NCBI GenBank assembly: GCA_008632985.1
Contig: QPGO01000065.1
Coordinates: forward strand, 1 to 64,000
Direction: 5' to 3'
DNA length: 64,000 nucleotides
Source of the DNA: Psammoneis japonica
Taxonomy: Eukaryota
Made by a program: the position numbers and the translations under genes. This document shows positions 1-64,000 of the stretch, one piece after another (position 1 is the first letter of the stretch; each line of letters starts with the position of its first letter). Below the pieces are notes generated by a model. The model had not been told where the DNA came from. It saw only the letters and a list, made by a program, of their open reading frames with translations, and did no database searches.

Positions 1-10
1 CATGAACGCG

Positions 11-239
11 TCCTCTCAGTTGTACCCAAGAGTGACGTGGATGGCGTTTCAACACTGATAAGAGTGAGCTTGAAATACTTCGTTTGCGCTTATCCATGAT
101 TCCGAATGTCAAGTTCAATGAAAGAGCAGTTCAAAAAGTTATCGCTGGAGAGGGAGGATCAACAATTAACCTATTCTAAACAGTGATTCATTCGATCAGC
201 GGTTTGACAATGGCAAAAGAGACGATCTCTGTGTTTTGA
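11..239 (+). pseudogene. Degenerate 3' end of a paralog of the gene at 2421..3388
   Basis: Aligns by eye to about 3165..3388 (shared tcctctcagttgtac..caagagtgacgtggatggcg, gcgcttatccatgat..aatgtcaagttcaa, gagagggaggatcaa, terminal gtgttttga) but with small indels that break the frame. Truncated by the window edge. Confidence 0.7.
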
Positions 240-314
240 CCATATGTTTTAGGGCAAGGTATTGATGCCTCAACTTCAAGTTTAATTCTAATACTACTGT
301 ATTGTTCTCAGTAC

Positions 315-1843
315 TCATTCGACGTCGCTGGACGATTCCACATTGCCTGAAGCCCCTATATCGGGAGTAGCAGCATCTTCATTACCATCCGTAGCTTCCC
401 ATTCCGTTTTCAGGTTGGCGGACTCGTCTCCATCGCTTCGTACGGGCACTGCGATTTCGTTACGCCGAACAATTGGAATAGTATAGGGTGGGTTGTACTG
501 AAACACAACATGCGGCACAACGGCTCCATGTGGGACATCAATCTCTATGCCGTCCAACTCCAATCGTGAAAGGAGCGCATCCTTTTGACGGCATACTTCA
601 CCCTCGGTGACAAATCCCGTGAATCTTGCTACAGCCAATCTGGCCGGGGGTACATCGACAATCTTGACGGCACCCTTTTCATAGAAGCCATTTGCATCTT
701 CTTGCAATGGATCCGGGAAACCTTTCGCGTCGCTCTCACTGTCTTTTTGGAGATAAAAGCGCATTTCACCCAGTGATGTTGTGGCAACCGGTGTCGTCAT
801 GGCCATGGTCTTGCCCTCGTCATTGGCTCCAAACAGATAGGCGGCAAGTGTATTAAAGGCAGCTCCTCCACTCGCCAAATCGTCTACCGAGTAAGGCTCA
901 TCCACCTTTGCCATGTTTGTCGAGGCCACCACGTATCCTTCGTATTCCCGAATCTCATAGCCCTCTCCCTCTTGTACCACTTTGTAAGCAGGACCCACCA
1001 AACCTTGCGGTGTTTCCGAAAAGATGTTTTTCGCTTCGATTCCCACGCTTTCAATCTGCCGGGTGAGTCGTTTCGGAATGCGAGACGGGTCCTGCAAATC
1101 CCCTTGGAGCAGTTCGAGATTGCGCCTCGCTTGATTGGAGATTGCATTGAAAATACTGGTTCCTACCTTTGGAAGCAAGGTTGGCAAATCGGCCGGTGGT
1201 TGCTGTGATTTCTGAGTGGCCGAAGCTATTCCCGGTAAGATATCATTTGTCAATTGACGAGCTACGGCTCGAGTTCCGTCCTGGAGTTTCTTACTTTTCG
1301 GTGTCAAGAGAGAATCAATCTATGATACATGTGTTGTGAAACAAAGAAAGAAGCGACGGGAGAAAAATGGTAAGCGGATATACGAAGAAAAACGCTCCTG
1401 ACAAGCATGTAACACCGGATCCCATCTACAGAGTACCGCAGCAACGAGAATGCAATACCGACCTTTCCATCTCGGAGTGCAGCTTGTACGCTATCACGAA
1501 TTTCTTCATTTGCGCTCAAGAGATCACTGAGAAGGATTTGTCGTCGAGCAAGAGACGTGGCCGGGTCTAAAAGCTCATCCAAACTCGCTTGCCACGACGC
1601 CTCTACTTCTTGCCCTTGATCAGACGAAGACGTTCCTCCATTCGGTTCTTCTTCAAGGCTATCGGCAAAAGCAGAGAAGGCGTCTGCGTTTGCCGTAGCA
1701 CTGTCACCACTACTGCTCTCCGACAATGCCAACAAGGATGAAAGAGCATGGCCATGACGACACTGCCCCGTCGTTGATACAACACCAAAACCAGTCGCTG
1801 GATATACCAGCAATAGCGTCGTTGCACCAAACAACCACTTCAT
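315..1843 (-). CDS. SOUL family haem-binding protein, probably plastid-targeted; 2 exons (1843..1463, 1319..315)
   Basis: SOUL motifs YEIREY, AFNTLAAYLFGAN, MAMTTPV, MRFYL, LAVARFTG, QYNPPYTIPIVRRNEIAVPV. A GT..AG intron at 1462..1320 joins ALRDGK to IDSLLTPKSKK in frame. The N-terminus MKWLFGATTLLLVYPATG-F resembles a signal peptide plus ASAF-type motif. Confidence 0.9.
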
Positions 1844-2420
1844 GTTGTTTCTTCTCTGTTTTGTTTGATATGATAGAAATAACTCAAATCTCACAGCCAT
1901 ACAACAAAAAATTCGGACGAACTGAAACAAGGATATGAAAGCAAAGTACCACGAGGAAGTGGGCAGTCACCACAAACAGGCAGCGGTGTTCTTTCGGCCG
2001 AGAGCGAGGAAGGGTCCGCGATCCAAAGAGGAGGAGAGAGGAGAGAGGTGGTCGTTTTGGTTCGTTGCGATAACACAAAGAAGCATGTTGGCTAAAAAAT
2101 CGATGGTGCCGTCGGCATGTTGAAGTTGCATCCGCTCGATGTTTTGGATACGGTATCTTTTGATACGCGCGCGCAATTTGGATCTTTCCGATTTCCCTGT
2201 CTCCTTCGCGCTCATGACGCTCAATAACATCCAACATCACGACAATTAATCAACATGCCAGGAGTGAATGCATTGTTTACATGTAAGAGCTACAGGCTAC
2301 AGTGCTCCATTGATCATACCTGCAACTTGTAGAAGTAATGGGCAACCCCATCTCTAGTAGAGCACTCAGTACCCACAACGCTCACTGCTTCTCTACTTCC
2401 TGTCAGCGAACAACACCATC

Positions 2421-3388
2421 ATGCCCATTCAAAGGATATCTTGTAGCTCGATCCGTCGTCGTGCCTCCTTTTCCGTTGCTATTCTCTTTGCGTTGTTGTT
2501 GGGCCAAGCACCGGCATCTGTAGCTCAAACGAGTTTACCCGTCGTGGGACCATCAACACACAACGTTCGAGGTGGAGCTGCCTTTGGAAAACAAAATAAA
2601 AAGGTTGCTACAGCGGTGGTGACCTCGTCGGTGAAGCGGCAGACAGCATTCCTCTTGCCGACAGCGGAATGGACGGCAAAAGAAATTGGAATACTATTGC
2701 TGGGACTTGTTGCCGGGCTTTCTTCAGCAGCCGTCATGTGGCTAGAAAACGGCCTCTTGATTGATGTAGTTGCATGGCTGTGTGTATTGTTTGGGTCCAG
2801 TACCGTGGTCTTGCAGAGGAAACTGACTGATTTTGAGAGTACGTCCGATGCCGTTTGGTGCAACACGCTTGCTAGTTGTTTGTTTCCACGTCACTCACGT
2901 ATACGCATTGTTTAGCCTTCCGCGAGTTAAACAACGAGACGAGGGAGCAGGTTAATCTATTAAAGGCTGCCAACACGCGACTATCCAAACAGAACAAGCA
3001 GCTAGCGTCAAGCACCGCAAAGCTGGAAAAGGCGCAGTCGGCCTTGAATGAAATCAGTTCGAACCAAGGAATGACTGTGGATGCGTTGGTCAAGCAAGTA
3101 GAACAGTATAAGAAAGTTCAAGATCAGATGAAACAATCGATAAAGGCAAAGATCCGCCAGACTCTCCTCTCAGTTGTACTCAAGAGTGACGTGGATGGCG
3201 ATTTCGAGATTGATCAAAGTGAAATTGATACACTTTGTTCGCGCTTATCCATGATCCCAAATGTCAAGTTCAACGAAAGGGCATTTCGAAGAGTTATCGC
3301 CAGAGAGGGAGGATCAATAATGAACTTTTCAAACAATCATTTGGCCAGCGACTTGACAATTGCTAAAGAGAAGATCTTTGTGTTTTGA
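2421..3388 (+). CDS. Uncharacterised membrane protein: signal-like N-terminus, two hydrophobic segments, coiled coil, single EF-hand-like motif; 2 exons (2421..2838, 2916..3388)
   Basis: Intron gtacgt..tttag at 2839..2915 joins the two ORFs in frame (DFE-T-FRELNN). Heptad-rich middle region. DVDGDFEIDQSE matches EF-hand loop spacing. Confidence 0.75.
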
Positions 3389-5684
3389 TCAAATAATGTA
3401 AGAGAGCTAGGTATTGATTTGCACGCCACAAGCTATTGTTTATTCAGATTGACGATCACTTTGTTTCTGTTTTAGTCTTCAGTAAATCCGAGTCTTCTTA
3501 GGTGAGACCCTCAATTCCACAATTTTGTGGCACAGACAAACCACTTTTCTAGCTTCGTTCTTCTCTTTTACAAAAGGTTACATATCGATCCTCCCTCCTT
3601 CCTTCATATGTTTCTCTATTTTAAAAGTACAAAAGGCTGCACAGGAATACTCCCTCCTTCTTTGCATATGTCTCTGTAAAATGGAGGACAAGACGAGCTA
3701 GTCTAGAAAGGGGGGAGAGAGAGTTCGAAGCACGAGCGATTACGTGACGAGCGAAGGGAGCACCGATGATAGCGCCGCAAAAACAACGACACACAACATC
3801 GCGGAACAGAAGCGTTGAAGGCGCTCTCAAAGTACACTCGACACATACATCACACAAGGACGTCCACAGCGACGGCATGCTACATCGTTGCAAACCTTGC
3901 AGTACTATGACATTTCTCCTGAAACTGGAGGGTTTGATTGGCAACGAAGAAACCGCATGCATAGACCACCGTATTAGGAACGAGTCAAGCAACAATAGAG
4001 AGCAACAAAGACACACTCACACTTATTTGAACAGTACCAAGAGTTCCAGTCTCTCGCTCTTCCACTAGGTTTTAGTAGTTTGCCACTGAAATGGAAGGAA
4101 AGCAATAGATTCATAGGGGAAGTACAGGTATCGAAAAGGAACGCACAGTAAATATTCTCACTTGATCCCAATGCTTTGAACAATAGAGCAGTGTGCTCGC
4201 CCTTGAAGTAAGACAGCGATATCCTTGTCCAGTGTCGTCCTTCTTTCGCGACAGCTGCACGTAGCTTCTCTTCTCCGCTTTCTCTTCTTCGTGGCTTGAG
4301 CTACGGTGCCATCATTTCCACCATCAAGCGGGTTGTGCGGATTAACTACCCTCGATTGTCATCATTTTCAATGTCGGATGAGGACTGCCGTGATCCAACG
4401 GTTGTCGACACGGAGGGGGCTTGGCTTGTCCGAAACGACGTCGCATCGAATACCGTTCTGCGTCGAGTCGTGGTCGACCTATCTGTCTTTGACATTTCTG
4501 TGATTTCCCCGGCGTTGCCTCCAGCGTGCCCATCTCGAATATCATTATTGCGCTGTGGCGGGAAATTCGCTCTACGAGTCGACAGTCTCACAATTTTCTC
4601 TCGCAACTTTTGCGTGTTGGGATGGGGGCCCTTTGTTTCACTGCATGAGAACATTCGAGGGCGACGACATATTGAGATAAAAAGATTCGCCAATACAAAG
4701 GAGAAGCAGACAGTTTCTTCTTGCCTCCCAATATCGATAACTTTGAAAAGCAGAGCTCTCCCCGTTGAAGTAGTTCTTCGATAACTTTAGCCAGCTTCGT
4801 CCTTCCTTCTCTACAGCGACACGTAAATGCACGTCTTCTTTCCTCTGCTGCCCAACGCGCTGCCTGTCCTTGGCAGTTCGTGCAGCGGCAAGTCCATTTC
4901 CATGGTCGGATCCGGGCTGAGTGGAGCCAATAACAGAGGTGATGTCATTCTTTGCACCGCCAGAACCCGCATGCCCCGATCCGAGCGTTGCTGAATCCTA
5001 AATCGAGTGCCGTGTTGGGTAAAGCAAAGCAATTTTCCCAAAGAGTCGATGGATACCGAGAGAGGTATCTACGAATCATTTTCTTCCTTTGAAACCATAT
5101 TATTGGGTAACAAATATCCGGCCTATGGATCAAACAAAGGAAATTCGAATTTGGTTAGACCAAGATTCAGTTACAATATCTAATAACTACCAAAAACACA
5201 ATGCGAGATCATTGATGTTTGATAGCATTGTAGTCGATGCCTCCTTTTCAGATGCCGCTTTGCCGCAGAGCAAGAAGCAAATGAAGAACAGTCTGACACG
5301 GTGGATCTCTCAAGCTACGCGACTGCTCCAGGGAACAAGTTTGAGCCCATCGCCACGTTGTTAAAGTCGAGCGAAACTTCTAGTGGCTGTGAGGGACTTA
5401 CTCGATTTCTCTCATTTCTGCATTCATATTGTGCCAAGAATAGCAAGAAGCCAAAACGGAGAGGTGAGTTTGTATTAGCGCAGTAAGATTTCGTGCGGAG
5501 CATATGTAGCAGGTACGAGTTGATCCACGGCAGACGGAATTAAATCTTTAAAAAATTGGGATACCATTTGAGAGTATGTGGCGCAGCACTGTGCAGGTGA
5601 TCATCAAAACTCACATGATCTTTTAAAGAGCTAATGGGAAGCTCTAAAAAGGTTGCGCGACCGTTGCTCGTAGGGTCAAAGATT

Positions 5685-6194
5685 NNNNNNNNNNNNNNNN
5701 NNNNNNNNNNNNNNNNNNNNNNNNNNNNNNNNNNNNNNNNNNNNNNNNNNNNNNNNNNNNNNNNNNNNNNNNNNNNNNNNNNNNNNNNNNNNNNNNNNNN
5801 NNNNNNNNNNNNNNNNNNNNNNNNNNNNNNNNNNNNNNNNNNNNNNNNNNNNNNNNNNNNNNNNNNNNNNNNNNNNNNNNNNNNNNNNNNNNNNNNNNNN
5901 NNNNNNNNNNNNNNNNNNNNNNNNNNNNNNNNNNNNNNNNNNNNNNNNNNNNNNNNNNNNNNNNNNNNNNNNNNNNNNNNNNNNNNNNNNNNNNNNNNNN
6001 NNNNNNNNNNNNNNNNNNNNNNNNNNNNNNNNNNNNNNNNNNNNNNNNNNNNNNNNNNNNNNNNNNNNNNNNNNNNNNNNNNNNNNNNNNNNNNNNNNNN
6101 NNNNNNNNNNNNNNNNNNNNNNNNNNNNNNNNNNNNNNNNNNNNNNNNNNNNNNNNNNNNNNNNNNNNNNNNNNNNNNNNNNNNNNNNNNNNNN
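5685..6194. other. Assembly gap (510 N)
   Basis: Run of N. Contiguity across it is not verifiable. Confidence 1.
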
Positions 6195-7045
6195 GGGGGG
6201 GGGGGTGCCGGATTCGTGGTGGGCTCCGTTTGATGTTCGCACCGACCTACGCACAACATCAAAAGAAAAAGCAAGATTTAGTCAATAGTATAAACTTCAA
6301 ACCGTACATTCGCATTCTTACATATCCAATGACAACACAAGAGCTTTGAACCACAATAAAACAAAAACTAACAAGCCTTCTCACAATTTTTCCTCGGCGC
6401 AGCGGGTAGAATCGACCGGTGCAACAACCAGTGTCGATCGGAACAAGCAACAAAGCAGCGGATCAACAATACAGCAATCCACCTCACTCGCATTCTTGCG
6501 TGTTTATATGACAACATTAGACCTCGCTAAAGAAACAGAACCGAAAATCAATCGAGTACTCTTGCTTCTTCTTCCGAATGCAAAAGAGAGAAGAAATTGC
6601 AAGTGAGAAAATGGAAAAGTACATTTCAATATTTTTATACTGTTTGGAATTGCAGTACAGTAGCCCCATTTACCTCACCTTGATTATTCAAAAGAAACAA
6701 TGTTCTAGCTATCGACTGAATAAGATGAACCGAAACGAAACCCCGCCGTGCTACTTGTCGCTTGTCGGCACCCTCAAAATGCTTCAACATTTCTTCCCCA
6801 TTATTGGCAGCTGAATTTCTTTACCTTCCAAGCAATTTCAAGCAAACAACCAAGCTGGGGCATTCCTTCGAATGTTGATAATACAAAGACCTGATCGTCA
6901 GTACATGTTACGCTTACAACGACCGTCGGAACACACACTTCCCGCGTCATGGTTATTATCGCGGAGGAAGGCAGAAAAAATGTGCGACCTCGGTCGAGCG
7001 TCCGTCCGTCGAGCATGTTATGTCGAGGTCTTGCCGTCACAAGTC

Positions 7046-7343
7046 TACTACAAATTGCAAAACAATTGCGCGATACACGTGCCCGAAGCTCGAATGTCGT
7101 TGCCCGAAGCAACATTCTCCCTTCGCGCAGATGTCAATTCTACGTATGATGTGGTATCAAAATTTTCATTTTGGTCCAGTCATTTCATCAAATGACCTTG
7201 TGGTACTCTCCTACGTGATCTACGAAAATCGGAGCTTCGGGCTGGCTGGTACATTTTCTACAGGCTCTACGTGCGCGAAGCTCGAATTTCAACAATCACC
7301 CTTCGGGCACGTGAATCGCGCAATTGTCTTGCAATTCGTAGTA
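7046..7343. repeat. 43-bp imperfect inverted repeat (7046..7088 / 7301..7343)
   Basis: tactacaaattgcaaaacaattgcgcgatacacgtgcccgaag versus the reverse complement of cttcgggcacgtgaatcgcgcaattgtcttgcaattcgtagta; 3 mismatches. Confidence 0.85.
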
Positions 7344-7400
7344 CTGTACACAAAATGTTGGAACTGTTTCTACGCTCGTGCAAAAATGTCGCTCTACAGA

Positions 7401-7473
7401 CGCTAAAAAACCGTTAGACCTCGCTAAAAAACCGTTAGACCTCGCGAAAAAACCGTTGGACCTCGCGAAAAAA
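7401..7473. repeat. 21-bp tandem repeat, about 3.5 copies
   Basis: cgctaaaaaaccgttagacct repeated; later copies read cgcgaaaaaaccgttggacct. Confidence 0.9.
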
Positions 7474-7549
7474 GCTCGTGCGTGGAGGAAAGTGAGCTGC
7501 GAGGTCTGAGGTCCAGACAAAAAGTTTAGCGGCCGCAATGCGCAATCGA

Positions 7550-10500
7550 AATCACCAATCACAGCAACATGAACCATGATGAAGACATTATGACGGACAA
7601 CGCCGCGATGCATTGAGCCAATTTACTGTGCATGTGTCGACATCATTGTCGTCACCCGCAGCACGGCAATGACACCATTTGAGCATTGCATGCTCTCATG
7701 CTTGTTGCTTCAATCCCAGCCATCATGTGGAAGAAGAGCTTTGCACACTGAACAGTGACGATGACACAGCGGGCACGAAAGAGCATGACGTGTCTGCCGG
7801 TGCATTGGGGAGGGCAGTGTGTCTTCAACTGCCATCATCTCTCCTCGAAACCGTGGACGAATCTGCTGAAATTGTCTTTGAAGCGCCCGAAACATGAGAA
7901 ACGTCGATGGAACCCCGAGTGCAGCAGAAAGAGAGACAAGCCTGCAAGTTGAACCGACAAGCAAAACCGACGTGTGTTGCAGTTCGTTTTCATCACAGAA
8001 TCGTGTCTGGAATTTGTTGGGAGAGTGTCGACACGCGGCGCAACTCAAGTTGCCTTTGACACACAATGGTGCGAGACCTTGGACGAAAAGCAAGAGAGCG
8101 AAGGGAAATCGTGTGCCTCGAAACAGATGCTGATGTTTGGGAAGAGCAGCGCACTTCCAACGGAGGTGGACATGGAACTGCATTTGCAGAAACCAAGCGT
8201 TGAAAGAGCACAGGCCCGGCAACAACGAAGCGGCGAATTGCAGCTCTCAAATCGCAACGAAACAGTTCTGACCAAAGAGCAGATGCGTGGATCCCAAGTG
8301 CCTCAGATGTCCCAGAGTTGACAAAGGAAGAGTCTTCCAACACTGTCCAACTCCACGGTTGCCTTTGGGGGTCTACCCAGAGCACATTTCTAAATTCTTT
8401 CTGGGGCCACAAATGGAACATGTCTTTGTCATGCCGTGCTTCTCAGCAAGGATTGCCGCGTGGGACTCAAAAGTTCAAGGCAAAAGGCCGTCGCAGCCAA
8501 TCATGAAGAGACATGGTCCAGATTTCAGGGTCTTTGTCAAATTGCACTCTGCTCCATTGGAGGAAATGGCAACATCCAGACTGGTGAAATTGTGCATTTG
8601 GAGATCAGCGGCAAGACCGAAGGAGCAGCAGGTCTGTGGCTCCGGCAGCACGGCCGCGCGCAACTTGTCTTTTGCTCAATGTGGTGAGCACACTTTGCTT
8701 GGGAACAACAACATCGCTTGCTGTTTGCACTTTCTCACAATTGCTGCTTCACATTGCCATCAACGCTTGCTCAAACTTGGGCGAAGCTTGCCCCCTGTGT
8801 CGCTGGTGTTCTTTGTTCCTCCACTTCTCATGATTTGACCTTTCTCCTGAAGGAAATGGATTTGTTGACAAGCACTGCCCTTGGCATGAGGATCTCAACG
8901 TGTGCAACCAACAGCTCATGAGTCACCACAAAGATTTAATCCGGGAGTGCGAGAAGCTTGAGTCATCGGCAACTTGTGTTTTGATGCATGTCTACGACCC
9001 CGAGTTGTCTCAGGATTCGATCGTTCGTCCAACAAGTGCCGCATCAAGTGTCCTTTCCAAAAGCATTGAGGAAGCAAGGAACAAGCTTCAGCAAGCCTTT
9101 CTCAAGCTTTGTTCCAGCAGCGGAGGTGACGCCAGCCCACTCAGACTTGGGAAGGAGGTTTGTCATTTTCCATTGCCTTCTGGGTGCTGCATTTCCACTT
9201 TTGAATGATGCAGGATTTTTTTCGGTGAAACCAACAATTCCCGTTGTTTCATCTGTGCATGCACAATCCAGGAAGTTCAAAGCTTGGCGAGCAACGTCGG
9301 CTCCACATCTTTTGTGATGCCCAGGCTTGGCTCCGCTCAGAGGGGCACTCTGCAAGGCGAGCTGAACATTCTGAAAGACTGCAAGCGACGTCGAACGACA
9401 TTCTTCTGGGTCAAGCTCATCCTCTGTGCAGTGCAAGAACATCGTGACACACTCATCAGCACAACTGTGCAGAGCATGCAACACATTTTTCTGCCACGGC
9501 TTGGATCAGATGTCAAACCCGCAGAAAACTGAATTGTTTCTTGAATGTTTCTCATTCAACGGCTCAAGTGCTGCATCTCCCGATGAGAAGGAAAGTCAAC
9601 TGCAGAGTCGTCGTCATCGTTTGATTCCAAGAGACCAGTTGATGTGGCAGGCAAGACGTTTGGAAATGCCCGATTCTGTTGCAGGTGGTGGTCATTCACG
9701 TGTGTCTCAAACGCTCAAACGGCAAACGGCATGTTGTCTCTTGCACTCGCCCGGTGCACTCGATTGTGATTGCACCACACATGTTGACATTTGTCACACA
9801 TGTTGACATTTTTCACTGTTTCTCATTTGACACGTTTTGGCAGAGCAGCCAAACTCGGGATCCGTGCTGTGTTGTGATCTGTGCTGCTTGACTCAACTCA
9901 CACATGACTGCCATTGCTTTTCACACTTGCAGCGGCAATTTATGGCAATGCATTTTGCGGTGTGATGATGGCGGGTCTCACACTGATGCATCAAATCAGT
10001 GTTGGTGAATCATCACGCATCATGCCTTCGTGATTGGGCTTGCTTTCCTGTTTTGCGGAGTTGCCAAAAGATGCCAGTTGTGTGTGTTGTCTTGTCACCA
10101 AGGAGGTTCTTTGGCAAAAGCTGGATGCATTGCAGACTTGAACCTGGCCTCGACAGACGTCAGTTGAGCGAACCTGCTCTCAGTTTCTCTGCAATTAATT
10201 TGCAGAGGCAGTCGCCTGCTGCAAGTGCACAGCCAGACTTTGTCGCATGCCAGCTCTTCGCGAGGACGAGCCACATGAGAAGAGCCGAGGGACGGCATGG
10301 ACACGATGGATTGCCGTGCCCCAATTTCTGGCAAGCTCAAGATCAACGTGTTTTGCGTGCTGACACCGCCATGCATGCACACGCCTCCTCTGATTGCTCG
10401 CAGATGACTGAACCTTGAGCATGTTTGTTGGCGCACCAAATCTGATGTGTTCCATCTGAGTTGATCCGCCATCTCAGGCACCTTGTCGGAAGTTTGTCGT

Positions 10501-11700
10501 GATTTAAAAAATGGGAGACACACAAGATTGAGTTTGCTTTTTTAACCCCGCCCCTGTCCATCCTTTGGGACATGTCGGCCCATCATCCGGCTGTCTGTTG
10601 AGTGGCTCCGATGGATGGAATTCGATCTGAGCATTTTGGAGGAAACTCACCCGGTCGCCTTCCTCCACAAGCATCCGAAATGTGGAGGGGCGTTTGATTT
10701 GCGACAATGATTGTGGCATGCATCGTGAAGGCCCACTCGTGAAGGCCCACTCGAGTGTTTGGAAGGCACATGGAAGCCTCTCATGAGGACGATGGTCCCT
10801 TTCACATTCTGCGGCAGGGTGTGTAACCTTTGAGAACCCAAGAATCACAGTCCTCTGTGTTTCGGAAGCACTCGAGCATTTTTGGGATTTGCCTCCTTTG
10901 GAAGCTTTGGAGCTTTCTAATTTCACTCAGAACATGGAACATCGTGCTGGGATCAACCCTTCAACCACCAGGGGAGCAAATCTCCACAGGTGGAGATTTG
11001 CTCTGCTCAAGGATGTGTGACGTGTCATGCACTTTTACAATGACATGATGAACACAGTAAAAAAAAGTCATGTCGTGCACAATCTGCGTAAAGCACACCA
11101 CGTGCATTTGCTCATTGGGAGCAAATCTCCACACTGGCGGAGATTTGCTCCCAAGGTGTGGCATTGTTGCTCCATTTGTGACAGCAATTCCTGACAAACT
11201 GCATTGTCAGAGGTTGAGATTTAGTTCCTTTCTGTTCATGGATGAAGCTTGCAAAAAATCCGGTGTTAAAAGTCGACATTGAACTTTCTAAACTGCAAAA
11301 AGGGTGCCTCCAGATTTTCGGCGAGTGCGCGTTCCAGAACAAAATCACGCAAATGAAATGTCACACATGTCTGAAATTACTTCATTTGCCACATTTGTGA
11401 TGCAAGCGAGCAAATCTCCACTTGCTCAAGTCCGGTGGTTGAAGGGTTGGAGTGGTGTTGTCAGTTGCATGAGTGCAGTTTGAAGGTTGGCAGCATGATG
11501 GTTGTCTGAAACCCAAACTGAGAAAAGCATTGCTGCCAGCTGATGAGAGCCCAAATCGGCAAAAATGCCATCAGACTGCTGTCCTGCCTGACTTGACAAG
11601 CCACGCACCTGGCATTGTGTTGAGAGGAACAATGGGAGGGGCAAAGGTGTTGCGGGCAGTGCGCACAATGCTGCACTGCTCTGTCTTTAGAGCCACACTC
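7550..11700. mobile_element. TpA-depleted degenerate repeat block; possible tyrosine-recombinase (Crypton-like) remnant on + at about 8000..9530
   Basis: Near absence of TA over about 4 kb and many broken Cys/His-rich ORFs, the same signature as the identifiable transposons further on. The family call rests only on weak motif resemblance (ISGKT..., a later H..R-like segment). Boundaries approximate. Confidence 0.45.
10974..11421. repeat. Repeated palindromic motif gagcaaatctcc forming two hairpins plus a half site
   Basis: 10974..11003 has 14-bp arms and a 2-nt loop. 11115..11154 has 16-bp arms and an 8-nt loop. A single arm lies at 11408..11421. Confidence 0.85.
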
Positions 11701-12190
11701 TAGATTGCGCACCAGGTGGACGATTTCATTTCATCTGAATAAAGCCTCCAAAAGAATCTAGACTGGGGTGCATTCCGCAAGAAACATCCACGAATGCATG
11801 AGAAGCAGTGGATGGGAAAAAAAAGCATCCAACGGAAAAAATCGAGCGGCAATCGCTGTACCAGATGCTTCCAATAGGGTTTAAAAAGACTCTTCCGATG
11901 CGATTGCCACTCGATTATCAACATTAACGCCGCCGTAAACGATTTGCTCACCATGGTCGAAGTCTTTTTTTCTCGTGCAAAAAGCACAAGGATTGTGGGG
12001 TGGCGGACGAGCGTGCAAAAAATAATTTTAGTCGAATTATTCAGCTATAACGAATTCTTTTTTGTACCAAAGATGTACGTACCTTTCTACACTGATATAG
12101 CGTATTAGAGTATTGACATTATAATAAGAAATCCTTCTAGATCTTTTTGAATATTTTTCTAGTGAATGTAGATGTCATGGACGACGAGAA

Positions 12191-13113
12191 ATGACACCGA
12201 GAGCGGAGCAACTTGAAGCAGAACACAATGACGAGAACATTGAAATAGAAACAGCTCCGCTCGCAATGAACTCGAACCAAGAGCCCTTCAACGAAGCAAA
12301 CCCCGATCGCGCTGGTGCCGGTGGTGATGGTGAGCAGCCTCCGCCGCCTCGCGTGGAACCGCCGTTGTCGGAAAGATCGGCGGCCAACGTTGTTGAGATG
12401 ACAAGGCAGATGGTTGAATCCGTAACCACAGCCGTCACCACTACCGTCCGTTGTGTCCACGGGTAAGTGACTTGACTTGTTACTTTGCTGTTATTTTCTG
12501 TTGATGTCTCTGACCGTTCCATCCTTTTTGCGCTGCACAGATTTGCTCCTCAAGACATCACGGGGGCCATGCCACCCACCATTGCGGTGCCGACGGCCAA
12601 TCAACCAGCTGCGGCGGCTCAGCCTTTTGGCGCCGCCGCCAACCAGTCCAACAATTCTGGGCTGGCTTTTGGCGTGCCGAGTACGTCGACTGGATCTGGT
12701 GGGACTATGGCGGCCCCTCCTGCTGCGACTTATCAGCAGCCGTCTGCTCCTTTTGGTGGCGCTATGGCGGCCCCTCCTGCTGCGACTTATCAGCCCCCGG
12801 CTGCTCCTTTTGGTGGTGCTATGGCGGACCCTCCTGCGGCCAACCAGCCCCGGCTGCTTCTTCGGGCTCTGGGGTGGCAAATAATGCGCCACCGCCAGTT
12901 GACGAAAGCGTCGTCAACGCTACAAACGGCGGCTTCATGTCGTATGGTGCCGACGCTGGTGGGACGGTTGTCATACCTTCTGCTGGTACGGCTGGAGATG
13001 ACGACGCTGCAGACGATGCAGCAGTAGACAACGGCGAAGACGACGATGGCGAAGGCGACGACGTCGTCGACGACGGCAATGCGGATGCGGCTGGGGACCA
13101 CGACGCTCTCTGA
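12191..13113 (+). CDS. Low-complexity Ala/Pro-rich protein with acidic tail; intron 12463..12540; probable frameshift near 12850
   Basis: Intron gtaagt..gcacag joins RCVHG to FAPQD. About 60-bp coding repeats (MAAPPAATYQxPxAPFGG). The Asp-rich tail is in another frame. A rearranged second copy lies at about 54300..55077. Confidence 0.5.
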
Positions 13114-13399
13114 CTTTCTCAAAAACAGGAAGTGGTGAGACAATGCCATCAGAAACAGCATGATGGTGCAATGGCATTAGCAGCAGCAGCAACAAGAGTG
13201 CCAGATTATACCGCCACGCAATGACGAGGAATCAACCAAGACCACGGTATTGTTATTTTTGCACTGGCTACAATATCGTAGAATAAGAAAAAAATAGACC
13301 TAGAGGTTTTGTGAAATGATCATTATGCAGCTCACTTACAGTAGTTACGAATAAAGAGTGAAATGCGAAAGCTATCCACAAGTGCTCTACTCTTTAAAA

Positions 13400-15228
13400 T
13401 CAATACTCATCAAAATCAAACGTGAGGCCTTCGGCAAAGGACCCATGCAGAGCATGAGGTATAAATGTGGGGAGCTGAACCCGTACAACTGGGCCCTTTT
13501 CCAGAGATCCCTTCCCCTCAACATCCATAACAACGAAGTCTGTTGTAAGGTCTCGTCCATTTACTACATAAGTAACAAGATACCCCTTGTCTTCCTGGTT
13601 TGGATTGGTCACGTCTGCTCCCTTTTTCGGGCAAAATACAACTTCGCCGGGGAATTCGTATGGCGCAAACGAAAACGACTCGGACTTTTCTGGTTGTGCC
13701 GTATCGAGTTTGAGTATGGCACCGCCGGGAGCACCACCACGACCATTGGGTTTGGTTTCGTAAGGCTCATGGGCGCCGACAGTATACGTATATCGATGCT
13801 TCTTGCCTGACAATGCCATTGGAATTGACGGAAATTCATTGGAGCGAGCGGAAATCACGTCAAAGCGAGTTCCTGGCGTGATACTCTCCAGCTCGGGAGA
13901 CACCGAAATTCGCACGTACTTGTTGGGAACGAAATCGTCCCAGTCAACCTGGTCCCATACCGGAATGTCTTTGGAAAAGCCGGCTCCAAGCTATACCGCA
14001 AGAAAGCGCGACCCAATGAGTTTCCAGATGCAAAACAAGCTAATCATGATAAACACACGAAACATGCCCTACCTCTGCTTCTTCCGTCATTACGGAATCA
14101 AACACAACATTGCCGTCTTCGTCCTCAAAGGCATTGGCAAAGTGAAAGTTGAAATGATACGGAACCTTGATTACTTTGATTCGTTTGTCTTGTCCTGCAC
14201 GAATATCTGCAGCCGTTCCCTCTTCGAGCTGTGTAATGCGTGGTACCAAAAAGACAGTCGACTCGGTAGCTTGAGAATCAAAGTCCACAACCTCTGCAAA
14301 AGCCGCTTGCCCAACAAGGCCATAAGAGCCTTTTGTTGTTAATGCCTGCGGGAGGCATGCAAAAGACATGCCAGTTCTCAGTAAGGACGTAATCATGAAC
14401 AACGGCGGCGCCATCAAATACAAAGGATACTTCATCCGTTCGGATTGGTTTCATATCCTTGTCGAATTCAAACAAGTTGATCTTGCTTTCTCCCTTTGCA
14501 GGATCGAGGCTCGTACCGAAATTAACAATGTTACCAGAATGGGAATCATATCGGTAGTGTGCCGCAAACTTGTCTTGGTCCTTCAAGAGGCCATCTAGGT
14601 CATGTCCCTTTGGTTCCTTGTCTACGTCGTTTTCCAATGTCAATGGATCTAGAATATATGGCCATCCACCTTCCCAAAGGGCGTACAACTTTTCTCCGCA
14701 GTACAGCACGTGGGTGTTGGCCACATTCTTGAAGTCGGTTCGAAAGAGGTTTGCGAAGAAGCCTCCAGAGACTCGTGTACCAAAGATACCCGGTTGACTC
14801 ATTTTCCCGGTTTCTAAGTCAGTACGATATCCTTCTGTGCGCACAAATCTGTTCCGAAACAAGAGCTTCTTCTGACGAGGATCAAACGTCATGGCTGAAA
14901 CGAGGCCATCTCCATCAAACATGTGATGAGCACAAACCCCATCATCAGACTCAAACCGTCCATGGCCATTCCGATAATAAGTCCCTTCAGGAAAATCTTT
15001 GGGCAGATCCGGACAATCAATGACTGTTGCTGGTATCTCTTTGGGACACGTTGTGTACCCTCTCGCCCATGCTTTTTGGTCGTGGCCGGAGCGACTCAGT
15101 GCTGGTGAGGTGGAAGCTGCTGCTTGTCTACTCGTTGTGACTGCCATTCTTAGCGGATTGTGTTGTCCAACGGTCCAGCCACGAACGGGCTCTCGCAAGA
15201 TCGTGACAAGCACGAGAAGTGCCGCCAT
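13400..15228 (-). CDS. Carotenoid cleavage dioxygenase (RPE65/carotenoid oxygenase family), probably plastid-targeted; intron 14072..13991; 1-bp frameshift at about 14331
   Basis: Motifs GTYYRNGHG, HMFDGDG, FRNRFVRT, KNVANT, LYALWEGGWP, FAAHYR, VVHDY, FNFHFANAFED, EFPSI, FPGEVVFCPK, EDKGYL, IPHALHGSF; all four Fe-binding His are visible. A T4 run at 14331..14334 (T5 in the duplicate) breaks the frame, so this is either a pseudogene or a sequencing error. An alternative start is at 15261. Confidence 0.88.
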
Positions 15229-15873
15229 TGGGAACTTCTTCCTACCGAGTCGTCGTTGCATGATTGATGATTGGTGGCAACGAAATGAATATAACGCAGT
15301 TTTTCCGTTCTCTTTTCTATCAGGTACGAATACTGCAGTTTTCCACAACGAAGGAAACACGTTAGTTATGACGCTAAAGAGCGAGGTCAGATGATGCCGA
15401 TCAACACATGCAGCATGGTTCCGGCCGCTGGTGATGAGCGGCATCTTTCGTCATGTTTTGCAACGTCAGGACAAGTTGGAAATCAGAAATCCAATGGAAT
15501 CCGGAATCTAGCTCTAGATGTGTCTGCTTTGAAGTTCCGGATTCCGTAAGCAAGTTGAAAGTAGAGATGAATTCGTTGGTGCGACGCGCGTCCCACCATG
15601 GCGGTCAGGCATTCCTGCAGCACCGATATTCATCTTCAGGCAGCTCTCCATGGCTCATCCGAGAGCGCATTGTCTAACGATTCTAATGATGTGTCTTAAA
15701 TGCCAACAAGGCACGTCATGATATTTTTTTTTACCACAGCTTTGCAGCACCCGATGAAAACTTGTGTTTTCGAGTCGCTCACAGATACAAAATGCGTGGC
15801 GAAGGGTACGTGCCATTCTTTGTATTTGATACTCATGTTCTCATTTCTTGCTGCTCGCTGCTTCTCTTTGTTC

Positions 15874-18043
15874 AGTGCTAAATCGTCCAAGTACTTTGTA
15901 AAGTTCATTTCCAAGTCGGAAAGTACTTCAACTCCGATGCAGCCACAAGCCAGCACAGAAAGCGACAAGAATCCATCATCTTCGCCTCCTCCTCCAAAAC
16001 CATCATGGCGCATCAAGACACAGAAAGAATATCTCGATGGCCTCTCAGAAGAAGAAATCCGAAAGAAAGGCGGGCTGCGGAAGCTAGAGAAGCAACCCAC
16101 AAATCGATACTTCAAGAGGACGAAGCTGACAGATATTATTGTAATGATGCATGGAGGGTCGAATAGGACGGATGAAGAACAAGAGGCTGTGGGGTTGTTT
16201 GTTCACTTTCTCATGGGTAAGCTTCGGTTTTGGCCGTCTCTTTTTACTTGTAAACTCCTTTGCTCATTTTTCTTTTGTCGAATGTAGGCATTCTTGACCC
16301 AGATCCATGGAAGAGATGGACCGCTTTCCAAGCTTCACAGCATCCCTTCATAAGCGGGAGCAAGCTACACAGAAGAAAGCAAAGTACAAACTCTGACGGA
16401 GAAGAGAAGAATGATTTTGACATTTACTGTGTGCCGCCGTGGGATCCGTCTATCTGCCGCCGAAGGCTCCTACATGTGCAAAAAACGCGAGAGCGACAGC
16501 AGGCGATTAGGCAGAAGTATGGGCAGCCCGACGCGAAAAAAAATCAACGTCAGGAAATAATAGGTAAGCCTACAATGATATCGCGCAGCATGCTGCTATT
16601 TTGTCCATCCGTTAACTCTTGAACTTACCTGTGTTTTCGTCTTTCTAGTGCATCGCGAGTAACAGCCATGGCAGAGAGCATGTCTCTCGACACAAAGGCG
16701 CACTCAGCTCCTCAACATATTGCGAGCTCCGGAGCATCTGGTTCTCCCCCAAAGTCAATCGAACATGCGGCTGTCGCTGATCAGGTAACTCCTGCTACGC
16801 AACGCCATGCCGCCCATAATCAAGGTAGCTATCCGGTCGTGGTCAACGCTTCATCCAACGCAAGTAGTTTTGGGGCTGTCCAAGTTGGGGTGTATCAGAC
16901 TGATGGGAGTGGCGTTCCTGCCATGGCTAATGCGGCAAATGTCGCACGCTCTGCTTACGTTGCGGCGTCCAGTCTTTCTGATGTTTATCCTCATCATAGG
17001 GCCGTGGTTCACGGGGGAATGACGCCGATGGCATCCCCATCAATCCATAGCGTAAGCAGCGGAATCGGGGATACCAACGCGAGTCACCAGCGACCGGTCT
17101 ACCTTCCATCTGGTGCTCAGAGCTTCTCAGGTTTAACACCCGATGGAATACAGCACTTGCCAATTGAGTCGGAATTGGGTTACGCCTTGCAGCGTCCTGG
17201 AGTTGTTCCCGGTATGGGTGGTGACATGGCATCAACTCCGCTACCGGTAGTGTATCCACACATGGCTACGATGATTCCTGCCGGAGCTCTCTCACCTCAT
17301 CAAATTAACCCCCGCCAATGCGTTCCGGTAGCCTTTCGAATGCGCAGTCGAAGCCTTCTAGTCGAAGCAGACACACGTTCAATTCCATGAATAATCCAAC
17401 ATCTCCGGCGCATCGCGGTTCCCGCGCGCTATCATCAAGACCTGACATTCTTGAAGACGGTGCTGACTACGATGTTGCAAATGACGGTTCCATGCAGCCG
17501 CATGGAGTGACAGCAGCCGGCGCCACGAGTTTACCATCGCAGCAGCTGGCTGATCAGTCAGGTGTAAACCAACAGACGCAGGACCAACCGCCCCTTATGA
17601 TGGATCCCAATGTGCAACAGCAACAGATTTCGGCTTCTTTCCCGTATGGTGGATATGGAGTAAGCGCTGGGATGTGTGGTGCTGGAGGGTCGATGCCCCC
17701 TCAAATGAACGTTTACTACTATGTTGCACCCGACGTAAGTCATGTTATGGTCACTCCTCAACCAGTTGAAATGATGTCCGCATAGGCGCCAATAATGTAT
17801 GGTAGTCATGGTACAGGTGTGGCTCCTATGCAGTACGCCACCGCTGCAATGTCTGCCCCGATTCATCCGATGTCGCATGGAATCGTCCCGCAACAGCTTC
17901 CTCCACAATATTTTGAGGGAATGGGACTGCAACAACAGATGCAGCAGCAACAGCAGTGTGTACCTGGAGGCATCCCCTATTGGTCGGGGGAAATACAGCC
18001 AAGACCGCCCGCGCCGTCATCTAGCACAGGCAAGAGCATGTGA
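15874..18043 (+). pseudogene. C-terminal remnant of a DYRK/YAK1-like Ser/Thr kinase (subdomains X-XI plus low-complexity tail)
   Basis: AKSSKYF..., LFVHFLMG|ILDPDPWKRWTAFQASQHPFI across intron 16217..16287. A second intron lies at about 16564..16648. The tail is split over several frames with an in-frame TAG at 17783. No GxGxxG, HxDLKPEN or DFG motifs are visible upstream. Confidence 0.6.
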
Positions 18044-18795
18044 ACTGTGAACACCTCATTTTGAGATAGTCACGGTTCAAGTGATGATTAAATAATGCGA
18101 TGCGTGTTATTGTCTGAGGCGGCACGCGATTCTGTATGTCGGTGTCAACATGAAACTGGGCTGTTCCCAAATCCTCCCAATCTTTTGACGAAGGTTAAGG
18201 GTCAGGGAGAATCCCAGTCTATCGTTCTTAGAGAGATGATTCGTGTGACCCAATGCATGTCTGACGCATGATCCGGCACCGGTAGGCGCATTGGGACTTC
18301 ACGTGAGTCATCTGACGTGGTACAGTAGCTCCACAGACTCATTCAAAGTGAGTAGTTTCTCTTCCCTAGTAGTAGAGAGCAAGTAGCTCGAAATGATGAA
18401 CAAGAGCAATGCCTCATGTACGAAGTAGCGTAAGAAGTTAACAATGAACAAGAGCAATGCTCCATGTACGAAGTATGGTATGTTATCAAATAATGCTCTA
18501 GTAGCTGCAGTGATATTTATTGGTTCCTCCTCGAGCAGGAACTCTGGATTCATCGCCGGCAAAGGTCATAAGATTTCCCTCATCCATGTGGAACTTGCTC
18601 GAGTGACCAGGAGCATTTCCTGAAGAAAATAGGGGCTTCCCTGTCAACAATGCTTTTCTCCGAAGCAACTTCAATGAAGCGAAGGAAAGCGCTCGCAAAG
18701 TCACTGCGTTAGTCCTCATGCCACCAACAATTGTTATTTGAGATGCCATCAAAATTTGCATTGGAAAGGTAATCTCCTTGCATTGTGCCCTGCGG

Positions 18796-20330
18796 TCAAT
18801 AAAAGCGGGCAGAAAACTGGTCATCTTTGGAGCTGCCGAGCCAGTATTCCCTCTTCAGTGGGCTTCCAGCAAATTTTTGGTGACAGGGCGAGTAGTTCGA
18901 TGAATCTAGCAACTGACGAAATGTATTCTGTATTGCACAGTTTTGAATGAACTGATTAGGGCTCTTGCGCTTTTCTTCAAGTCGAGGTCGCTTGAGTGCA
19001 GGCTGGTAAGGCGGGTCATATTGCTCCAGCGACGGACTTCTTGATGCTGATGAAGCAGCTCGTGTTGGGTCAACGTGCCTCCCATCCCGTCCAAACCGCC
19101 AAACAGCTGCCACATTTCGCAATGCTTCCGACGCATCAGTTTCCTCAGGATACCAGTAGATTCCTTGACTGCTCTGTAACGAGTTAGCACCTCGTTCTGC
19201 GTAATAGATACAATTATCAGTTGGGTCTTTGTATGCAGCAGTCATCCAGAGTTGTCCGCGACTGTCCTCCATGCGTTCCAGACAAATACCCCCATCGTGA
19301 AGGTTTACACTTCATGTGGTCAAATCTACACCTGTGTCCATGCATGCATCCCTCTACGCTGTTGAAAAATAAACACCGTCTATCCCTGCCTGAAGACATC
19401 CAATCAACATCGTTGAGAGTAGGAAGCTCGTGTCTTTTTGTGGCGAGGATGAGCGGGGTCGAGACCACTGACTTCGGTCTCCAAATGATGACGAAGAATC
19501 GTACAGCTGCGACTCGGAGGTTCTCCTTCTCATTTGCGTTATTGATGCTTCCCATGCGTAGTAACCCTTCATGCCCGAGCTGACCGGAGAACGTCTCTTT
19601 GATACCTAAAAGACTCCAAAGAAGGCTTTCTCCCTCCCGATGCTGAAGGTGGCGATTGCCCGGCTTGGAATAGGGAGGAGTGTGTCTATCACAAGAGTCC
19701 GGTGGTGATGAGACTCCATCGAAGGAACGAGAATTCGTGGATTACAATGACACTCTAGGCCCATAGTAGTCTGGTGATGAGACCCCATTGAAGGAATGAG
19801 AATTCGCGGCCGACAATGACACTCCAGGCCCGTAGTAGTCCTGCAATTCCGAAGCCATCCTCCCTCTGTTTGATGATTTATTATGTGGAGTATCAGTGTC
19901 ATTCATGCAATTCCAAACCGTCACAACTCTTGCCAGTGCTTCCGTAGCATCTGCCTCGTTTGGATACCAAAACATATCTTGGTGACTACGGCGGGAACTC
20001 CCGCCACCCTCGGCATAGTAAATCGTTTTGTCCCCTGGGTTTTCATAACCTGCCGAAATCCTCGTCAGGCCTCTCGACATTTTCCTCCGCAATATGCTAA
20101 TTCGCCTCTGGTCCAAGCATGCTGGATTGCCGGAAATTGAGTTTCCTTCACGGTCTACAGCCAAGAAGAGGTCGGACGTATCGGTTATGACATTCATGTC
20201 TGCAAGAAGAGGGAGCTCGTCTGAGTGTGGCGATTGCGCTGGGCAATCAATGGCGTCGTGGCTGTGATTGGAAGCTGCCGGCGGACTCACTGATAAGTGA
20301 TCCTTCTCTCGAAACAATAACGTAAACAAT
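18796..20330 (-). pseudogene. Fragmented gene with a CCCH zinc finger and two copies of an unnamed ~55-aa domain
   Basis: CLFFNSVEGCMHGHRCRFDH fits C-x8-C-x5-C-x3-H. TAAYKDPTDNCIYYAERGA..QGIYWYPEETDASEALRNVAAVW is similar to SAGYENPGDKTIYYAEGGG..QDMFWYPNEADATEALARVVTVW. Multiple frameshifts; probably extends upstream to about 21.4 kb. Confidence 0.6.
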
Positions 20331-21749
20331 CAATCGTTGTCTGGCTGCGTAGTCTTGGGGCTTACGCGACGTTTTAATCAACCCGCCTTTTTTTGTCATG
20401 AGCTGCGGCTGCATTTAATAAGTCGAGAATAGAATCATCCACTACCCCCAAAGTCTCCTGCAATTCGAGAGCATCTTTTGACGAAAGAGCTTCACGAAGA
20501 TGTTGCTTCAATAGTTCAAGCAATTCTTGCAACTTCTGTTAGGGCCCTAGAGAGAGACTTGCTTCACGTGTGCTGCCAAATCGAGTTGAAGGCGCCAGCA
20601 TTGGGTCCTGAAAGGGATTGACTTTATGCGTTGCCACTTCCCAAAACTGGTGCTGAAGAGACTTGGTAAAAACTCGAACACCGGCATCATCAAATATGCG
20701 GTAAGCAAATGTCCCGGAAATGCTCTCTTTCTTAAAACCATGCACTATCCTGGAGCGGAGTCGAAGCAAACTGATCAAGTCGCTCATTTGTTCACACCTT
20801 CAAAAGATAGTGCCGTTCCATTGGCATCAAATGATTCTTATCTTGTCGCTACTACTTCCTTCCGATCCACGATACGAGATTTACCACCAACTCGTAGATA
20901 GACCTCGTTGTGAGGCACAATAATCTACATGCCTCCTTCGATTACCTTGGTTGTCCTAAAGTGGTCGTTGTTATGAAGGTAATGGTGATTGTACTCTCGC
21001 AGTTTTGTCAGTAATGCCAGAGCCCCCGTCTCCCATTTATCAACTTGCCACGCAATACTGTGTACGCAGTAGATCCCCCTAACAACAACACTTTTGCGGC
21101 TGTTTCTATAATGCATAGAGGGTGACACTGCAGAGGGTCAGACGAGCATCGTATCGCATTATCCAAACGAGTGCCAAGCATGCAGCAACAATTCCACGGC
21201 GTCCATTTTCCCTTCAAATTGCAGTGGTGAACAACGAGCTACGATAGAAGGCAGGCATGGCATGTACCGTACACAAGAGCACAGGCTATTGATCTTCCAA
21301 CTTCCAATTTGCTCAACGTGTTTCCTGCTTGTTTGCGTGGTATTCTTTTCGTCATTGCGTTACATTCGTCTTGATTGCGCTTCATCGTTTCGTCCCCTGA
21401 TGTCATCAAAGAAACATTCCTTTTCGTTTTCGTATCGTCATGTACAAGTGCTGGCATCGGACATCATCATTGCTGGATTTCATTCTTCATTCTTCTTCGA
21501 TTGCCGATCTGGCTGGAGATCCGGAACCAGGTAACCGCCGGGTTCGGGATCTGACGTCACACTTCTCCAGTCAGGTTTCAAATTTGAAAGTTGCTACCGA
21601 AGGTCGTACCGTAGAATTCTACGAAGATAAAAGTGATGATATACAGATTGAAGAAATTATATTATCATGAACAACGATTTTGGCGATTGACACAAAACTG
21701 AGCACGACAAACAGAAAAACGAAGACGACTTGTAGTCGTACGGCAGACA

Positions 21750-23216
21750 ATGGCCAAGGATTCCAAGCCACAGAGCAAGCCACGGAGAAAGAAGAAGACT
21801 AAAAAGGAGAGAGAAACGGCTGCGGAGATTGCCCGGGTAAAGAAGAATGCGACGCAAACGCGATACAGAGAGAGAGTGAAGGAAAAAAAAGAGGCGGCGG
21901 CCATGGCTGCTGCGCACGCCGCTATCTACGGACACTCTCAACGCCCTGCTGGTGGCGGGCGGCCGCCGGCTTTTCCAGTCTCTGCTCCTCGACCGGCAAT
22001 CGCCGCTGTCCATGGACACTCTCAACGCCCTGCTGGTGACGGGCGGCCTCCGGCTTTTCCAGTCTCTGCTCCTCAGCCGGCAATCGCCGTTCATGACGGA
22101 TATTATCCACTCCCCGCTGGTGGTGGGTGGCCTCCCGCTTCGCAGTTCCACGCTCCTCACAATCATTATGGATTTTCTCCACTCCCCGCTGGTGGTGGGT
22201 GGCCTCCCGCTTCGCAGTTCCACGCTCCTCACAATCATTACGGATATTCTCCACTCCCCGCTGGTGGTTGGTGGCCTCCCGCTTCGCAGTTCTATGAACC
22301 TCGACTGCCTTTGAACAATCAATCAGCGCGGCCTGGTACTGTGGGAAACAACGTGGCGACAATTGTTGAGAGCGCGACTACCGAGACGCCTCCGGTTCTA
22401 CCGTCACATTCGGCGGCGACTGTTGAGAGCAAGACAACCAAGAAGGTTCAAGAGTCATCCGAGAGGGAGCAGCTTGTCGAAAAGACCAAGACAGTAGATG
22501 TGGCCAATGACCGTGAGAAAGCTGTGCACTCGAAGCTCTTTGACGAGAGTGAAACGTTGCAGTTTGGGGAAAAAACAGGACTATTAAAAACGCTTGCTGA
22601 AGTAAAAGGGTTGACTGTCTTAGTGCATGGCTTGTTGGAATTCAAGGCTGACCGTTCCATTTATCTTGTGGGAACTCACTTGGAGTTGATAGGAGCAGAC
22701 ATTCGATTGCCCGCAGTGGATTTGATTTGGGTTCGAAAACCGCATCGTCTTGATAATTGTCTCACGGAGATTGTCGATTCGGACGTTCAGAATGAAAATC
22801 ACCCGTTTGCAACTATGGGTATGGAATGGTACGATGTCAAGACAACCTTGGAGGAGTACCAAGGACGAATCAAAATTTTGCGTGCGTTGGAGAAATTGGA
22901 AGAGTTGCCGGTAAACTGCGACGAGAAATGGAGACGCAGCAACAGCAATTTGATGCTCGCACCTAGCGTAAATGCAGCTCGAATTGTAAGAGTTGTTCGT
23001 GTTATTGACACGCACGGCATTTTTGTCGACAGCAAGAAACTTCTGGAATCCCTTCATAATGGTGTAAATCGACAACTGTATCCAGTGTTTGGTGTCTTTT
23101 TGAACGGTGTCTATCATCGTCATCGCGGCGAGCTCCCTGTTGCAAGCCACACGAGCACGTCCAAGAACCAAAATGCTGTGCGACCTGAGGGGAAAGATGG
23201 CGATAATGGCTCATAA
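21750..23216 (+). CDS. Hypothetical 488-aa protein: basic N-terminus, internal 84-bp and 72-bp coding repeats, globular-looking C-terminal half
   Basis: Uninterrupted ORF in normal-composition DNA. KPRRKKKTKK basic patch. Repeats GHSQRPAGxGRPPAFPVSAP x2 and PLPAGGGWPPASQFHAPHNHYG x3 (22107, 22179, 22251). Confidence 0.6.
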   Translation: MAKDSKPQSKPRRKKKTKKERETAAEIARVKKNATQTRYRERVKEKKEAAAMAAAHAAIYGHSQRPAGGGRPPAFPVSAPRPAIAAVHGHSQRPAGDGRPPAFPVSAPQPAIAVHDGYYPLPAGGGWPPASQFHAPHNHYGFSPLPAGGGWPPASQFHAPHNHYGYSPLPAGGWWPPASQFYEPRLPLNNQSARPGTVGNNVATIVESATTETPPVLPSHSAATVESKTTKKVQESSEREQLVEKTKTVDVANDREKAVHSKLFDESETLQFGEKTGLLKTLAEVKGLTVLVHGLLEFKADRSIYLVGTHLELIGADIRLPAVDLIWVRKPHRLDNCLTEIVDSDVQNENHPFATMGMEWYDVKTTLEEYQGRIKILRALEKLEELPVNCDEKWRRSNSNLMLAPSVNAARIVRVVRVIDTHGIFVDSKKLLESLHNGVNRQLYPVFGVFLNGVYHRHRGELPVASHTSTSKNQNAVRPEGKDGDNGS

Positions 23217-26200
23217 ATCTAGAAATACCAATAACGCCATTATAAACGGCACAAGTCTAATAAATTTTGACAGCATCATAAGTAGCAACAATACGGTTGT
23301 GAGACTAGGGTCTATTGATAGTGCTGCAGCAGTATACCGTACGACAGTTGGTTCGAAATAGTGCACAAGAGCAACAGTATTAAAAGTATTATCAAATGCT
23401 AGCTGCAGTACATTTGTCTCAGCCGCGCGGCTTCGTCATCGGTGTGAAGTCAAAGCTGTAACGGCCTTGCATAAAGCCTCGCCAAACTCAAAGGCTTCTT
23501 TCACTGATCGACGAGGAAGCTTGATAAAGTACAGAGGGTGCAAGGTCGGGAACAAGGCGTTTGTATTCTTTCAGAGCCTTTTTAAACACTGCACGAGTAC
23601 TAAGTAACTCATCCAACACCTGTGGAAGTACTCCTTTTACAACAGACTCGGCAACACAGATGGTGCCAGTTGGAACAGCATAGGCATTTGTTTGTTGCCG
23701 CCTCTAAAGATTCGCGCGAAGAAAGGGACTTCATGTGGTGAGCAAGAACAGTCGCGGTGCGACTTTCTGGGTAGACAAAAGGACCTAGCCGCTTTGAAGT
23801 CTGCCCCAAACGACGCATCTCTTTTCGTGTGCTGTGATACTCTAAACAACTGGCAGATGTTGCGTAACAAAGATTATATGCGATGATTGGCGACGGATAA
23901 GAGAAGTGAAATCACACACGACAACCGGATCGTGGTAAACTCCGGACTCGGGCTCGAGAGTAAGTTCCTGGCACTCAAGTGCTTCTTGTCGCCCTGTGTC
24001 TTCCACCGAGGGTGAAAAGAAAAAGTGACATCTGTCTTCCTTTTGCTACCCTTGCTCATGTTACGCGTAGCACTGCGTATTTCGGCTGCACAAGCTTTCT
24101 TCTGAGCTTCCACGCGTTATGGGTCTGTGACACACTCTCGCTACTCAAACTGGAACCAGGTTCAGTTCCTATGCTTTTGTCATTGTTTGAGAATGGATCA
24201 ATCTGTTCACCTTTTTTCGTCCCTCTTTCATCTGACTGCTTGAAGTAGAAAGCCTTCACTTTGTACTGACTGCCACGAATACCCGGGAAACTTTGTGAAC
24301 ATTCGAATCCACTCAACCTTGCAGCCTCATCTGCTCTACCAATAACATCCAACGCGTCAAAAAGAAGAAGGAACGCAAATCCTTGACAAAGGCGGTGCTG
24401 CAGGGCTCTCCACCTGTCTCTTCAATAATCGCCACCGTACCACGCCGAGAGGACCAAATCATCGTTGTACGGGATTCTTTTGTTTAGAACAGTAGCAACC
24501 ATCACCGCTAGGTAGGAAGCAATGGGATGTTTAAGGCAACAACATTCCATCCACAAAACACCAGCCTTCCCGCAATGGAAGTCACCGCATCACCCGGGCC
24601 AACTCTCACTTCCAAGGCCACTGCCGGCTTATTGATGATCCCATCTGGTCGATTCGCCTTTTGATAAAACCACCTTTCCTGGCGGCGCTAGGTTTTGCTC
24701 GTAGAGTTCGACCCAGGAGACTTACCATATCCACCTTGGGAGAGTTAGTGGCCGTCGTGTTGCTTATCGCCAAGAAATCCTTCCCTTGTCTCCCTATAGT
24801 AATGCACCACGTTCAATTATAGGGCCTACAGTACATCCCAAAAGCCCACCTTGAGTATCCCCATCTGACGATTGAAGCGAGCCTCAGGAGAAGATGACGT
24901 TCATTTTACGAACAGGTTCTACATCGACATCCGAAGCCTTTTAAAATGATTTCTGGAGCATGATTGTTACCATTCTCTTTTCATTCACCAACATCAATGT
25001 CCCCTCCTTCTCCGGGATCTCCCGTCAAAACGTATGCCAATGCAAATATTCTGTCTTTCTCCGAGCTTGGCTTCATTGCGATCTCCTTCGACTCGTTGAT
25101 TCCATAGTCTTACCGCTCCGGCACTGAACATGGATTTCAATGGACATTATCGAGAGACACATCGGAAGATCGTAGAAAAATGACAGCTTTTCACTGCAGA
25201 GCATGCCGAAAGTTGAGGGCGATCACCAACCAGACCAGTGTACAATCGCGTTGCAGCTTTCAATCCTCCGCCACCTTCGACATAAATGCGTCCACCAATC
25301 TATCCTATGCCATCAAATGCCTGCGGTGTCTCTTCGACATCCAACAGAGACCTGACAAGGGTTTCAAATTGACCAGCAAGAGACTGGCTTAGTAAATCGC
25401 CGTGCCCATTTTGTCGGTTTCCGGCGATATTGCATTCTTAGGGTGCTCTCATCGAGGGAGACAATTCTTTCTCTGAGCCCGCGTTTTCGCTTGGTATCTC
25501 TTCTATTCCTTGAACGCCAAGGAACTCCTTGTGATCTTGACTCCTGTTTTGAAAGGGGTGCTCCTTCGTCTTTTGTCTGTTTATGGGCTGGGTTGTGGCA
25601 TTTCACTTGTTTGGCATCTGTCCTCTTGCTCTTCAAAAACTGGCTGGCTTTCACTAGGATCTAGGCAGAAACACTCTAGCGGGTGAAAAGAAGCATGGTT
25701 CCAGCGATGCGTCGTCGACAGTAGCTGCCGTTTTATCTCCAGCACATTTGTCATCCTGTCCTTTTTCAGAACATCCGTTAGTCTCTCGAGCACATAAGAT
25801 TGGAAAAATGTTTGGGCCTGCTGCCTGCTGCATCTCCCAAAGGGGATTGGCCCCTTCTCTGCACAGGCGGGAATCGTGGGCTGCACAAAAGAGAAGACAG
25901 GAGCTGTGACGGGTGCAGGCGGTTTAAATTGTGAATTCTTGGCCTGTGCATGTTCATGATGATCGAATTCCACTTGGTTCTTTTGAAATTTCTTGCTTTC
26001 AGTCGTGTGTGTTAGTCGTGTGCATGAGTCGTGTGTGTTGGTCGTGCATTTGTGTCAACAAAAAATGCATCAACACCATGGAACCAAACTCCATCGAGGT
26101 CGCGCAGATCAATGAGCATGCATGAAGTCAACCAGCAAAGCTGAGCACTGAGTTGGTGTTCATGACATGGCATGCTCTATGTTGCATGTTGTCAATGTGC

Positions 26201-28129
26201 TCAAAGTCAGAAATCACTGCTCAGCTCTGCTGCTCAAGCCCCGAGGATCTGTTGCGACGAGTCCAGAAGCGGAGCTCTGTTTGTGCAGAGCCCAGACTTC
26301 AACTCCAATAAAATCTAGTTTTGCATGGTTTGCTGGAGAATCAATCAACTGACAACAGAAATGGGCAACACGCCATGGAGCGCTTGCACCCCATTCATGA
26401 CGGCTCTTGTCAAACAATGATGGCGCCAGTCAATCTTGTGAACAAGATTGCGGTTGACAGTGCAAAACAAAAAATGAGCAGAAGGTTGACAGACAACTGG
26501 AGCATTGATTGTTGTGCTCACTTTTCTTTCCTGCAGTCACAAATGCAAGCCATGCGGTGTTCATGGCAAAGTCCAAGGCAAAAGTTGAACCACCTTGTGC
26601 AGCTGACAAAAAAAATGTGTCAGATGAAAAAGTCGTGCTTGTTCTTCCAATTGACACATCTCATGTGCAGAATGAAGGGGATCGTTTGGATCACTCTTTT
26701 GTTGTGCATTCAGAAAGGCAAGCCATGAGGTGTCCAGTGTGAAGGACAAGGCAAAAACAAAATTGCACATGGTTGGCAAAAACATGGCAGATTGATCGAC
26801 AATGTTTGTTCTTCCCTTTGACCTGTCTTGTGTGCAGAATGCAGTGTGTCATTTTTTCCTTCTTGTGTCGCGTGGTCACAAATTCAAACCACAACAGCTC
26901 CAGAGCAAAGGCTGAGGCAAAAATGGAGCCATGTGTGAGCAATGTTGACATGCATGATTCAATGGCAAAGTTCACTCTTCCCTTGCTCCACCATGAGGGG
27001 CCACACTTTGTGTCAATTTGTCGATGCATCCGTCGTGGTTGGTGGTGGCAAAGCATGGCTTTTTTGTTGTTGAATGTGTCAAAAAGCACACCTGCCTTTA
27101 AAACATGAGATGGGAATTGCAGCACTGCACTCATTTTTTGTTCCTTCCCCTGACCCCTTTCAGTCGTTCCTTCCCACTGAATTGCCCTCATTTCCCGGGC
27201 ATTCTCCAAAAGGGCAAGGCAATTCCCCCTCACCCTTGCCATTTTGGGAGATCCCCAAATGGGCAAAACCAAACTGAGCCCTGGTGACGACTCCACCAAA
27301 GCTCTGGGGTGGGTGCTCCACGCTCTCTGCACAGATGCTCGGTGCATGGCGGGACACTGCCATTGACATTTTTTTCCATGGTGGCACAACTGCTGCTGTT
27401 GCCCCCTTGTTTGTTGTGTGTTGGACTTGCACACTTTGTTTTGTCCTGTGTTCTGTTCTGCTGCATCGTTGCTGCTCTTTGGGTTTGTCTGCATTGTCCT
27501 CTTCTGCCTTTGGCTTGGACACTGCAGATCAGGGGAGGGTGTCAGTCCACCTGTCATGTGATGGACAAACTGTGAGTGGATGATGACCAGACCATGTCTC
27601 TCTGAGATTTGCCTCTCACCATCTTCCCCACTGGGCTTGTGTTGTCATGGCCCTGGTGTCCTGGTGCTCAGGGGGTCTTTCATGTCATTGTCGCCATTGC
27701 CCTTCAGCACTCTGTCATGTCTCCAGTTGACTCTCATCTGTGTCAGAGGTGTGAGGTGGGTGCTGCCCAGTTGACTCAATGCAACCAAGTGCACAATGCA
27801 AGTGCAAAGCCTGTCCACAGCAAGAAAGTTTTTTGTCAGCTCTGACAAGTGTCTCATCAAGGCACAAGCTGCAACACAAGTTCTGGGGAAGATTGAAGAT
27901 TGTTGACCACCCCCCACATCCACAACAAGGTTTTTAGGAGTTGCTTGTCTTGTCATCTTCACACCAGTCAATGGACACTCTATGAACTTTGTGCAGCCAG
28001 GGTTGCTCTGGTTCCCACCTGTTTTTTTTTTTTGCCACAAAACCATTTTGTTTTTGCTGGCGGCAAGCAATCAACACTGCTTGTGTCATCAATCAGTGCA
28101 GCCAAATGTCCCCAAAATGTGAGTGCGAA

Positions 28130-29000
28130 GTGAAACAGGAAGCAGCTGACAGAAAAGTTAAAGTGCACAGGGAGACCCTCAAAACAATCCTCAGGATCCT
28201 GCCCAACCTTCAGGTCAGAGCTGTCAAGCGCAGCACCAAGACTGGAGCGTGGCTGTCAGTGTGCCCTTTGTCGCTGAATGGGCACGGCGGAACTCTCATG
28301 CCAAGAGTTCTGCGATGCACTCCATCTGCAGTGTGGCAGTGCTCCACCCAACCTCCTGGAGTGCTGTGATGGATGTGGATGCAAGTTCCCTTTGAGTCAC
28401 ACTCTTCAGTGTAAGAAGGGTGGCCCAGTCATCTCACGACATGATGAAGCATGTGACAACCTGGGTGACCCAATGGGCAGGGCTTGCAAACCTTCCCACA
28501 TGCGAGACGAACCCCCAATTGACCCTGTTGTTCACAGCACAGGAAGCTCAAGCACCCCCAATGGTTCCCCAGGAAACACCACCTCCAACAAGTCCAAGGA
28601 TGGCAATCGTAGAGACCTTCTTGGCATGAGATTTTGGGACAGAAGGACAGACATGGTGATGGACATTCGCACCTCCAACACGGATGCGGAGCCACACCTG
28701 TCCAAAACACCAGAAGAAGTCCCAGCAAGCCATGAATGTGAAAAGAAGTGCAAGCACCTTCAGCCATGTCTGGAACAACGTCTCGCCACTTCACACCATT
28801 TGTTGCATTGTGCAATGGACTTTTTGGCAAAGAAGCCAAGAGGCGATGCTCCGCCAGACAGCATTGAAACTTTCTGACAAGTGGCAAAAGCCACACTCTG
28901 AAGTGTGTGGCTGCATCAACGTGAGGATGAGTGTCGCCACAGTCAGAGCAACCCACTGTTGCCTCAGGGGATCCCGCATTCCCGCCTCTCAGATCAGCTC
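28130..29000 (+). mobile_element. 3' part of a CRE-like non-LTR retrotransposon (zinc knuckle plus restriction-like endonuclease), pseudogenised
   Basis: TGAWLSVCP, ELSCQEFCDALHLQCG, CDGCG..HTLQCKKGG..SRHDE, RRDLL..FW..DIR, EKKCKHL..CLEQR, FTPFV, LSDKWQKPHS, RATHCCLRGSR. These match CRE-clade motifs once Cys/His are read back as Tyr/Arg. Confidence 0.85.
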
Positions 29001-32000
29001 TCCAGGTGACCTCAGTGGGAAGATGGCACAGGTCTGTCCCTTTGTCGCAGAAACTGAACAACCCCAACACAATCAAACCCCACCCATCCAGACCATTTGC
29101 CTGCCAAAAGTCCACAGAGATTGCTGACACCACGCCCAGAAGACAAAAACCCATCATCGTGCTGAACACGATGCAAGATTCAGTTCAATGTTCGTGCGCA
29201 CTGCCTGCGAAATTGCGCGTGTCAACCCCCCCTTGCTCGTGCAACTGCGCTGGCCATGTGACATCCATTTCTAAACTTTGCACATGTGTCAGATTGTACA
29301 ATGCGTGCAGCACAACCTACAAACATGAATGTTTGACATTTCAAATTTTCCACGACTTGTCGAAACGCAATGACAATGGCGACTGCGAACACAGCACACT
29401 CCATCAATGACCACAAATTCACCATGACACTGCCATGTGTCAACAGCTTGTAATTCATTTCAATTGCGTGTGCCTTGCTGTGCTTTGAAATTGATTCATT
29501 GCAGCAAAAACAGCTGAAATGTTCACTTTTCTGCCCATTGCTTTTCGACCGCATAAGTCGACAATGAGCCCGTTGCACTCTCACGTGTCAATTGTGCCAC
29601 ACATGAGTTCACAAGATGCAACACACTGTTGATTGTTGTGGCTCTTGAAGGCAATGCCGTTGAGAAAACGGCAACCACAGAGTTGCCATGGTGAGGTGGT
29701 TTCTGGCTGCAGTGCACCCACATCAAATTCGCACTGAATCTGAGTCGTGCTTGTCGAGTTAGCGTGGCTGCCGCTTTGCACATCATGTGCCCACCATTCT
29801 CAGTGGTGGGGCCGGAGCAAAAAAAAAGGTGACTCAGCAGAAAAAAAAAAACAACTCAGGCTCTGGTCTCCGCCAAGTGAGTCTGCTGCCATTGGCAAGC
29901 ACTTGGTTGGTGAAAAGCTTGAGAAGCTCCTTTGTGCTTTGTGCTGAGCTGGTCAGATCCTGCACCCCAGAGAGCTTCATTGCCCAAACCCTCTTCTCTC
30001 ACTCAGATTGAAGCAGGAGGCAGCACTTGGCACTTTGCCAAAGTTTTGTCATTCTTGTCAGTTCTGAAAGCAGCCTTGTTGAAGGCTTCTTGAGGTCTGG
30101 TCTTCATGAAGAGATGCTCTCCTGACCTCCTTGGGAGACGTCACAGCAGTGGTGTCAGAGCAGGAGGGAGGAGCAACTGGTGGCAAAAAAGCAGCACAAA
30201 GACACCCCTCTTGACCAAGAAGCTCAAGACAGAATCACAACAAGAGAGGTGCTGCAAAAAAGCAACAGAGAATGAGAGTGAAGGGTGCCATGTCTTGAGC
30301 CACCAGCCAATCCTTCAGAGCCCGGCAACTGCCAGAAACAGCAACTCTGGTGAGTTGGTGAGACAGATTCCCCAAGGATTGCATGCTGTGCATGCACGCG
30401 TGTTTGCACTGTGCTGGTGGCTGGCAGGCTCAGGGTCATTTGGGGGGGGGGCATGTGGCAAGCAGCAGCACAGTGCAGAGACAAGAGACAGCAAAAAAAA
30501 ACACAATGATGGAAGATGTGCCTCTGTTGCGGATGCTTTCACCTGCAGCTCCTCCCATTCCCACATGCAACCATCCCCATTGGCAGGTGACAAAGCTCAA
30601 GCAACCAAAGCTGGTCAAAGGTCAAAGAGATGAGGGCAGGGATCTTTGCACTTTTGCTGGCACAAGGCGAGGACTGTCTCTGTTCCTCACATGCAATGAC
30701 AGGTCAGTCCAGGCACTGACAGTTGAAGCTTTTTAGGTCCGTTTGATCATCCATTCTCAGTGCTTTCCAAAATCTGCCCCCCAGCTTTTCTGTCTGGGGG
30801 GCTCCCAAATTCATTGAAAAATTCTCCTTCTAAAAACCCCAAGCCCAACCGGTGGCATCACGGCAGTTTAGTTGCCGGCAGTTGCTTGGTGTGGAGTGTT
30901 CAAAAAGCAAAAAAGCCTGAAAAAGATCAAATGTTTTCTTGCTGCACCAGTGATGTGCGTGCCTTTGCACATGCACAAATTGTGCATTGACACAAACATG
31001 AAAACAAGAAATCCTGCAAGATCTTTTTGAATGTTCCGCAGTGATGGCGGATCCTGTCCAAAGTTCCCGGTCAAAGAGAGTGGGTTTGCACTTGTGTCAA
31101 CATCTGAAAATTGAGATGCTGATTTTTTTAACATCATGGTGACTGTGAATCTTTCACAACAGCATTGGATGCAACAGCCAGGTTGGATCCCAAATTGCTC
31201 AAGGAGGTCATGTTTGTGATTGATGAGAGCATGAGAGTTGGAAGGCCTTTGCACAGCACATGTTTCCTTCTCAGGTGCTGCACTTGAATCACCCACACTT
31301 CCAAATTCAATGCCACTTGAAATGAAGAGCAACATTGTGAATTGAGCCATCAAGGAATTCAACAACTTTGAAAGCAATTGGGGTCTCATGTGCAAATTGC
31401 TTTTTTGGTTTGCAGAGATGGAGAAGTCAGCTGCAATGTTCCAGCCAGGCATGTCAAGAATGGAAAGAACCTTGGAACACAGTTGAAAACACAGCACATT
31501 TTGAGGAATGTCTGGGTGCTTGACATTGGTCTTCAGCAATGGCTTGAAAAAGTCAATGTTGCATGGAATGTTGCTTTTGAATGTTGGGAAGCAATGTCTT
31601 CACTCCTCGTCCAATGCAGCATGTTTTGGGGAGTGCTCAAAAGCTCCACAGTGTTTTTGAGGAACAACTCCAAAACACAGGCATTGCTTGGTGTGTTCAT
31701 TCTGAAAAGTGGGAAGCAATGTTTTGATTCCTCATCCAACATCAGACATGCAGGGTGTGATTGCATGGTTTGCAGCAGCAGGTGTGTTGCAAGGAGGGAA
31801 AGAAGCTCAGAGTGCAGTCAGCTGGGCTGCATTGTTTGAGGAATGCAGGGAAGTGCAAAAAACTTTTTGGGCAAGGTTTGGGCTGGAAAGATTGCCACAC
31901 CAAAATTTCTTGGTGCATGGACTGTGATCTCTGCTTGTTGTCATGTTGGTGCACTTGTTGTTGTGGACAAGTGCCAGATCACTTTAACAGAGTTTGTTTT

Positions 32001-33299
32001 TTTTACCTCAATTGGGCAGTGCTGCTCAAATCCAAATTTTTGGAACCATTTTTTTGTTTGGAAAGTGTCAACAGTTGAGATGTCAAGGTTCAAATCTGCA
32101 GCTCCAACAACAAAACTCACAATTGTGAAAGGGCCAATTTGGCCAGCTTTCATGGTTGTTCGAGCCAGCTTTGTTGCCCCAAACCCAGCAAAGAAGCACA
32201 TGTGGATGAATGTTTGGATGTCGTTGCAAAGGGTCCAAGATCACTGGTTGTTGTTGTGATGCCAACGGCAACACCTGAGATGTCAATCCCACCATGCTGC
32301 TGCATTGCTGGTCACTTGAGTCAGCATCATTGTCCCCCACCACACCCAGAGAAATCAATTGCAAGAGACTGTCAAGGACACAAAGTAGATTGTAAAGAGG
32401 ATCAGTGCCAAGTGGTGCAATCTTTCAAAGCACCACTTTTCATTGTCAATTAAATCCATTTCTGATCAGCTCTGCTTTTGGCAGAGAAAATCTGAGCTTC
32501 CATTTGACAAATTTCTTCTGCCTCAGCCCTGTGTCACTGTGCAAGTTTTGATGAAGTTTCTCAAGAAGAAGGTGGGTTTGCAAAAACTGGAGTTTCTTTC
32601 ACCACTTTCCAGAGAGACTTTTGCAGCAAAATGTCACACCGGGAGAGCTCATCTCACAGGGAGAGCACCTGCATTGTCCACGTGAGCAAGCCGAGCAAGT
32701 GAGCGCAGCCACTGCATGAGCCAGGGTCACTGGCCAGAGCAATGAGCCTGGTGTGTGTTGAAGTCATGTGTGCACTTTGCACCACAACACTGTGGAAAAA
32801 TTTGTGCCATGTGACGTCACATCACTCTCAAAACTTGATGCAGCCAAAGACTGCCACCCCACTTCTGTGCCTGCCAACTCCACCTCCAATCCTCCATCCT
32901 GGACCATTGTTGGCCACAAGCACTGCAATGCCAACAGCACCCTGCCTGACCCTTTCAACACCATCCTTGAAACACCTTTTCCCCCATCCCAACAAGACAT
33001 TGATGGAGACTGCATGTCCGACAATGCACACATGGATGGCCTCAACCTCTTCAGCAAAGATGATGACCCCAACAATGACGCCAATGCCACAAACATGATG
33101 TCACAAAGTGACATTGACAACTGTGACACCCTCAATTCATGGGTCCAAACATCAAAGCTTGGGCTGTTGAGGACAACACTGATCTGCAATCCTTCCACTG
33201 ACATCTCCAAGAGTGGAGCCCCCAAGCACCATGATGCATCTAGAGTGTCCACACTGTGAATGGTCTCTGCTGGAAAACACTGCCACCCAAAACCTCCCC

Positions 33300-36050
33300 A
33301 AGGCAGACCAAGCACAAAACCCTGGACCTCCATTTTCTCCTGCAAGACTTTCTCTCTCAAGCCAAATTACATTCTTGCCACACATGCAACTCCACCCAAC
33401 ATCTGCATGTTTGTGACCCAGCAACCTGTGCAACCATGTCACCCACCACAACCCCCCCTCACTGACACCAACTCCACCCTCATGGCCACACACACCTGCC
33501 TCACGGCACTGCCTGGCCCACCACACCACAACAGCTCAACACTCTTGAGCTTGCTTCCCCGCCATTTTGCACTTCCATGTGCCGCAAGCTGTCTCCCTCC
33601 ATGCGCCACAAAGTCTTTGTTGCCCCACACCACATCCTGACTTGGATCATTGAGTCCACCAAGAAGCCCTCACACACCTCAACCCCAACAACCCAGCTCC
33701 ACCCCATGAGTGCACATCTCTGCACCTTTCTGAAAACTGCTGCTTCTCTTTGAAGCAATTGCCCTTGCTCCACCTTGCTGCTCCCCAACTGCAAACCCCA
33801 ATCGCTGCCCATCAGCTGCCTCTGTTGCACCCACGCACCTTGAACTCTTTCAACAAGGGTGCATCTGCAAACCACATGACACCGCATGTGCCAACCCCCC
33901 CCCCCCCACACACACACACACTGCTCCCAACACCTGCTGTCACACAGCTCAAGTGTCCGTTGATGCCGATGACTTTGGTGCCACTTGCCATCGCGTCACT
34001 TCCAGCCTCCTGATTGCCACCATCAATGACACCCGCCTTCAGCTCATCCACAATCTGCACCCACCCCACATCCCACACCCACTGCAGGCATCTGCCACCA
34101 ACACACGGCACCCCACGCCCCCTCCATCCCCAACACACTTCACCGATGATTGCCTTTTTGCCGCCCTCAGCAAATGCAAGCCTGGCGCTGCTGCTGGCCC
34201 ATGCGCTGACTCCACCAACCTCCTCAAAGGCTGCACCCTCTACAAAACAAGTGCTCCCACTCAGCAGCAACTCTGCCTGCACCTTGTCACCTTCAAGGGG
34301 TTCATGATGATTCTCCAAACCAACTCCGTTCCCTCCAACATCTAACCCCTCACCACTGCTGACTGCTTTGCAGCACTGCGTGAAGACCCCACCAACCTCG
34401 ACAAGCTGCAACCCATCAGTTGCTGCGCTGCAGTTTGTCGCATAACCAGTGCCCGCACTGTGACCATCAATGCACCCGCTCTCACAGAACACCTCCTCCC
34501 AGACAGCCAATTTGGAGTGGGCATTGAGGATGGATCTCTGCGTGCTGCGGTCTGTTTTTTGGGAGCTCGTAATTTTTGTAAAAATGACCCGGATTCTTCA
34601 TGCTAAATGCACGAGCTTGCCAAAAACAATGTTTTGGCAACAGGCTGAACTTTGTCTGCTTCAAAAACACCACAAAATGCACAAACAATGGCTGTGAGCA
34701 TGCGTGACTTTTACCCCATCAACAGCAGATGTGTCCACAGTCAGTCAAATGCCGCCACTTGTCGGATTTTCCCAGAAAGTTGTGGCCAACATCTCACAAG
34801 AAGCCTGATTTTTGCAACAATTGGTGTTTTTTTTTTTTTGAACCTGGCAATGGGAATCTTTCGAAAATGACCCGTGACGCAAAAGCACAACACAATTGTG
34901 GACGCCTGCAGAGTCTGCATGTTTTTGCACTGAAGCTGTCATGCTCACACAATTTGTGCAAAAACAGACTTGACTGTTGTCGCATTGGGTCAGGTGCATT
35001 TTTGCAAATGCATTGAAGAAAAATGCACCTGATCAGAAAACAGTCAAGTCCATTTTTTGCGAAGTTAAAATTCACCAAGGACAGACAGACAGACTTTTCA
35101 ATGATTGTCTTGGCACTGTTCCACACATTTCTACGCAAATGACTCTACAGCACAAAAGATTGCTGTTGCAACAGGACACAGGCCAACAAGTGGCATTTGA
35201 AGCTTTGAATTTGCAGCTCTCATGCTAGTGCAACAGCCCTGAGAAGGGCTTGACGAGTGCACAAGTGCTTGGGGGCATCTCCAAGGCAGGTCAAAATGAC
35301 ATGATGAAGTGTGGGAAATGCGAGCTGTTTTAAATTAGACTGCAGCACATAGATCCATCCTTGAAGATGGCCTTGATTGCCTCACACATGCCACCCATGC
35401 CAATGTTGAATGTTGCCCCAACACCACCACACCGACCCACGCCTTTCTCGCCCTTGACCCACTCAACTTTTTCAACAAAGGCTCTCGTGCAACACCTGTC
35501 AGGAACTCCTTGACAGCACACCCACCTTCAGACACCTCATCCCCATCTTCAACCTCTGCCACAACATGCCAAACACATGCTGGTGCCGCAATCCAGATGG
35601 CAACTGGCAATCCTCCCCACAGCCAGAAGAGGTTTTTCTCAATGATGCCCACTTGTTCCCCCGCTCTCCGCTCTCATTTTGAGCACGGCACTCAAACAGC
35701 TCAACGCTGAACTTTGCCAACACTTCCCATCCTCTGACATTGCGTCAGCTGCTTCCCTCATCAATGACACCAACATGTTTGGCTCCCACAAACCGAGCTG
35801 CCGTGGTTCCCACAACGCCTCAACAAACCAGGCCCCCCCAACATGGAGTCCACCTCAACCGCTCCAAGAAACACATGCTTGCCTCCATCTCTGGCACCAG
35901 CCCTTTATCCAGCCTGCCCCCAACAAGTGCTGATGCCCTTTGCAAAGCCCTGTTTTTCCTTGACCCTGCCAACAATCCTGCCCTCCACCCCAAAATCACC
36001 ACTGCCCCCCGCTTCCTTGGCCAACCCATCAGCAGCCCTGCAGCATGTGA
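33300..36050 (+). mobile_element. CRE-like non-LTR retrotransposon reverse-transcriptase region, pseudogenised and interrupted by the 34528..35360 insertion
   Basis: KPGAAAGPCAD, LTALREDPTNLDKLQPIS, EHLLPDSQFGVGI|EDGLD, AFLALDPLNFFN (RT D..NAFN motif). Boundaries approximate. Confidence 0.7.
34528..35360. mobile_element. Non-autonomous TIR DNA transposon (833 bp), TTGA target duplication, possibly Kolobok-like
   Basis: Ends ggatggatct..ctgcgtgctgcggtctg and tagactgcagcacatagatccatcc are inverted repeats. ttga flanks both sides (34524..34527, 35361..35364). Removing it restores QFGVGIEDGLD in the host LINE. Confidence 0.75.
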
Positions 36051-36845
36051 CTGTCACGTGCATGTTCATGATCATGTGTTATTTGTGTGTCAATCGCACC
36101 ACAGTCGTGGATGCGCACAAAGGACAGAACGATCACACAGAGTTGATCGGATGTCGAGAATTGCAAACACGATCGATTGACGATGTTGACATCTTGCGTG
36201 TCAATGGCAATCACATCCAGACAATCTGTTGTCACGAATGCATTCTCCGAAAGGCCTTTTGTCTGCAGAAGCAGTGCAGAAGCTTCAGGCCATTGAGAAC
36301 TCGTTCGGAGAAACCAAAAATCACAGAGTGAAATTCAATCTCATAAATTTCCACTTTTCGCACACTGTTCTACTTTCGGGATTGTTGGATCACACCCTTG
36401 ACGAGCTGATTGAGGTTTGAGTCATCTGGAGGTCGGTGAGGACGTCCATGACAAAAAAACATGTCAAATCAGGCTCTGACAGTGCTGTTGATTCCAAAAT
36501 CAAAAAGGTTCCAAATTTGGTTCCCAAAATGGTCTCCTGTGTGGCACCTGAACAATCCAAAGTGAGTGCAAGGTCCAATCTTTGAAAAAAGAACACCTGC
36601 ATCACGGATTGAAGCCATTCTGAAAATGAGCCAGCAAAAGAGTGCAAGGGTGACTCTGAAAGAGACCCAAAAATGCGCAGTTCAAATGGCAATTGCACGC
36701 GGTCGCGTCGCGATGACGAAAATGCCGCTCGCAAAAAAAGAGATGAACGTCATGATTGATCAGGCGGTTCAAAAAACACTCAAAGCAAGTTCCTCGAACA
36801 AAGAAAAAGAGCACAAGGGCAAAGAATCAGATTCTGATGCCCTCA

Positions 36846-38176
36846 GGCACGTTCCCACCCTGATAATTTCGGCCGTAAAATAAATGTAATTTGGCCAAAT
36901 TTACGTGTTTACGGGCGTCAGGCTGGGAACGGATTCGATCGGTAAAAAAGATCAAAATCTCATGTCGAGCTCGGTGAGGACGCTACACGCTACAGTACCA
37001 CGCTACAGCACTGTTTACACTACTACTCTCTACTGCTAGCAGTAGCTAGCTCTAGAGAGCTGCTAGCTGTTAGGACTAGAGAGTCACCATAACATTGTCA
37101 GGGACAATCGTTGTCCATTTTGCGATTGCTCTACGGTGACCCAAGACTAATGATAACACCAGTGAAGGAAAGAAGAAACACACCAACATTCAATCCTCTG
37201 TTGACAGCAAGAGTTGCAGAGCGAGCATGAAAAAGCACGAAACATTGGCATGCAGTAAGACCACAGCATGCAAAACTATTAAATGAAATTTCTACAGAAT
37301 GTTAGGTGCTAAAAGGCACTGTTCTTAACTCTTGCGGTTTACCAATGGCCTAAATCCATTTCAAAGAGCAACAGAAGGGCTGCAGACAATGGAGCCAACG
37401 ACGTTGTGCAAAACATTGACCCCCACCAGCATCATTGTCCAAACTTACGACAAGATTAATGAAATGAGTGCACACAGCCTTCTTCATAGTCATGTTCCAT
37501 CAAAACGGAGCACAAGCCTTGCTGTTGTCGTCGACGTGACCAAAATTCTTGCATTCTTGACTCTTGACAGTCCATCAAGTAACAACCTCGAGCATGCACC
37601 AAAGAACCCCCTCAATGTAACATCAGATCATATGTTGCTATGAAGATTCGGCCTCAAGTCTGTAGACGTATGGTTTGTGAAGAATCCCAACGCGAAATCT
37701 GAACAAGAGAAACAAAGACATCAAAAATACTGTTAGTCGACACGGTCGTCATAAGCCACAACAACAACGAAAAATCATAATTCTGACAACTTGATCGCAT
37801 CAAGCGTAGTATTATTAACCTGTCTCTATATTCTTACCTTCGTAGACAGGACGGTCGTTCGTGTATGAACGGGTCCGTTCATCGCAGCAGCCATCATGGT
37901 TGTTGTGCGATCGGAGCGGAGAAAGAAAAATGGGGAGCTTGTGACGTGGCACGTTCGAGCTCCCAAAACGCCGAATTTACCGTGAAAATTATATTTACGG
38001 GAGAGAATTTACGACGACCGACACCTGTCGTCGTAATTTGCTGATAATTACGGCTGTAAATTGAAGGATGGAAAACAGACGTGCGATTTTTCTTGTACGA
38101 GAGTTTCTACAGGAATTTTGTGTAGAACGAAATTATATTTATTTTACGGCCGAAATTATCGGGGTGGGAACGTGCC
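36846..38176. mobile_element. Non-autonomous TIR element (MITE, 1331 bp), PIF/Harbinger-like
   Basis: About 47-bp TIRs, ggcacgttcccaccctgataatttcggccgtaaaataaatgtaattt and aaattatatttattttacggccgaaattatcggggtgggaacgtgcc (2 mismatches). 3-bp TSD tca at 36843..36845 and 38177..38179. Removal rejoins the Gypsy frame (DSDAL-SEEK). Confidence 0.88.
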
Positions 38177-38761
38177 TCAGTGAAGAAAAATGCCAATTTG
38201 ATCGGATGATCCAGACTGAATCCGAAGAACAATTTGGGTCTGTTCATGAATTGTTTGCTCTGCTGGATGTCAGGAAGCCTAGAAAAAAGGCAGAAACAAT
38301 TCATGCCAGTCCAGGAGTCATCATTTGTGTGAACACTTCCTTGGGAAAGGAGAGAAAAAAGCATCTGCGTGTTCCTGTCAACAACGGAACATCGTCAACC
38401 ACAATTTTGCGCAAATTCGTGCGAAAGTTGAGAACACAAGAATCCGCCACCAAAAACTTGGGAAACCAAGGGTGAGCTCTTTACGACTGACAGCAAACAC
38501 CGAATTCAGTTCTCACTGTGCGAATTTAAGATGCACTGATGTTCAAACAGCATGTGTTGAAAACACCAAATCTTCTTCAGGTTCAAATGATGTGATCATG
38601 GGACGCGACTTAATGTCCAGTCTTGGAGTCACATTGGACCGCGCAAATGAAGAAATCAAATGGGAAGAAGCAACTGCCCTGTGAAGAATGTTCGTGCACT
38701 CTTCGATGCCGATGTTTTCAAGCTGAAAACCGATCACATTGAAAAATGTGATGCCGTGAAT

Positions 38762-40340
38762 GGAGTTGACAATGGAACCAATGGTCCTCGACTCACATCA
38801 TCACGCCATCAATCCCAATCAAGTGACAACTGTGGCGATGCATCCAACCCAAATGAACACAACCAACTCAATCTTCTTCTCAAGAGGTTGAAATCTTTTT
38901 GAAAAGTTCCTCAGACGAATGCGTGGGAAGAACCAGTGGATCTCATTGTGGAAAATCTGACGCGATTCCACGACGCGTGAGAACCTTCTCCTGTCACAGT
39001 CTTTGGAGGCGTCCAATCAAAAGGAATTTGACCTGTTGTGAAAGATTGAAGTCTCAAAAATGACGTTGCTCTGAATCAGTCGCTCTGAGACTCATTGTCC
39101 AAAGAAAAAAGGTTGAGTTTGACCGCATCCGATGCTCAGAAGCTTGGTGAAAGGTTCACACACGTGGTGTGTCCTTTGCCCAATGTTCAGGAAATGCTGT
39201 TGAAGCAAGAACGTTTCATGTGTGCAATCTGTTTGATTCAAACATGGAATGCCACCATGTCAAATAAAAAAGGCACACGTCGTGCTCACACGAAAATCAT
39301 GCCGTGGGGAAAAAATGAGTGCTGCAGACTTCCAACGAGAAGCCACAGAGCCCCAGACATTTTTGCACAACACATGAGCGAAGTCATGGCAGGTTTGAAG
39401 TTGTCAGAACGACTGCAAATGATTGTTTGTGCCTGACAAAAAGTGACTTCAAAATGTCACCTGTGCAAGTGACAGCTTGGCACGGCATTCAAACGACTGG
39501 AACAGTCGCTCAGAAGGTCAACAACAAAAGTCCTTCACTGTTTGACTTGAAACAAACTGTCAACACTTCCATGCGGAGTTGACAATGGAACCAATGGTCC
39601 TCGACTCACATCATCACGCCATCGATCCCAATCAAGTGACAACTGCGGCGATGCACCCAACCCAAATGAACACAACCAACTCAATCTTCTTCTCAAGAGG
39701 TTGAAATCTTTTTGAAAAGTTCCTCAGACGAATGCGTGGGAAGAACCAGTGGATCTCATTGTGGAAAATCTGACGCGATTCCACGACGCGTGAGAACCTT
39801 CTCCTGTCACAGTCTTTGGAGGCGTCCAATCAAAAGGAGTTTGACCCATTGTGAAACATTGAAGTCTTAAATGTGAAATTGCTCTGAACAAGTCGCTCTG
39901 AGACTCATTGTCCAAAGAAAACAGGTCGAGTTCGACCGTGTCCGACACTCAGAAGCTCAGTAAAAGGTTCACACACGCGGTGCATCCTTCACCCAACATT
40001 CAGGAAATGCCGTTGAAGCAAGAACGTTTCGCACATGCAATCCATTCGATTCAAACATGGAGCGCCACCATGCAGGGAGAAAATGAGTGCTGTGGACTTC
40101 CAATGAGAATCTACAGAGCCCCAGATGTTTTTAAACAACACATGAGTGAACTCATGACAGGTTTGAAGTTGTCAGAACGACTGCACATGATCGTTTGCAC
40201 CTGACAAAAGGTGACTTCAAAATGTCACCTGTACAAGTGACAGCTTAATGCGGCATTCAAACGACTAGAACAGTCGCTTAGAAGGTTAACAACAAAATTC
40301 CTTCACTGTTTAACTTGAAATAAACTATCAACACTTCCAC
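38762..40340 (+). repeat. Tandem duplication of about 0.8 kb inside the Gypsy pol (copy 1 38762..39574, copy 2 39575..about 40340)
   Basis: Both copies start ggagttgacaatggaaccaatggtcctcgactcac and stay colinear to tcaacacttcca. Copy 2 lacks about 45 bp. Confidence 0.92.
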
Positions 40341-42520
40341 ACGTAACGATGTGCAATCGATTGCAAAGAAAATGGAGGCGATTCAAGCAATCGCAACACG
40401 AGAAAAACGTAAAGAACACTACGACATCTCGTTCTCATACGTTACTACTGTCGAGACATGTAGTCTCAACGATATCCTGTACAACACTAGCCAAATTCAC
40501 CTCGATAAGGGTCAAACGGCAAAAGTACAAGTACGGAACGAAAAGTCTCCGAAAATATGGAGCGTATCAAATCAAAAACTATAATGTTATCATACACGTA
40601 TTTCAATATTATACGTTACAACGGAAAAAAGAACTTCTGTCCATAGTGAAAACACTAAAAAAATTCCGAAATATACTGTTTGGCCAACACATTTATATAT
40701 ATACGGATCATAAGACACAACGGACAAAGTCATACGTTGACGACTTACAATAGAAAGCTTCAGTCCCGAATTAAAATACAGCGAGGGCAAGGCGAACATC
40801 GTCGCGATAGACGCGATCAGCCGACTTACTATAGAAAATTGAATCCTACGACAATGTTCTACCGTTAAAACGGGATAAAGACATTTCCCTCCAAATTGTC
40901 GGACGCGACATATCATACGAACACTTTTCGTGGAGGCGAGCGAGATCGAAAAATGCTCATATCATAAGGATAAAATCGCCTTTTTAAAGGACGATTTAGG
41001 AAAAAACAGTGACAGATTGGTGTACATTATACGTGTCCACTTCACACTATCCACTTCACACTGGCAAAAGACAAGCTTGGTGGAATGGCCAATGGGCTTC
41101 CCATCAAGGGCACCGGCACTGTCTCTGGGTGCTTCCAGGCAGCAGACGGCAGCAACATCAATGTCCAGACTCACTGCCAGTGTGCACCTTGTGCCAACGT
41201 GCATCTCCTGTCCCCCAATGTCTCTTTCAACCTGCGGGCATTCAAGGCCACTTTTGGGGCAACAGTGAGAGGTTTTTTTGAGCTTTGTTTCTGCAGAACA
41301 CCCAAGATCCACGTCACATGCAACAAATGCACAAACTCGCCGGTTGGCTCCGCATCTTGTGGGGCCATGTGTGTGCTCCTCAAGTCAATTTGAGCACTGT
41401 TGCTGACCCTGATGACCTCAATCTATCCTCCGGGCAGAAGTTGCTTGTGGACATCCATGCTTGGTTTGGGCACCTTAATTTTCCATGTGTCCAAGCTCTT
41501 CTCTGCCGGCCTCCTTTCACTGCTCTCAAGTTCACATCTGCTTCCAAGTGTGACATCCCTGAGTGCAACACCTGCAAGCATGCCAAGGCTCGCCGCTGTC
41601 CCACCAAGGCCCAACAGAAAACTGCTGTCCCTGAACACAATGGCACACTCAAAGCTGGTCATCTGCATCCAGGTCAGTCTGTGAGCGTCGATCACTTCAA
41701 GTCGCGTCTCAAGGGTTGCACCTGCAATTCCTGTGGTGAACCCTCCTCTCAGCAGCATGTTGGCAGCTGCATTTTTGTTGATCATGCTTCTGGGCTCATG
41801 CACACTGAGCATCAAGTTGGGCTCTCTGCAGTTGAGATGACATGGGCAAAACAAGGTCACAAGCAGATGGCTCTCAGTCATGGTGTCATCGTGCAGGAGT
41901 GTCTTGCCGACAAATTAGCCTTCAAGGGCAACAAGTTTGTTGCTCACATCCATGAATCTCAGCAATGCATCCACTGTTGTGGAACAAATGCCCATCACCA
42001 GAATGGCGTTGCTGAGAGGTCCGTTCATTCTGTGTCAAATGTGGCATGAGTCATGATCCTCCATGCCTCCATCCATTGGTGCAGTGGCATCGACAGCTCT
42101 TTGTGGCCTGTGGCAGTCAACTGCGCCACCCATGTCTGCAACAACACTCCGGGATCAAATGGGCTTTGTCCTGCCAATGTTTTCACCAGATCCACCATCC
42201 CACACCACCGTTTGCTTGGTTTGCACACTTGGGGCTGTCCTGTCCATGTCCTGGATCCCAAGTTGCAACAAGGTGAGAAATTTCCGCATTGGCAACCAAG
42301 ATCATGGTGTGGTTTTTTTCTCGGCCTCAGTTTGGTTCACGCTGGCAAGGTTCCACTGGCCTTGAACTTGAATGCCAGGTCCATTGCTCCTCAGCATCAT
42401 GTGGCATTTGACAATCTCTTTGCCACAGTTGCATTGATCAAGAGGGAGAACGAGCCACCTGATCACTGGGAAGAGCTCTGTTTGGAGAATGTCATCCAGA
42501 TGCCACTGGATTTGAGTGAC

Positions 42521-42820
42521 TGACAGAAAGTGAGGAAAATGGGGGCACTCGCCTGGAGGTGTCTTGGGTGATCAAATCCGTCCACAAACAGGAGAGCACA
42601 GGCTAAAACTGGGAATGTCTTGCACTGAAGTGTGTTCTAGACATTGTGAGAGATTCTGAGTTACTCTCAGAATCGGAGCCATGATGAAAGAAGGGTGGAT
42701 TCCGACAGGTTGTGGAAACTCCAAGGAATCACGGATGATTTCCATCACAAACTATCGTGAAGATGCAATGTCTTCAATCATGAGGTTCCGATGTCAAAAG
42801 GGAATGTGGAATCCCTGACA
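42521..42820 (-). repeat. 3' LTR of the nested Copia
   Basis: Colinear with 50212..50511 without indels; adjacent to the PPT. Confidence 0.95.
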
Positions 42821-45800
42821 CCCCCCTTGAACCGAATGAGGGAAGACATGGAAACGACTCATGAAAGCATGTGAGAAGGAAGGTGCCAAAGAGCACGATC
42901 GACCATGGGCCAAATTTTCTCGGCACTCTGAGTTTTGGTGGTGCAGTCGGCAAGTTGACTTTCTGCAGGAACCCAGGAAAGGAGGTGATGACCGAGTCGT
43001 TGGCCTTCGCGGACACATTGGAAACGTCGTTCGATGTGCCTGGTGCGGCGAGTCTGCTGGTCATTTTGGGCCATTTGGACAGCGGCTTGATTGTCCAGCA
43101 CAATTGTGGTGGGGGTTGTGGACAGATGCTGAGTGTCAATGGAGCAGTGGCGGGTGCCAAGGTGGGTGAAGTCGCAGGCCAGCATGCATGGGTGGGCCAC
43201 AGCCATCGCGCCAGTGCAGGCACCCATCCATTCGGATTCAGCGGTGGACATCACAATGGGGGTGGGGACAGTTGAATTGGCTTCCACTGTTGCCCCATTG
43301 AAGAAAGCCAGAAATCCCACAGTGGACTTCGCGGTGTCAGGACAATCCTGCCAGCTGGCATCGGAGAACACGACAAACACAGAATGATTGACGTTGTGTG
43401 CCTCACAGATGGCGTGGACGGGGCTCGCGGTGGGATCAGAATAAAATTTGATGGCGAGGTCTTGATGTTTCCGGAGATGACCAAAGAGGTGGACGAGAGC
43501 GTCGAAGTCTTTCATGCCAGGGTTGGCACAGGCCTTGGCGAGTTTGCAGGTGATCCATAAAATGTCGGCTTGGGTGTTGCATGCAAGATGCAGGATGGAG
43601 CAGACGGCGGATCGAAAATGGAGATCTGGATGTTTTGCGGAGATTGCCTTGGATTCAGCTTCATCCTTGGGGCGATTCGACTTGGAGTGGACACAGTCGA
43701 CGGGAGCTGGTGTGTCTTGAAAGCTGGGGCTGCCCCAGGGCGAGTCCGGTGTGAGGAAACGCTTGAGGAGATTGCAAACGTGCCGATGTTGGTCGAGAGA
43801 AAAAGAGCCGTCCTCGCATCGGTGGGTGCGCATCTGGAGGAACCATGTGACGTCGCCGGTGAAGGTGATGTTGTACTTGGAGGTGATGAGGTTCTCGAAA
43901 TCCTTTTCAACGCGATTGTGTGAGCCAAAATGGATCACATCGTTGGTGTAGAAATCAACTTGAGGCAGGAACCATCAGAAAAGTGCTTGGCGAAGAAGGT
44001 GGGATCGGCCTTGGAGTTGGTGTGTCCCTGGGCAATCAAAAATTCAGAGAGCTCAGTGGACCACCAGAGGCCACTGCGGATGGTGCCATGCATGCCTTTC
44101 TTGAGATGGAGCGAGATGCCAAAATATTCGGCACATTCCGGGAAATGTTGCTTGAGGATGGGATCGAATCAGACGAAGAGGCGGCCGCGAGCAGGAGCTT
44201 GGAGGTGGGCTCCGACGAAATCGCCATTTTTAACGCGTCGTTTGGCTTGAGCAGCAAAAGCAAGGAAGAGTTTGATGGCGCGGGAGGAGGCGTTCGGCGA
44301 CCAATTGTCGTCATCGTCGTTGCAGCGTTGCATGTCGCCGCATGCGCAGCAGCGAGCCTTGAGTTTCTTGAGAGAACCGTCGGGCTTCTGCTTGGCACGG
44401 AGAGCGAGGGTTGCACCAACAATTTTGTCATCGGGACAAGGACATTCGTGAAGAGCGCAGGTCTCGTTGTCGACAATGAGGTTTTTAAGCTCAGAGCCAA
44501 CAGCACGGAGCCAGGCGTCGCGGATGGCCGGAGGTTGTCTGAGGACAGCTTGGAAAGAACGAGGAACGGGCAAGCAATCGTCAATGGGGGTTGTTGCTGA
44601 GGCTTGAAGGATCTCAAGAGCCTGTTGCAAGGGGTCGGGACACTGGTGCCAGTTGTGATTGATCCAGGGAGAGGCAACGGCGGCGCTGAACGCTTGCTCC
44701 ATGCCGAGAGAGTCGTCGAAGAGAGTTTGCTCGAGGGTGTCGAGCGGGGAGACGGTGGTGGACACACACAAGTGTTTGTCGTCAGCAAAACGGACGGAAG
44801 TGAGTTTTCCGGCATTGGATCGGGAGGAGCGACGCAAGGTTGGAGCGGTGTTCGTGAGAGGAGCGGAGGTGTCCAATTGAGAATCATCGACAGAGGAGGA
44901 GTCCGAATCAGATGCAGATGGAGGGTCAACATCGAGGAAATCCTTGATGGTCCCAGCATGCTCATCTGCAGGTGTGTCGTCGTGATGAGTGAGGCCAGAA
45001 GAATCGTTGGGCATGTTGCGAATCGGGAGAGCGCCAGAGAACGGAACATGGTCATGCACCAGGGACGATTCGAAGAGTTCGTCGAAAATGGCGTCATGCG
45101 CAACAATCAGATTTTTGGGACCGATTCCTTTGGGAACATGAGTGAGGTAGCCAGCCTGGTTGGGAGCAAAACCAACGTGAATGCCACGAGAGCGTCGTTG
45201 GAGTTGTTGTTTTGCAGTGGTCGGGTGGCCGGTTTCCGGATTGAGAGGTTGGCACCTGTCGAAAGCAACGGGACAACCAAAGACACGGAAGTGGCCAATT
45301 TTCGGATGCTTGTTGAAAGCATGAAAATGAGGGGTAGTGAGTGAGCCATCCGGTGGTCAGGTGCCCTTGGCTGGAAGCACATTGAGCATCGCAACTGCGT
45401 GGAGGAAGGCGTGATGACAAAAGTGGGCCGAGAGGTGCGCGTTCACGAGGAGGCAGCAAATGATGTTGGACACAACTTGCCACATGCGTTCACTGATGCC
45501 ATTCATTTCTTGGTGACGAGGAGCGGCGATCTCAACCTTGATGCCATTGTCGGTGCCAAAAGAAATGAATTCGTGAGACAGAAAACATTGCGCAGAGTCG
45601 GCGCGGATGAAATTGGCGTCTTGCACGTGGCCAGTGGCCTGGACTTCTGCCATCCAGGATTTGAAGGCTGCAATGATGTTGCTGGTGGTGGGGCTCGTAA
45701 GACCACGCATGCCACAAAGGTGTCCTTTGTGCGCAGCCATGAAAAGATGGCACGGAAAAGAGGAATTTGGGGTGAGAGCAACATTGTGTGGGTTGGGAAT

Positions 45801-48800
45801 TGTGTCCACAAACACACGTGAAAAAGTGTGGTCCGGTTCAGTTGGGTCACACTTGATGCGGTTTCGTTTGCGAGATGTGGCAATGCGCGCATTGTCCAAG
45901 TGCGCGTCACTCCCGGGGGCAACATGACAGTCGTGCCAAACTTCGCCAATTGTGCCAGCCAAAAGACTTTGAGAGGCCGACATCCGAATCGGCGACCAGC
46001 AAGGTCAAGGTCGATGGCGGAGGTCGTGGGGTGGGAGGAGGACGGTGCAGAGTCTGCTGCATTGTCAGGAGGGTCGCTCGCGTTGGAGGAGCGAGGTGCA
46101 GTGGACGCATCGTGACAAGAGCGTTGGTGACGAAGGATCGGGAAGCTGAAAGTGTGGCCATCGCCAAAATCGAGCTTTGTGATGTTCGTCGTGATGTGCA
46201 CATTGAACAATTCGTTGTTGGCGAAGGCAGGGACCGAGAACAAATTCCGGTTGAGACCGGGGATGTGGTGCACATGGTCAAGGACGAGGTTGACGGGGTG
46301 TCCTTGATCATCCTGAAAATGCAAGGTGACAGAGCCAACCTTCGTAGCGTGGACTGTGGTGCCATCAGCAATCACAACGGGGACATGACAATCAACGGGA
46401 TCGTCGAGTGAGTCATGACGGACGAAGTGAGAGGATGCCCCAGAATCAACAAACCAACTGCGAATGTCGGTGAGGTCATGGTCACGAGGAAGTTGCTGAG
46501 GACGACACTGGGTGCGATCGTCGGCCATGAAGGCGACATGATCAGGAGTGTCTGCAACTTGGGCGGAAATGTGAAGCGCAGCAGTCTCAGGAAGGTCAAC
46601 GCTGAGTTCAGAAATGACAGAGGAGTCATCATCATCTGAAACGGTCGACGGCAGTTCCGTGAGAGGGGCCAGAGTGTGCGCGTCGGAAAAATCCAGGGGC
46701 AAAGTTGTGGCCGGTGTTGCCAGACGAGACGGCAATCCACTCGAGTGAGAGGGAGAGCGTTGCGTTGGCGGTGGGAGTGGGCCTGCAAGAAAGGGCATGA
46801 CAGATGATGAGTCAGTGCTGGAATCACATGAGTGATGGGCCAGAGGTGGTGGACCGGCCGAGGACGAGTCAGAGGACGTGTCGGAGTCGGGTGACACATC
46901 GGAGAAAGAGTCGCCGTCGCATGAGCCGGAGCGACTTCGCCGTGGACAGAGGGGTGGCATTGATTCATGAGAACAGACCGAGGAGCAACAATCATCCACG
47001 GGGTGGAGACTGGTGGCGGGGCAAGTGGTCGGCGTAGCATGGAAGAAAGAATCGAAGGACGAGTTGTCGTCAGTCGAGTCAAAGGCCGAGTTGAGATCAC
47101 CGGGATGGAGACAGAGAGATGGCACAGAGGCGTGAGAGGACAGAGAAGCGCAACAATCAATCTTGGGGGTGATGCCGGTGGCACAAAAAAGATTTGCGTG
47201 TCATCGGGTTTGGCAGCATTGAGACAGGTCAGCGGTGCAGGATTGGCGCGAGTGGCGGCAAGAGCGGTTTGCTTGGAAGCCGACTTGAGTTCTGGGCACT
47301 GCGGACAAAGATGTCCCTTCTTTTTGCAATGGCAGCAAGTGACCTCACTCAAGTCACGAGCAGCCTTGGGAGGAGAGTCCGCTTTGGAGTCGGGTGGCTT
47401 GGATCCATTTTTTAAGTCGCGAAGGCGTGAACGGCACTCGGCGGCGTTGTGGTTGAGCTCACCACAGCATCCACAAATCTCGTTCGTGCACTGGTGGCGT
47501 TGGCGTGGAGGCTGTCGCTGTCCATTGCGATGACTCTGCCGGGTGGTGGCAAGATGTGCATGATTGGACGGCGGTCGCAGGCGATTGCCACCGGAGGCGC
47601 GGTCGCGGTGCTGTGCGTTGTGATGTTGTTCGTCGATGCTGTAGAAAGTCTGGCGGATTTCTTTAAAAAGAAGAGCATCGGCAGATGAGAGACGAGAGGC
47701 AGTGCAAAATTCGGATTCGAATTGTTTGATGGCAGCATCACAGCGGGGGTGACTGCCCATTTGACTGAGAAAATGGGTGCTCTTCTCGGCGTCAGTTTTG
47801 ACAGGCAAGCCCGCATTTTTGTAGTTCCGAAATTTGCGTTCAAAACGTTCAATGAAACTGCTGGCTGACTCATCAGAATTGTGAAAAATCTGAAGGCAGT
47901 CGTTGGCACAGCAGTTCATGTGTTCCTGGGAGAGAGGGGCGCAACGTTGTTGCAGTTCCTCGAGCGCGAGTTTGCCGGAGTTTGAGCCGAGATCGGAGAT
48001 GTCCGACTTGTGCGCATCGTCCACATGCGTCCAGAGCAAGGCAAAAAGGGCCTTGTCAGTGGCAGCAGGAAGGGGACGAAGAGGTGCGGAAGGAAAATCC
48101 GTGACACAGTCAGTGAGCTCGGGAAAAGAGGCAAGAGAGCCGCGCAGCTCGTTCAGGAAAGAGTTGAATTTTTGACTGCGCGTGCATGGATTCTGATTGT
48201 GTTTCAGAATGCCAAGTTTCGTGTGGGACGCATGCTTCATGAGTGAATTAGCCAGTGATTCTGAGGAGCGCTCCGTTGCATCCGTGGTGCAATTGAGTGG
48301 CTCAGAAATGAAAGTGGCATCATGGTCCGAAGAAATGTCGTGGCGAGACGCGCGATCGGGCGGCGGACTGAGGGCAAATTGGAATGACAAGTCCAAATAG
48401 AGAGCCTCAGCTTGTCGCATCACATGCTGGAAACAGTCGAGGGCAAGTGTTGTGGATTCACAAGCCGGGTGGCGACGAAGAAGGGATTCGAACGACGATT
48501 TTGCAGAGTCAATCGTGAAACGAAGATCGGCCTCATTTTCGGATGCGCGAGAGAAGAACGGTTGTAGTTCCTGTTGAACACGAGCGAGGGCCTCAGTGGT
48601 GACGAGACGAATCAAAGAACTGTCCACAGTGGTGTCGACCGGGTCAGAGGTCGTGGGCTCCGGAGGAGAAGAGGCAGTCGCGACATCGGGCGCAAAGAGG
48701 TCCTCGTGGTCCGTGGGAGTTGGTGTGGCGAGAGCATCATCAAGAGTGCCATCCACATCCTGTAGAATGGGCGTGATGAGTGTCTCGAGGCGAGTGACAG

Positions 48801-50211
48801 GTGTGTCGTTGGTGTGATCGACATTGGAGAGTGCGGGAGTGGCAGATTCCGGGTTGGTCGACAGTGGCGGGAAAGATTCAGGAGCATCAAGAGGAGCCGG
48901 CGCTGGTGCAGTTGATGCCTGCGAATGAGACGGAGAAGGTGATGGCGGGGGAATGTTGTGGGTCCCCCCTTCAAGTGAGGCAGTCTCATCGATGGGAGAG
49001 ACGGTTTCAACGGCAACGAAAATGGTTTCGGGTGCCAAGGGTTCCTGAGAGCGGCGTCCGGATGAACGGCATGTTGTGGTTTGCTTTGTGAAGCAGCGAT
49101 CAAGGTCAGGATGCTCAAAAGGTTCACGTCGGGACATGCCAGTGCGACGGCGGTAGCGGCGCAAAGTGTGATGTTCCTGATTCGGCGTCAGTTTCTGGGG
49201 TTTCTTCTTGCGAGAAGAGGAGCGAAAATTGCCGGTGCGTGGGTTGGAAAAGTGAGATGATTTTGCAGGCGCGGCATGCGCAGAAGGTTTCTGGGTGCGG
49301 TTGTGCAAAGTGTCCAAATCGACATCCAAAATGTCCATCAAGTCATTGATGTCCATGAGAAGGTCATCATTTTCGTCATTGGTGAGGACGCAAAATTCAG
49401 TCGGATTACGAACGAACGATGGTGTCGATGCGGTGTTCATGCTGAGCATGAGAGTGCTTGAGGACACGAAAATTGGAGTTGATCTTGTCAGTCTCCGAAT
49501 TGAGACGGTCGACGCGGGATTGAATTTTCGCAAGATGATCCTGGAGGGCACAACGGACGTCTGCTTTGACTTGGTGGCGGCGGAGTTCCTCGGGCGATGG
49601 CGGTGCAGGAGCAGGAGTGCACTTGGAGGAGGCAATGGCGCATTGAACAGCACGTTTGGCATGACGACCAGCAGAGCGATTGTGCTTGCGGAGAGGTTTG
49701 GAGGGTCCAGAAGATGTCGTGGGCAAAGAAAGGGTTTTGCCGTTGCGGAGGCCACGAACGGGAGAGCAAACACGATGCTCAAAATCCGTGTTGGTCTCGG
49801 AGGCAGCAAGTGTGCGGCAGATGGCACAGTTAGAGCGACGAGTGGAGACTTTGTTGCGCCTGGGGACTTGCTGGGAAGAGTGGGCAGGCGGCTTAGAGCG
49901 AGGCAGAGGAGTGCGCTTGACGCGACGGGTCGGAGTGTGGCGTGCGCCCTGGGTCACGCAACTGGAACGACGACGACATGTGGAGTGCAAGCCAGCATGC
50001 TGGACCACAGAGCCAGCATCAACATGATGACAAAGGTCACGAGGGTGGGCCGTGGGGAGTTCATCAACAGAAAGTCCGCGGGCCGCGAGGGAATCGTGCA
50101 AGTTGGGAGCGTGCGATGACGCCTTGCGACGAGAAGAGGCATGAGACGCATGACGAGCGTTCGACGCAAAAGAAGTGGTCTCCTTGGACCAAACCGGAAG
50201 AATTGCAACCA

Positions 50212-50511
50212 TGACAGAAAGTGAGGAAAATGGGGGCACTCGCCTGGAGGTGTCTCGGGTGATCAAATCCGTCCACAAACAGGAGAGCGCAGGCTAAAAC
50301 CAGGAACATCTTGCACCAAAGTGTGTTCCAGATGTTGTGAGAGACTCTGAGTTACTCTCAGAATCGGAGCTATGATGAAAGAAGGACAGATTCCGACAGG
50401 TTGTGGAAACTCCAAGGAGTCACGGATGATTTCCATCACAAACTGTCGTGAAGATACAATGTCTTCGATCATGAGGTTCCGATGTCAAAAGGGAACATGG
50501 AATCCCTGACA
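50212..50511 (-). repeat. 5' LTR of the nested Copia
   Basis: Colinear with 42521..42820; followed on the minus strand by tggttgcaattc (PBS-like). Confidence 0.95.
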
Positions 50512-52739
50512 GTGACAGACAATTGTTTCTTCAAGACGATTGGCTTGCTCCTGCAGAACTGGAGCAGAAATGGCAACATGAAGAACATGTGCATCTTTTC
50601 AGGAACACACGTCAACAACAGCCTGCTGCAACAAAATCTTTGAAGCCTGTTGCTCTGGTCATCAACCCACCACCATCTGCGTGTCCCAATGCATCCATGC
50701 CATCGAATTCCGCAAAACCCCAATCCGTCAATGAGCAAATTGGAAGTTGGTCATTCAATGCCTCCCGCATGTCCGCCACCTCCTTCAGGTGCAGAGTCAT
50801 TGGACATCTCAGTCCCGGCTCAAGATGTCCCAGCACCACCCACAACTGAGCAGAACATGCATTGCTCACAAAGATCAAACAAAGGCAGGGGAGCTGCAAC
50901 TCCTTTTGCCAACAAAGCCCATTTAGCCTCAGCTGAGCCATCGGATGCTGGAGGATGCCATTCCCAGCTTGCTCATCTTGCTGAGATCCAAGCCTGCTGT
51001 GACAGTGGAGAGCTGGACATTCAAGACCCTTGTGTCTGCACTGCCAAGGCCAAGAAGAATGATGACATGCCAAATGTGCAAGAAGCTCTCATGGGCGAGT
51101 TTGCCAAGCAATGTGTTGAGGCCATGAAGACCAAAGTGGCCGTGCTCGTTCATCGCAAAACATGGAAATTTGCAAAGCGCGATTCTTCTGTGAATGTGTT
51201 GAAATCAACATGGGCTTTCAAGTGCACTCCACTGAAATTCAAGGCTTGATTTTGTTGTTGTGGCAACTTGCAGCAAGAAGGAGTCAATCACTTCAAGACC
51301 TGTGCTCCAGCAGTCCAGTGGTTGACTGTTCATCCATTGTTGAGCGCTGCATTGCAAGAAGGGTGGGCAACTCATCAAGTTGACTACACCAATGCATTTG
51401 CACAAGCTGATGTCACCAAAGACATTTGCATCAAACCTCCCAAGTGTTTTGGCCCTGCCTCAGGTGCCAACATTGTTTTTGAGCCACTCAAGATGCTCTG
51501 TGGGTTGAAACAAGCCCCAAAATGCCTCTGCAAAAAGCTCCGCAAAGGATTGATTGAACAAGGGTGGGTTCAGCTGGTGGCAGACCCTTGTCCATTTTTC
51601 AAGGATGGCATGATTTGTGTTGCACACGTTGGCAATGCTGTCCTCACTAAAATGGAGGCCTTCTGGAACGTGAAGTCACAGCTCCAGGAATCCAAAAGGA
51701 AGAACAATGCCACATTTTCAAGTTCCCACTGACTCAACCGGGTCTAACTGATGAGGTCCTCAAAGCTGCTGGTGTGGAAGATTGTCATCCTTCTCTCACA
51801 CCATGCACTGCTTCTCCATGCCATGCTGACTCAGAGGATCAATTGTTGGGATGCTCACGTGTTTATCGGCAAACTCTTGTCCCAACATCACATGCACTGC
51901 CCATCAAGCCGCTTGCTTCTCCTGCACTCCCAACAGTCCCATGCTGTTGCAGTGAAGTGTGCTCTTCATTGTCTTCAAGGTGCAAAGGACAAGGGCCTCT
52001 GCCTGCGCCCTGGTGACAACCAACAAGTTGGTTGTTTTGTGGGTGCCGATTTTGCTGGACTCTGTGGTCATGAAAACTCCCAAGACCCAGTGAGTGTCAA
52101 GTCTTGTGCAGGACACGTCATTTTGCACTGTGGCTGTTCCATTTTGTGGGTCTCCAAGCTGCAGATGCAGATTGCTCTCTCCACTGTGGAAGCAGAACAT
52201 CTGGCACTGTTGGCTGGCATGTGCAGCCTGACTCCGATCCAAGAGATTTTGAAAGAAATTCAGCATCACGCATTCGGGGGCACAAGAATGCTTCTGCTCC
52301 TGCTGCTGCCAAGTCAAAAGCCTTTTCTGATGTGAAAGACGGCACGATTCCTTCCTCCAATGTCTGCAAGGACAACCAGGCATTTTGCGCACCAAACACA
52401 TTGGCGTTCCCTGTCACTGGTTCTGCACTAAAGTTGAGCTGCTCGAGATCATCATTGAGCCTGTGGGAACTGACTCTCAGCTTGCAGATCAGTTTGCAAA
52501 GGGGTCAGTCCAAGCTCTGTTTGAATCTGGTTGGAAGGGTCTGTCTGGCTGGTGGCTCTGCAGTTGAGAGGGAGAGTCAAAATGTCAAAGTCATTTTGTC
52601 AATGCCGCTTCAGACATTTCCATGTGTCACTTGCGTCATCAAGATTCAAATCTCATCTCTCCTCACAAATCTGGTCGTTGAGACCTCTCCACAGTTTGTC
52701 ATCATAATTTCTCCATGGAGAACATTGACAACGACTTGT

Positions 52740-53880
52740 GCTGCTCCATTGCAACCTTGAGCTCTTGCTCATTCTGACACAAGCCACTTCATCACATCTT
52801 CAGCTCCGATCATCAGACGGATGCCGGAACATGCCTTGTGAGGTGAGCACTCGAGGGCAAGTTTTGTGACATTTTCTGTTGTTGTGCTTGAAAAATCAAT
52901 GGTTTTCATCGTCTTCATTGTCAGGGTGAAGCTTTCTCATCCATTCTTTCAGAAAGAATGCAAATCAGAAGTGAAGCGAGGCACAGACGACGAGAGTTTT
53001 GTTGCGCAAGTCAAACGTCTGAGGAGCCGCTCCCCGCCAGCAGTTGGCATCACTTTTTGAGATGCACCAGCTCAAGAGCCCTCTGGATGACTGGCTTAGA
53101 TGTGCAGTTCATTGATGACAGATCTCCAAGAGGTGCCACATGACTTAGAGACTTTCGTCTGCTGCCTTGGTCGGACCAGCCCGGTCCATCATGACCTCCA
53201 GCCCAACAGCTTCCGGCATCTCAAGTGCTTGCTGAGCTTTGCTTTTCATTGCAACCACCCACAATCATTGCAATTGAGAACGCGTGGCAAGGCACTGTTG
53301 ATTTGACCACAACAACAAATCTCCTTGCAGTCCGAGAAGATTTGGTTGTCAAGTTGGGCGGCGGCTGGCAAGCCACTTCCAGGCGGATCTGTGTTTGTTC
53401 TGCTCATGTGGAACCACCCAAAAATGGCAGACACCCCATCCTGTTGTCTGCCATGTGCATGCGAGTGAACAGACATGATTGCATCCAATGCACTCTGACT
53501 TGAACCTCAGAAATGGCGTTGCCGGCCGATGCACCTGCGGCAGAAATTTTGATGAAGAGCAAAAAAAGCGTCAGCAAAAGTGTGACATTTGACAGTTTGA
53601 GTGGCAATCACCCAGCAATGTCCTTCCCACAGGAACGATCAATGCATTCCATGTGTGCTTGCCTCTCAAATTAAAACATTGACGAAGTCGCAACCGAACA
53701 ATCACCCTTGGATGCGGCATGTTCTTGCCACACAAAAGCACGAAGCACGGCGGTGCTTGCCCAACAAGCACGAACATCCGGAGGTAACTCCATCCACACA
53801 ACCACTTCGATTGAATCGTTCAATGAATGTGTGTAACCTTTGTGTACTTCGGTCATAGAGGCATTCGCAACCTTCGATTG
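52740..53880. mobile_element. Unassigned TpA-depleted repeat remnant
   Basis: Same compositional signature. TA reappears gradually from about 53670. No recognisable domain. Confidence 0.4.
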
Positions 53881-55363
53881 GGATGGAGGCAACAACAGCA
53901 AAAATGCATGAGAAGCATTGGATGGAGAAAAAAAGCATCAAACGGAAAAAAAATCGATCGGTAATCGCTGTGCCAGATGCTTCCAATGGGGTTTAAAAAG
54001 ACTCTTCCGATGCGATTACCACTCGATTATCAACATCAACGCCGCCGTAAACGATTTGCTCACCATGGTCGAAGTCTTTCTTTCTCGTGCAAAAAGCAAG
54101 CACGAGGATTGTGGGGTGGCGGACGAACGTGCAAAGAATAATTTTAGTCGAATTATTCAGCTATAACGAATTCTTTTTTGTACCAAAGATGTACGTACCT
54201 TTCTACACTGATATAATGTATAAGAGTATTGTCATTATAATAAGAAATCCTTCTAGATCTTTTTGAATATTTTTCTAGTGAATGTAGATGTCATTGACGA
54301 CGAGACATGACACCGAGATATAGCGGACCAACTTGAAACTCAACACAATGACGAGAACATTGAAATAGAAACAGCTCCGCTCGCAATCTTCACGTTGTAC
54401 AACCAACACAATGAACTCGAACCAAGAGCCCTTCAACGAAGCAAACCCCGATCGCGCTGGTGCCGGTGGTGATGGTGAGCAGCCTCCGCCGCAGGTGAAC
54501 AATCAATCTGCGTCATCGGCCGACGTTATTGCCTTGCTAAACGCTATGGTGCATTTAGTCAACAACGCCATCCTTTTGGAGCATGGGTGAGTGATTTCTA
54601 GTGCTTGATTCTGTGCTCTTATATGTTGTGTGTGCATCTGACGGTTTTATGTTTTATCGTTTTCGCGCTGTGTTGTTCTTTCCGAGTTATAGTTTTGCTC
54701 CTCAAGGTGTCACGGGCGTGCCACCCGGTGTGCCAGCGTTGTCGGAAAGATCGGCGTCATCGGACAAAGCTCTTGAGTTGACAAGTAAGATGTGGGATAC
54801 CGTCAACAACTCCGTGAATGCCTTCAACAACACCGTCCGTTGTGTCTACGGGTAAGTGACTTGACTTGTTACTTTGCTGTTATTTTCTGTCGATGTCTCT
54901 GACTGTTCCATCCTTTTTGCGCTGCACAGATTTGCTCCTCAAGACATCGAAGACGACGACCGCGAAGACGATGACCGCGAAGACGAAAACGACGACATCG
55001 AAGACGACGATGGCGAAGGCGACGACGTCGTCGACGACGGCAATGCGGATGCGGCTGGGGACCACGACGCTCTCTGACTTTCTCAAAAACAGGAAGTGGT
55101 GAGACAATGCCATCAGAAACAGCATGATGGTGCAATGGCATTAGCAGCAGCAGCAACAAGAGTGCCAGATTATACCGCCACGCAATGACGAGGAATCAAC
55201 CAAGACCACGGTATTGTTATTTTTGCACTGGCTACAATATCGTAGAATAAGAAAAAAATAGACCTAGAGGTTTTGTGAAATGATCATTATGCAGCTCACT
55301 TACAGTAGTTACGAATAAAGAGTGAAATGCGAAAGCTATCCACAAGTGCTCTACTCTTTAAAA

Positions 55364-56609
55364 TCAATAATCATCAAAATCAAACGTGAGGCCTTCGGCA
55401 AAGGACCCATGCAGAGCATGAGGTATAAACGTGGGGAGCTGAACCCGTACAACTGGGCCCTTTTCCAGAGATCCCTTCCCCTCAACGTCCAGAACAATGA
55501 AGTCCGTTGTAAGGTCTCGTCCATTTACTACATAAGTAACAAGATACCCTTGTCTTCCTGGTTTTGGATTGGTCACGTCTGCTCCCTTTTTCGGGCAAAA
55601 TACAACTTCGCCGGGGAATTCTTATGGCGCAAACGAAAACGACTCGGACTTTTCTGGTTGTGCCGTATCAAGCTTGAGTATGGAACCGCCGGGAGCACCA
55701 CCACAACCATTGGGTTTGGTTTCGTAAGGCTCATGGGCGCCGACGGTATACGTATATCGATGCTTCTTGCCTGACAGTGCCATTTTGGAATGGACGGAAA
55801 TTCATTGGAGCGAGCGGAATCACGTCAAAGCGAGTTCCTGGCGTGATACTCTCCAGCTCAGGAGACACTGAAATTCGCAGGTACTTGTTGGGAACGAAAT
55901 CGTCCCAGTCAACCTGGTCCCATACCGGAATGTCCTTGGAAAAGCCGGCTCCAAGCTATAGCGCAAGAAAGCGCGACCCAATGAGTTTCCAGATGCAAAA
56001 CAAGCTAATCATGATAAACACACGAAACATGCCCTACCTCTGCTTCTTCCGTCATTACGGAATCAAACACAACATTGCCGTCTTCGTCCTCAAAGGCATT
56101 GGCAAAGTGAAAGTTGAAATGATAGGGAACCTTGATTACTTTGATTCGTTTGTCTTGTCCTGCACGCATATCTGCAGCCGTTCCCTCTTCGAGCTGTGTA
56201 ATGCGTGGTACCAAAAAGACAGTCGACTCTGTAGCTTGAGAATCAAAGTCCACAACCTCTGCAAAAGCCGCTTGCCCTAACAAGGCCATAAGAGCCTTTT
56301 TGTTGTTAATGCCTGCGGGAGGCATGCAAAAGACATGCCAGTTCTCAGTAAGAACATAATCATGAACAACAGCGGCGCCATCAAATACAAAGGATACTTC
56401 ATCCGTTCGGATTGGTTTCATATCCTTGTCAAATTCAAACAAGTTGATCTTGCTTTCTCCCTTTGCAGGATCGAGGCTCGTACCGAAATTAACAATGTGA
56501 TCAGAATGGGAATCATATCGGTAGTGTGCCGCAAACTTGTCTTGGTCCTTCAAGAGGCCATCTAGGTCATGTCCCTTTGGTTCCTTATCGACGTCGTTTT
56601 CCAATGTCA
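55364..56609 (-). pseudogene. 5'-truncated, frameshifted copy of the carotenoid cleavage dioxygenase
   Basis: Matches 13400..14642. Lacks the N-terminal third. Extra indels at about 55562 and 55780..55820. Confidence 0.88.
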
Positions 56610-57930
56610 TCCCGTTCAAACCGCCAAACAGCTGCCACACTTCGCAATGCATCCAACGCATCAGTTTCCTCAGGATACCAGTATATTCCTTGACTGCTCT
56701 GAAACGAGTTAGCACCTCCTTCTGCGTAACAGATACAATTATCAGTTGGATCTTTGTATACAGCCGTCATCCAGAGTCTTCCGCGACTATCCTCCATGCG
56801 TTCCAGACAAATGACCCCATCATGAAGGTTTACACTTGGATGTGGTCTCTGCCCTTCGAAGGCGTCAAGTATGGAACCGAGCAAAGACTTCATGTGGTCA
56901 AATCTACACCTGTGTCCTTGCATGCATCATTTGCACTGTTGAAAAACAAACACCGTCTATCCTTGCCTGATGACATCCAATCAACATCGTTGAGAGTAGG
57001 AAGCTCGTGTCTTTCTGGTGGCGAGGATGAGTGGGGTGAGTGGGGCCGAGACCACTGACTTTCGTCTCCAAATGATGACGAAGAATCGTACAGCTGCGAC
57101 TCGGAGGATCGCCTTTTCCTCTGTGTTATTGATGCTTCCGGTGCGTATAGTAACCCTTCGCGTCCGAGCTGACCGGAGAACGCCTCTTTGATACTTCATG
57201 AGAACTAGAAGACTCCAAAGAAGGCTTTCTCCCTCCCGATGCTGAAGGTGGTGATTGCCCGGCTTGGAATAGGGAGGAGTATGTCTATCACGAGAGTCCG
57301 ATGGTGATGAAACTCCATCGAAGGAACGAGAATTCGTGGATTACAATGACACTCCAGGCCCATAGTAGTCCGGTGATGAGACCCTATTGAAGGGATGAGA
57401 ATTCGCGGCCGACAATGACACTCCAGGCCCGTAGTAGTCCTGCGATTCCGAAGCCATCCTCCCTCTGTTTGATGATTTATTATGTGGAGCATCAGTTCCA
57501 TTTAGGCGATTCCATACCATCACTACTCTTGTCAGTGCTTCCGTACGGGTAGCATCTGCCTCGTTTGGATACCAAACACATCTTGATGATTACGGTGGGA
57601 ACTCCCGCCACCCTCGGCATAGTAAATCGTTTTGTCCCCTGGGTTTTCACAACCTGCCGAAATCCACGTCAGGCCTCTCGACATTTTCCTCCGCAATATG
57701 CTGATTCCCTTCTGGTCCAAGCATGTTGGATTGCCGGAAATTGAGTTTCCTTCACGGTCTACAGCCAAGAAGAGGTCGGACGTGTCGGTTACGACATTCA
57801 TGTCTGCAAGAAGAGGGAGTCCGTCTGAATCTGGCGATTGCGCTGGGCAATCACTGGCGTCGTGGCTGTGATTGGAAGCTGCTGGCGGACTCACTGTTAA
57901 GTGATCCTTCTCTCGAAACAAATAACGTAA
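56608..57930 (-). pseudogene. Second, 3'-truncated copy of the CCCH zinc-finger remnant
   Basis: Matches 19083..20330 (QGHRCRFDHM, WMTAVYKDPTDNCICYAEGGA), with different indels. Confidence 0.6.
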
Positions 57931-60639
57931 ACAATCAATCGTTGTCTGGCTGCGTAGTCTTGGGGCGTACGCGACGTTTTAAACAACCCGCCTTGTTTTT
58001 GTCATGAGCTACGGCTGCATTGAATACGTCGAGAATAGAATCATCTAACACCCCAAAGTCTCCTGCAATTCGAGAGCATCTTTTGACGAAAGAGCTGCCC
58101 GGAGATGTTGCTTCAATAGTTCAAGCAATTCTTGCAATTTTTGCTCTAGGGCCCTAGAGAGAGACTTGCCTCACGTGTGCTGTCAAATCGAGTTGAAGGC
58201 ACCGGAATTGGGTCCTGAAAGGGATTGACTTTATGCGTTGCCACTTCCCAACGATGGTGCTGAAGAGACTGGGTAAAAACTCGAAAACCGGCATCATCAA
58301 AAATGCGGTAAGCAAATGTCCCGGAAATGCTCTTTTTCTTAAAACCATGCACTGTCCTGGAGCGGAGTCGAAGCAAACTGATCAAGTCGCTCATTTGTTC
58401 ACACCTTCAAAAGACAGTGCCGTTCCATTGGCATCAAATGGTTCTCATCTTGTCGCCACTACTTCCTTCCGATCCACGATACGAGATTTACTACCAACTC
58501 GTAGATAGACCTCGTTGTGAGGCACAATCTACAAGCCTCCTTCGATTACCTTGGTTGTCCTAAAGTGGTCATTGTTATGAAGGTAATGGTGATTGTACTC
58601 TCGCAGTTTCGTCGGTAATGCCAGAGCCCCCGTCTCCCATTTATCAACTTGCCACGCAATACTGTGTACGCAGTAGATCCCCATAACAACAACACTTTTG
58701 CGCCTGTTTCTACAATGCATAGAGGGTGACACTGCAGAGGGTCAGACGAGTGCCAAGCATGCAGCAACAATTCCACGACGTCCATTTTCCCTTCAAATTG
58801 CAGTGGTGAACAACGAGCTACGATAGAAGGCAGGCATGGCATGTACCGTACAAAAGAGCACAGGCTATTGATCTTCCAACTTCCAATTTGCTCAACGTGT
58901 TTCCTACTTGTTTGCGTGGTATTCTTTTCGTCATTGCGTTACATTCGTCGTGATTGCGCTTCATCGTTTCGTCCCCTGATGTCATCAAAGAAACATTCCT
59001 TTTCGTTTCGTGTCCCATTGTGGATGATTCTTCTTCTGCGGATATCGGATATCCAGAAGTATAGTTGCGCGTAGTTCGGAGAAGTCCGAGTCGTGTCATC
59101 CCATTTTGGGGGAGTATCACCAAATGTTTCAACTGGAAGGTAAAAGGTGATGGTACCGATATGTCGGTATGTAATCTAAGGTACTGTAACTGGAACAAGC
59201 GCGACATCGAGTTGCGAAAAAAGAAGTCGATATTCGGAAACAACCTGAGCAAAGCTCGACTTACCATAGATCATTGACAGTGTTACTATTGGCAGCCGTC
59301 GCAACGCCAGCCAAACACCTAATGCAAACAATCATGACCATCAAAATGAGGTTTACGGTCAAGTCAATGAGTTTGTCGAGGTTTGAGAACTTTGATAGCG
59401 TTTCAAAACACTTCCACACCAGCTCAGTATCCGTCCCCAGAAAGAACGCCAAACCAATACCCATTCAGTATTTCTCAGTATAGCTCCTCGCAACAAAACA
59501 TTCTAAGCGTTGATCGGAATTGAGAATGTCAACGCCTGGCAATTGGCAATTGACGCTTGGGCCCTCAGGACGGACGGGACGCAAAGTGATTTTATCGTTA
59601 TCGGCGTTGACTGAGCGGGTCCGATGCCAACATAATGTTTGGGAACACCCTCGTCCTCTCGAGCAAGTTCGCGAGCAACGATGACGTTCAACCTTTCTTT
59701 TGTTCCTGTCGAAGGCGCGACCGAACTCATCGTGATCATTATGGATGATCTGGATGAAAGAAGGAGACGATGACGACATGGTAATTGTGGACGGTTGCAA
59801 AAATCAGAGAACCATAGAATACACCACTCGCACCGCACTGCATGCTGGAAAACACTGAACGGGTGTAAGCTACAGGGACGCCATGGCGGTGAATAATGAT
59901 GCTTTATGCTTCATGCTTTTTTTTTTTTTTTTCCTGACAGTTTGGCAAAAGGTCCCTGACGGCAGCAAGACGGATCTCATTTAGGTACGTACGTACGTAG
60001 GTCGTCGGTTCGGCAAAGACTTCATGATCGTGGCTGAATAACGATAAGCCCATAACCCAAACTCGACATTTGACTTCGAGTCAAAGTAAGCTAAATGAAT
60101 AGTGTAAAACGTTAAGTGTCATTTCCACTTCGACACAGAGACAGCTATATGATTAGTGCAAATCGTTAAGTGTCATTTACACTTCGACACAAAGAAGCTA
60201 AATGCTTAACGGCAGTGGTCAGATTTCAAATTCTGAGCAATACAGAAATGTCAATGATGAATAAGGATTTTAGATCCCTTCTGCCCTTAATGTCATTATT
60301 CCAATGCCACTAATGAATACACAAATGAATTTGTATTCCATCCTTTTCGTAAACTTTGATCTATCGGCATTTTCAATACGAGTACGCGATGACAACAATA
60401 AAGCATGCTTGTATGTGTCATGGTCATAAGCTGTAAGGCATACCGTCACATTTGGATTGAACTCGGGATGTTGGTGTCGAAAGTAGCCATTTGTTTGACA
60501 TTCGTGATTTTTCATCGCCCACAAATTGGGATTTCAACTGAGTCGAGTTGATGTTGGACGTGTGCAAAGCACTGCGTTTGATGAAACAATTGAGGGCTCT
60601 GAGCTTATGGCATTTTATGCCATGGAGACTTAAAATGGT

Positions 60640-63600
60640 GAATGGGTTGACAATCAAGCCAGTGATCGGGTTTGCCAACATTTCCAAAAATGTGACAACA
60701 AAAATTGCATCACTCAACAACCAACAACCCCTCAAGAGAAAGAAACAAGAAAAGTGATTCCTCTTTGCACTTGAATTAAAAGAGACAACAATGCACAACA
60801 AATGTTCAAGAAGGACAAGAAGCTCTTGAATGCATGAAACAAGAAGAGAGTCAATGAATCGCTCTTGTTTCGAACCTCTTGCCCTGTTCTCTCCTCCATG
60901 GTGGTTGGTTGAAAGGTTGGTGGTGGTTTTTTGTGAGACTTGCAGCTTGATGCATGTTGATGCATGAACAAATGGCCCATGTGTGGTGTCACCTTTGGAA
61001 TGTGCCACTTGTGGAGCTTGAGTGGACAGCTCTCTGTGCTCAAGCTTTGTCCGCCAAATGCTCCGTCAAAGTCCAGATGCTGCCCCATCCCACCCAACCA
61101 TTGAAAAAAAAACAGTTCTTGCAAAATGCTGTTGCCTGTTTCCCTCTTCCTCTGCAGAGCAGCTCTCTCGGTGACAGTGCCACCCACACACCAGACTGTG
61201 CTCAAGAATGCTTTCCAACCTGCCAGCCAAGACACCCAGCTCGGGGCTGTGTGGGCTCGAATCTCTCTCAAGACACAAGCTGCTGAGCATGTTTCTGGCA
61301 CTGGCGGCAATGCTGAGCCCTCCTTCCTGTTTGACTTCCCAGGGGTGTGCCCAGACTGCCTGCATGCTGGCCCAACCACAAGAGTTGCTGCTCTGCCAGT
61401 TTTGTCAGCAGGATGTGCCAAGGCTGCTCTGGCCATGTGTGCCTGGCTGGCACCACAATGCAAAGACAGGTGCGACAGCACTTTCTGCTGTCAGCAAAGA
61501 GTGTGAGCTGGCTGGACTGCCCAACCCCACACTTCACAGTTCCTTGGCAGTCACTCCAAATCAAGTGCCAGCTTGGGACCAACTGCACCTGGCTGGTTGC
61601 AATGCAAAGACAGCTGTGACAGCAATTTGTGACAACAAGAGAGAGTGTGAGCTGGCTGGGCTCCTGACCCCAGCACAGCCACTTCACAGCCCCTCAGCAC
61701 TGGCTCCCAATCAAGTGCCAACTTGGTGCCAACAGCCACAAAGCCATTGTTGCAGATCTCTGCACCTGGCCCCTCACACAACATGTGTGGCCTTTACAAA
61801 ATGGGCCCCTGGCCAACTGCAGACTCCTCATGGCTTGCAACAAGCCACCACAACACAGAGCATTTTGGGGTGAATGCAGCACAGCTTGAGCAAGCAAGCC
61901 ATGCTGGGAGCACCAAGAGCTGGCTGCTGTCCTGGAGCTCCATTCAAAGCTGAGCTGGGCTGCTTGACTCCTTGGTGGGTGGCACATGCTTGCTTGGCAT
62001 CACATTGTTGCCAAGCAGAGCCACATGGCATGTGCCCACCATTTGTGCCTGCAACAGTGATCCCTGGCCACAAAAAAGCCAACAAAAAGTTGAGCCTGCT
62101 TTTGTGGTTGAAGGGTGAAGAAATTGTGAGTGAGGTTGGGTTCAAGAGTTTGTTGGCAATGCCAAGTGGGCAGCCAAAGAGAGGCACCAAAAATGACTGT
62201 GTGAAGTGTCTCTCACTCATTTCTCAAGAGGAGCTTGTGCTCATGATGCGGGGTCTGAAGCAAGCACCAGTCAAGAGGACAACAATTCTTTCCCTCTCTG
62301 TTCCACCCAAAACACAGCCTTTGAGTCAATGTGGTGCTCCTTCAACAATCGATGCACACACTGGGAGGAGCAGCTGTGGAGCCAGGGCAGCAGGCCTGGC
62401 AGGGCTTGGCTCACAACCAAGCTGGGCTTCTCAGCTTGGCAGCACACACTCAGAGTCACATTGTTGCCCTCCTGCAGCTGCAATGTGCCCCACTCTTTGC
62501 ACCTGCAGCAACCACCCTGGACCAAAAGAAGCCAGTGCAACTCTGGCCCTGGTTGCATGGTCAAATTGTGTGTGTGTTCAACTGTCGGAATCCCCTCCTT
62601 TTTTTCCCTTTTCCTTTAAACCGGCCACGAACATGAAAAAATTGCCGTCGGTTCGCAAAAGAAAATCGGTCCGTTACGTAGGATGCTGTGGGATTTTTAC
62701 GTACAAGTTAGCCTGCTAGTGCAGCAGAGCTGAGCCTGTGTCGCAAAGGTCAAAGCTCAACACTGCAAATGAGAATCACTCTGAATGAGCTGTTTTCGCT
62801 CTAAATAAAAAACAAACAGAGCATTTTGCTCCGATTGCAAGTGCCAAACAATTGATTGTGGCTTTGCTCTGTTCAAGCCACAGTCAGAGCGACATGCTCT
62901 GTGCACAAGACAATCAGAGCAAAATGCCAACATTTGCCCTGTTTGACCGCATTCAGAGGATGCCTTCGATTAAGTGCAATTGTTCAGGGCATTCGCTTCA
63001 AACAACTGCAGCCTCCTGCGACCTTTTACATTCTCAGAGCAAATGGTTTTTCTTCAAAGCAAACGAACAATGAACACACACACACACAACAAGACGTGCA
63101 GCGGAACATGACTCAGGCGGGACTCAGATGATTGGGTCCCATTCACGAATGAAGAGTCACGTGGTTTCTGGTCACAAGAATCACGGCGAACCGGGATGTT
63201 TGCGATCCAGGGACGATGGTCCCCCGTGATGTTTGACGTGACGTTTGGACATGTTGCTTTTAGTTTGACAGGACTGCAACTCAGAAGAAGCAGAAAAGCA
63301 GATTGTAATTTAGCGAGAGTGAGAAAAGTGAAGACTGTTAATTTTAGTTTTGTGTGCCACTGACAAGGTGCCAGTGGTGTCGGCATCTGGTTGTCCAACA
63401 AAGACGCAATGATGGACGATTCAAAGCGTCATTGGCGCATGTGCACGCATGCATTCATGGTTGCCAGTCAATGCTCGTAATCTCATTTTTGTTTGTGGCG
63501 ATCTCGACGAGCATCGTTGTTGCTCTGTTGTTGTCATTTGTCGCCTGTGTCAGCGCATCGCACACACAACACAATTTTTGCATTTCCGCCTTTGTCTGCA

Positions 63601-64000
63601 CAAGTCATGGCCTCCACAGCCTTCTCCATGTGCTGCAAACATTGCTTCTCGACTGTTCCATTGACTCAACATGACAACTCCAACAGCATCGTAAACATGG
63701 GTGATTGCCTCCATTCCGGCAAATGTCTCAACCCGGAGTGTTCAGTTGATTCCTTTTTTGTCTGCGAATGCTGCTGGAACAGCAGCAACACAAACAGCGG
63801 TGGTCGTCATCTTCCAATTCTCAAAGATTGGAAAACCTGCATTGAGCACGCCAAAACTCCAACTCATGTGCAATCCTTTGAAGCTTTGAAAGCCGCACCA
63901 ACAAGCAGTGCAAATGCCATGTGTGCGCCGGCGGAGCCTGCACATGACGAATGTTGGTGCAACGATGACAATGACGCCTCTGTTTCCGAGAGCAAGGAGC
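60640..64000. mobile_element. TpA-depleted degenerate repeat block(s), family unassigned; short TA-containing island at about 62615..62720
   Basis: Near absence of TA (and of CG in about 61.3-62.55 kb), dense Cys/His-rich ORFs, and an internal repeat (61499..61578 similar to 61643..61730). Runs off the window. Confidence 0.55.

Follow-up and report, generated by a model that had tools for sequence, protein, structure and literature searches.

Near-erasure of TpA from selected mobile DNA of the diatom Psammoneis japonica points to post-integration hypermutation like that of Bigelowiella natans

Introduction

The closest described system is that of the chlorarachniophyte alga Bigelowiella natans (Rhizaria), in which integrated NCLDV and virophage DNA undergoes TpA>TpG/CpA hypermutation (Mettrop et al., bioRxiv 10.64898/2026.01.13.699255). 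According to the available text of this preprint, 230 of 231 de novo mutations in two viral regions were A>G or T>C changes that without exception lay at TpA, the rate in mutation-accumulation lines was about 1000-fold above background, and the mutations arise in resident DNA. The same text describes TpA-poor, CpA+TpG-rich clusters, with RT and DDE domains enriched in the TpA-poor predicted coding sequences; an ADAT2 homologue is proposed as the enzyme, and a 5' U is said to be favoured by ADAR (bioRxiv 10.64898/2026.01.13.699255). Our literature search, covering diatoms and other lineages, found this preprint alone, and nothing on diatoms or on retrotransposon saturation.

Other systems share single features with it. 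In fungal RIP, mobile DNA is inactivated where it lies by transitions in a specific context, which leave a sharp-edged dinucleotide scar, and deamination of 5mC feeds TG and CA. In animals, APOBEC3 and ADAR carry out deaminase-type hypermutation against retroelements; it precedes integration, has one strand of cDNA or RNA as its substrate and, for APOBEC, falls mostly on C. In dinoflagellates, 5hmU preferentially replaces T in TA and TC, and the enzyme that forms it is tied to transposon silencing, as far as the available part of the report states (PMC11572971).

Here, we analysed a window of 64,000 nucleotides, which is nuclear DNA of a diatom (Stramenopila). An earlier note made from these letters had proposed an undescribed transposon-targeted erasure of TpA; since its signature matches the hypermutation of the B. 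natans preprint, as far as the available text of the latter goes, the process can no longer be called undescribed.

Results and Discussion

Extent of the TpA depletion

Segmentation of the window gave low-TA blocks at 7587-10908, 25930-36737 (with small breaks), 38291-39982, 41174-53695, 60757-62548 and 63462-64000. In the pooled blocks the observed/expected ratio (O/E) of TpA is 0.06 (111 TA in 30,675 bp), compared with 0.57 (1,295 TA in 32,815 bp) in the other DNA of the window; per kb, the blocks range from 0.02 to 0.13 and the remaining DNA from 0.4 to 0.76. The manual counts of the earlier note proved exact: the 840 bp at 31141..31980 hold no TA, the nearest ones lying at 31129 and 31985, and 46801..47400 holds a single one, at 47035. 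At the genic TA frequency of 3.9%, simple arithmetic gives a probability of about 1e-15 for 840 bp without TA. The edges of the blocks, described before as fairly sharp, are so to ~100-300 bp. The blocks contain Copia elements and repeats; TA is at normal levels in the genes and in the genic duplication (Table 1).

The O/E values of AA, TT and AT are retained, as had been stated (1.23, 1.22 and 0.87 in erased DNA versus 1.19, 1.14 and 0.94 in other DNA), so that the change is neither a general AT>GC shift nor WA-wide. Those of CA and TG are raised (1.60 and 1.63 versus 1.18 and 1.20 elsewhere), and the gains of 821 TG and 814 CA in the blocks roughly offset the losses of 943 TA and 840 CG. For TC, the values of 1.09 in erased blocks and 1.14 elsewhere indicate no TpC depletion.

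Table 1. Coordinates of erased blocks, elements and internal controls in the window.
Feature	Position	Strand	Remarks
TA-erased block, unclassified DNA	7587..10908	.	11 TA / 3,322 bp; CpG O/E ~0.65; no Pfam domain
Transition zone, partly TA-depleted	10909..11792	.	TpA O/E 0.24 in 11001-12000; ends at start of genic duplication
Genic segmental duplication copy 1, internal control	11793..21429	.	TA normal; includes carotenoid-oxygenase gene
Largest TA-erased tract, unclassified repeats	25930..36737	.	45 TA / 10,808 bp; no Pfam domain
TA-normal TIR element, ~1.33 kb, inserted in erased DNA	36841..38174	.	terminal inverted repeats
TA-erased part of high-copy repeat with ~810-bp tandem repeat	38291..39982	.	
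TA-normal high-copy DNA, not erased	39983..41173	+	Gypsy-type RT_RNaseH domain at 40319-40750
Copia B 5' part (integrase region)	41174..42520	+	TA-erased, CpG-depleted; interrupted by Copia A
Copia A, full-length LTR retrotransposon inserted within Copia B	42521..50511	-	
Copia B 3' part (RT, RNase H)	50512..53695	+	TA-erased, CpG-depleted
Genic segmental duplication copy 2, internal control	53903..59008	.	TA normal; 90-97.5% identical to copy 1
TA-erased unclassified DNA	60757..64000	.	erased 60757-62548, 63462-64000; partly depleted between; runs off window

Erased and spared elements

A Pfam scan of the 251 ORFs of the window (139 of at least 120 aa and 112 of 70-119 aa) found no domain in erased DNA except those of the two Copias. 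Therefore, of the LINE, Gypsy and Copia blocks named previously, the Copia assignment stands, and LINE and Gypsy identity is unconfirmed. Both orientations are affected, as claimed, Copia B being on the plus and Copia A on the minus strand. The scan of these ORFs revealed no deaminase domain, in agreement with the statement that the enzyme is not encoded in the window. In the largest tract (25930..36737), per-kb CpG O/E lies mostly within 0.09-0.54, C is abundant on the plus strand over 32.7-36.7 kb, and the read-contig depth is at the diploid level over 29.8-34.5 kb and very high over 35.8-36.5 kb.

Not every repeat is erased, and the claim that all transposon blocks are TpA-free was too broad. 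The TIR element (36841-38174) and the Gypsy-type RT_RNaseH segment (~40.0-41.2 kb) are TA-normal despite their high copy number, and the genic duplication also keeps its TA. The TIR element is absent from other genomic copies of its host repeat, as seen from the joint 36840>38175 in two read contigs. In the duplicated genic segments compared (1.6-2.4 kb, 90-97.5% identical), 65 of 66 and 75 of 100 TA sites are shared by both copies, and none of 189 difference events is a TG|CA double; copy 2 is without ~4.4 kb relative to copy 1. As these duplicates are so similar and yet untouched, homology alone is not the trigger, unlike the duplication trigger of RIP. The high-copy TA-normal repeats within erased DNA, together with an erasure edge that falls inside a repeat unit, fit no simple targeting rule.

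RIP was rejected on further grounds: it converts CpA to TpA and makes TA and stops, the opposite of the present case, in which TA, and with it TAA and TAG, is removed and CA and TG are enriched.

Loss of conserved tyrosines in the Copia elements

The Copia elements were compared with Copia homologues and with 79 distant Copia loci, which were obtained by profile search of metagenome contigs and used as controls only; close relatives of Copia A were not found in these contigs. At the 43 sites that two or more Copia homologues cover and where two-thirds or more of these have Tyr, the window encodes Tyr at 3, His at 16, Cys at 9 and Phe at 7, so that a conserved Tyr has become His or Cys at 25 of 43. 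Copia A retains most of its other conserved residues (D 28/35, F 21/26, P 30/35, W 7/7), His being the lowest (6/16). The His+Cys share at homologue-Tyr positions is 0.55 in Copia A and 0.58 in Copia B, against a median of 0.005 and a maximum of 0.14 in 78 of the metagenome loci, and the YVDD box of Copia B reads HVGN. These data show that the elements are killed by missense, as no Tyr codon can survive the process, and that TAA/TAG stops are removed, which bears out the pseudogenisation through Tyr codon loss foreseen in the earlier note. TA-free DNA without TAA/TAG therefore yields long false ORFs that pollute gene catalogues; stop-free frames in erased DNA reach 1,193 aa, the longest lying in Copia A, with a G-rich plus strand, and carrying no domain.

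A cause that involves no targeting, be it the intrinsic composition of the elements, Pol eta-type WA mutagenesis or GC-biased gene conversion between repeat copies, would suit the slightly higher GC content of the erased blocks, but we regard it as refuted and give it next to no probability. Intact Copia homologues need Tyr (2.3-5.3% of their residues) and none of the 79 metagenome loci has a TA O/E <0.3. AA, AT and TT are untouched, and duplicated genic DNA is unaffected. The WA motif of Pol eta comprises A>G at TpA and ApA; Pol eta-type mutagenesis, one of the candidates put forward earlier, thus predicts a loss of ApA that the retained AA does not show.

Direction and timing of the change

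The two LTRs of Copia A (42521-42820 and 50212-50511; identity 92.7%) differ by 16 events in 300 bp. Six are TG|CA doubles and four are TA|TG or TA|CA, so that 10 of 16 are TA-derived, with TG and CA outcomes both present in each LTR; the remaining ones comprise 3 CpG-type events, 3 other transitions and 0 transversions. The ~810-bp tandem repeat units (38762-39571 and 39575-40339), the second of which contains the erasure edge, differ by 59 events, including 15 TG|CA doubles and 12 TA|TG/CA. From a CpG origin, judged by the retained CpGs, only 0.16 doubles would be expected in the LTR pair and 0.9 in the tandem pair, versus the 6 and 15 seen. These comparisons cover two repeat pairs of one window. 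The LTR-pair differences and the Tyr>His/Cys changes together demonstrate, as judged from aligned copies, that TA is the ancestral state and that TA>TG/CA conversion occurred in place, on both strands, after integration. The earlier proposal of TA>TG/CA on either strand in repeat DNA thus holds for mobile DNA, but does not extend to all transposons or repeats.

Each LTR copy has lost about 78% of its TA, and other changes amount to ~0.6% per site. By arithmetic the ratio is ~250-fold, an indirect estimate from LTR divergence; by this measure, erasure appears far faster than background divergence and CpG decay. Where read contigs from other genomic copies depart from the window, the 40 differences with the best support comprise 8 at TA, 14 at CpG, 8 transversions and 10 other transitions, and this set alone has no TA excess.

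CpG decay cannot remove TA, and it does not explain the TA loss, since Copia A is nearly devoid of TA (O/E 0.02-0.10 per kb) while its CpG O/E is ~1.0 (43-50 kb). The distinction from RIP and 5mC deamination drawn in the earlier note is therefore upheld. CpG decay is a second, separate process, superimposed on TA erasure in older blocks: CpG O/E is 0.09-0.7 in most erased blocks, Arg>Cys/His is observed in Copia B, and CG|TG and CG|CA differences occur in both repeat pairs.

Editing before integration, whether of retrotransposon RNA by an ADAR-like enzyme or of cDNA during reverse transcription by a single-strand deaminase, would account for the sense-strand bias of Copia A, where Tyr>His (20) exceeds Tyr>Cys (7) and plus-strand TG (721) exceeds CA (538) uniformly along the element (heterogeneity p = 0.52). 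For the bulk of the signal it is nevertheless largely refuted, and we rejected it as the main cause and hold it to be highly improbable: the LTRs of one insertion differ at 10 TA-derived events with both outcomes in each, the tandem units differ likewise, Copia B has no strand bias, one erasure edge falls inside an element, and the B. natans mutations occur in DNA that is already resident, as stated in the available preprint text (bioRxiv 10.64898/2026.01.13.699255). Both strands and resident DNA also set the present case apart from APOBEC3/ADAR.

Read support

The window sequence derives from a scaffolded assembly and has an N gap. In k-mer contigs built from reads at ~55-70x (run X1), erased DNA is matched, for example, without a difference over 1,097 bp and 903 bp and with 2 differences over 2,103 bp. 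All reads stem from a single sample, probably the assembled one, so that they exclude an assembler artefact but do not represent an independent strain. A sequencing, base-calling or polishing artefact at modified bases, to which the scaffolding, the gap and the single sample would lend some room, is very hard to credit, because the read contigs are themselves TA-free, the changes follow codon homology (Tyr>His/Cys) and the LTR differences show a mutational pattern.

Proposed process and its chemistry

As the best explanation, we consider it probable that selected mobile and repeat DNA was hypermutated after integration, nearly to saturation, from TpA to TpG/CpA, with CpG decay in addition. The change is a DNA-level A>G on either strand, confined to TpA and sharp-edged, with independent hits on the two LTRs of one resident element, and would be of the same kind as in B. 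natans. Targeting may proceed by element or episode, e.g. through a trigger that is guided or depends on the state of the element and acts shortly after its insertion; neither mere repetition nor a standing chromatin domain would act as the trigger.

As for the chemistry itself, our tentative preference is that an ADAT2/TadA-like enzyme works on DNA and deaminates the adenine that follows T. Of the chemistries listed in the earlier note, a DNA adenine deaminase and the deamination or misreading of a modified adenine both stay candidates, and a thymine-directed chemistry, absent from that list, joins them. In this last case the thymine would be hit instead: a TET/JBP-type dioxygenase would oxidise the T of TpA in silenced mobile DNA (5hmU to 5-formylU), and occasional pairing with G would give T>C. 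5-Formyluracil mispairs with G, and 5hmU itself is weakly mutagenic, the latter speaking against this route. T>C at TpA equals A>G on the other strand, so that all our sequence results fit it equally well. The dinoflagellate precedent, in which mobile DNA of a SAR alga is targeted, with a stated TA/TC preference and a link to transposon silencing, favours it (PMC11572971). We find the thymine route rather unlikely, since TpC is undepleted here, 5hmU or its enzyme in diatoms is hypothetical in this context, and the available part of the dinoflagellate report presents 5hmU as an epigenetic mark, with no mutational erasure mentioned (PMC11572971).

Comparison with B. natans and significance

Measured against the available preprint text, TpA erasure in the diatom resembles that of B. 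natans in A>G/T>C changes at TpA with both strand outcomes, in sharply limited foreign or mobile DNA of which a subset of insertions is hit, and in TpA-poor, CpA+TpG-rich blocks with RT-bearing mobile DNA among the targets. It differs in that the host is a diatom, that the targets are LTR retrotransposons and unclassified repeats instead of viral inserts, and that it is near saturation (O/E 0.06, versus a Rho of 0.45 in the B. natans NCLDV region). Beyond that text, our analysis adds a demonstration from LTRs of post-integration action, retrotransposon saturation, independence from CpG decay, a flank effect (RTAY > mixed > YTAR) and clear non-targets (genic duplication, TIR element and Gypsy-type fragment); a de novo rate is available for B. 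natans and not here.

The same rare pattern in an unrelated alga and a diatom suggests a wider genome defence. With a second, distantly related lineage bearing the A:T>G:C scar at TpA only, an observation from a single-species preprint becomes a candidate for a widespread defence. The hunt for the enzyme becomes practical in diatoms, an ecologically dominant group with several genetically manipulable members. More speculatively, TpA-directed editing may be an ancient defence shared by SAR protists (Rhizaria and diatoms) that recognises particular elements soon after insertion, not repeats or chromatin domains, acts on RTAY first, runs to completion and leaves stop-free pseudo-ORFs; its enzyme might then be an editor, provided by nature, that makes sequence-targeted A:T>G:C changes in double-stranded chromosomal DNA. 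Such a natural A>G enzyme would interest the base-editing field.

Flanking context and strand pattern

The survival of TA, calculated on the presumption that erased DNA began with genic NTAN make-up, is 0.006-0.019 in RTAY, 0.05-0.11 in mixed contexts and 0.07-0.34 in YTAR. Tyr codons preceded by a purine give a His:Cys ratio of 14:8 and those preceded by a pyrimidine one of 19:13, from which flank side and strand are not separable. The flank preference does not discriminate between the chemistries. A runs test of TG/CA order for strand-coordinated tracts gave z values of -1.4 to +2.1 in erased blocks, similar to normal DNA, and hence no signal at the level of whole blocks. Beside one edge, nine TG/CA sites lie in one run, an anecdotal observation.

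TpA is lost from sharply bounded blocks

Dinucleotide observed/expected (O/E) ratios, calculated in 1-kb steps, gave TpA values of 0.02-0.13 in several blocks against 0.4-0.76 elsewhere, and the edges of these erased blocks, as delimited by segmentation (see table), were sharp within 100-300 bp. The pooled erased blocks (30,675 bp) contained 111 TA, compared with 1,295 in the other DNA (32,815 bp), i.e. an O/E of 0.06 versus 0.57. CA (1.60 versus 1.18) and TG (1.63 versus 1.20) were raised and CG was lowered (0.55 versus 0.97), with AA, TT and AT at 1.23, 1.22 and 0.87 in the erased and 1.19, 1.14 and 0.94 in the other DNA. Relative to the genic O/E, the erased blocks present a deficit of 943 TA and 840 CG and a surplus of 821 TG and 814 CA; losses and gains nearly cancel out. 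The core observation of the earlier note, TpA depletion in blocks of mobile DNA, is confirmed, and both of its manual TA counts were exact on recount.

These values contradict two known processes. RIP would gain TA, which is lost here, and Pol eta-type mutagenesis at WA, a candidate of the earlier note, is unsupported as AA is retained in the erased blocks. gBGC was also contradicted by tests on the window.

Contigs assembled from X1 reads (one run, about 55-70x per record) carry the TA-free letters, which rules out an assembler or polishing artefact for the one sample, probably the assembled one and of the same strain, from which all the sequencing runs found derive. In the read contigs at 24501-25834 genic DNA is covered about twice as deeply as a single record, and position 25315 is split about half and half between A and T, both consistent with a diploid, heterozygous source.

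Strong GC skew was observed at 32700-36737 (C 1298, G 752) and, in the opposite sense, at 42755-50305 (G 2620, C 1536); it exceeds what TA conversion alone could yield and is therefore partly intrinsic to the elements. A 510-N assembly gap (5685-6194) has AT-rich flanks, with a GC of about 0.29-0.35 per kb.

Features of the window and read contigs compared with it
Feature	Position	Strand	Remarks
Low-TA block	7587-10908		segmentation
Low-TA block	25930-36737		segmentation; small breaks included
Low-TA block	38291-39982		segmentation
Low-TA block	41174-53695		segmentation
Low-TA block	60757-62548		segmentation
Low-TA block	63462-64000		segmentation
Genic segmental duplication	11.8-21.4 kb (11793-21429) and 53.9-59.0 kb (53903-59008)		90-97.5% identity
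Element with terminal inverted repeats	36841-38174		1.33 kb; within erased DNA; TA and CpG normal
Gypsy-type RT_RNaseH domain	40319-40750		TA-normal DNA; sole Gypsy-type domain found
Copia B	41399-42430 and 50674-52552	minus-strand Copia A nested within; itself plus	tblastn with Copia polyproteins
Copia A	42521-50511	minus	LTRs of 300 bp, 92.7% identical; nested within Copia B
Stop-free frame	46375-49953	minus	1,193 aa; 5' half of Copia A; no Pfam domain
Read contig	25285-26381		0 differences
Read contig	35196-36098		0 differences
Read contig	30747-32849		2 differences

Genes and mobile elements

The genes of the TA-normal parts encode, by Pfam, a SOUL haem-binding protein and carotenoid oxygenases (RPE65 family), of which the named best relatives are all from diatoms (Odontella, Asterionellopsis, Chaetoceros, Pseudictyota, Conticribra and Thalassiosira; 60-71% identity), and on these grounds the host is taken to be a diatom. 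Within the erased DNA, the only Pfam domains were parts of Copia elements (RVT_2, Pol_BBD and the SH3-like integrase domain), and tblastn with seven Copia polyproteins resolved two nested LTR retrotransposons, Copia A and Copia B. The remaining erased blocks showed no recognisable Pfam domain among the 251 ORFs scanned. The LINE and Gypsy labels previously given to erased blocks could thus not be confirmed, the RT_RNaseH domain lying in TA-normal DNA. A tandem array of 72/84-nt repeats (21917-22312) lies within an open frame of 504 aa on the plus strand (21702-23213) with no Pfam domain.

Direction and timing of the change

Both LTRs of one insertion are identical at the outset. The Copia A LTRs differ by 16 events, of which 6 are TG-versus-CA double mismatches, 4 oppose TA to TG or CA, 3 are of the CpG type and 3 are other transitions; none is a transversion. 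A TG/CA double reflects one ancestral TA (or CG) resolved independently in the two copies. If the doubles came from CpG, the number of CpGs still retained would lead one to expect just 0.16 of them in the LTR pair and 0.9 in a tandem repeat of about 810 bp, where 6 and 15 were observed, so that the doubles derive from TA. The second tandem unit spans an erasure edge (about 39,980-40,110, within the unit) and retains 12 TA that correspond to TG (7) or CA (5) in the first. Adjoining this edge, nine successive sites are TG in unit 1 and CA in unit 2 (39133-39305 versus 39946-40118), a run that may be a local one-strand tract.

The genic duplication, used as internal control, showed no TG/CA double in 189 events, 69 of them transversions, and retained TA. 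A stretch of about 4.4 kb (14643-19082) is missing from its second copy, so that the carotenoid-oxygenase gene there is truncated. Single TA|TG or TA|CA changes distinguish 25 of 100 TA sites in the 19.1-21.4 kb pair and fewer, 1 of 66, in the 13.0-14.6 kb pair.

At the protein level, 43 sites were considered at which two or more Copia homologues could be compared and no fewer than two-thirds of them have Tyr; in the window, 16 of these sites read His, 9 Cys and 7 Phe, and Tyr is kept at 3. TAY>CAY and TAY>TGY being precisely the two TpA outcomes, Tyr>His/Cys matches TpA erasure. Other conserved residues of Copia A are mostly intact (D 28/35, F 21/26, P 30/35, W 7/7), with the lowest retention for His (6/16), and the YVDD box of Copia B has become HVGN. 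Tyr was read as His or Cys at a fraction of 0.55 (27/49) in Copia A and 0.58 (11/19) in Copia B, compared with a median of 0.005 and a maximum of 0.14 among 78 of 79 metagenome Copia loci, those with at least 10 aligned Tyr positions. Despite this higher Tyr loss, Copia A and B are closer to their best homologues (42% and 39% identity) than the controls overall. None of the 79 loci had a TA O/E below 0.3 (range 0.31-1.35) and Copia homologues contain 2.3-5.3% Tyr, which excludes intrinsic composition as the cause. Among these loci, L043 (whole locus, 6,859 bp) bears an opposite, RIP-like scar (TA O/E 1.35, TG+CA 0.51) and L032 (3,155 bp) a mild form of the scar of the window (TA 0.31, TG+CA 1.5, CpG 0.9).

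The repeat pairs and the Tyr polarisation together show direction and post-integration timing, and support the proposal that mobile DNA is the target of a process that erases TpA.

Rate and flanking bases

Across 43-50 kb, Copia A has a TA O/E of 0.02-0.10 per kb with a CpG O/E of about 1.0, and just 3 changes in its LTRs are neither TA- nor CpG-derived. By arithmetic from the LTR counts, assuming concordant conversions as numerous as discordant ones, each LTR copy lost about 78% of its TA, whereas other change amounts to about 0.6% per site; a TA site was thus converted roughly 250-fold faster than other sites changed. Diatom transposons are CpG-methylated. In the older Copia B, which also presents Arg>Cys/His changes, and in the 26-36 kb tract the CpG O/E is 0.09-0.5, and this CpG loss is ordinary 5mC-type decay, a second, slower process.

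TA survival, taken as remaining TA relative to genic DNA and presuming a genic-like starting composition, varies with the neighbouring bases: 0.006 for ATAC/GTAT, 0.012 for ATAT, 0.019 for GTAC, 0.05-0.11 for mixed contexts, 0.07 for CTAG, 0.24 for CTAA/TTAG and 0.34 for TTAA. A per-strand preference for R-T-A-Y, or part of it, fits these values multiplicatively. The Tyr-codon outcomes did not discriminate between 5' and 3' neighbour effects.

Strand pattern and sequences that escape

In Copia A, TG exceeds CA throughout on the plus strand (721 versus 538), and Tyr>His exceeds Tyr>Cys (20 versus 7); in Copia B the strand outcomes are balanced. A runs test found no block-wide strand-coordinated tracts. 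Each Copia A LTR contains both TG and CA outcomes, which argues against one-strand RNA or cDNA editing before integration, and the LTRs differ at TA-derived sites; pre-integration editing is contradicted as the main cause.

The element with terminal inverted repeats is a later insertion, since in read contigs from other copies in the genome 36840 is connected directly with 38175. It is non-autonomous, with terminal repeats of roughly 50-60 nt, and the read-contig depth at its ends is well above that of its interior, so that the genome may contain many related elements or solo ends. The segment at 40.0-41.2 kb is TA-normal at a read-contig depth, a rough guide to copy number, of about 50x the diploid level, and the genic duplication is unaffected. 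As these three are spared, neither repetition, transposon nature nor an erased neighbourhood is sufficient, and the process looks episodic or element-specific. The claim that every transposon block is affected is therefore not upheld, the inverted-repeat element and the segment with the Gypsy-type domain being TA-normal.

Candidate chemistry and known systems

Among the chemistries, an enzyme that would deaminate adenine at TpA in DNA, giving A>G, is ranked first because it fits the outcome, although we hold it only tentatively, at slightly less than even chances. The U33-A34 context is generally regarded as universal among TadA/ADAT substrates. TadA-derived editors prefer UAC/YAC; both features would suit T-A-Y. 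Oxidation of the thymine of TpA stays in play as a rival, though a rather unlikely one: according to a passage in PMC11572971, dinoflagellate 5hmU prefers TA and TC, and the title ties a 5hmU-forming enzyme to transposon silencing, but TC is not depleted in the erased blocks.

The same kind of phenomenon is already reported in a 2026 preprint (bioRxiv 10.64898/2026.01.13.699255), which supersedes the suggestion of an undescribed system in the earlier note; a full-text literature search found no other matching description. According to this preprint, 231 of 302 nuclear mutations in Bigelowiella natans mutation-accumulation lines fell in one integrated NCLDV region and one virophage region. Of these 231, 230 were A>G or T>C changes, every one of them at TpA; the rate was about 1000x the background, and some lines only were affected. 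The preprint also describes 124 TpA-poor/CpA+TpG-rich clusters, together with 324 predicted CDS that are poor in TpA and in which RT and DDE domains are enriched, puts forward an ADAT2 homologue as the enzyme and, in the text searched, mentions neither diatoms or stramenopiles nor a flank effect. The window differs from that case in lineage, targets and extent: what is new here is that TpA hypermutation has reached saturation, and has done so on retrotransposons of another supergroup lineage.

Neither Tyr codons nor the stops TAA and TAG can occur in TA-free DNA, so the elements are disabled by missense changes and at the same time gain longer reading frames. RIP has the opposite effect, as it introduces stops. 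With TGA as the sole stop, long false ORFs such as the 1,193-aa frame of Copia A are expected. This loss of Tyr codons and stops also accounts for the unannotatable predicted genes of such regions, on which the preprint remarks as well.

Follow-up and report, generated by a model that had tools for sequence, protein, structure and literature searches.

Conserved tyrosines replaced by cysteine or histidine suggest that a host erases TpA from old retrotransposons in diatom DNA

Why should conserved tyrosines appear as cysteine or histidine in several retroelements from the same stretch of DNA? The window analysed here, 64,000 nucleotides of Psammoneis japonica, raises this question, and the original prediction answered it with a loss of TA imposed by the host. 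In agreement with such a loss, the TpA observed/expected (o/e) ratio is 0.06 in depleted blocks totalling 32,205 bp, against 0.60 in the remaining 30,007 bp of host-like DNA, and the TpG/CpA ratio is 1.61 against 1.16. The TA-poor blocks, namely, 7701-11701, 25901-36801, 38401-40101, 41201-53801, 60701-62601 and 62901-64000, have TA o/e values of 0.02-0.12, compared with 0.39-0.76 elsewhere in the window, and contain TA-free gaps of up to 1018 bp. Their edges are sharp, the TA level switching over distances of tens to a few hundred bp. The signal had been placed at 28130-52565, where it is indeed present, but it is wider than this, as the blocks span 7701 to 64000.

The block at 7701..11701 (TA o/e 0.07, 18 TA; CpG o/e 0.65) gave no Pfam match among its ORFs of at least 50 aa, and that at 25901..36801 (TA o/e 0.07, 46 TA; CpG o/e 0.32) holds a LINE fragment, its sole recognised component, together with a stretch at 32001-36371 whose plus strand is C-rich (TG/CA 403/563). 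The two blocks furthest to the right have TA o/e ratios of 0.02 (60701-62601, where CpG o/e is 0.09) and 0.12 (62901-64000). The TA sites that survive depend on context: relative to normal DNA, retention is 0.43 for TTAA and 0.33 for CTAA/TTAG, and falls to 0.018 for GTAC, 0.011 for ATAT and 0.005 for ATAC/GTAT. The 3' neighbour effect on loss is TAY >> TAG > TAA.

To evaluate the protein-level consequences, we pooled alignment columns from two Copia elements and one LINE fragment, with consensus residues taken from homologues, and used the consensus-Phe columns of the same elements for comparison. Only 3/40 consensus-Tyr columns kept Tyr and 26/40 carry Cys or His, whereas 38/60 consensus-Phe columns are kept and 8/60 carry Cys or His (Fisher test, p=1.2e-7 for Cys/His and p=8e-9 for kept residues). 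The replacement of tyrosines that had been proposed is thereby confirmed. All 15 peptide motifs on which that proposal was built were found at their places, and most, although not all, of them lie on true tyrosine columns.

The LINE fragment (28127..29010, plus strand) is a 5'-truncated non-LTR retrotransposon of which only the C-terminal domain remains; its protein search returned 1203 matches at E<=1e-3, and RVT_1 lies upstream of the domain in 4/12 homologues scanned, an architecture of RT plus C-terminal domain; the CRE clade named for it in the original prediction is a putative assignment. All five of its consensus-Tyr columns are lost, three to His and two to Cys, while its Phe (4/4), Trp (3/3), His (3/3) and Cys (6/6) columns are intact. 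The motifs LQCG, KKCKHL and KPHS, read as former tyrosine sites, have Tyr in 100/134, 87/100 and 46/60 homologues, respectively.

The two Copia elements are nested. The outer one, on the plus strand and TA-depleted in both parts, consists of a 5'-truncated left part (41049..42520; integrase and SH3-like region, with 3 TA in 41201-42520) and a right part (50512..53800; RVT_2, E=8.7e-14, RNase H and 3' end); a 528-bp contig from run X1 bridges 40993-41519 with 0 differences. Its 15 Tyr columns, both parts considered, hold one Tyr, six Cys, five His, one Phe, one Leu and one Gly, and the six Cys/His sites quoted for it all fall on columns with Tyr in 5-7 of 7 homologues. Its 29 Arg columns include six kept, seven Cys and three His, so that CpG decay of Arg codons supplies part of the Cys/His excess in this element.

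The inner Copia (42521..50511, minus strand) has LTRs at 42521-42820 and 50212-50511 and is flanked by the target duplication GTGAC (42516-42520 and 50512-50516); Pol occupies 46513-42868 and a long ORF 49953-46375. This element has 32 TA in 7991 bp, and its 20 Tyr columns show two Tyr, nine His, one Cys, six Phe, one Trp and one Leu. The long ORF, 1193 aa from stop to stop (46375-49953, minus strand), has 4 Tyr, 35 Cys and 53 His, and contains the 1151-aa ORF (46372..49827) in which only four tyrosines had been counted. As for its motifs, KGMHGT (Tyr in 10/10 homologues), VHHIPGL (3/3) and SILHLA (5/5) are former tyrosine sites; RFQCVRE is half supported, with Tyr in 3/6; and GAHLQA falls on a column that is Phe in 10/11 homologues and Tyr in one. 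No homologue extends over the zinc knuckle TCCHCKKKGH, a putative further site.

That the loss tracks the dinucleotide rather than the codon follows from non-Tyr codons, which obey the same TA rule. First, where A became G at codon position 1, a T precedes in 16/31 changed against 5/97 unchanged A-starting codons (p=3e-8). Second, where T became C at codon position 2, an A follows in 13/17 changed against 47/176 (p=7e-5). This behaviour speaks against codon preference and an alternative genetic code, both dismissed in the original prediction, as do the adjoining host genes, which are unaffected and use Tyr normally, as anticipated (10/334, 11/390 and 13/504 residues in host ORFs).

It could be argued that no targeted process is involved at all, the pattern being native composition, such as codon usage or restriction avoidance, or ordinary decay of methylated CpG. 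Indeed, most depleted blocks are poor in CpG too (median o/e 0.58, versus 0.98 elsewhere; TA and CpG o/e correlate at Spearman 0.62 over 62 windows), and codon position 3 of the inner Copia is natively strongly biased towards C (C 0.45). We nevertheless consider this account highly improbable. CpG decay alters Arg codons, whereas here Tyr columns are lost; the inner Copia retains CpG (o/e ~1.0) and has lost TA (o/e 0.02-0.10), such that the two losses are separable; homologues have normal Tyr contents (2.3-5.3% for Copia, median 2.1% for the LINE domain); and it is precisely at former TA sites that sister copies diverge.

The sister copies also date the changes. The LTRs of the inner Copia are identical at 278/300 sites, and all 22 differences are transitions, with 0 transversions, making the pair 100% identical in purine/pyrimidine code. 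These differences comprise six TG/CA doublets (12 nt), four TA-versus-TG/CA sites, three CG-versus-TG/CA sites and three other transitions. Therefore, mutation took place in DNA, after the LTRs had been made, on both strands and in each LTR on its own. Hyperediting of retroelement RNA from A to I by an ADAR-like enzyme with a 5'-U preference, fixed by reverse transcription, might be entertained given the strand bias of the inner Copia (nine His to one Cys; TG/CA 760/577); however, ADARs are known as a metazoan family. Editing of one strand yields only TG or only CA, at odds with the outer Copia (six Cys, five His) and the LINE (two and three), and an LTR pair with TG in one member and CA in the other cannot predate LTR formation. 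Because of these doublets, and of those in the tandem copies described below, RNA editing is refuted as the source of most changes and deserves next to no credence, even though a 5' T (U) preference resembles that of ADAR, as noted in the Discussion section of a preprint (bioRxiv 10.64898/2026.01.13.699255).

The direction of change is shown directly by a Gypsy-type element on the plus strand, whose TA-depleted part (38280..40111; protease-like region 38589-38666, RT 39128-39397, duplicated RT 39908-40165) is followed by a TA-normal 3' part (40112..41048; RT_RNaseH, PF17917, E=2.1e-7), with Tyr kept and 67 TA in 937 bp. A tandem duplication lies within the element (38762-39571 / 39575-40339). 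Its copies are distinguished at 14 TG/CA doublets and 12 TA-versus-TG/CA sites, and two Tyr positions read as Cys in copy 1 and as His in copy 2. From 40112 on, copy 2 retains TA where copy 1 has TG or CA. The switch falls within copy 2, where the alignment is unbroken, leaving the element half converted without a structural explanation; recombination with an unmutated copy may be its source. For GKNECCRLP, proposed to derive from a two-tyrosine motif, alignment with GKYQYLRLP of the homologue P0012 places Cys at one Tyr and Asn at the other; the evidence from this element is thin, coming from a single homologue.

The duplication invites comparison with a process like repeat-induced point mutation (RIP), whereby long duplicated DNA would be sensed through pairing, perhaps restricted to the sexual cycle, and mutated at TpA. 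The converted tract roughly overlies the 810-bp duplication (38762-40339), the depleted elements come from repeated families, and a weak strand bias of the kind known from RIP tracts is present within repeat pairs, the first copy carrying TG at 5/6 and 10/14 doublets. Yet the tract begins ~480 bp before the duplication and ends ~230 bp short of its end. Moreover, the host-like DNA at 11793..21436, with its carotenoid-oxygenase (RPE65) genes, has a second copy at 53903-59014 (identity 97.6%, 94.6% and 88.2% by segment), and the duplicates of 1.6 kb (97.6%) and 2.3 kb (94.6%) are TA-normal, with 0 TG/CA doublets and with 20 and 43 transversions, respectively. A TIR DNA transposon, which other contigs identify as a separate repeat, is likewise unmutated. 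Hence, homology as the trigger appears very unlikely.

This transposon (36847..38174) has ~40-bp terminal inverted repeats and a 6-bp target duplication, CCTCAG (36841-36846 and 38175-38180). Its TA content is normal (74 TA in 36864-38280; CpG o/e 0.97), and contigs from run X1 lack it, passing straight from 36840 to 38175. Every identified depleted target is a retroelement, and this sole identified DNA transposon stands untouched inside a depleted block, which agrees equally well with a general process and with one that is episodic or specific to retroelements.

A restriction-factor-like enzyme could instead edit double-stranded retroelement cDNA before integration, such that insertions arrive stripped of TpA and the chromosome is never targeted. 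The identity of the depleted elements, the sparing of the TIR transposon and of duplicated host genes, and a switch at 41048/41049 that coincides with the junction of two elements would all be expected, and in a linear cDNA each of the two LTRs could take its own hits. We regard this scenario as unlikely, since the 40112 switch occurs within a single uninterrupted element, the tandem copies were mutated independently, and ~20 kb of the depleted sequence shows no sign of a retroelement, Pfam search of ORFs included. LINEs insert by target-primed reverse transcription, without a free double-stranded intermediate; the LINE fragment was nevertheless converted on both strands, which favours a chromosomal process. 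The precedent in Bigelowiella natans targets integrated DNA viruses (bioRxiv 10.64898/2026.01.13.699255).

Taken together, a host process acting on the chromosome and inactivating retrotransposons is probably what explains the pattern. It would turn the A of TpA into G on either strand, yielding TG or CA, and would be confined to transposon-derived DNA, running until TpA is nearly exhausted. Tyr codons (TAY) would thereby become Cys (TGY) or His (CAY), with matching changes in all codons holding or straddling TA; TAA and TAG stops would be removed as well, and the elements left dead, while host genes only a few tens of bases from the blocks are untouched. The chemistry is most likely enzymatic deamination of adenine by a putative deaminase preferring 5'-T-A-Y-3', the resulting hypoxanthine being copied as G when the DNA next replicates. 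Normal Tyr in homologues, the dinucleotide rule, the direction seen in the Gypsy copies and unaffected host genes support the original interpretation of a host-imposed, inactivating loss of TA. Where run X1 is listed as differing from the window within the inner Copia, every site is a CpG and none a TA, so no ongoing TA mutation is visible there.

A genome defence of this type has been described only once, very recently (2026) and in an unrelated alga; for diatoms, we found no report of such TpA hypermutation in the literature. In B. natans, integrated giant-virus and virophage DNA undergoes TpA-specific hypermutation: 230/231 mutations in two integrated viral regions of mutation-accumulation lines were A>G or T>C, all 230 at TpA, and reverse transcriptase and DDE endonuclease domains are over-represented among its TpA-poor CDS (Mettrop et al., bioRxiv 10.64898/2026.01.13.699255). 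The signatures match: A>G/T>C at TpA only, giving TpG or CpA by strand, with TpA depletion and CpA+TpG gain in foreign or selfish DNA and host genes spared. The process here seems to be a defence of this same type, and the two may share descent. In contrast to that chlorarachniophyte (Rhizaria), our host gene has diatoms as its closest named relatives, and the targets are LTR and non-LTR retrotransposons, with evidence from an LTR pair. Depletion is near saturation (o/e 0.06) here, but partial there (Rho 0.45; TpA 3.3% against 6.0%; same preprint), implying that rates or ages differ greatly. The 3' neighbour effect also sets our case apart from that text, which uses neither 'trinucleotide' nor 'context'. 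Unlike in the accumulation lines, the process is read here from end states, not live, with no de novo event among the data.

Better-known systems resemble this process in part. RIP, of ascomycete and some basidiomycete fungi, is also a transition-only hypermutation of transposons in chromosomal DNA, keyed to a dinucleotide, acting on both strands, inactivating and sharply limited. However, RIP converts C>T mainly at CpA, creating TpA and stop codons, whereas here A>G at TpA destroys TpA and TAA/TAG stops, and duplicated host DNA is spared. APOBEC3-type editing of vertebrate retroviruses and LTR retrotransposons shares the deaminase style and the dead edited copies left in the genome, but it acts as C>U on minus-strand cDNA before integration, giving G>A on one strand, unlike the A>G on both strands seen here, differing between two LTRs of one insertion. 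Finally, deamination of 5-methylcytosine is a further source of TpG/CpA within transposons, likewise starting from a palindromic dinucleotide, and the older blocks show it; LTR elements of diatoms carry CpG methylation (PMC2806351). Its starting dinucleotide is another one, its codons are those for Arg and not Tyr, and it is slower than TA loss, as the younger inner Copia lost TA but not CpG.

TpA occurs at 0.39-0.76 of its expected frequency (observed/expected, o/e) in the host-like DNA of the window, versus 0.02-0.12 in six blocks delimited by 1-kb and 400-bp scans, namely, 7701-11701, 25901-36801, 38401-40101, 41201-53801, 60701-62601 and 62901-64000. When strand-symmetrised dinucleotide counts were pooled over the blocks (32,205 bp) and over the rest of the window (30,007 bp), the o/e values were 0.06 and 0.60 for TA, 0.55 and 1.01 for CG, and 1.61 and 1.16 for TG/CA, respectively. 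The edges of the blocks are abrupt, as illustrated by a final TA at 36371 with dense TA again from 36864, and by TA that is dense up to 41048 with the next one only at 41424. The longest TA-free gaps reach up to 1018 bp. An assembly gap, a run of 510 Ns, is present at 5685-6194.

The contents of the blocks that could be identified are Copia, Gypsy and LINE retroelements. First, two nested elements were assigned to Ty1/Copia, given their Pfam domains (RVT_2, SH3_retrovirus and Pol_BBD), an integrase that precedes the reverse transcriptase (RT), and tblastn matches to eleven public protein homologues (P0001-P0011). The inner Copia (42521-50511, minus strand) has 300-bp LTRs with TG..CA ends and a 5-bp target duplication, GTGAC; the outer Copia (~41049-42520 and 50512 to ~53800, plus strand) is 5'-truncated, and its LTRs were not found. 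Second, a Gypsy-type element (~38280-41048) contains an internal tandem duplication of 810 bp, with protease-like (38589-38666), RT (39128-39397), duplicated RT (39908-40165) and RT_RNaseH (40625-40714) segments. Third, a LINE fragment occupies 28127-29010. A search with its ORF (28278-28874) gave 1203 relatives at E≤1e-3, and the match covers the last 170-290 residues of proteins 840-1160 aa long. The window lacks the RT, and RVT_1 lies upstream of the matching domain in the long relatives (four of the 12 scanned); thus, this is a 5'-truncated non-LTR retrotransposon. Its label as a CRE element in the original prediction is putative; that clade is defined by RT phylogeny, with a C-terminal restriction-like endonuclease following the RT.

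Around 20 kb of the blocks has no element assigned by Pfam and homologue tblastn. Pfam matched seven of 90 stop-to-stop ORFs of at least 120 aa, of which one lies in a TA-normal island and another is an unrelated match to DUF2205, and no additional match came from 127 ORFs of at least 60 aa in 25.9-42.4 kb (E≤0.01; 18 overlap the previous scan) or from the shorter ORFs of the remaining blocks (n=99, 50-119 aa). Likewise, when every Copia and Gypsy homologue was used as a tblastn query (E≤1), no element could be assigned to 7.7-11.7, 25.9-28.1, 29.0-36.4 and 60.7-64 kb, and recoding the window as purine/pyrimidine, which exposes repeats hidden by transitions, gave no pairs beyond those from plain BLAST. 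Two further observations concern the Copia nest. A contig from X1, a sequencing run seen as contigs, links 42516 to 50519, joining the outer Copia halves without the inner Copia and with six other letters between them, so that an empty-site copy or allele exists. Upstream of the inner Copia pol, an open frame of 1193 aa (46375-49953, minus strand) is rich in Pro, Ser, Ala, Thr and Leu and has no Pfam match.

The original prediction held that TA loss turned conserved tyrosines of four retroelements into Cys or His, and the 15 peptide motifs on which it was based were all located where they had been reported. To evaluate the fate of these residues, homologue residues were placed on window codons, requiring at least 60% agreement among at least three homologues for the Copia columns, and at least 50% among at least 20 for the LINE; homologue cover excludes the zinc knuckle of the inner Copia. 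The 20 Tyr columns of the inner Copia now hold 9 His, 6 Phe, 2 Tyr and one each of Cys, Trp and Leu; the 15 of the outer Copia hold 6 Cys, 5 His and one each of Tyr, Phe, Leu and Gly; and the five of the LINE fragment hold 3 His and 2 Cys. Altogether, Tyr is kept at only 3/40 columns and replaced by Cys or His at 26/40, as compared with 38/60 and 8/60, respectively, for Phe columns (Fisher p=1.2e-7 for Cys/His), which confirms the observation. In the LINE, the remaining aromatic columns and those of His and Cys are all conserved (Phe 4/4, Trp 3/3, His 3/3, Cys 6/6), and the Tyr content of the elements' homologues is ordinary.

Some individual motifs fared differently. GAHLQA falls on a column that is Phe in 10 of 11 homologues. 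For RFQCVRE, half of the homologues (3/6) have the anticipated Tyr and the other half do not, and in the Gypsy motif, which was compared with a single homologue, one of the two Tyr is Cys and the second is not. Moreover, only six of the 29 Arg columns of the outer Copia are kept, with seven Cys and three His; CpG decay of Arg codons therefore accounts for part of the Cys/His excess in this element. Of 150 public proteins related to the C-terminal domain of the LINE, nine have less than 0.7% Tyr (including P0086, P0137, P0025, P0075 and P0117), and P0086 has no Tyr in 266 aa, with His, Cys and Cys at its three covered Tyr columns. These Tyr-poor relatives are probably hypermutated copies elsewhere.

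The substitutions follow dinucleotides rather than codons. At conserved columns, T is the base before 16 of the 31 codons whose first position went from A to G (Ile/Met>Val, Thr>Ala, Asn>Asp, Lys>Glu and Ser/Arg>Gly), versus 5 of 97 unchanged A-starting codons (p=3e-8). Similarly, T-to-C at position 2 is followed by A in 13/17 cases, versus 47/176 conserved NCN codons (p=7e-5). Since the effect tracks dinucleotides across codon borders, codon preference and an alternative genetic code were dropped, and their earlier exclusion is borne out by these codon-context tests.

Sister copies within the window reveal the direction of the change. The inner Copia LTRs agree at 278 of their 300 sites, and the 22 differences are all transitions, without a single transversion, so that the pair is 100% identical in purine/pyrimidine code. 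These differences comprise six doublets, in which one LTR has TG and the other CA at the same aligned site, four TA-versus-TG/CA sites, three CpG transitions and three other transitions. A doublet implies that one ancestral dinucleotide became TG in one LTR and CA in the other, and this ancestor was TA, because the LTRs retain many CpG and four sites are still TA. The Gypsy tandem copies have 14 doublets and 12 TA-versus-TG/CA sites, with copy 2 retaining TA from 40112 on at every site where copy 1 is TG or CA; two RT Tyr positions in this duplication are Cys in copy 1 and His in copy 2. Thus, TA is ancestral, the change postdates the sister copies, and both strands were hit. These sister-copy data contradict native composition as the source of TA scarcity.

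The differences within the LTR pair and between the tandem copies thus favour an action at the level of DNA that would have followed copy formation. RNA editing fixed by retrotransposition is contradicted by the same data: ADAR-type editing is sense-only and gives the same changes in both LTRs, whereas here each element has both Cys and His, and TG/CA doublets separate the LTRs. APOBEC-type editing also differs, being a one-strand C>U (G>A) change that occurs before integration and is common to both LTRs, unlike the A>G changes on both strands and the LTRs that differ at former TA. A related alternative, editing of double-stranded cDNA before integration, we regard as improbable. LINEs copy themselves into the chromosome by target-primed reverse transcription, and the LINE fragment carries both outcomes, His and Cys.

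Sequences that were spared delimit the process further. Three host duplicate pairs, 12996-14642 with 54951-56609 (97.6% identical, 20 transversions), 19083-21436 with 56608-59014 (94.6%, 43 transversions) and 11793-12527 with 53903-54655 (88.2%, 49 transversions), have normal TA and no doublets. A non-coding TIR transposon of 1.33 kb (36847-38174; 36841-38180 with its 6-bp duplication, CCTCAG), with inverted ends of ~40 bp, is also normal in TA and CpG, though it lies within a depleted block; X1 contigs run from 36840 straight to 38175 without it, so it was inserted later. The 3' part of the Gypsy-type element (40112-41048) is TA-normal as well. Therefore, duplication is not simply what triggers the depletion, and the region is not permanently subject to it; the process is selective, episodic, or both. 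A homology trigger like that of fungal RIP is given a low probability: RIP is duplication-triggered, whereas host duplicates of 1.6-2.3 kb (95-98% identity) and the TIR repeat are unmutated, and RIP changes C>T at CpA (or TCG) and raises TpA, whereas TpA is removed here.

Two further features of the window were recorded in passing. The duplication at 11793-21436 and 53903-59014, in three pieces of 88-98% identity, carries carotenoid-oxygenase (RPE65) genes, and both of its copies start ~100 bp from a TA-depleted block, the two blocks being unrelated. Summed contig depth over 36-41.3 kb is 25-500x that of the inner Copia, a ratio that is not a copy number.

Survival of TA depends strongly on sequence context. 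Retention relative to normal DNA, from small counts, is 0.43 for TTAA, 0.33 for CTAA/TTAG, 0.13 for GTAA/TTAC, 0.07 for CTAG, 0.018 for GTAC, 0.011 for ATAT and 0.005 for ATAC/GTAT, giving an order of conversion, on these small counts, of TAY >> TAG > TAA. Strand use is balanced in most blocks. The inner Copia is skewed (TG/CA 760/577; His:Cys 9:1), and 32001-36371, where no content was identified, is skewed in the opposite direction (403/563). The first copy has TG at 5/6 and 10/14 doublets of the repeat pairs (15/20 pooled), a bias that weakly hints at strand-coordinated tracts. In a test of strand coordination, over-dispersion of TG versus CA in windows of 200-500 bp did not differ between blocks and host DNA, and at 1 kb the variance is 2.7 versus 1.4, owing to the two skewed blocks. 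A wider A>G mutation was also considered for the GC skew of the inner Copia and rejected, as the skew resides at third codon positions (C 0.45) and in the Pro/Ser/Ala/Thr-rich N-terminal ORF; the plus strand is G-rich because of this strong bias for C-ending codons. Changes of the types Leu>Pro (0/46 columns), Ser>Pro (0/32), Trp>Arg (0/8) and Cys>Arg (0/8) are absent.

TA and CpG loss are correlated across windows (Spearman 0.62), and are nevertheless separable, since CpG o/e is ~1.0 in the inner Copia, which by its nesting is younger than the outer Copia. All the differences listed between the window and X1 contigs over 42993-49828 of this element (at least 13) are CpG<->TpG/CpA, with none listed at TA or elsewhere; they may reflect alleles or different strains. 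These data suggest that the inner Copia is highly CpG-hypermutable, through methylation, while its CpG content is still ~1.0, and that TA conversion is fast and followed by a slower decay of methyl-CpG.

A comparable process has been described in Bigelowiella natans. In mutation-accumulation lines of this alga, two integrated viral regions mutate ~1000-fold faster than the remaining genome, and 230 of 231 changes, seen in some lines only, are A>G or T>C, all 230 on TpA (10.64898/2026.01.13.699255). Its genome has 124 clusters of windows poor in TpA and rich in CpA+TpG, reverse transcriptase and DDE domains are enriched in TpA-poor CDS, and an ADAT2-like adenine deaminase is proposed by the authors as a candidate only (10.64898/2026.01.13.699255). 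As in B. natans, changes in the window hit TpA and yield TpG or CpA, and are almost purely A>G/T>C transitions in the LTR pair, versus the 20-49 transversions of each host duplicate. Also as in B. natans, the depletion is limited to selfish DNA and host genes are spared, with the proviso that part of the blocks has no assigned element. Unlike the de novo mutations of cultured lines, the process in the window is known from its end states. The words retrotransposon, LTR, trinucleotide and context are absent from the available text of the preprint (10.64898/2026.01.13.699255). A full-text search, covering papers other than subscription-only ones, did not find the signature reported for diatoms, nor did keyword look-up in the accessible text of two diatom transposon papers (10.1101/2025.10.24.684338; PMC2806351).

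The pattern is best explained by TpA>TpG/CpA hypermutation like that of B. natans, imposed by the host on selfish DNA and acting at the level of DNA. The observation in the original prediction is thus confirmed, and its interpretation is supported. What is new with respect to B. natans is the different lineage, the retrotransposon targets and the saturation, whereas we only infer the deaminase chemistry and how targets are chosen. As a tentative, and on balance doubtful, extension, a guided DNA adenine-deaminase defence may be common to diatoms and chlorarachniophytes, perhaps to much of SAR, as a mirror of fungal RIP. Such a defence would recognise chromosomal transposon or viral DNA through RNA or chromatin, not by duplication, and would convert 5'-TAY-3' tract by tract, in bursts with some strand coordination, until no TpA is left, with slower CpG-methylation decay thereafter; the half-converted Gypsy, with its switch at 40112, would then capture one such tract midway, and the Tyr-free LINE relatives among public proteins would be further victims.

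To our knowledge, no natural, targeted A-to-G mutator of chromosomal DNA was known before the 2026 B. natans preprint, which concerns one rhizarian species. The same signature, at saturation, in retrotransposons of an apparent diatom would mean that the defence is not peculiar to one species or to viral inserts, and LTR pairs and nested insertions offer a cheap gauge of timing, tract length and strand bias. Transformable model species exist among diatoms, through which the enzyme, predicted to be a natural DNA adenine deaminase, could be sought. For annotation, hypermutated elements escape Pfam, and their lack of TAA and TAG fills the genome with spurious long ORFs.

In the blocks, the loss of TAA and TAG leaves TGA as the sole stop, with long open frames in all six frames; for instance, 42.8-47.5 kb holds 15 overlapping ORFs of at least 150 aa, a trap for gene callers. 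Regarding the TA-normal DNA, a 504-aa ORF (21702-23213, plus strand) has internal direct repeats at ~21917-22296 and no Pfam family, and its Protein Atlas neighbours are weak and uninformative (0.76-0.77, maximum 0.77), being transposase-like or RAG1-like clusters. The neighbours of a SOUL ORF are plant and diatom SOUL clusters (0.88-0.89), which we take as a lead only; it weakly agrees with the apparent diatom affinity of the host, for which a single gene family, the carotenoid oxygenases, is the main source. Finally, the best named relatives of the carotenoid-oxygenase ORF (14281-15450) are from Asterionellopsis glacialis and Odontella aurita (61% identity) and Coscinodiscus wailesii (48%), with cyanobacteria and green algae at 30-42%.

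Follow-up and report, generated by a model that had tools for sequence, protein, structure and literature searches.

The window, a stretch of 64,000 nucleotides of draft assembly with an N run at 5685-6194, consists of DNA of ordinary TpA content interrupted by tracts in which this dinucleotide is almost absent. These TpA-void tracts, at approximately 7.6-11.5, 26-36.4, 38.2-40.2, 41-53.7, and 60.8-64 kb, include one Gypsy-like and two Copia-type elements, and the three others are unannotated. The remaining tracts showed no protein similarity to Gypsy or Copia queries, and their open reading frames had no Pfam matches. The SOUL and RPE65 genes of the window sit in TA-normal DNA. The best named homologues of a carotenoid-oxygenase reading frame at 14278-15444 come from diatoms, among them Odontella aurita and Conticribra weissflogii, at no more than 61% identity. 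The features are as follows.

7624-11500, unstranded: TpA-void tract without a Pfam match in six frames
26000-36400, unstranded: TpA-void tract, also CpG-depleted (o/e 0.1-0.5), unannotated
36400-36840, + strand: 5′ part of the Gypsy-like family sequence, TA-free
36841-38174, unstranded: TA-normal insertion of 1334 bp, with 62-nt inverted repeats at 36831-36892 and 38130-38191
38175-40230, unstranded: TpA-depleted stretch within the Gypsy-like element, with 9 TA against ~147 expected
40232-41052, + strand: 3′ part of the Gypsy-like element, normal to high TA, with RNase H and an 'RWRL..ADALSRL'-like stretch
41053-42520, + strand: integrase-like part (41100-42500) of the outer Copia-type element, within which the next element is nested, TpA-void
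42521-50511, − strand: nested Copia-type element with RVT_2, Pol_BBD, and SH3_retrovirus; TA o/e ~0.02-0.1 per kb, CpG o/e ~0.8-1.1
42521-42820, unstranded: LTR of the nested Copia element, low-coordinate copy
50212-50511, unstranded: LTR of the nested Copia element, high-coordinate copy
50512-53700, + strand: RT part (RVT_2) of the outer Copia-type element, TpA-void and CpG-poor
60777-64000, unstranded: TpA-void tract reaching the end of the window

Across the five void tracts TA occurs 135 times in 32000 bases, compared with 1229 times in the 29117 bases of the normal tracts, and TA o/e is ~0.02-0.1 in the former and ~0.55-0.7 elsewhere in the window. TG and CA together reach 1.6-1.9 times expectation in the void tracts, with a surplus per kilobase equal to the shortfall in TA together with any shortfall in CG. 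Between 43 and 50 kb, CG o/e is ~1 and TA o/e ~0.02-0.1, and since CpG is at expectation there, the surplus of TG and CA in that interval is attributable only to TA.

The Gypsy-like element is a decayed pol spanning ~36400-41052 on the + strand, with a protease-like stretch near 38590 followed by RT and RNase H. A Ty3/Gypsy (Metaviridae-type) pol is recognised by (Y/F)P(I/L)P, LDLxxGY, and Y(I/L)DD motifs in an RT that precedes RNase H, and the element agrees with that arrangement. The RNase H has a Pfam RT_RNaseH match (3.3e-07); a single-frame read-through of the first RT copy against Pfam returned no family, RVT_1 being undetected in the decayed copy. Relatives that align to the RT carry PF00078, PF17917/9, and PF00665 in their own records, and named relatives of the lineage include Nitzschia inconspicua and Mayamaea pseudoterrestris. 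At the 3′ end the 'RWRL...ADALSRL'-like stretch aligns to relatives, and family depth stops at 41052.

Depletion does not follow the outline of this element. Its 3′ edge is sharp, at 40230/40232, and falls within the second of two tandem RT copies, while the TA-normal insertion at 36841-38174 (TA-normal block 36864-38157) is missing from other family copies (joint 36840->38175) and is a later arrival in the element. Tract edges therefore do not coincide with element edges. Among 80 metagenome loci of the same Gypsy lineage, which as best matches are biased to intact copies, TA o/e ranges from 0.42 to 1.06 with a median of 0.72, and no locus lies below 0.42. These values, with the normal TA content of the element's own 3′ end, exclude native composition as the explanation, and 40232-41052 displays the unmutated composition of the family.

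The RT segment of the element is repeated in tandem, and its two copies differ at a conserved motif.

38762-39574, + strand: tandem copy 1, RT segment of the decayed Ty3/Gypsy-like pol, with a single TA, at 39265
39170-39172, + strand: TGT (Cys) where the (Y/F)P(I/L)P motif has Tyr/Phe, copy 1
39575-40340, + strand: tandem copy 2, its first ~262 bases nearly the same as copy 1 and the remainder 86% identical, with 12 TA kept
39983-39985, + strand: CAT (His) at the same motif site, copy 2

The repeat unit is 813 bases, which is also the distance between copy starts, and the copies are 85.6% identical over 810 columns by blastn. Copy 2 lacks ~45 nt found in copy 1 (39260-39305) and in relatives, which makes this a deletion in copy 2. 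Global alignment of the copies gave 767 columns, divided into the first 262, with 3 differences, and the last 505, with 71 (61 transitions and 10 transversions). The codons quoted in the original prediction are present: TGT and CAT stand in frame with P-L-P-N and P-S-P-N, respectively, all its neighbouring reciprocal sites were recovered (39133/39946, 39145/39958, 39148/39961, 39177/39990, and 39184/39997), and gaa aCA aac TGt in copy 1 (39553, 39558) lies opposite gaa aTA aac TAt in copy 2 (40321, 40326).

Over the last 505 columns, TG in copy 1 faces CA in copy 2 at 11 sites and CA faces TG at 4. These 15 reciprocal sites compare with 1.89 expected under independent per-base differences (Poisson P 1.8e-9), and none of 20000 permutations reached 15. 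Every one of the 12 TAs of copy 2 lies in its 3′ part, opposite TG (7 sites) or CA (5 sites) in copy 1, and TA in copy 1 against anything else in copy 2 does not occur there. TA-derived sites hold 42 of the 71 differences. As a departure from a TpA-only process, about 10 differences fall at TG/CG-type sites, where the classes (copy 1/copy 2) are TG/CG 7, CA/CG 1, CG/TG 2, CG/CA 0, and CG/CG 9.

The near-identity of the first 262 columns, in which every TA is already gone with the same outcome in both copies, requires a second event, either hypermutation of that part before duplication or later gene conversion. Differences linked to neither TA nor CpG number 19 in the 505 divergent columns and 1 in the 262 near-identical ones, and their greater density in the divergent part tilts the balance towards gene conversion, which may be the event responsible.

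The tandem arrangement raises the question of artefact, whether as base-calling errors at a modified TpA base or as haplotypes or family copies mis-joined in tandem. The assembly is a draft with an N run, none of the contigs listed over the family in an independent contig set spans the junction 39574/39575, and that set contains only a 0.41 share of the words sampled and may come from the very sample that was assembled. Other family copies are without the duplication (joints 39573->40364, 39574->40358, and 38746->39585). Nevertheless, a base-calling artefact predicts the same outcome in the same context, whereas outcomes differ between the copies, and random errors would also leave TA in place and create CG. 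The same changes are shown independently by the public protein relative P0012 and by the short-read mutation-accumulation data in a preprint on Bigelowiella natans (bioRxiv 10.64898/2026.01.13.699255). Even mis-joined alleles would both derive from a single insertion, leaving the inferred direction of change unaffected. The tandem repeat is real in the assembled sequence, and artefact is very unlikely to account for the pattern.

Decay of methylated CpG is the conventional reading of TG facing CA, since such reciprocity is a textbook CpG signature; it would place CG in the ancestor, with Arg (CGT) at the motif, and have each copy lose CG to TG or CA. C-to-T change at CpG does occur in this DNA (38833, 38947, 39114, and 39120), and neighbouring tracts are CpG-poor, with o/e of 0.1-0.5. 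Such decay cannot remove TA, however, and copy 1 retains one TA over its 813 bases against 60 predicted from base composition. The tandem counts also misfit independent CpG loss, with nine CG/CG sites, ten single hits, no CG/CA site, and 15 reciprocal sites, and the nested Copia element has CpG o/e of ~1 yet shows the full surplus of TG and CA.

Other family copies record both processes. In the independent contig set, the family occurs at very high depth (2577 contigs), and reciprocal sites are absent among the 40 of 476 variant positions listed. Among these listed variants, positions 38845, 38881, and 39055 read C in the window and T in the family majority, so that TA in the family corresponds to CA here; at 38833 and 38947 the family majority is C where the window has TG, a case of ordinary CpG-to-TpG decay. 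At 39114 an Arg codon has become TGA in copy 1, a change of CpG-to-TpG type, and 39120 is similar on hand reading. Some differences point instead to T-to-C at TpG, which creates new CpGs, at 39198, 39234, 39336 (conserved Leu/Met), and 39978 (family majority).

Protein relatives offer a separate view of the ancestral state. Among 1.84 billion representative proteins searched, 25 matched weakly (best E 2e-07), and five of these cover the RT stretch (P0001, P0002, P0009, P0013, and P0014); a word-indexed search with the RT stretch of copy 1 gave no match. Each copy was aligned to the five by a frameshift-aware routine, and the TA and CG states were scored by residue likeness. The relatives are only ~30-35% identical to the decayed copies, and the alignments are weak at 39034 and 39572. 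Across the motif they read ...SDFRELNKRIKRKP(Y/F)PIP.IQ(D/E)..., which makes the reciprocal site at 39170 a conserved aromatic residue, and Arg never appears there, in agreement with the TAT (Tyr) ancestor that had been proposed.

Taken over all 15 reciprocal sites, the alignment to Gypsy relatives that the original prediction had proposed favours TA at 10 and CG at 4, with one tie, and BLOSUM62 sums are 32.9 for the TA state and 8.8 for the CG state. The clearest sites favouring TA are 39170 and 39221, where relatives have Tyr/Phe and Tyr, respectively. At 39177 and 39126, relatives have Ile, where the TA state gives Leu and Val and the CG state Ser or Ala. The Arg of RLPMG in relatives favours TA at 39325, as does Ile at 39184 and 39358. 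Arg, Cys, or His in relatives had been named in advance as evidence against a Tyr ancestor; the motif site came through this comparison, but 39430 did not, as close relatives have Cys there, the state of copy 1, and an ancestral TGC fits better than Tyr.

One public relative appears to replicate the change from TA to TG or CA at the protein level. P0012, of 699 aa, contains no Tyr at all. At 24 columns that are Tyr throughout its three closest relatives (62-67% identical), it has His 14 times, Cys 9 times, Phe once, and Arg never. Leu is replaced by Pro seven times, and Phe, Cys, His, and Arg columns are preserved. Among 120 proteins related to P0012, none besides P0012 is Tyr-free.

The two LTRs of one element are identical at integration, so any differences between them date from afterwards. 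Over 300 columns, the LTRs of the nested Copia element, the youngest element of the window, have 22 differences, all of them transitions, with no transversions. TA-derived sites account for 16, as six reciprocal TG/CA sites (12 differences) and four single TA losses, and TA is retained in both LTRs at two sites. Because LTRs that were once identical now differ at TA-derived sites, the change took place in DNA after integration. CpG is intact in both LTRs at seven sites and singly changed at three, and with so few single losses, six double CpG losses are not credible. Only three differences are unrelated to TA or CpG, though most TA sites are lost. These counts agree with TA as the substrate, and change at TA appears to be far faster than background or CpG decay. 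CpG decay is largely refuted as the source of the reciprocal pattern, by the LTR counts as much as by the absence of Arg in relatives at 39170 and in P0012 at the 24 Tyr columns, and its probability is slight.

Only sense RNA is copied into new retroelement insertions, whereas both strands are changed here. Least probable of the alternatives is RNA editing before integration, in which ADAR-like hyperediting of double-stranded transposon RNA would be followed by reverse transcription: retroelements do pass via RNA, and A turns into G where a U precedes it, a neighbour favoured by ADAR according to the discussion of the B. natans preprint (bioRxiv 10.64898/2026.01.13.699255), but the LTRs of one insertion and the tandem copies differ at TA-derived sites, runs of A remain unaltered, and the changes reported in B. 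natans arise de novo in single-copy genomic DNA.

A TA substrate resolved independently to TG or CA in each copy, as first proposed for the tandem repeat, is supported by five independent lines of evidence that concur, and the direction of change is best read as TA to TG or CA.

The flanks of TA influence its fate. From normal to void tracts, R-TA-Y drops from 12.5 to 0.2 per kb, the most complete loss (98%), and Y-TA-R from 6.3 to 1.9 per kb, the least (70%). R-TA-Y makes up 10 of the 15 tandem reciprocal sites, or 13 of 21 with the LTR sites included, compared with a share of 0.30 among the TAs of normal tracts (P 0.002), and Y-TA-R accounts for seven of copy 2's 12 surviving TAs. This pattern is consistent with a target read as 5′-TAY on either strand. 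A dependence of strand choice on asymmetric flanks held in three of five tracts and is tentative. The 11:4 split in reciprocal orientation is not significant (P ~0.12, hand calculation). Strand-coordinated runs were considered on account of eight consecutive TG/CA sites at 39133-39230 and rejected, as seven runs were found against 6.9 expected, which is not significant.

The preferred reading is that mobile-element DNA in this genome undergoes TpA -> TpG/CpA hypermutation at the DNA level after integration, to which a probability of roughly 85% is assigned. Direction, dinucleotide specificity, post-integration timing, tract-like extent, and the sparing of host genes are all evident in the window. 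Under this mechanism, the palindromic TpA would become TpG or CpA through an A-to-G change on one or other strand of integrated mobile DNA, and a site would cease to be a target once either of its bases had changed. The two RT copies would descend from one ancestor with TA at at least 27 sites in the 3′ 505 bases and would have been mutated separately after duplication, so that the Tyr codon TAT would have turned into TGT (Cys) in copy 1 and CAT (His) in copy 2. R-TA-Y would be preferred, and as it offers 5′-TAY on both strands, the strand struck would be a coin toss; reciprocal differences would concentrate in R-TA-Y because the strand is random there and the site presents two good targets. 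Y-TA-R would be slowest to change and would form the bulk of the TAs surviving in copy 2.

The chemistry behind such a mechanism may be adenine deamination in DNA by an ADAT2/TadA-like enzyme, for which the odds seem about even. TadA/ADAT2-type tRNA adenosine deaminases act on A34 beside U33, likewise a UA step. A modified thymine that mispairs would produce this footprint too and is an unlikely alternative chemistry. A broader and somewhat doubtful proposal is that diatoms and the chlorarachniophyte share an old SAR-algal post-integration defence that erases TpA, in which a DNA adenine deaminase would act on 5′-TAY in a tract-wise manner. Such a defence would be the mirror image of fungal RIP, removing stop codons and leaving long Tyr-free ghost reading frames.

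A natural process that changes A:T to G:C at a single dinucleotide of genomic DNA was described very recently from one alga, where it acts on integrated viruses, and no report of TpA hypermutation in diatoms was found among open-access papers and bioRxiv preprints, including the accessible parts of PMC2806351 and bioRxiv 10.1101/2025.10.24.684338. If the footprint in diatom-like LTR retrotransposons is true, the process is not peculiar to one lineage, transposons are among its main targets, and its pace far outruns CpG decay. The tandem copies and the LTR pair serve as natural experiments that give the direction of change, its timing after integration, and the R-TA-Y preference, a flank preference that any candidate enzyme must reproduce. 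There are also consequences for annotation: the loss of TAA and TAG stops in such tracts leads to long spurious reading frames and Tyr-free proteins in databases, and the tracts evade profile-based transposon annotation, as exemplified by a 1151-aa reading frame in the window without a Pfam match.

Fungal RIP is similarly a DNA-level, dinucleotide-specific, transition-only process against mobile or repeated DNA, in which duplicated segments are struck independently and reading frames ruined. It converts CpA/TpG to TpA, making stops and AT-rich DNA, whereas here TpA is converted to CpA/TpG, with loss of TAA and TAG stops and a rise in GC. In place of the TpA excess and CpA/TpG deficit typical of RIP, the void tracts have a TA deficit and TG+CA at 1.6-1.9. 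There is likewise no evidence of repetition as a RIP-like trigger, as parts of a very high-copy element are untouched. Decay of 5mC at CpG also turns a palindromic dinucleotide into TG or CA depending on strand, with immunity after one change, but the substrate here is TA (16 TA-linked against 3 CpG-linked differences in the LTR pair), and CpG is not depleted in step with the TG/CA gain between 43 and 50 kb. Animal ADAR and APOBEC systems likewise leave deaminase-type, clustered transitions in integrated retroelement copies; these act on RNA or pre-integration cDNA, on one strand, and in a looser context, whereas the changes here are post-integration, on both strands, and strictly at TpA.

The closest known system is the TpA hypermutation of integrated NCLDV and virophage DNA in B. 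natans (Mettrop et al., bioRxiv 10.64898/2026.01.13.699255, 2026). According to that preprint, mutation accumulation yielded 231 de novo mutations in integrated giant virus and virophage DNA, of which 230 were A-to-G or T-to-C, every one of those at TpA; the changes were confined to integrated viral DNA, and their rate was ~1000 times background. The preprint also describes 124 clusters of TpA-poor, CpA+TpG-rich windows, an enrichment of reverse-transcriptase families among TpA-depleted genes, and an ADAT2-like protein as the candidate enzyme. As described there, the process shares with the present one a near-exclusive A-to-G/T-to-C change at TpA that gives TpG or CpA by strand, action on the genome itself within local stretches of foreign or mobile DNA, host genes being spared, and a long-term footprint of TpA depletion with CpA/TpG gain.

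The two also differ. The host in the preprint is a chlorarachniophyte, whereas homologues here point to a diatom (stramenopile), and its accessible text mentions neither diatoms nor stramenopiles. The targets here are LTR retrotransposons, and the words retrotransposon, LTR, and Gypsy are absent from that text, as are any discussion of flanking context, where a preference for RTAY over YTAR is seen here, and any report of T-to-C at TpG of the kind suggested here. In B. natans the process was observed de novo, according to the same text, whereas here it is read from a sequence footprint; depletion in the void tracts of the window is near total (o/e 0.02-0.1), compared with a Rho of 0.45 in the NCLDV region of B. 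natans. The window appears to present a recently described process in a new host lineage and a new target class, at near-saturation.

The loss of TA seems to run far ahead of the loss of CpG in this DNA. Stretches in which almost every TA step has become TG or CA (TpA-void tracts) are CpG-poor at 26000-36400, 51000-53000, and 61000-63000, with CpG o/e of 0.1-0.5, whereas CpG is normal in the younger nested Copia element, whose LTRs are 93% alike. GC skew is also strong, reaching +0.28 at 43000-50000 and -0.27 at 33000-36000, with only a small share accounted for by TG/CA imbalance, and the coding strand of the nested element contains ∼35% C and ∼20% G.

New CpG created by T-to-C change at TpG is indicated at four paired sites of the tandem Gypsy-like copies (39198/40011, 39234/40047, 39336/40104, and 39165/39978), based on Leu or Met conserved in relatives or on the letter commonest among other family copies. 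Such changes may represent a minor second target of the TpA-hypermutating process, or else ordinary mutation.

Several features in the window have normal TA content or interrupt the sequence:

36841-38174, TA-normal insertion of 1334 bp in the Gypsy-like element, flanked by 62-nt inverted repeats (complementarity 87%)
315-1307, minus strand, SOUL haem-binding protein, host gene in TA-normal DNA
14278-15444, minus strand, RPE65/carotenoid-oxygenase ORF, host gene in TA-normal DNA
56005-56715, minus strand, second RPE65/carotenoid-oxygenase ORF, host gene in TA-normal DNA, possibly a fragment or paralogue
5685-6194, assembly gap of 510 N

The insertion is absent from other Gypsy-like family copies, in which the sequence passes straight from 36840 to 38175. 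It probably represents a non-autonomous DNA transposon, one that either arrived after hypermutation or escapes targeting.

TpA-void tracts have lost TAA and TAG stops, and spurious genes and Tyr-free proteins therefore enter databases. Numerous long, mutually overlapping ORFs occupy both strands of void DNA at 42859-50278, and one example, a 1151-aa ORF at 46372-49827, had no match in a Pfam search. The public protein P0012, a 699-aa Gypsy-type pol fragment, has 0% Tyr, with His or Cys at Tyr places throughout, and is alone among 120 relatives in this Tyr-free state.

Follow-up and report, generated by a model that had tools for sequence, protein, structure and literature searches.

A Copia element nested within an older Copia element

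The stretch of DNA analysed here, 64,000 nucleotides in length and referred to below as the window, contains at 42521-50511 a degenerate minus-strand Ty1/Copia LTR retrotransposon that is nested in an older plus-strand Copia element. The inner element has direct LTRs that start with TG and end with CA, a 5-bp target duplication, a polypurine tract, and an integrase located ahead of the reverse transcriptase, as is characteristic of the Ty1/Copia group. In a Pfam profile search, its domains were found on the minus strand in the order Pol_BBD, SH3_retrovirus, and RVT_2. The components of the inner element are the following.

42516-42520, no strand: left copy of the target-site duplication GTGAC, read directly; the identical 5 bases stand at 50512-50516
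42521-42820, minus: LTR, 3' in element orientation, 300 nt, TG start and CA end; 4 TpA, 22 transitions relative to the other LTR
42821-42828, minus: polypurine tract AAGGGGGG (minus-strand letters), abutting the 3' LTR; read by eye, supports the minus-strand orientation
42821-50211, minus: internal region, degenerate, with frameshifts; 24 TpA in 7391 bases (o/e 0.06), CG o/e 0.98
42862-43974, minus: frame with a weak RVT_2 end (E=0.082) and the downstream pol part; tblastn of P0002, E=1.5e-9
44172-45356, minus: frame with SH3_retrovirus (integrase end) and then the RVT_2 start; E=1.3e-5 and 5.6e-6, neither reaching its curated cut-off
45506-47200, minus: frame with Pol_BBD (Pol polyprotein beta-barrel domain); E=1e-12, 48.6 bits
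46375-49953, minus: open frame, 1193 residues, carrying two zinc knuckles of the gag type (CX2CX4HX4C); only 4 Tyr
50212-50511, minus: LTR, 5' in element orientation, 300 nt; read directly and aligned with the other LTR
50512-50516, no strand: right copy of the target-site duplication GTGAC, read directly

The 1193-residue gag-type frame was without a match in the Pfam search, and the frame at 44172-45356 has 943 relatives at E<=0.001. The plus strand of the internal region is rich in G (G 0.35 vs C 0.20). As the target duplication is intact, both LTRs derive from one insertion. In addition, a contig of run X1 joins position 42489 to position 50523 with 37 other letters between them, and thus represents an outer-family copy that lacks the insert.

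TpA-depleted blocks in the window

In three unique, gene-bearing stretches of the window (25.6 kb), TpA occurs at an o/e of 0.59-0.60. In five sharply bounded blocks, which include both Copia elements, this value is only 0.05-0.11, and TG and CA there have o/e values of 1.3-1.9. TpA accounts for 0.3-0.8% of the dinucleotides in these purged blocks, which is near saturation, and within the inner Copia (TpA o/e 0.06) the GC content is raised to 0.55. Besides the inner element, the following features make up or adjoin the blocks.

7501-11790, no strand: purged block of unknown origin; TpA o/e 0.09
25901-36400, no strand: purged block of unknown origin; TpA o/e 0.07, CG o/e 0.30
38401-40339, plus: gypsy-like multi-copy element, purged part, containing the tandem duplication 38762-39571 / 39575-40339; TpA o/e 0.11
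40340-41040, plus: unpurged island, RT_RNaseH part of the gypsy-like element; TpA o/e 0.94, CG o/e 1.82
41041-42520, plus: outer, older Copia, 5' part (integrase, SH3_retrovirus), interrupted by the inner insertion; TpA o/e 0.05, CG o/e 0.29
50517-53900, plus: outer Copia, 3' part (RVT_2 and downstream); TpA o/e 0.06, CG o/e 0.40 (measured over 50512-53900)
60501-64000, no strand: purged block of unknown origin, running off the window; TpA o/e 0.10, CG o/e 0.38

The TpA-poor state is limited to the blocks, the gene-bearing DNA is ordinary, and three blocks have no recognisable origin; the Pfam search found no matches in these three (7501-11790, 25901-36400, and 60501-64000). The borders are sharp at 500-base resolution, some blocks end in gradients regardless of element borders, and the purged state stops near position 53900, at the start of a duplicated segment that bears genes. 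The tandem pair at 38762-40339, which is unrelated to Copia, carries a signature like that of the LTRs (62 transitions, 10 transversions, 14 TG/CA doubles, and 12 sites with TA vs TG/CA), and its purge border lies inside copy 2, not at the end of the repeat. Among the 203 mismatches of the gene-bearing segmental duplication there is no TG/CA double.

The window is a draft containing a gap of 510 N, and an artefact of assembly or sequencing, e.g., from mixed strand-converted reads, might be suspected. However, 43441-50241 and 50466-51515 are tiled by contigs of run X1, which differ by 14 letters and one gap in total and hence reproduce the purged sequence; run X1 is possibly not independent of the assembly. 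The signal is also confined to blocks and visible in protein homology as Tyr replaced by His or Cys, and we consider an artefact extremely improbable. Inside the inner element, all 8 full-share differences among those listed between the window and run X1 have TG/CA in the window and CG in the run, and comparison with homologues gives CG as ancestral at 2 informative codons. The change visible between the samples, among the differences listed, would appear to be CpG decay and not TpA loss; only 32 TpA remain. Other contigs are at least 80% alike on the pol part of the inner Copia, and the purged bins 46701-47300 and 48501-49100 are matched only by the tiling contig of run X1, under a contig filter that drops some contigs.

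Divergence of the LTRs and direction of change

The preliminary description had counted 22 differences in 300 nt between the LTRs at 42521-42820 and 50212-50511 in a manual alignment and had proposed a computational check. An ungapped comparison gave the same result, i.e., 22 transitions and no indels, with the same classes of sites: six reciprocal TG/CA doubles (12 bases), four sites with TA vs TG/CA, three with CG vs TG/CA, and three elsewhere, two of the last being GAATC vs GAGTC. When the letters are reduced to purine and pyrimidine, the identity of the two LTRs is 100%. The ratio of transitions to transversions, 22:0, is set against 120:83 in four pairs of a segmental duplication within the window (Fisher p=2.9e-5). 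YpR steps, which cover 128 of the 300 positions, hold 19 of the 22 differences (binomial p=3e-5), and differences are adjacent to one another in 7 pairs vs 1.5 expected (p=3e-4, 100,000 random placements).

The differences are scattered across LTR positions 45-286 and run in both directions; therefore, they are not attributable to one round of reverse transcription. Together with the intact target duplication, this spread bears out the earlier claim that the changes arose in chromosomal DNA after integration. That dating by LTR divergence would give too old an age was likewise correct, as only 3 of 172 positions outside YpR steps differ (1.7%) vs 22 of 300 overall (7.3%), so that the naive age is overestimated about fourfold.

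Assuming TA ancestry, which is supported by a model fit and not by other LTR copies, 16 of the 22 LTR events would have taken place at TpA, 3 at CpG, and 3 elsewhere. A model with TA as the ancestor and independent loss in each LTR, with a loss of p=0.76 per LTR, fits the observed classes (TA/TA 2, TA vs TG/CA 4, TG/CA 6; G=1.9, p=0.16). A uniform-rate model with CG as the ancestor is rejected (CG/CG 7, CG vs TG/CA 3, TG/CA 6; G=10.6, p=0.001), although the LTR class fit alone leaves room for a CG-ancestor model with two classes of CpG, one very fast and one slow.

The direction of change can be read from protein homology. At 15 conserved Tyr columns, defined as those with at least 4 aligned homologues of which at least 60% carry Tyr, the inner Copia has His at 9, Cys at 1, Tyr at 2, and Phe, Trp, and Leu at 1 each, i.e., 10 of 15 read as His or Cys. 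The comparison for this element drew on 127 of 154 homologues, the 27 with less than 2% Tyr being excluded. At 29 conserved Arg columns, CGN is found at 20, AGG at 2, His at 2, Cys at 1, Lys at 2, and Asn at 2. Compared with P0002 (~50% identity), the outer Copia has His 10, Cys 10, and Tyr 1 at 30 Tyr positions (His or Cys at 20 of 30), and Cys 17, His 10, Trp 4, stop 2, Gln 2, and Arg 11 at 62 Arg positions. Because conserved Tyr (TAY) is read as His (CAY) or Cys (TGY), the direction is A-to-G / T-to-C. As judged from these comparisons, TA was evidently lost and CpG kept in the inner coding part, with TA loss likewise in the coding part of the outer Copia, where CpG decay explains part of the changes. 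The losses from the LTRs (TA 0.76, CpG 0.15) and from the coding part (TA 10/12, or 0.83; CpG 3/23, or 0.13) agree. The proposal in the preliminary description that the changes derive from TA on both strands is thus supported by the fit of the TA-ancestor model and by the loss of Tyr.

The opposite scenario, which the preliminary description had named as fatal to its proposal, is decay of methylated CpG at the reciprocal sites, from CG to TG in one LTR and from CG to CA in the other, combined with an RIP-like gain of TA from TG/CA. CpG decay is real in the outer Copia (CG o/e 0.29-0.40; Arg to Cys, His, Trp, stop, or Gln at 35 of 62), three LTR sites have CG vs TG/CA, and the window and run X1 differ at CpG sites in the inner element, among the differences listed. 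However, in the inner Copia CpG is kept and TpA lost (o/e 0.98 vs 0.06), with CGN retained at 20 of 29 Arg columns. In the LTRs, 7 CpG are intact in both copies, 3 are lost in one, and 6 would be double losses, a distribution that uniform decay does not produce (p=0.001). TpA is almost absent in all purged blocks; therefore, TA has been lost and not gained. Finally, no C-to-T process can turn Tyr into His or Cys. On these indirect grounds, this scenario is largely refuted and appears highly improbable.

A further explanation is editing before integration, either of RNA by an ADAR-like enzyme or of cDNA, with the LTR differences introduced afterwards, when the element underwent gene conversion or recombined with copies that had been edited differently. 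The inner Copia does have a strand bias that a symmetric process would not predict: Tyr became His nine times and Cys once, and TG exceeds CA on the plus strand throughout 42.5-50 kb, as expected from editing of a one-strand intermediate. The contigs that are at least 80% alike on the pol part could have served as conversion donors. However, the target duplication is intact, the LTR differences at positions 45-286 run in both directions, and the outer Copia is without strand bias (Tyr to His 10, Cys 10). The same differences occur in the tandem pair at 38762-40339 with no reverse transcription between its copies, the gradients at the ends of purged blocks disregard element borders, and the process described in a preprint with a matching spectrum works on resident chromosomal DNA (bioRxiv 10.64898/2026.01.13.699255). 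As the sole cause, we regard editing before integration as very unlikely. Nevertheless, given the strong strand bias, a further component that is pre-integration or linked to transcription may have contributed, and part of the TpA depletion could be older than the insertion.

Proposed mechanism and comparison with known systems

We consider it probable that the LTR differences of the inner Copia are explained by local hypermutation by the host after insertion, from TpA to TpG or CpA. The action took place after integration and is confined to sharply bounded blocks. The host would target the inserted Copia, like the surrounding mobile DNA; each TpA change would be A-to-G on either strand, and each LTR would have been mutated independently. 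The six reciprocal TG/CA sites would represent ancestral TA lost in both LTRs on opposite strands, the four TA vs TG/CA sites would be TA lost from a single LTR, and the three CG vs TG/CA sites would reflect ordinary CpG decay, which would be far slower. The direction of TA loss read from the coding part presumably extends to the 22 LTR sites. The chemistry is likely to be adenine deamination in DNA at 5'-TpA, and the hypermutation would act as a defence against mobile DNA.

A different chemistry would be enzymatic modification of the thymine at TpA in silenced mobile DNA, e.g., oxidation to 5-hydroxymethyluracil or a derivative, which mispairs with G and leads to T-to-C on either strand. As TpA is self-complementary, the sequence cannot separate T-to-C from A-to-G. 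In dinoflagellate DNA, 5-hydroxymethyluracil favours TpA. Its enzymatic formation has been recorded as silencing transposable elements in these organisms (PMC11572971). However, nothing in the window points to modified bases, a dinoflagellate host, or such an enzyme, and the authors of the preprint with the matching spectrum prefer a putative ADAT2-like deaminase (bioRxiv 10.64898/2026.01.13.699255). Thymine modification thus seems unlikely to us, and adenine deamination is the chemistry that we prefer.

Hypermutation of this kind would have practical consequences. LTR dating in such genomes is wrong by a factor of at least 4 unless YpR steps are masked. Purged elements evade domain searches, as His or Cys takes the place of every Tyr and CpG decay, where it is added, removes every Arg as well. 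With three of the five blocks matching nothing, repeat and foreign-DNA content will be underestimated. The LTR pair amounts to a natural before-and-after experiment, whose genome-wide use would give the rate, context, strand bias, and tract structure of the process without mutation-accumulation lines, and would reveal whether retrotransposons are a main target of TpA hypermutation. A natural enzyme that makes A-to-G changes in double-stranded chromosomal DNA at TpA would, if true, be new to biology and of interest for base editing.

Fungal RIP resembles the process in the window as a hypermutation that consists of transitions only, is specific to a dinucleotide, and affects mobile or repeated chromosomal DNA, ruining coding sequence and making elements seem older. 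RIP requires duplicated sequence. It changes C to T mostly at CpA and raises TpA (RIPCAL, PMC2621366), whereas the purged DNA has lost TpA and gained GC. On account of the TpA o/e of 0.06, the GC content of 0.55, and the replacement of Tyr by His or Cys in the element, fungal RIP was rejected as the cause. A dependence on duplication is not supported either, as the bins 46701-47300 and 48501-49100, which under a filter that drops some contigs carry only the tiling contig of run X1, are purged too, and the border in the tandem pair lies inside copy 2. Tentatively, and with more doubt than confidence, we suggest that the purge may be an adenine-based, duplication-independent counterpart of RIP on integrated retrotransposons, acting in tracts whose borders, sharp or graded, disregard the limits of elements, at about ten times the rate of CpG decay and here mainly on adenines of the template (antisense) strand. 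Such a template-strand preference, if true, would point to an adenine deaminase that acts on DNA and is guided by transcription or RNA:DNA hybrids.

Two editing systems share features with the window. APOBEC enzymes have edited LTR retrotransposons and endogenous retroviruses of vertebrates (Knisbacher and Levanon, PMC4866542), leaving deaminase-type footprints fixed in genomic LTR elements, as in the window. However, APOBEC acts on cytosine in cDNA before integration, giving G-to-A on one strand and LTRs that are alike, whereas the inner Copia has A-to-G/T-to-C on both strands and LTRs that differ. APOBEC-type cDNA editing was rejected because of this direction and because the LTRs differ at 22 sites despite an intact target duplication. 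A-to-I editing of repeat-derived dsRNA by ADAR likewise gives A-to-G changes, with U (T) preferred before the edited A (Discussion of bioRxiv 10.64898/2026.01.13.699255). The substrate of ADAR is RNA, so that it can produce neither divergence between the LTRs of a single insertion nor divergence between chromosomal tandem units, and the window shows both.

The closest case is the hypermutation of TpA to TpG/CpA in integrated giant-virus and virophage DNA of Bigelowiella natans (Mettrop et al., bioRxiv 10.64898/2026.01.13.699255, version of 14 Apr 2026). In mutation-accumulation lines, two integrated viral regions gained 231 mutations, of which 230 were A-to-G or T-to-C, all of them at TpA. TpA-depleted clusters were enriched for reverse-transcriptase domains, and TpA-depleted genes for reverse-transcriptase and DDE-endonuclease domains. 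The main text of this preprint makes no mention of LTR, retrotransposon, Copia, or CpG. The two hypermutable regions retain TpA at 3.3% and 9.2% of dinucleotides, compared with 0.3-0.8% in the blocks of the window, and the mutations there were de novo and episodic in cultured lines, whereas the evidence from the window is historical (the LTR pair and polarisation by proteins). The strand bias, the unpurged islands within elements, and a purge about ten times as fast as CpG decay are features of the window that the preprint, as far as its main text goes, does not report for B. natans. Despite these differences, the two systems, as the preprint describes its own, are alike in the near-exclusive A-to-G/T-to-C change (at TpA in B. 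natans and, in the window, at TpA in the coding parts and presumably at most LTR sites), its restriction to foreign or mobile DNA in an otherwise ordinary genome, the lasting footprint of TpA depletion with a gain of CpA and TpG, and independence of copy number. If the host of the window is other than B. natans, a TpA-hypermutation system would be wider than the single reported species.

Nesting and LTR pair of the inner Copia

The inner Copia is nested within an older plus-strand Copia, the outer Copia (41041-42520 and 50517-53900), to which P0002, a database polyprotein of 1407 residues, is about 50% identical at 41213-42511 and then at 50833-52552. The inner LTRs start with TG and end with CA, AAGGGGGG (minus strand) adjoins the left LTR, and the minus-strand domains follow the Copia order.

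Features of the inner Copia
42516-42520 and 50512-50516: 5-bp flank GTGAC, on both sides of the element
42521-42820: LTR, 300-nt direct repeat
50212-50511: LTR, 300-nt direct repeat
42862-43974, minus strand: RVT_2 end, weak match
44172-45356, minus strand: SH3_retrovirus, then RVT_2
45506-47200, minus strand: Pol_BBD
46375-49953, minus strand: open frame of 1193 residues with two gag zinc knuckles

The reading frame is interrupted at several points, the catalytic YxDD motif was sought in the inner Copia frames and not found, and some 850 residues upstream of the zinc knuckles (46375-49953, minus strand) are without a Pfam match. At 7991 bases, the element is unusually large for a Copia. A contig from X1, one of three coded sequencing runs (X1, X2 and X3) compared with the window, links 42489 to 50523 with 37 other letters in between, and is a relative of the outer Copia that lacks the insert.

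The two LTRs give an ungapped alignment with 22 mismatches, every one a transition, and the site classes are those of the preliminary description: six adjacent TG/CA doubles (reciprocal sites, with TG in one LTR and CA in the other), four TA versus TG/CA, three CG versus TG/CA and three others. Recoded as purines and pyrimidines, the LTRs are 100% identical. Chance as the source of this pattern is excluded by three tests. The ratio of transitions to transversions is 22:0, versus 120:83 in a control of four aligned pairs from a segmental duplication within the same window (Fisher p=2.9e-5); YpR steps hold 19 of the 22 differences but only 128 of the 300 positions (p=3e-5); and seven adjacent pairs of differences were observed where 1.5 are expected (p=3e-4). 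The control duplication itself has an ordinary substitution spectrum, with no TG/CA double in 203 mismatches. Outside YpR steps, the LTRs differ at just 3 of 172 positions. Two of these three differences are GAATC versus GAGTC, on opposite strands, at 42654 and 42728 (LTR positions 134 and 208).

Direction and rate of change

Because tyrosine is encoded by TAY codons only, the change could be polarised without other genomic copies. At 30 Tyr of P0002 the outer Copia has His 10 times, Cys 10, Tyr once, Phe three times, Trp twice and other residues four times, and its catalytic YVDD has become HVGN. As many as 35 of 62 Arg positions read Cys, His, Trp, stop or Gln, so both TA and CpG have been lost from this element. 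For the inner Copia, 127 of 154 fetched homologues were compared, the 27 with less than 2% Tyr of their own being left out, and a column was taken as conserved at no less than 60% agreement among four or more aligned homologues. Of the conserved columns, 15 are Tyr, holding His 9, Cys 1, Tyr 2, Phe 1, Trp 1 and Leu 1, and 29 are Arg, holding CGN 20, AGG 2, His 2, Cys 1, Lys 2 and Asn 2; therefore, TA has been lost (10 of 12 informative codons) and CpG retained (3 of 23 lost). The possibility that the low-Tyr database relatives are also purged was rejected, as at the two conserved Tyr columns of the RT segment the 31 low-Tyr rows have mainly Phe or Trp rather than His or Cys.

The LTR classes were fitted under either ancestral state. 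With a TA ancestor and independent loss, and with the unseen class of identical change in both LTRs included, a loss of 0.76 per LTR is compatible with the counts TA/TA 2, TA versus TG/CA 4 and TG/CA 6 (G=1.9, p=0.16). A CG ancestor with one rate does not fit the counts CG/CG 7, CG versus TG/CA 3 and TG/CA 6 (G=10.6, p=0.001). A CG ancestor with two CpG rates is an improbable but conceivable source of these classes; CG ancestry would imply a CpG loss of 0.55 in the LTRs, which would contradict the coding region. Under TA ancestry, the LTR-based losses of 0.76 for TA and 0.15 for CpG agree with the coding-based values of 0.83 and 0.13. The preliminary description had attributed the LTR pattern to changes in chromosomal DNA after integration, with the consequence that LTR-divergence dating would overestimate the age of the element, and this interpretation is supported by the TA-ancestor fit together with the replacement of Tyr by His and Cys in the coding part. 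TpA was lost to TpG and CpA after integration and by transitions only, about 10 times faster per site than CpG decayed in the same element, by the two loss fractions, and far faster than other changes arose (3/172 positions outside YpR steps). We consider this process and its direction probable.

Among the listed differences, all eight full-share X1 differences inside the inner Copia (43253, 43257, 44756, 45436, 47072, 49828, 49960 and 50458) have TG or CA in the window and CG in the run. Four of the eight fall in homologue-covered codons and two of these are informative: at GTG versus GCG, Ala is present in 15 of 16 homologues, and at CAC versus CGC, Arg in 27 of 38. CG is ancestral at both, and CpG decay is therefore also under way in the inner Copia. 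No TpA change between the window and X1 was seen among the listed differences, but the inner Copia (42521-50511) retains only 32 TpA. Contigs of X2 and X3 contributed next to nothing beyond X1, and among 40 of the 2141 rows comparing the window with X1-X3, just one differing letter lies within an LTR (50458) and none at the 22 LTR sites. A metagenome scan for relatives with a pol fragment gave 95 pattern matches, with 0 confirmed.

Distribution of TpA loss along the window

TpA is bimodal over the window, and the switch between gene-bearing stretches and purged blocks, which are almost without TpA and have TG and CA in excess, is completed within one or two 500-base steps.

Composition and repeats along the window (o/e, observed/expected)
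1-5684, 12001-25500 and 54001-60400: gene-bearing stretches; TpA 39-43/kb, o/e 0.59-0.60; CG o/e 0.95-1.04
7501-11790: purged block; CG o/e 0.66
11793-21429 versus 53903-59008: segmental duplication, 83-97.5% identity, with indels; RPE65-type carotenoid oxygenase gene
25901-36400: purged block; CG o/e within 0.29-0.40
36831-38191: unpurged element of 1.36 kb, its 62-nt terminal inverted repeats 87% complementary
38401-40339: purged block
38762-39571 and 39575-40339: tandem pair in a gypsy-like element
40340-41040: unpurged island between two purged tracts; RT_RNaseH part of the gypsy-like element
41041-53900: purged block, both Copias; CG o/e: outer Copia 0.29-0.40, inner Copia 0.98
60501-64000: purged block; CG o/e within 0.29-0.40

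TpA loss is limited to blocks whose DNA is either mobile or of no recognisable kind. In the five purged blocks, TpA stands at 2.7-8.3 per kb (o/e 0.05-0.11) and TG and CA at o/e 1.3-1.9; CpG, unlike TpA, varies among them. In the three blocks of no recognised origin, no open frame of at least 90 residues has a Pfam match and tblastn of all 154 fetched proteins gave nothing at E<0.01; an Rfam search of the window gave no match. Both copies of the segmental duplication begin exactly at the end of a purged block. A purine/pyrimidine-coded self-comparison of the window for transition-masked copies returned only the known pairs and two short tandem repeats, at 26518-26984 and 31488-31742 (periods of about 173 and 125), which are visible only in this coding because transitions mask them in the plain sequence.

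The purge is not universal among repeats, as 36831-38191 (TpA o/e 0.70) and 40340-41040 (0.94, with 57 TpA in 701 bases and CG o/e 1.82) escaped. Two X1 contigs omit 36841-38174 (joint 36840 to 38175), which is nearly the entire inverted-repeat element. The upstream part of the gypsy-like element is nearly without TpA, unlike its RT_RNaseH part at 40340-41040. Its two tandem copies, with no reverse transcription between them, differ by 62 transitions and 10 transversions, with 14 TG/CA doubles, and are 98% identical in purine/pyrimidine coding. Their first 264 columns are near-identical and without TA; in the later columns TA is found only in copy 2 at 12 sites and in copy 1 at none. Surviving TA in copy 2 becomes denser toward the 3' end, up to the unpurged island, with a border gradient from about 40110. 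A purge bounded by the tandem duplication is thus ruled out, since the border lies within copy 2; from this gradient, the process acts in tracts whose borders disregard repeat and element limits. The summed depth of X1 contigs is 4,900-12,900 at 38301-41300, versus about 57 for those tiling the inner Copia, and up to 30 contigs occur at one place, so the gypsy-like element belongs to a multi-copy family. The tandem duplication is absent from several X1 contigs over this element.

Strand bias, chemistry and comparison with known systems

On the sense strand of the inner Copia, T-to-C is far above A-to-G (His 9, Cys 1). From 42.5 to 50 kb, TG is consistently above CA on the plus strand, which at 42821-50211 is G-rich (G 0.35, C 0.20), so that the sense strand is C-rich; the outer Copia is without strand bias (His 10, Cys 10). 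The template strand could be the favoured target in the inner Copia. A share of the change could also be older than integration, with which this strand bias is compatible. A mirror-image skew with CA above TG occurs within 32501-36000, at 33001-34500 and 35501-36000 (G-C between about -0.35 and -0.47 per 500-base step), in a block without recognisable genes. Strand-coherent runs gained no support from hand counts: copy 1 of the tandem pair has TG 10 and CA 4 at reciprocal sites, in 6 runs versus 6.7 expected, and the LTRs split 5 to 1 (binomial p of about 0.2), neither being significant.

For the post-integration loss of TpA, adenine deamination at 5'-TpA on either strand would be the simplest chemistry, in which our confidence is much lower than in the process and its direction; a thymine modification mispairing with G would leave an identical footprint.

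A full-text literature search for this signature returned a preprint on Bigelowiella natans alone, the remaining matches being fungal RIP, whose direction is opposite to that of the TpA loss in the window. According to the main text of the preprint, two integrated viral regions held 231 of 302 de novo mutations, 230 of these 231 were A-to-G or T-to-C, every one at TpA, and the genome has 124 TpA-depleted clusters; TpA-depleted genes are enriched in reverse-transcriptase and DDE-endonuclease domains, adenine deamination is proposed, and an ADAT2-like candidate enzyme is named (bioRxiv 10.64898/2026.01.13.699255). The terms LTR, retrotransposon, Copia and CpG are absent from that main text (bioRxiv 10.64898/2026.01.13.699255). 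The pattern is best regarded as a further example, now among LTR retrotransposons, of the TpA-directed hypermutation of foreign DNA that was described very recently. If the host is Bigelowiella natans, the process itself is already on record, and what the locus contributes is its action on retrotransposons, its saturation, the strand bias and the consequence for dating; if the host is another species, the process is wider than reported.
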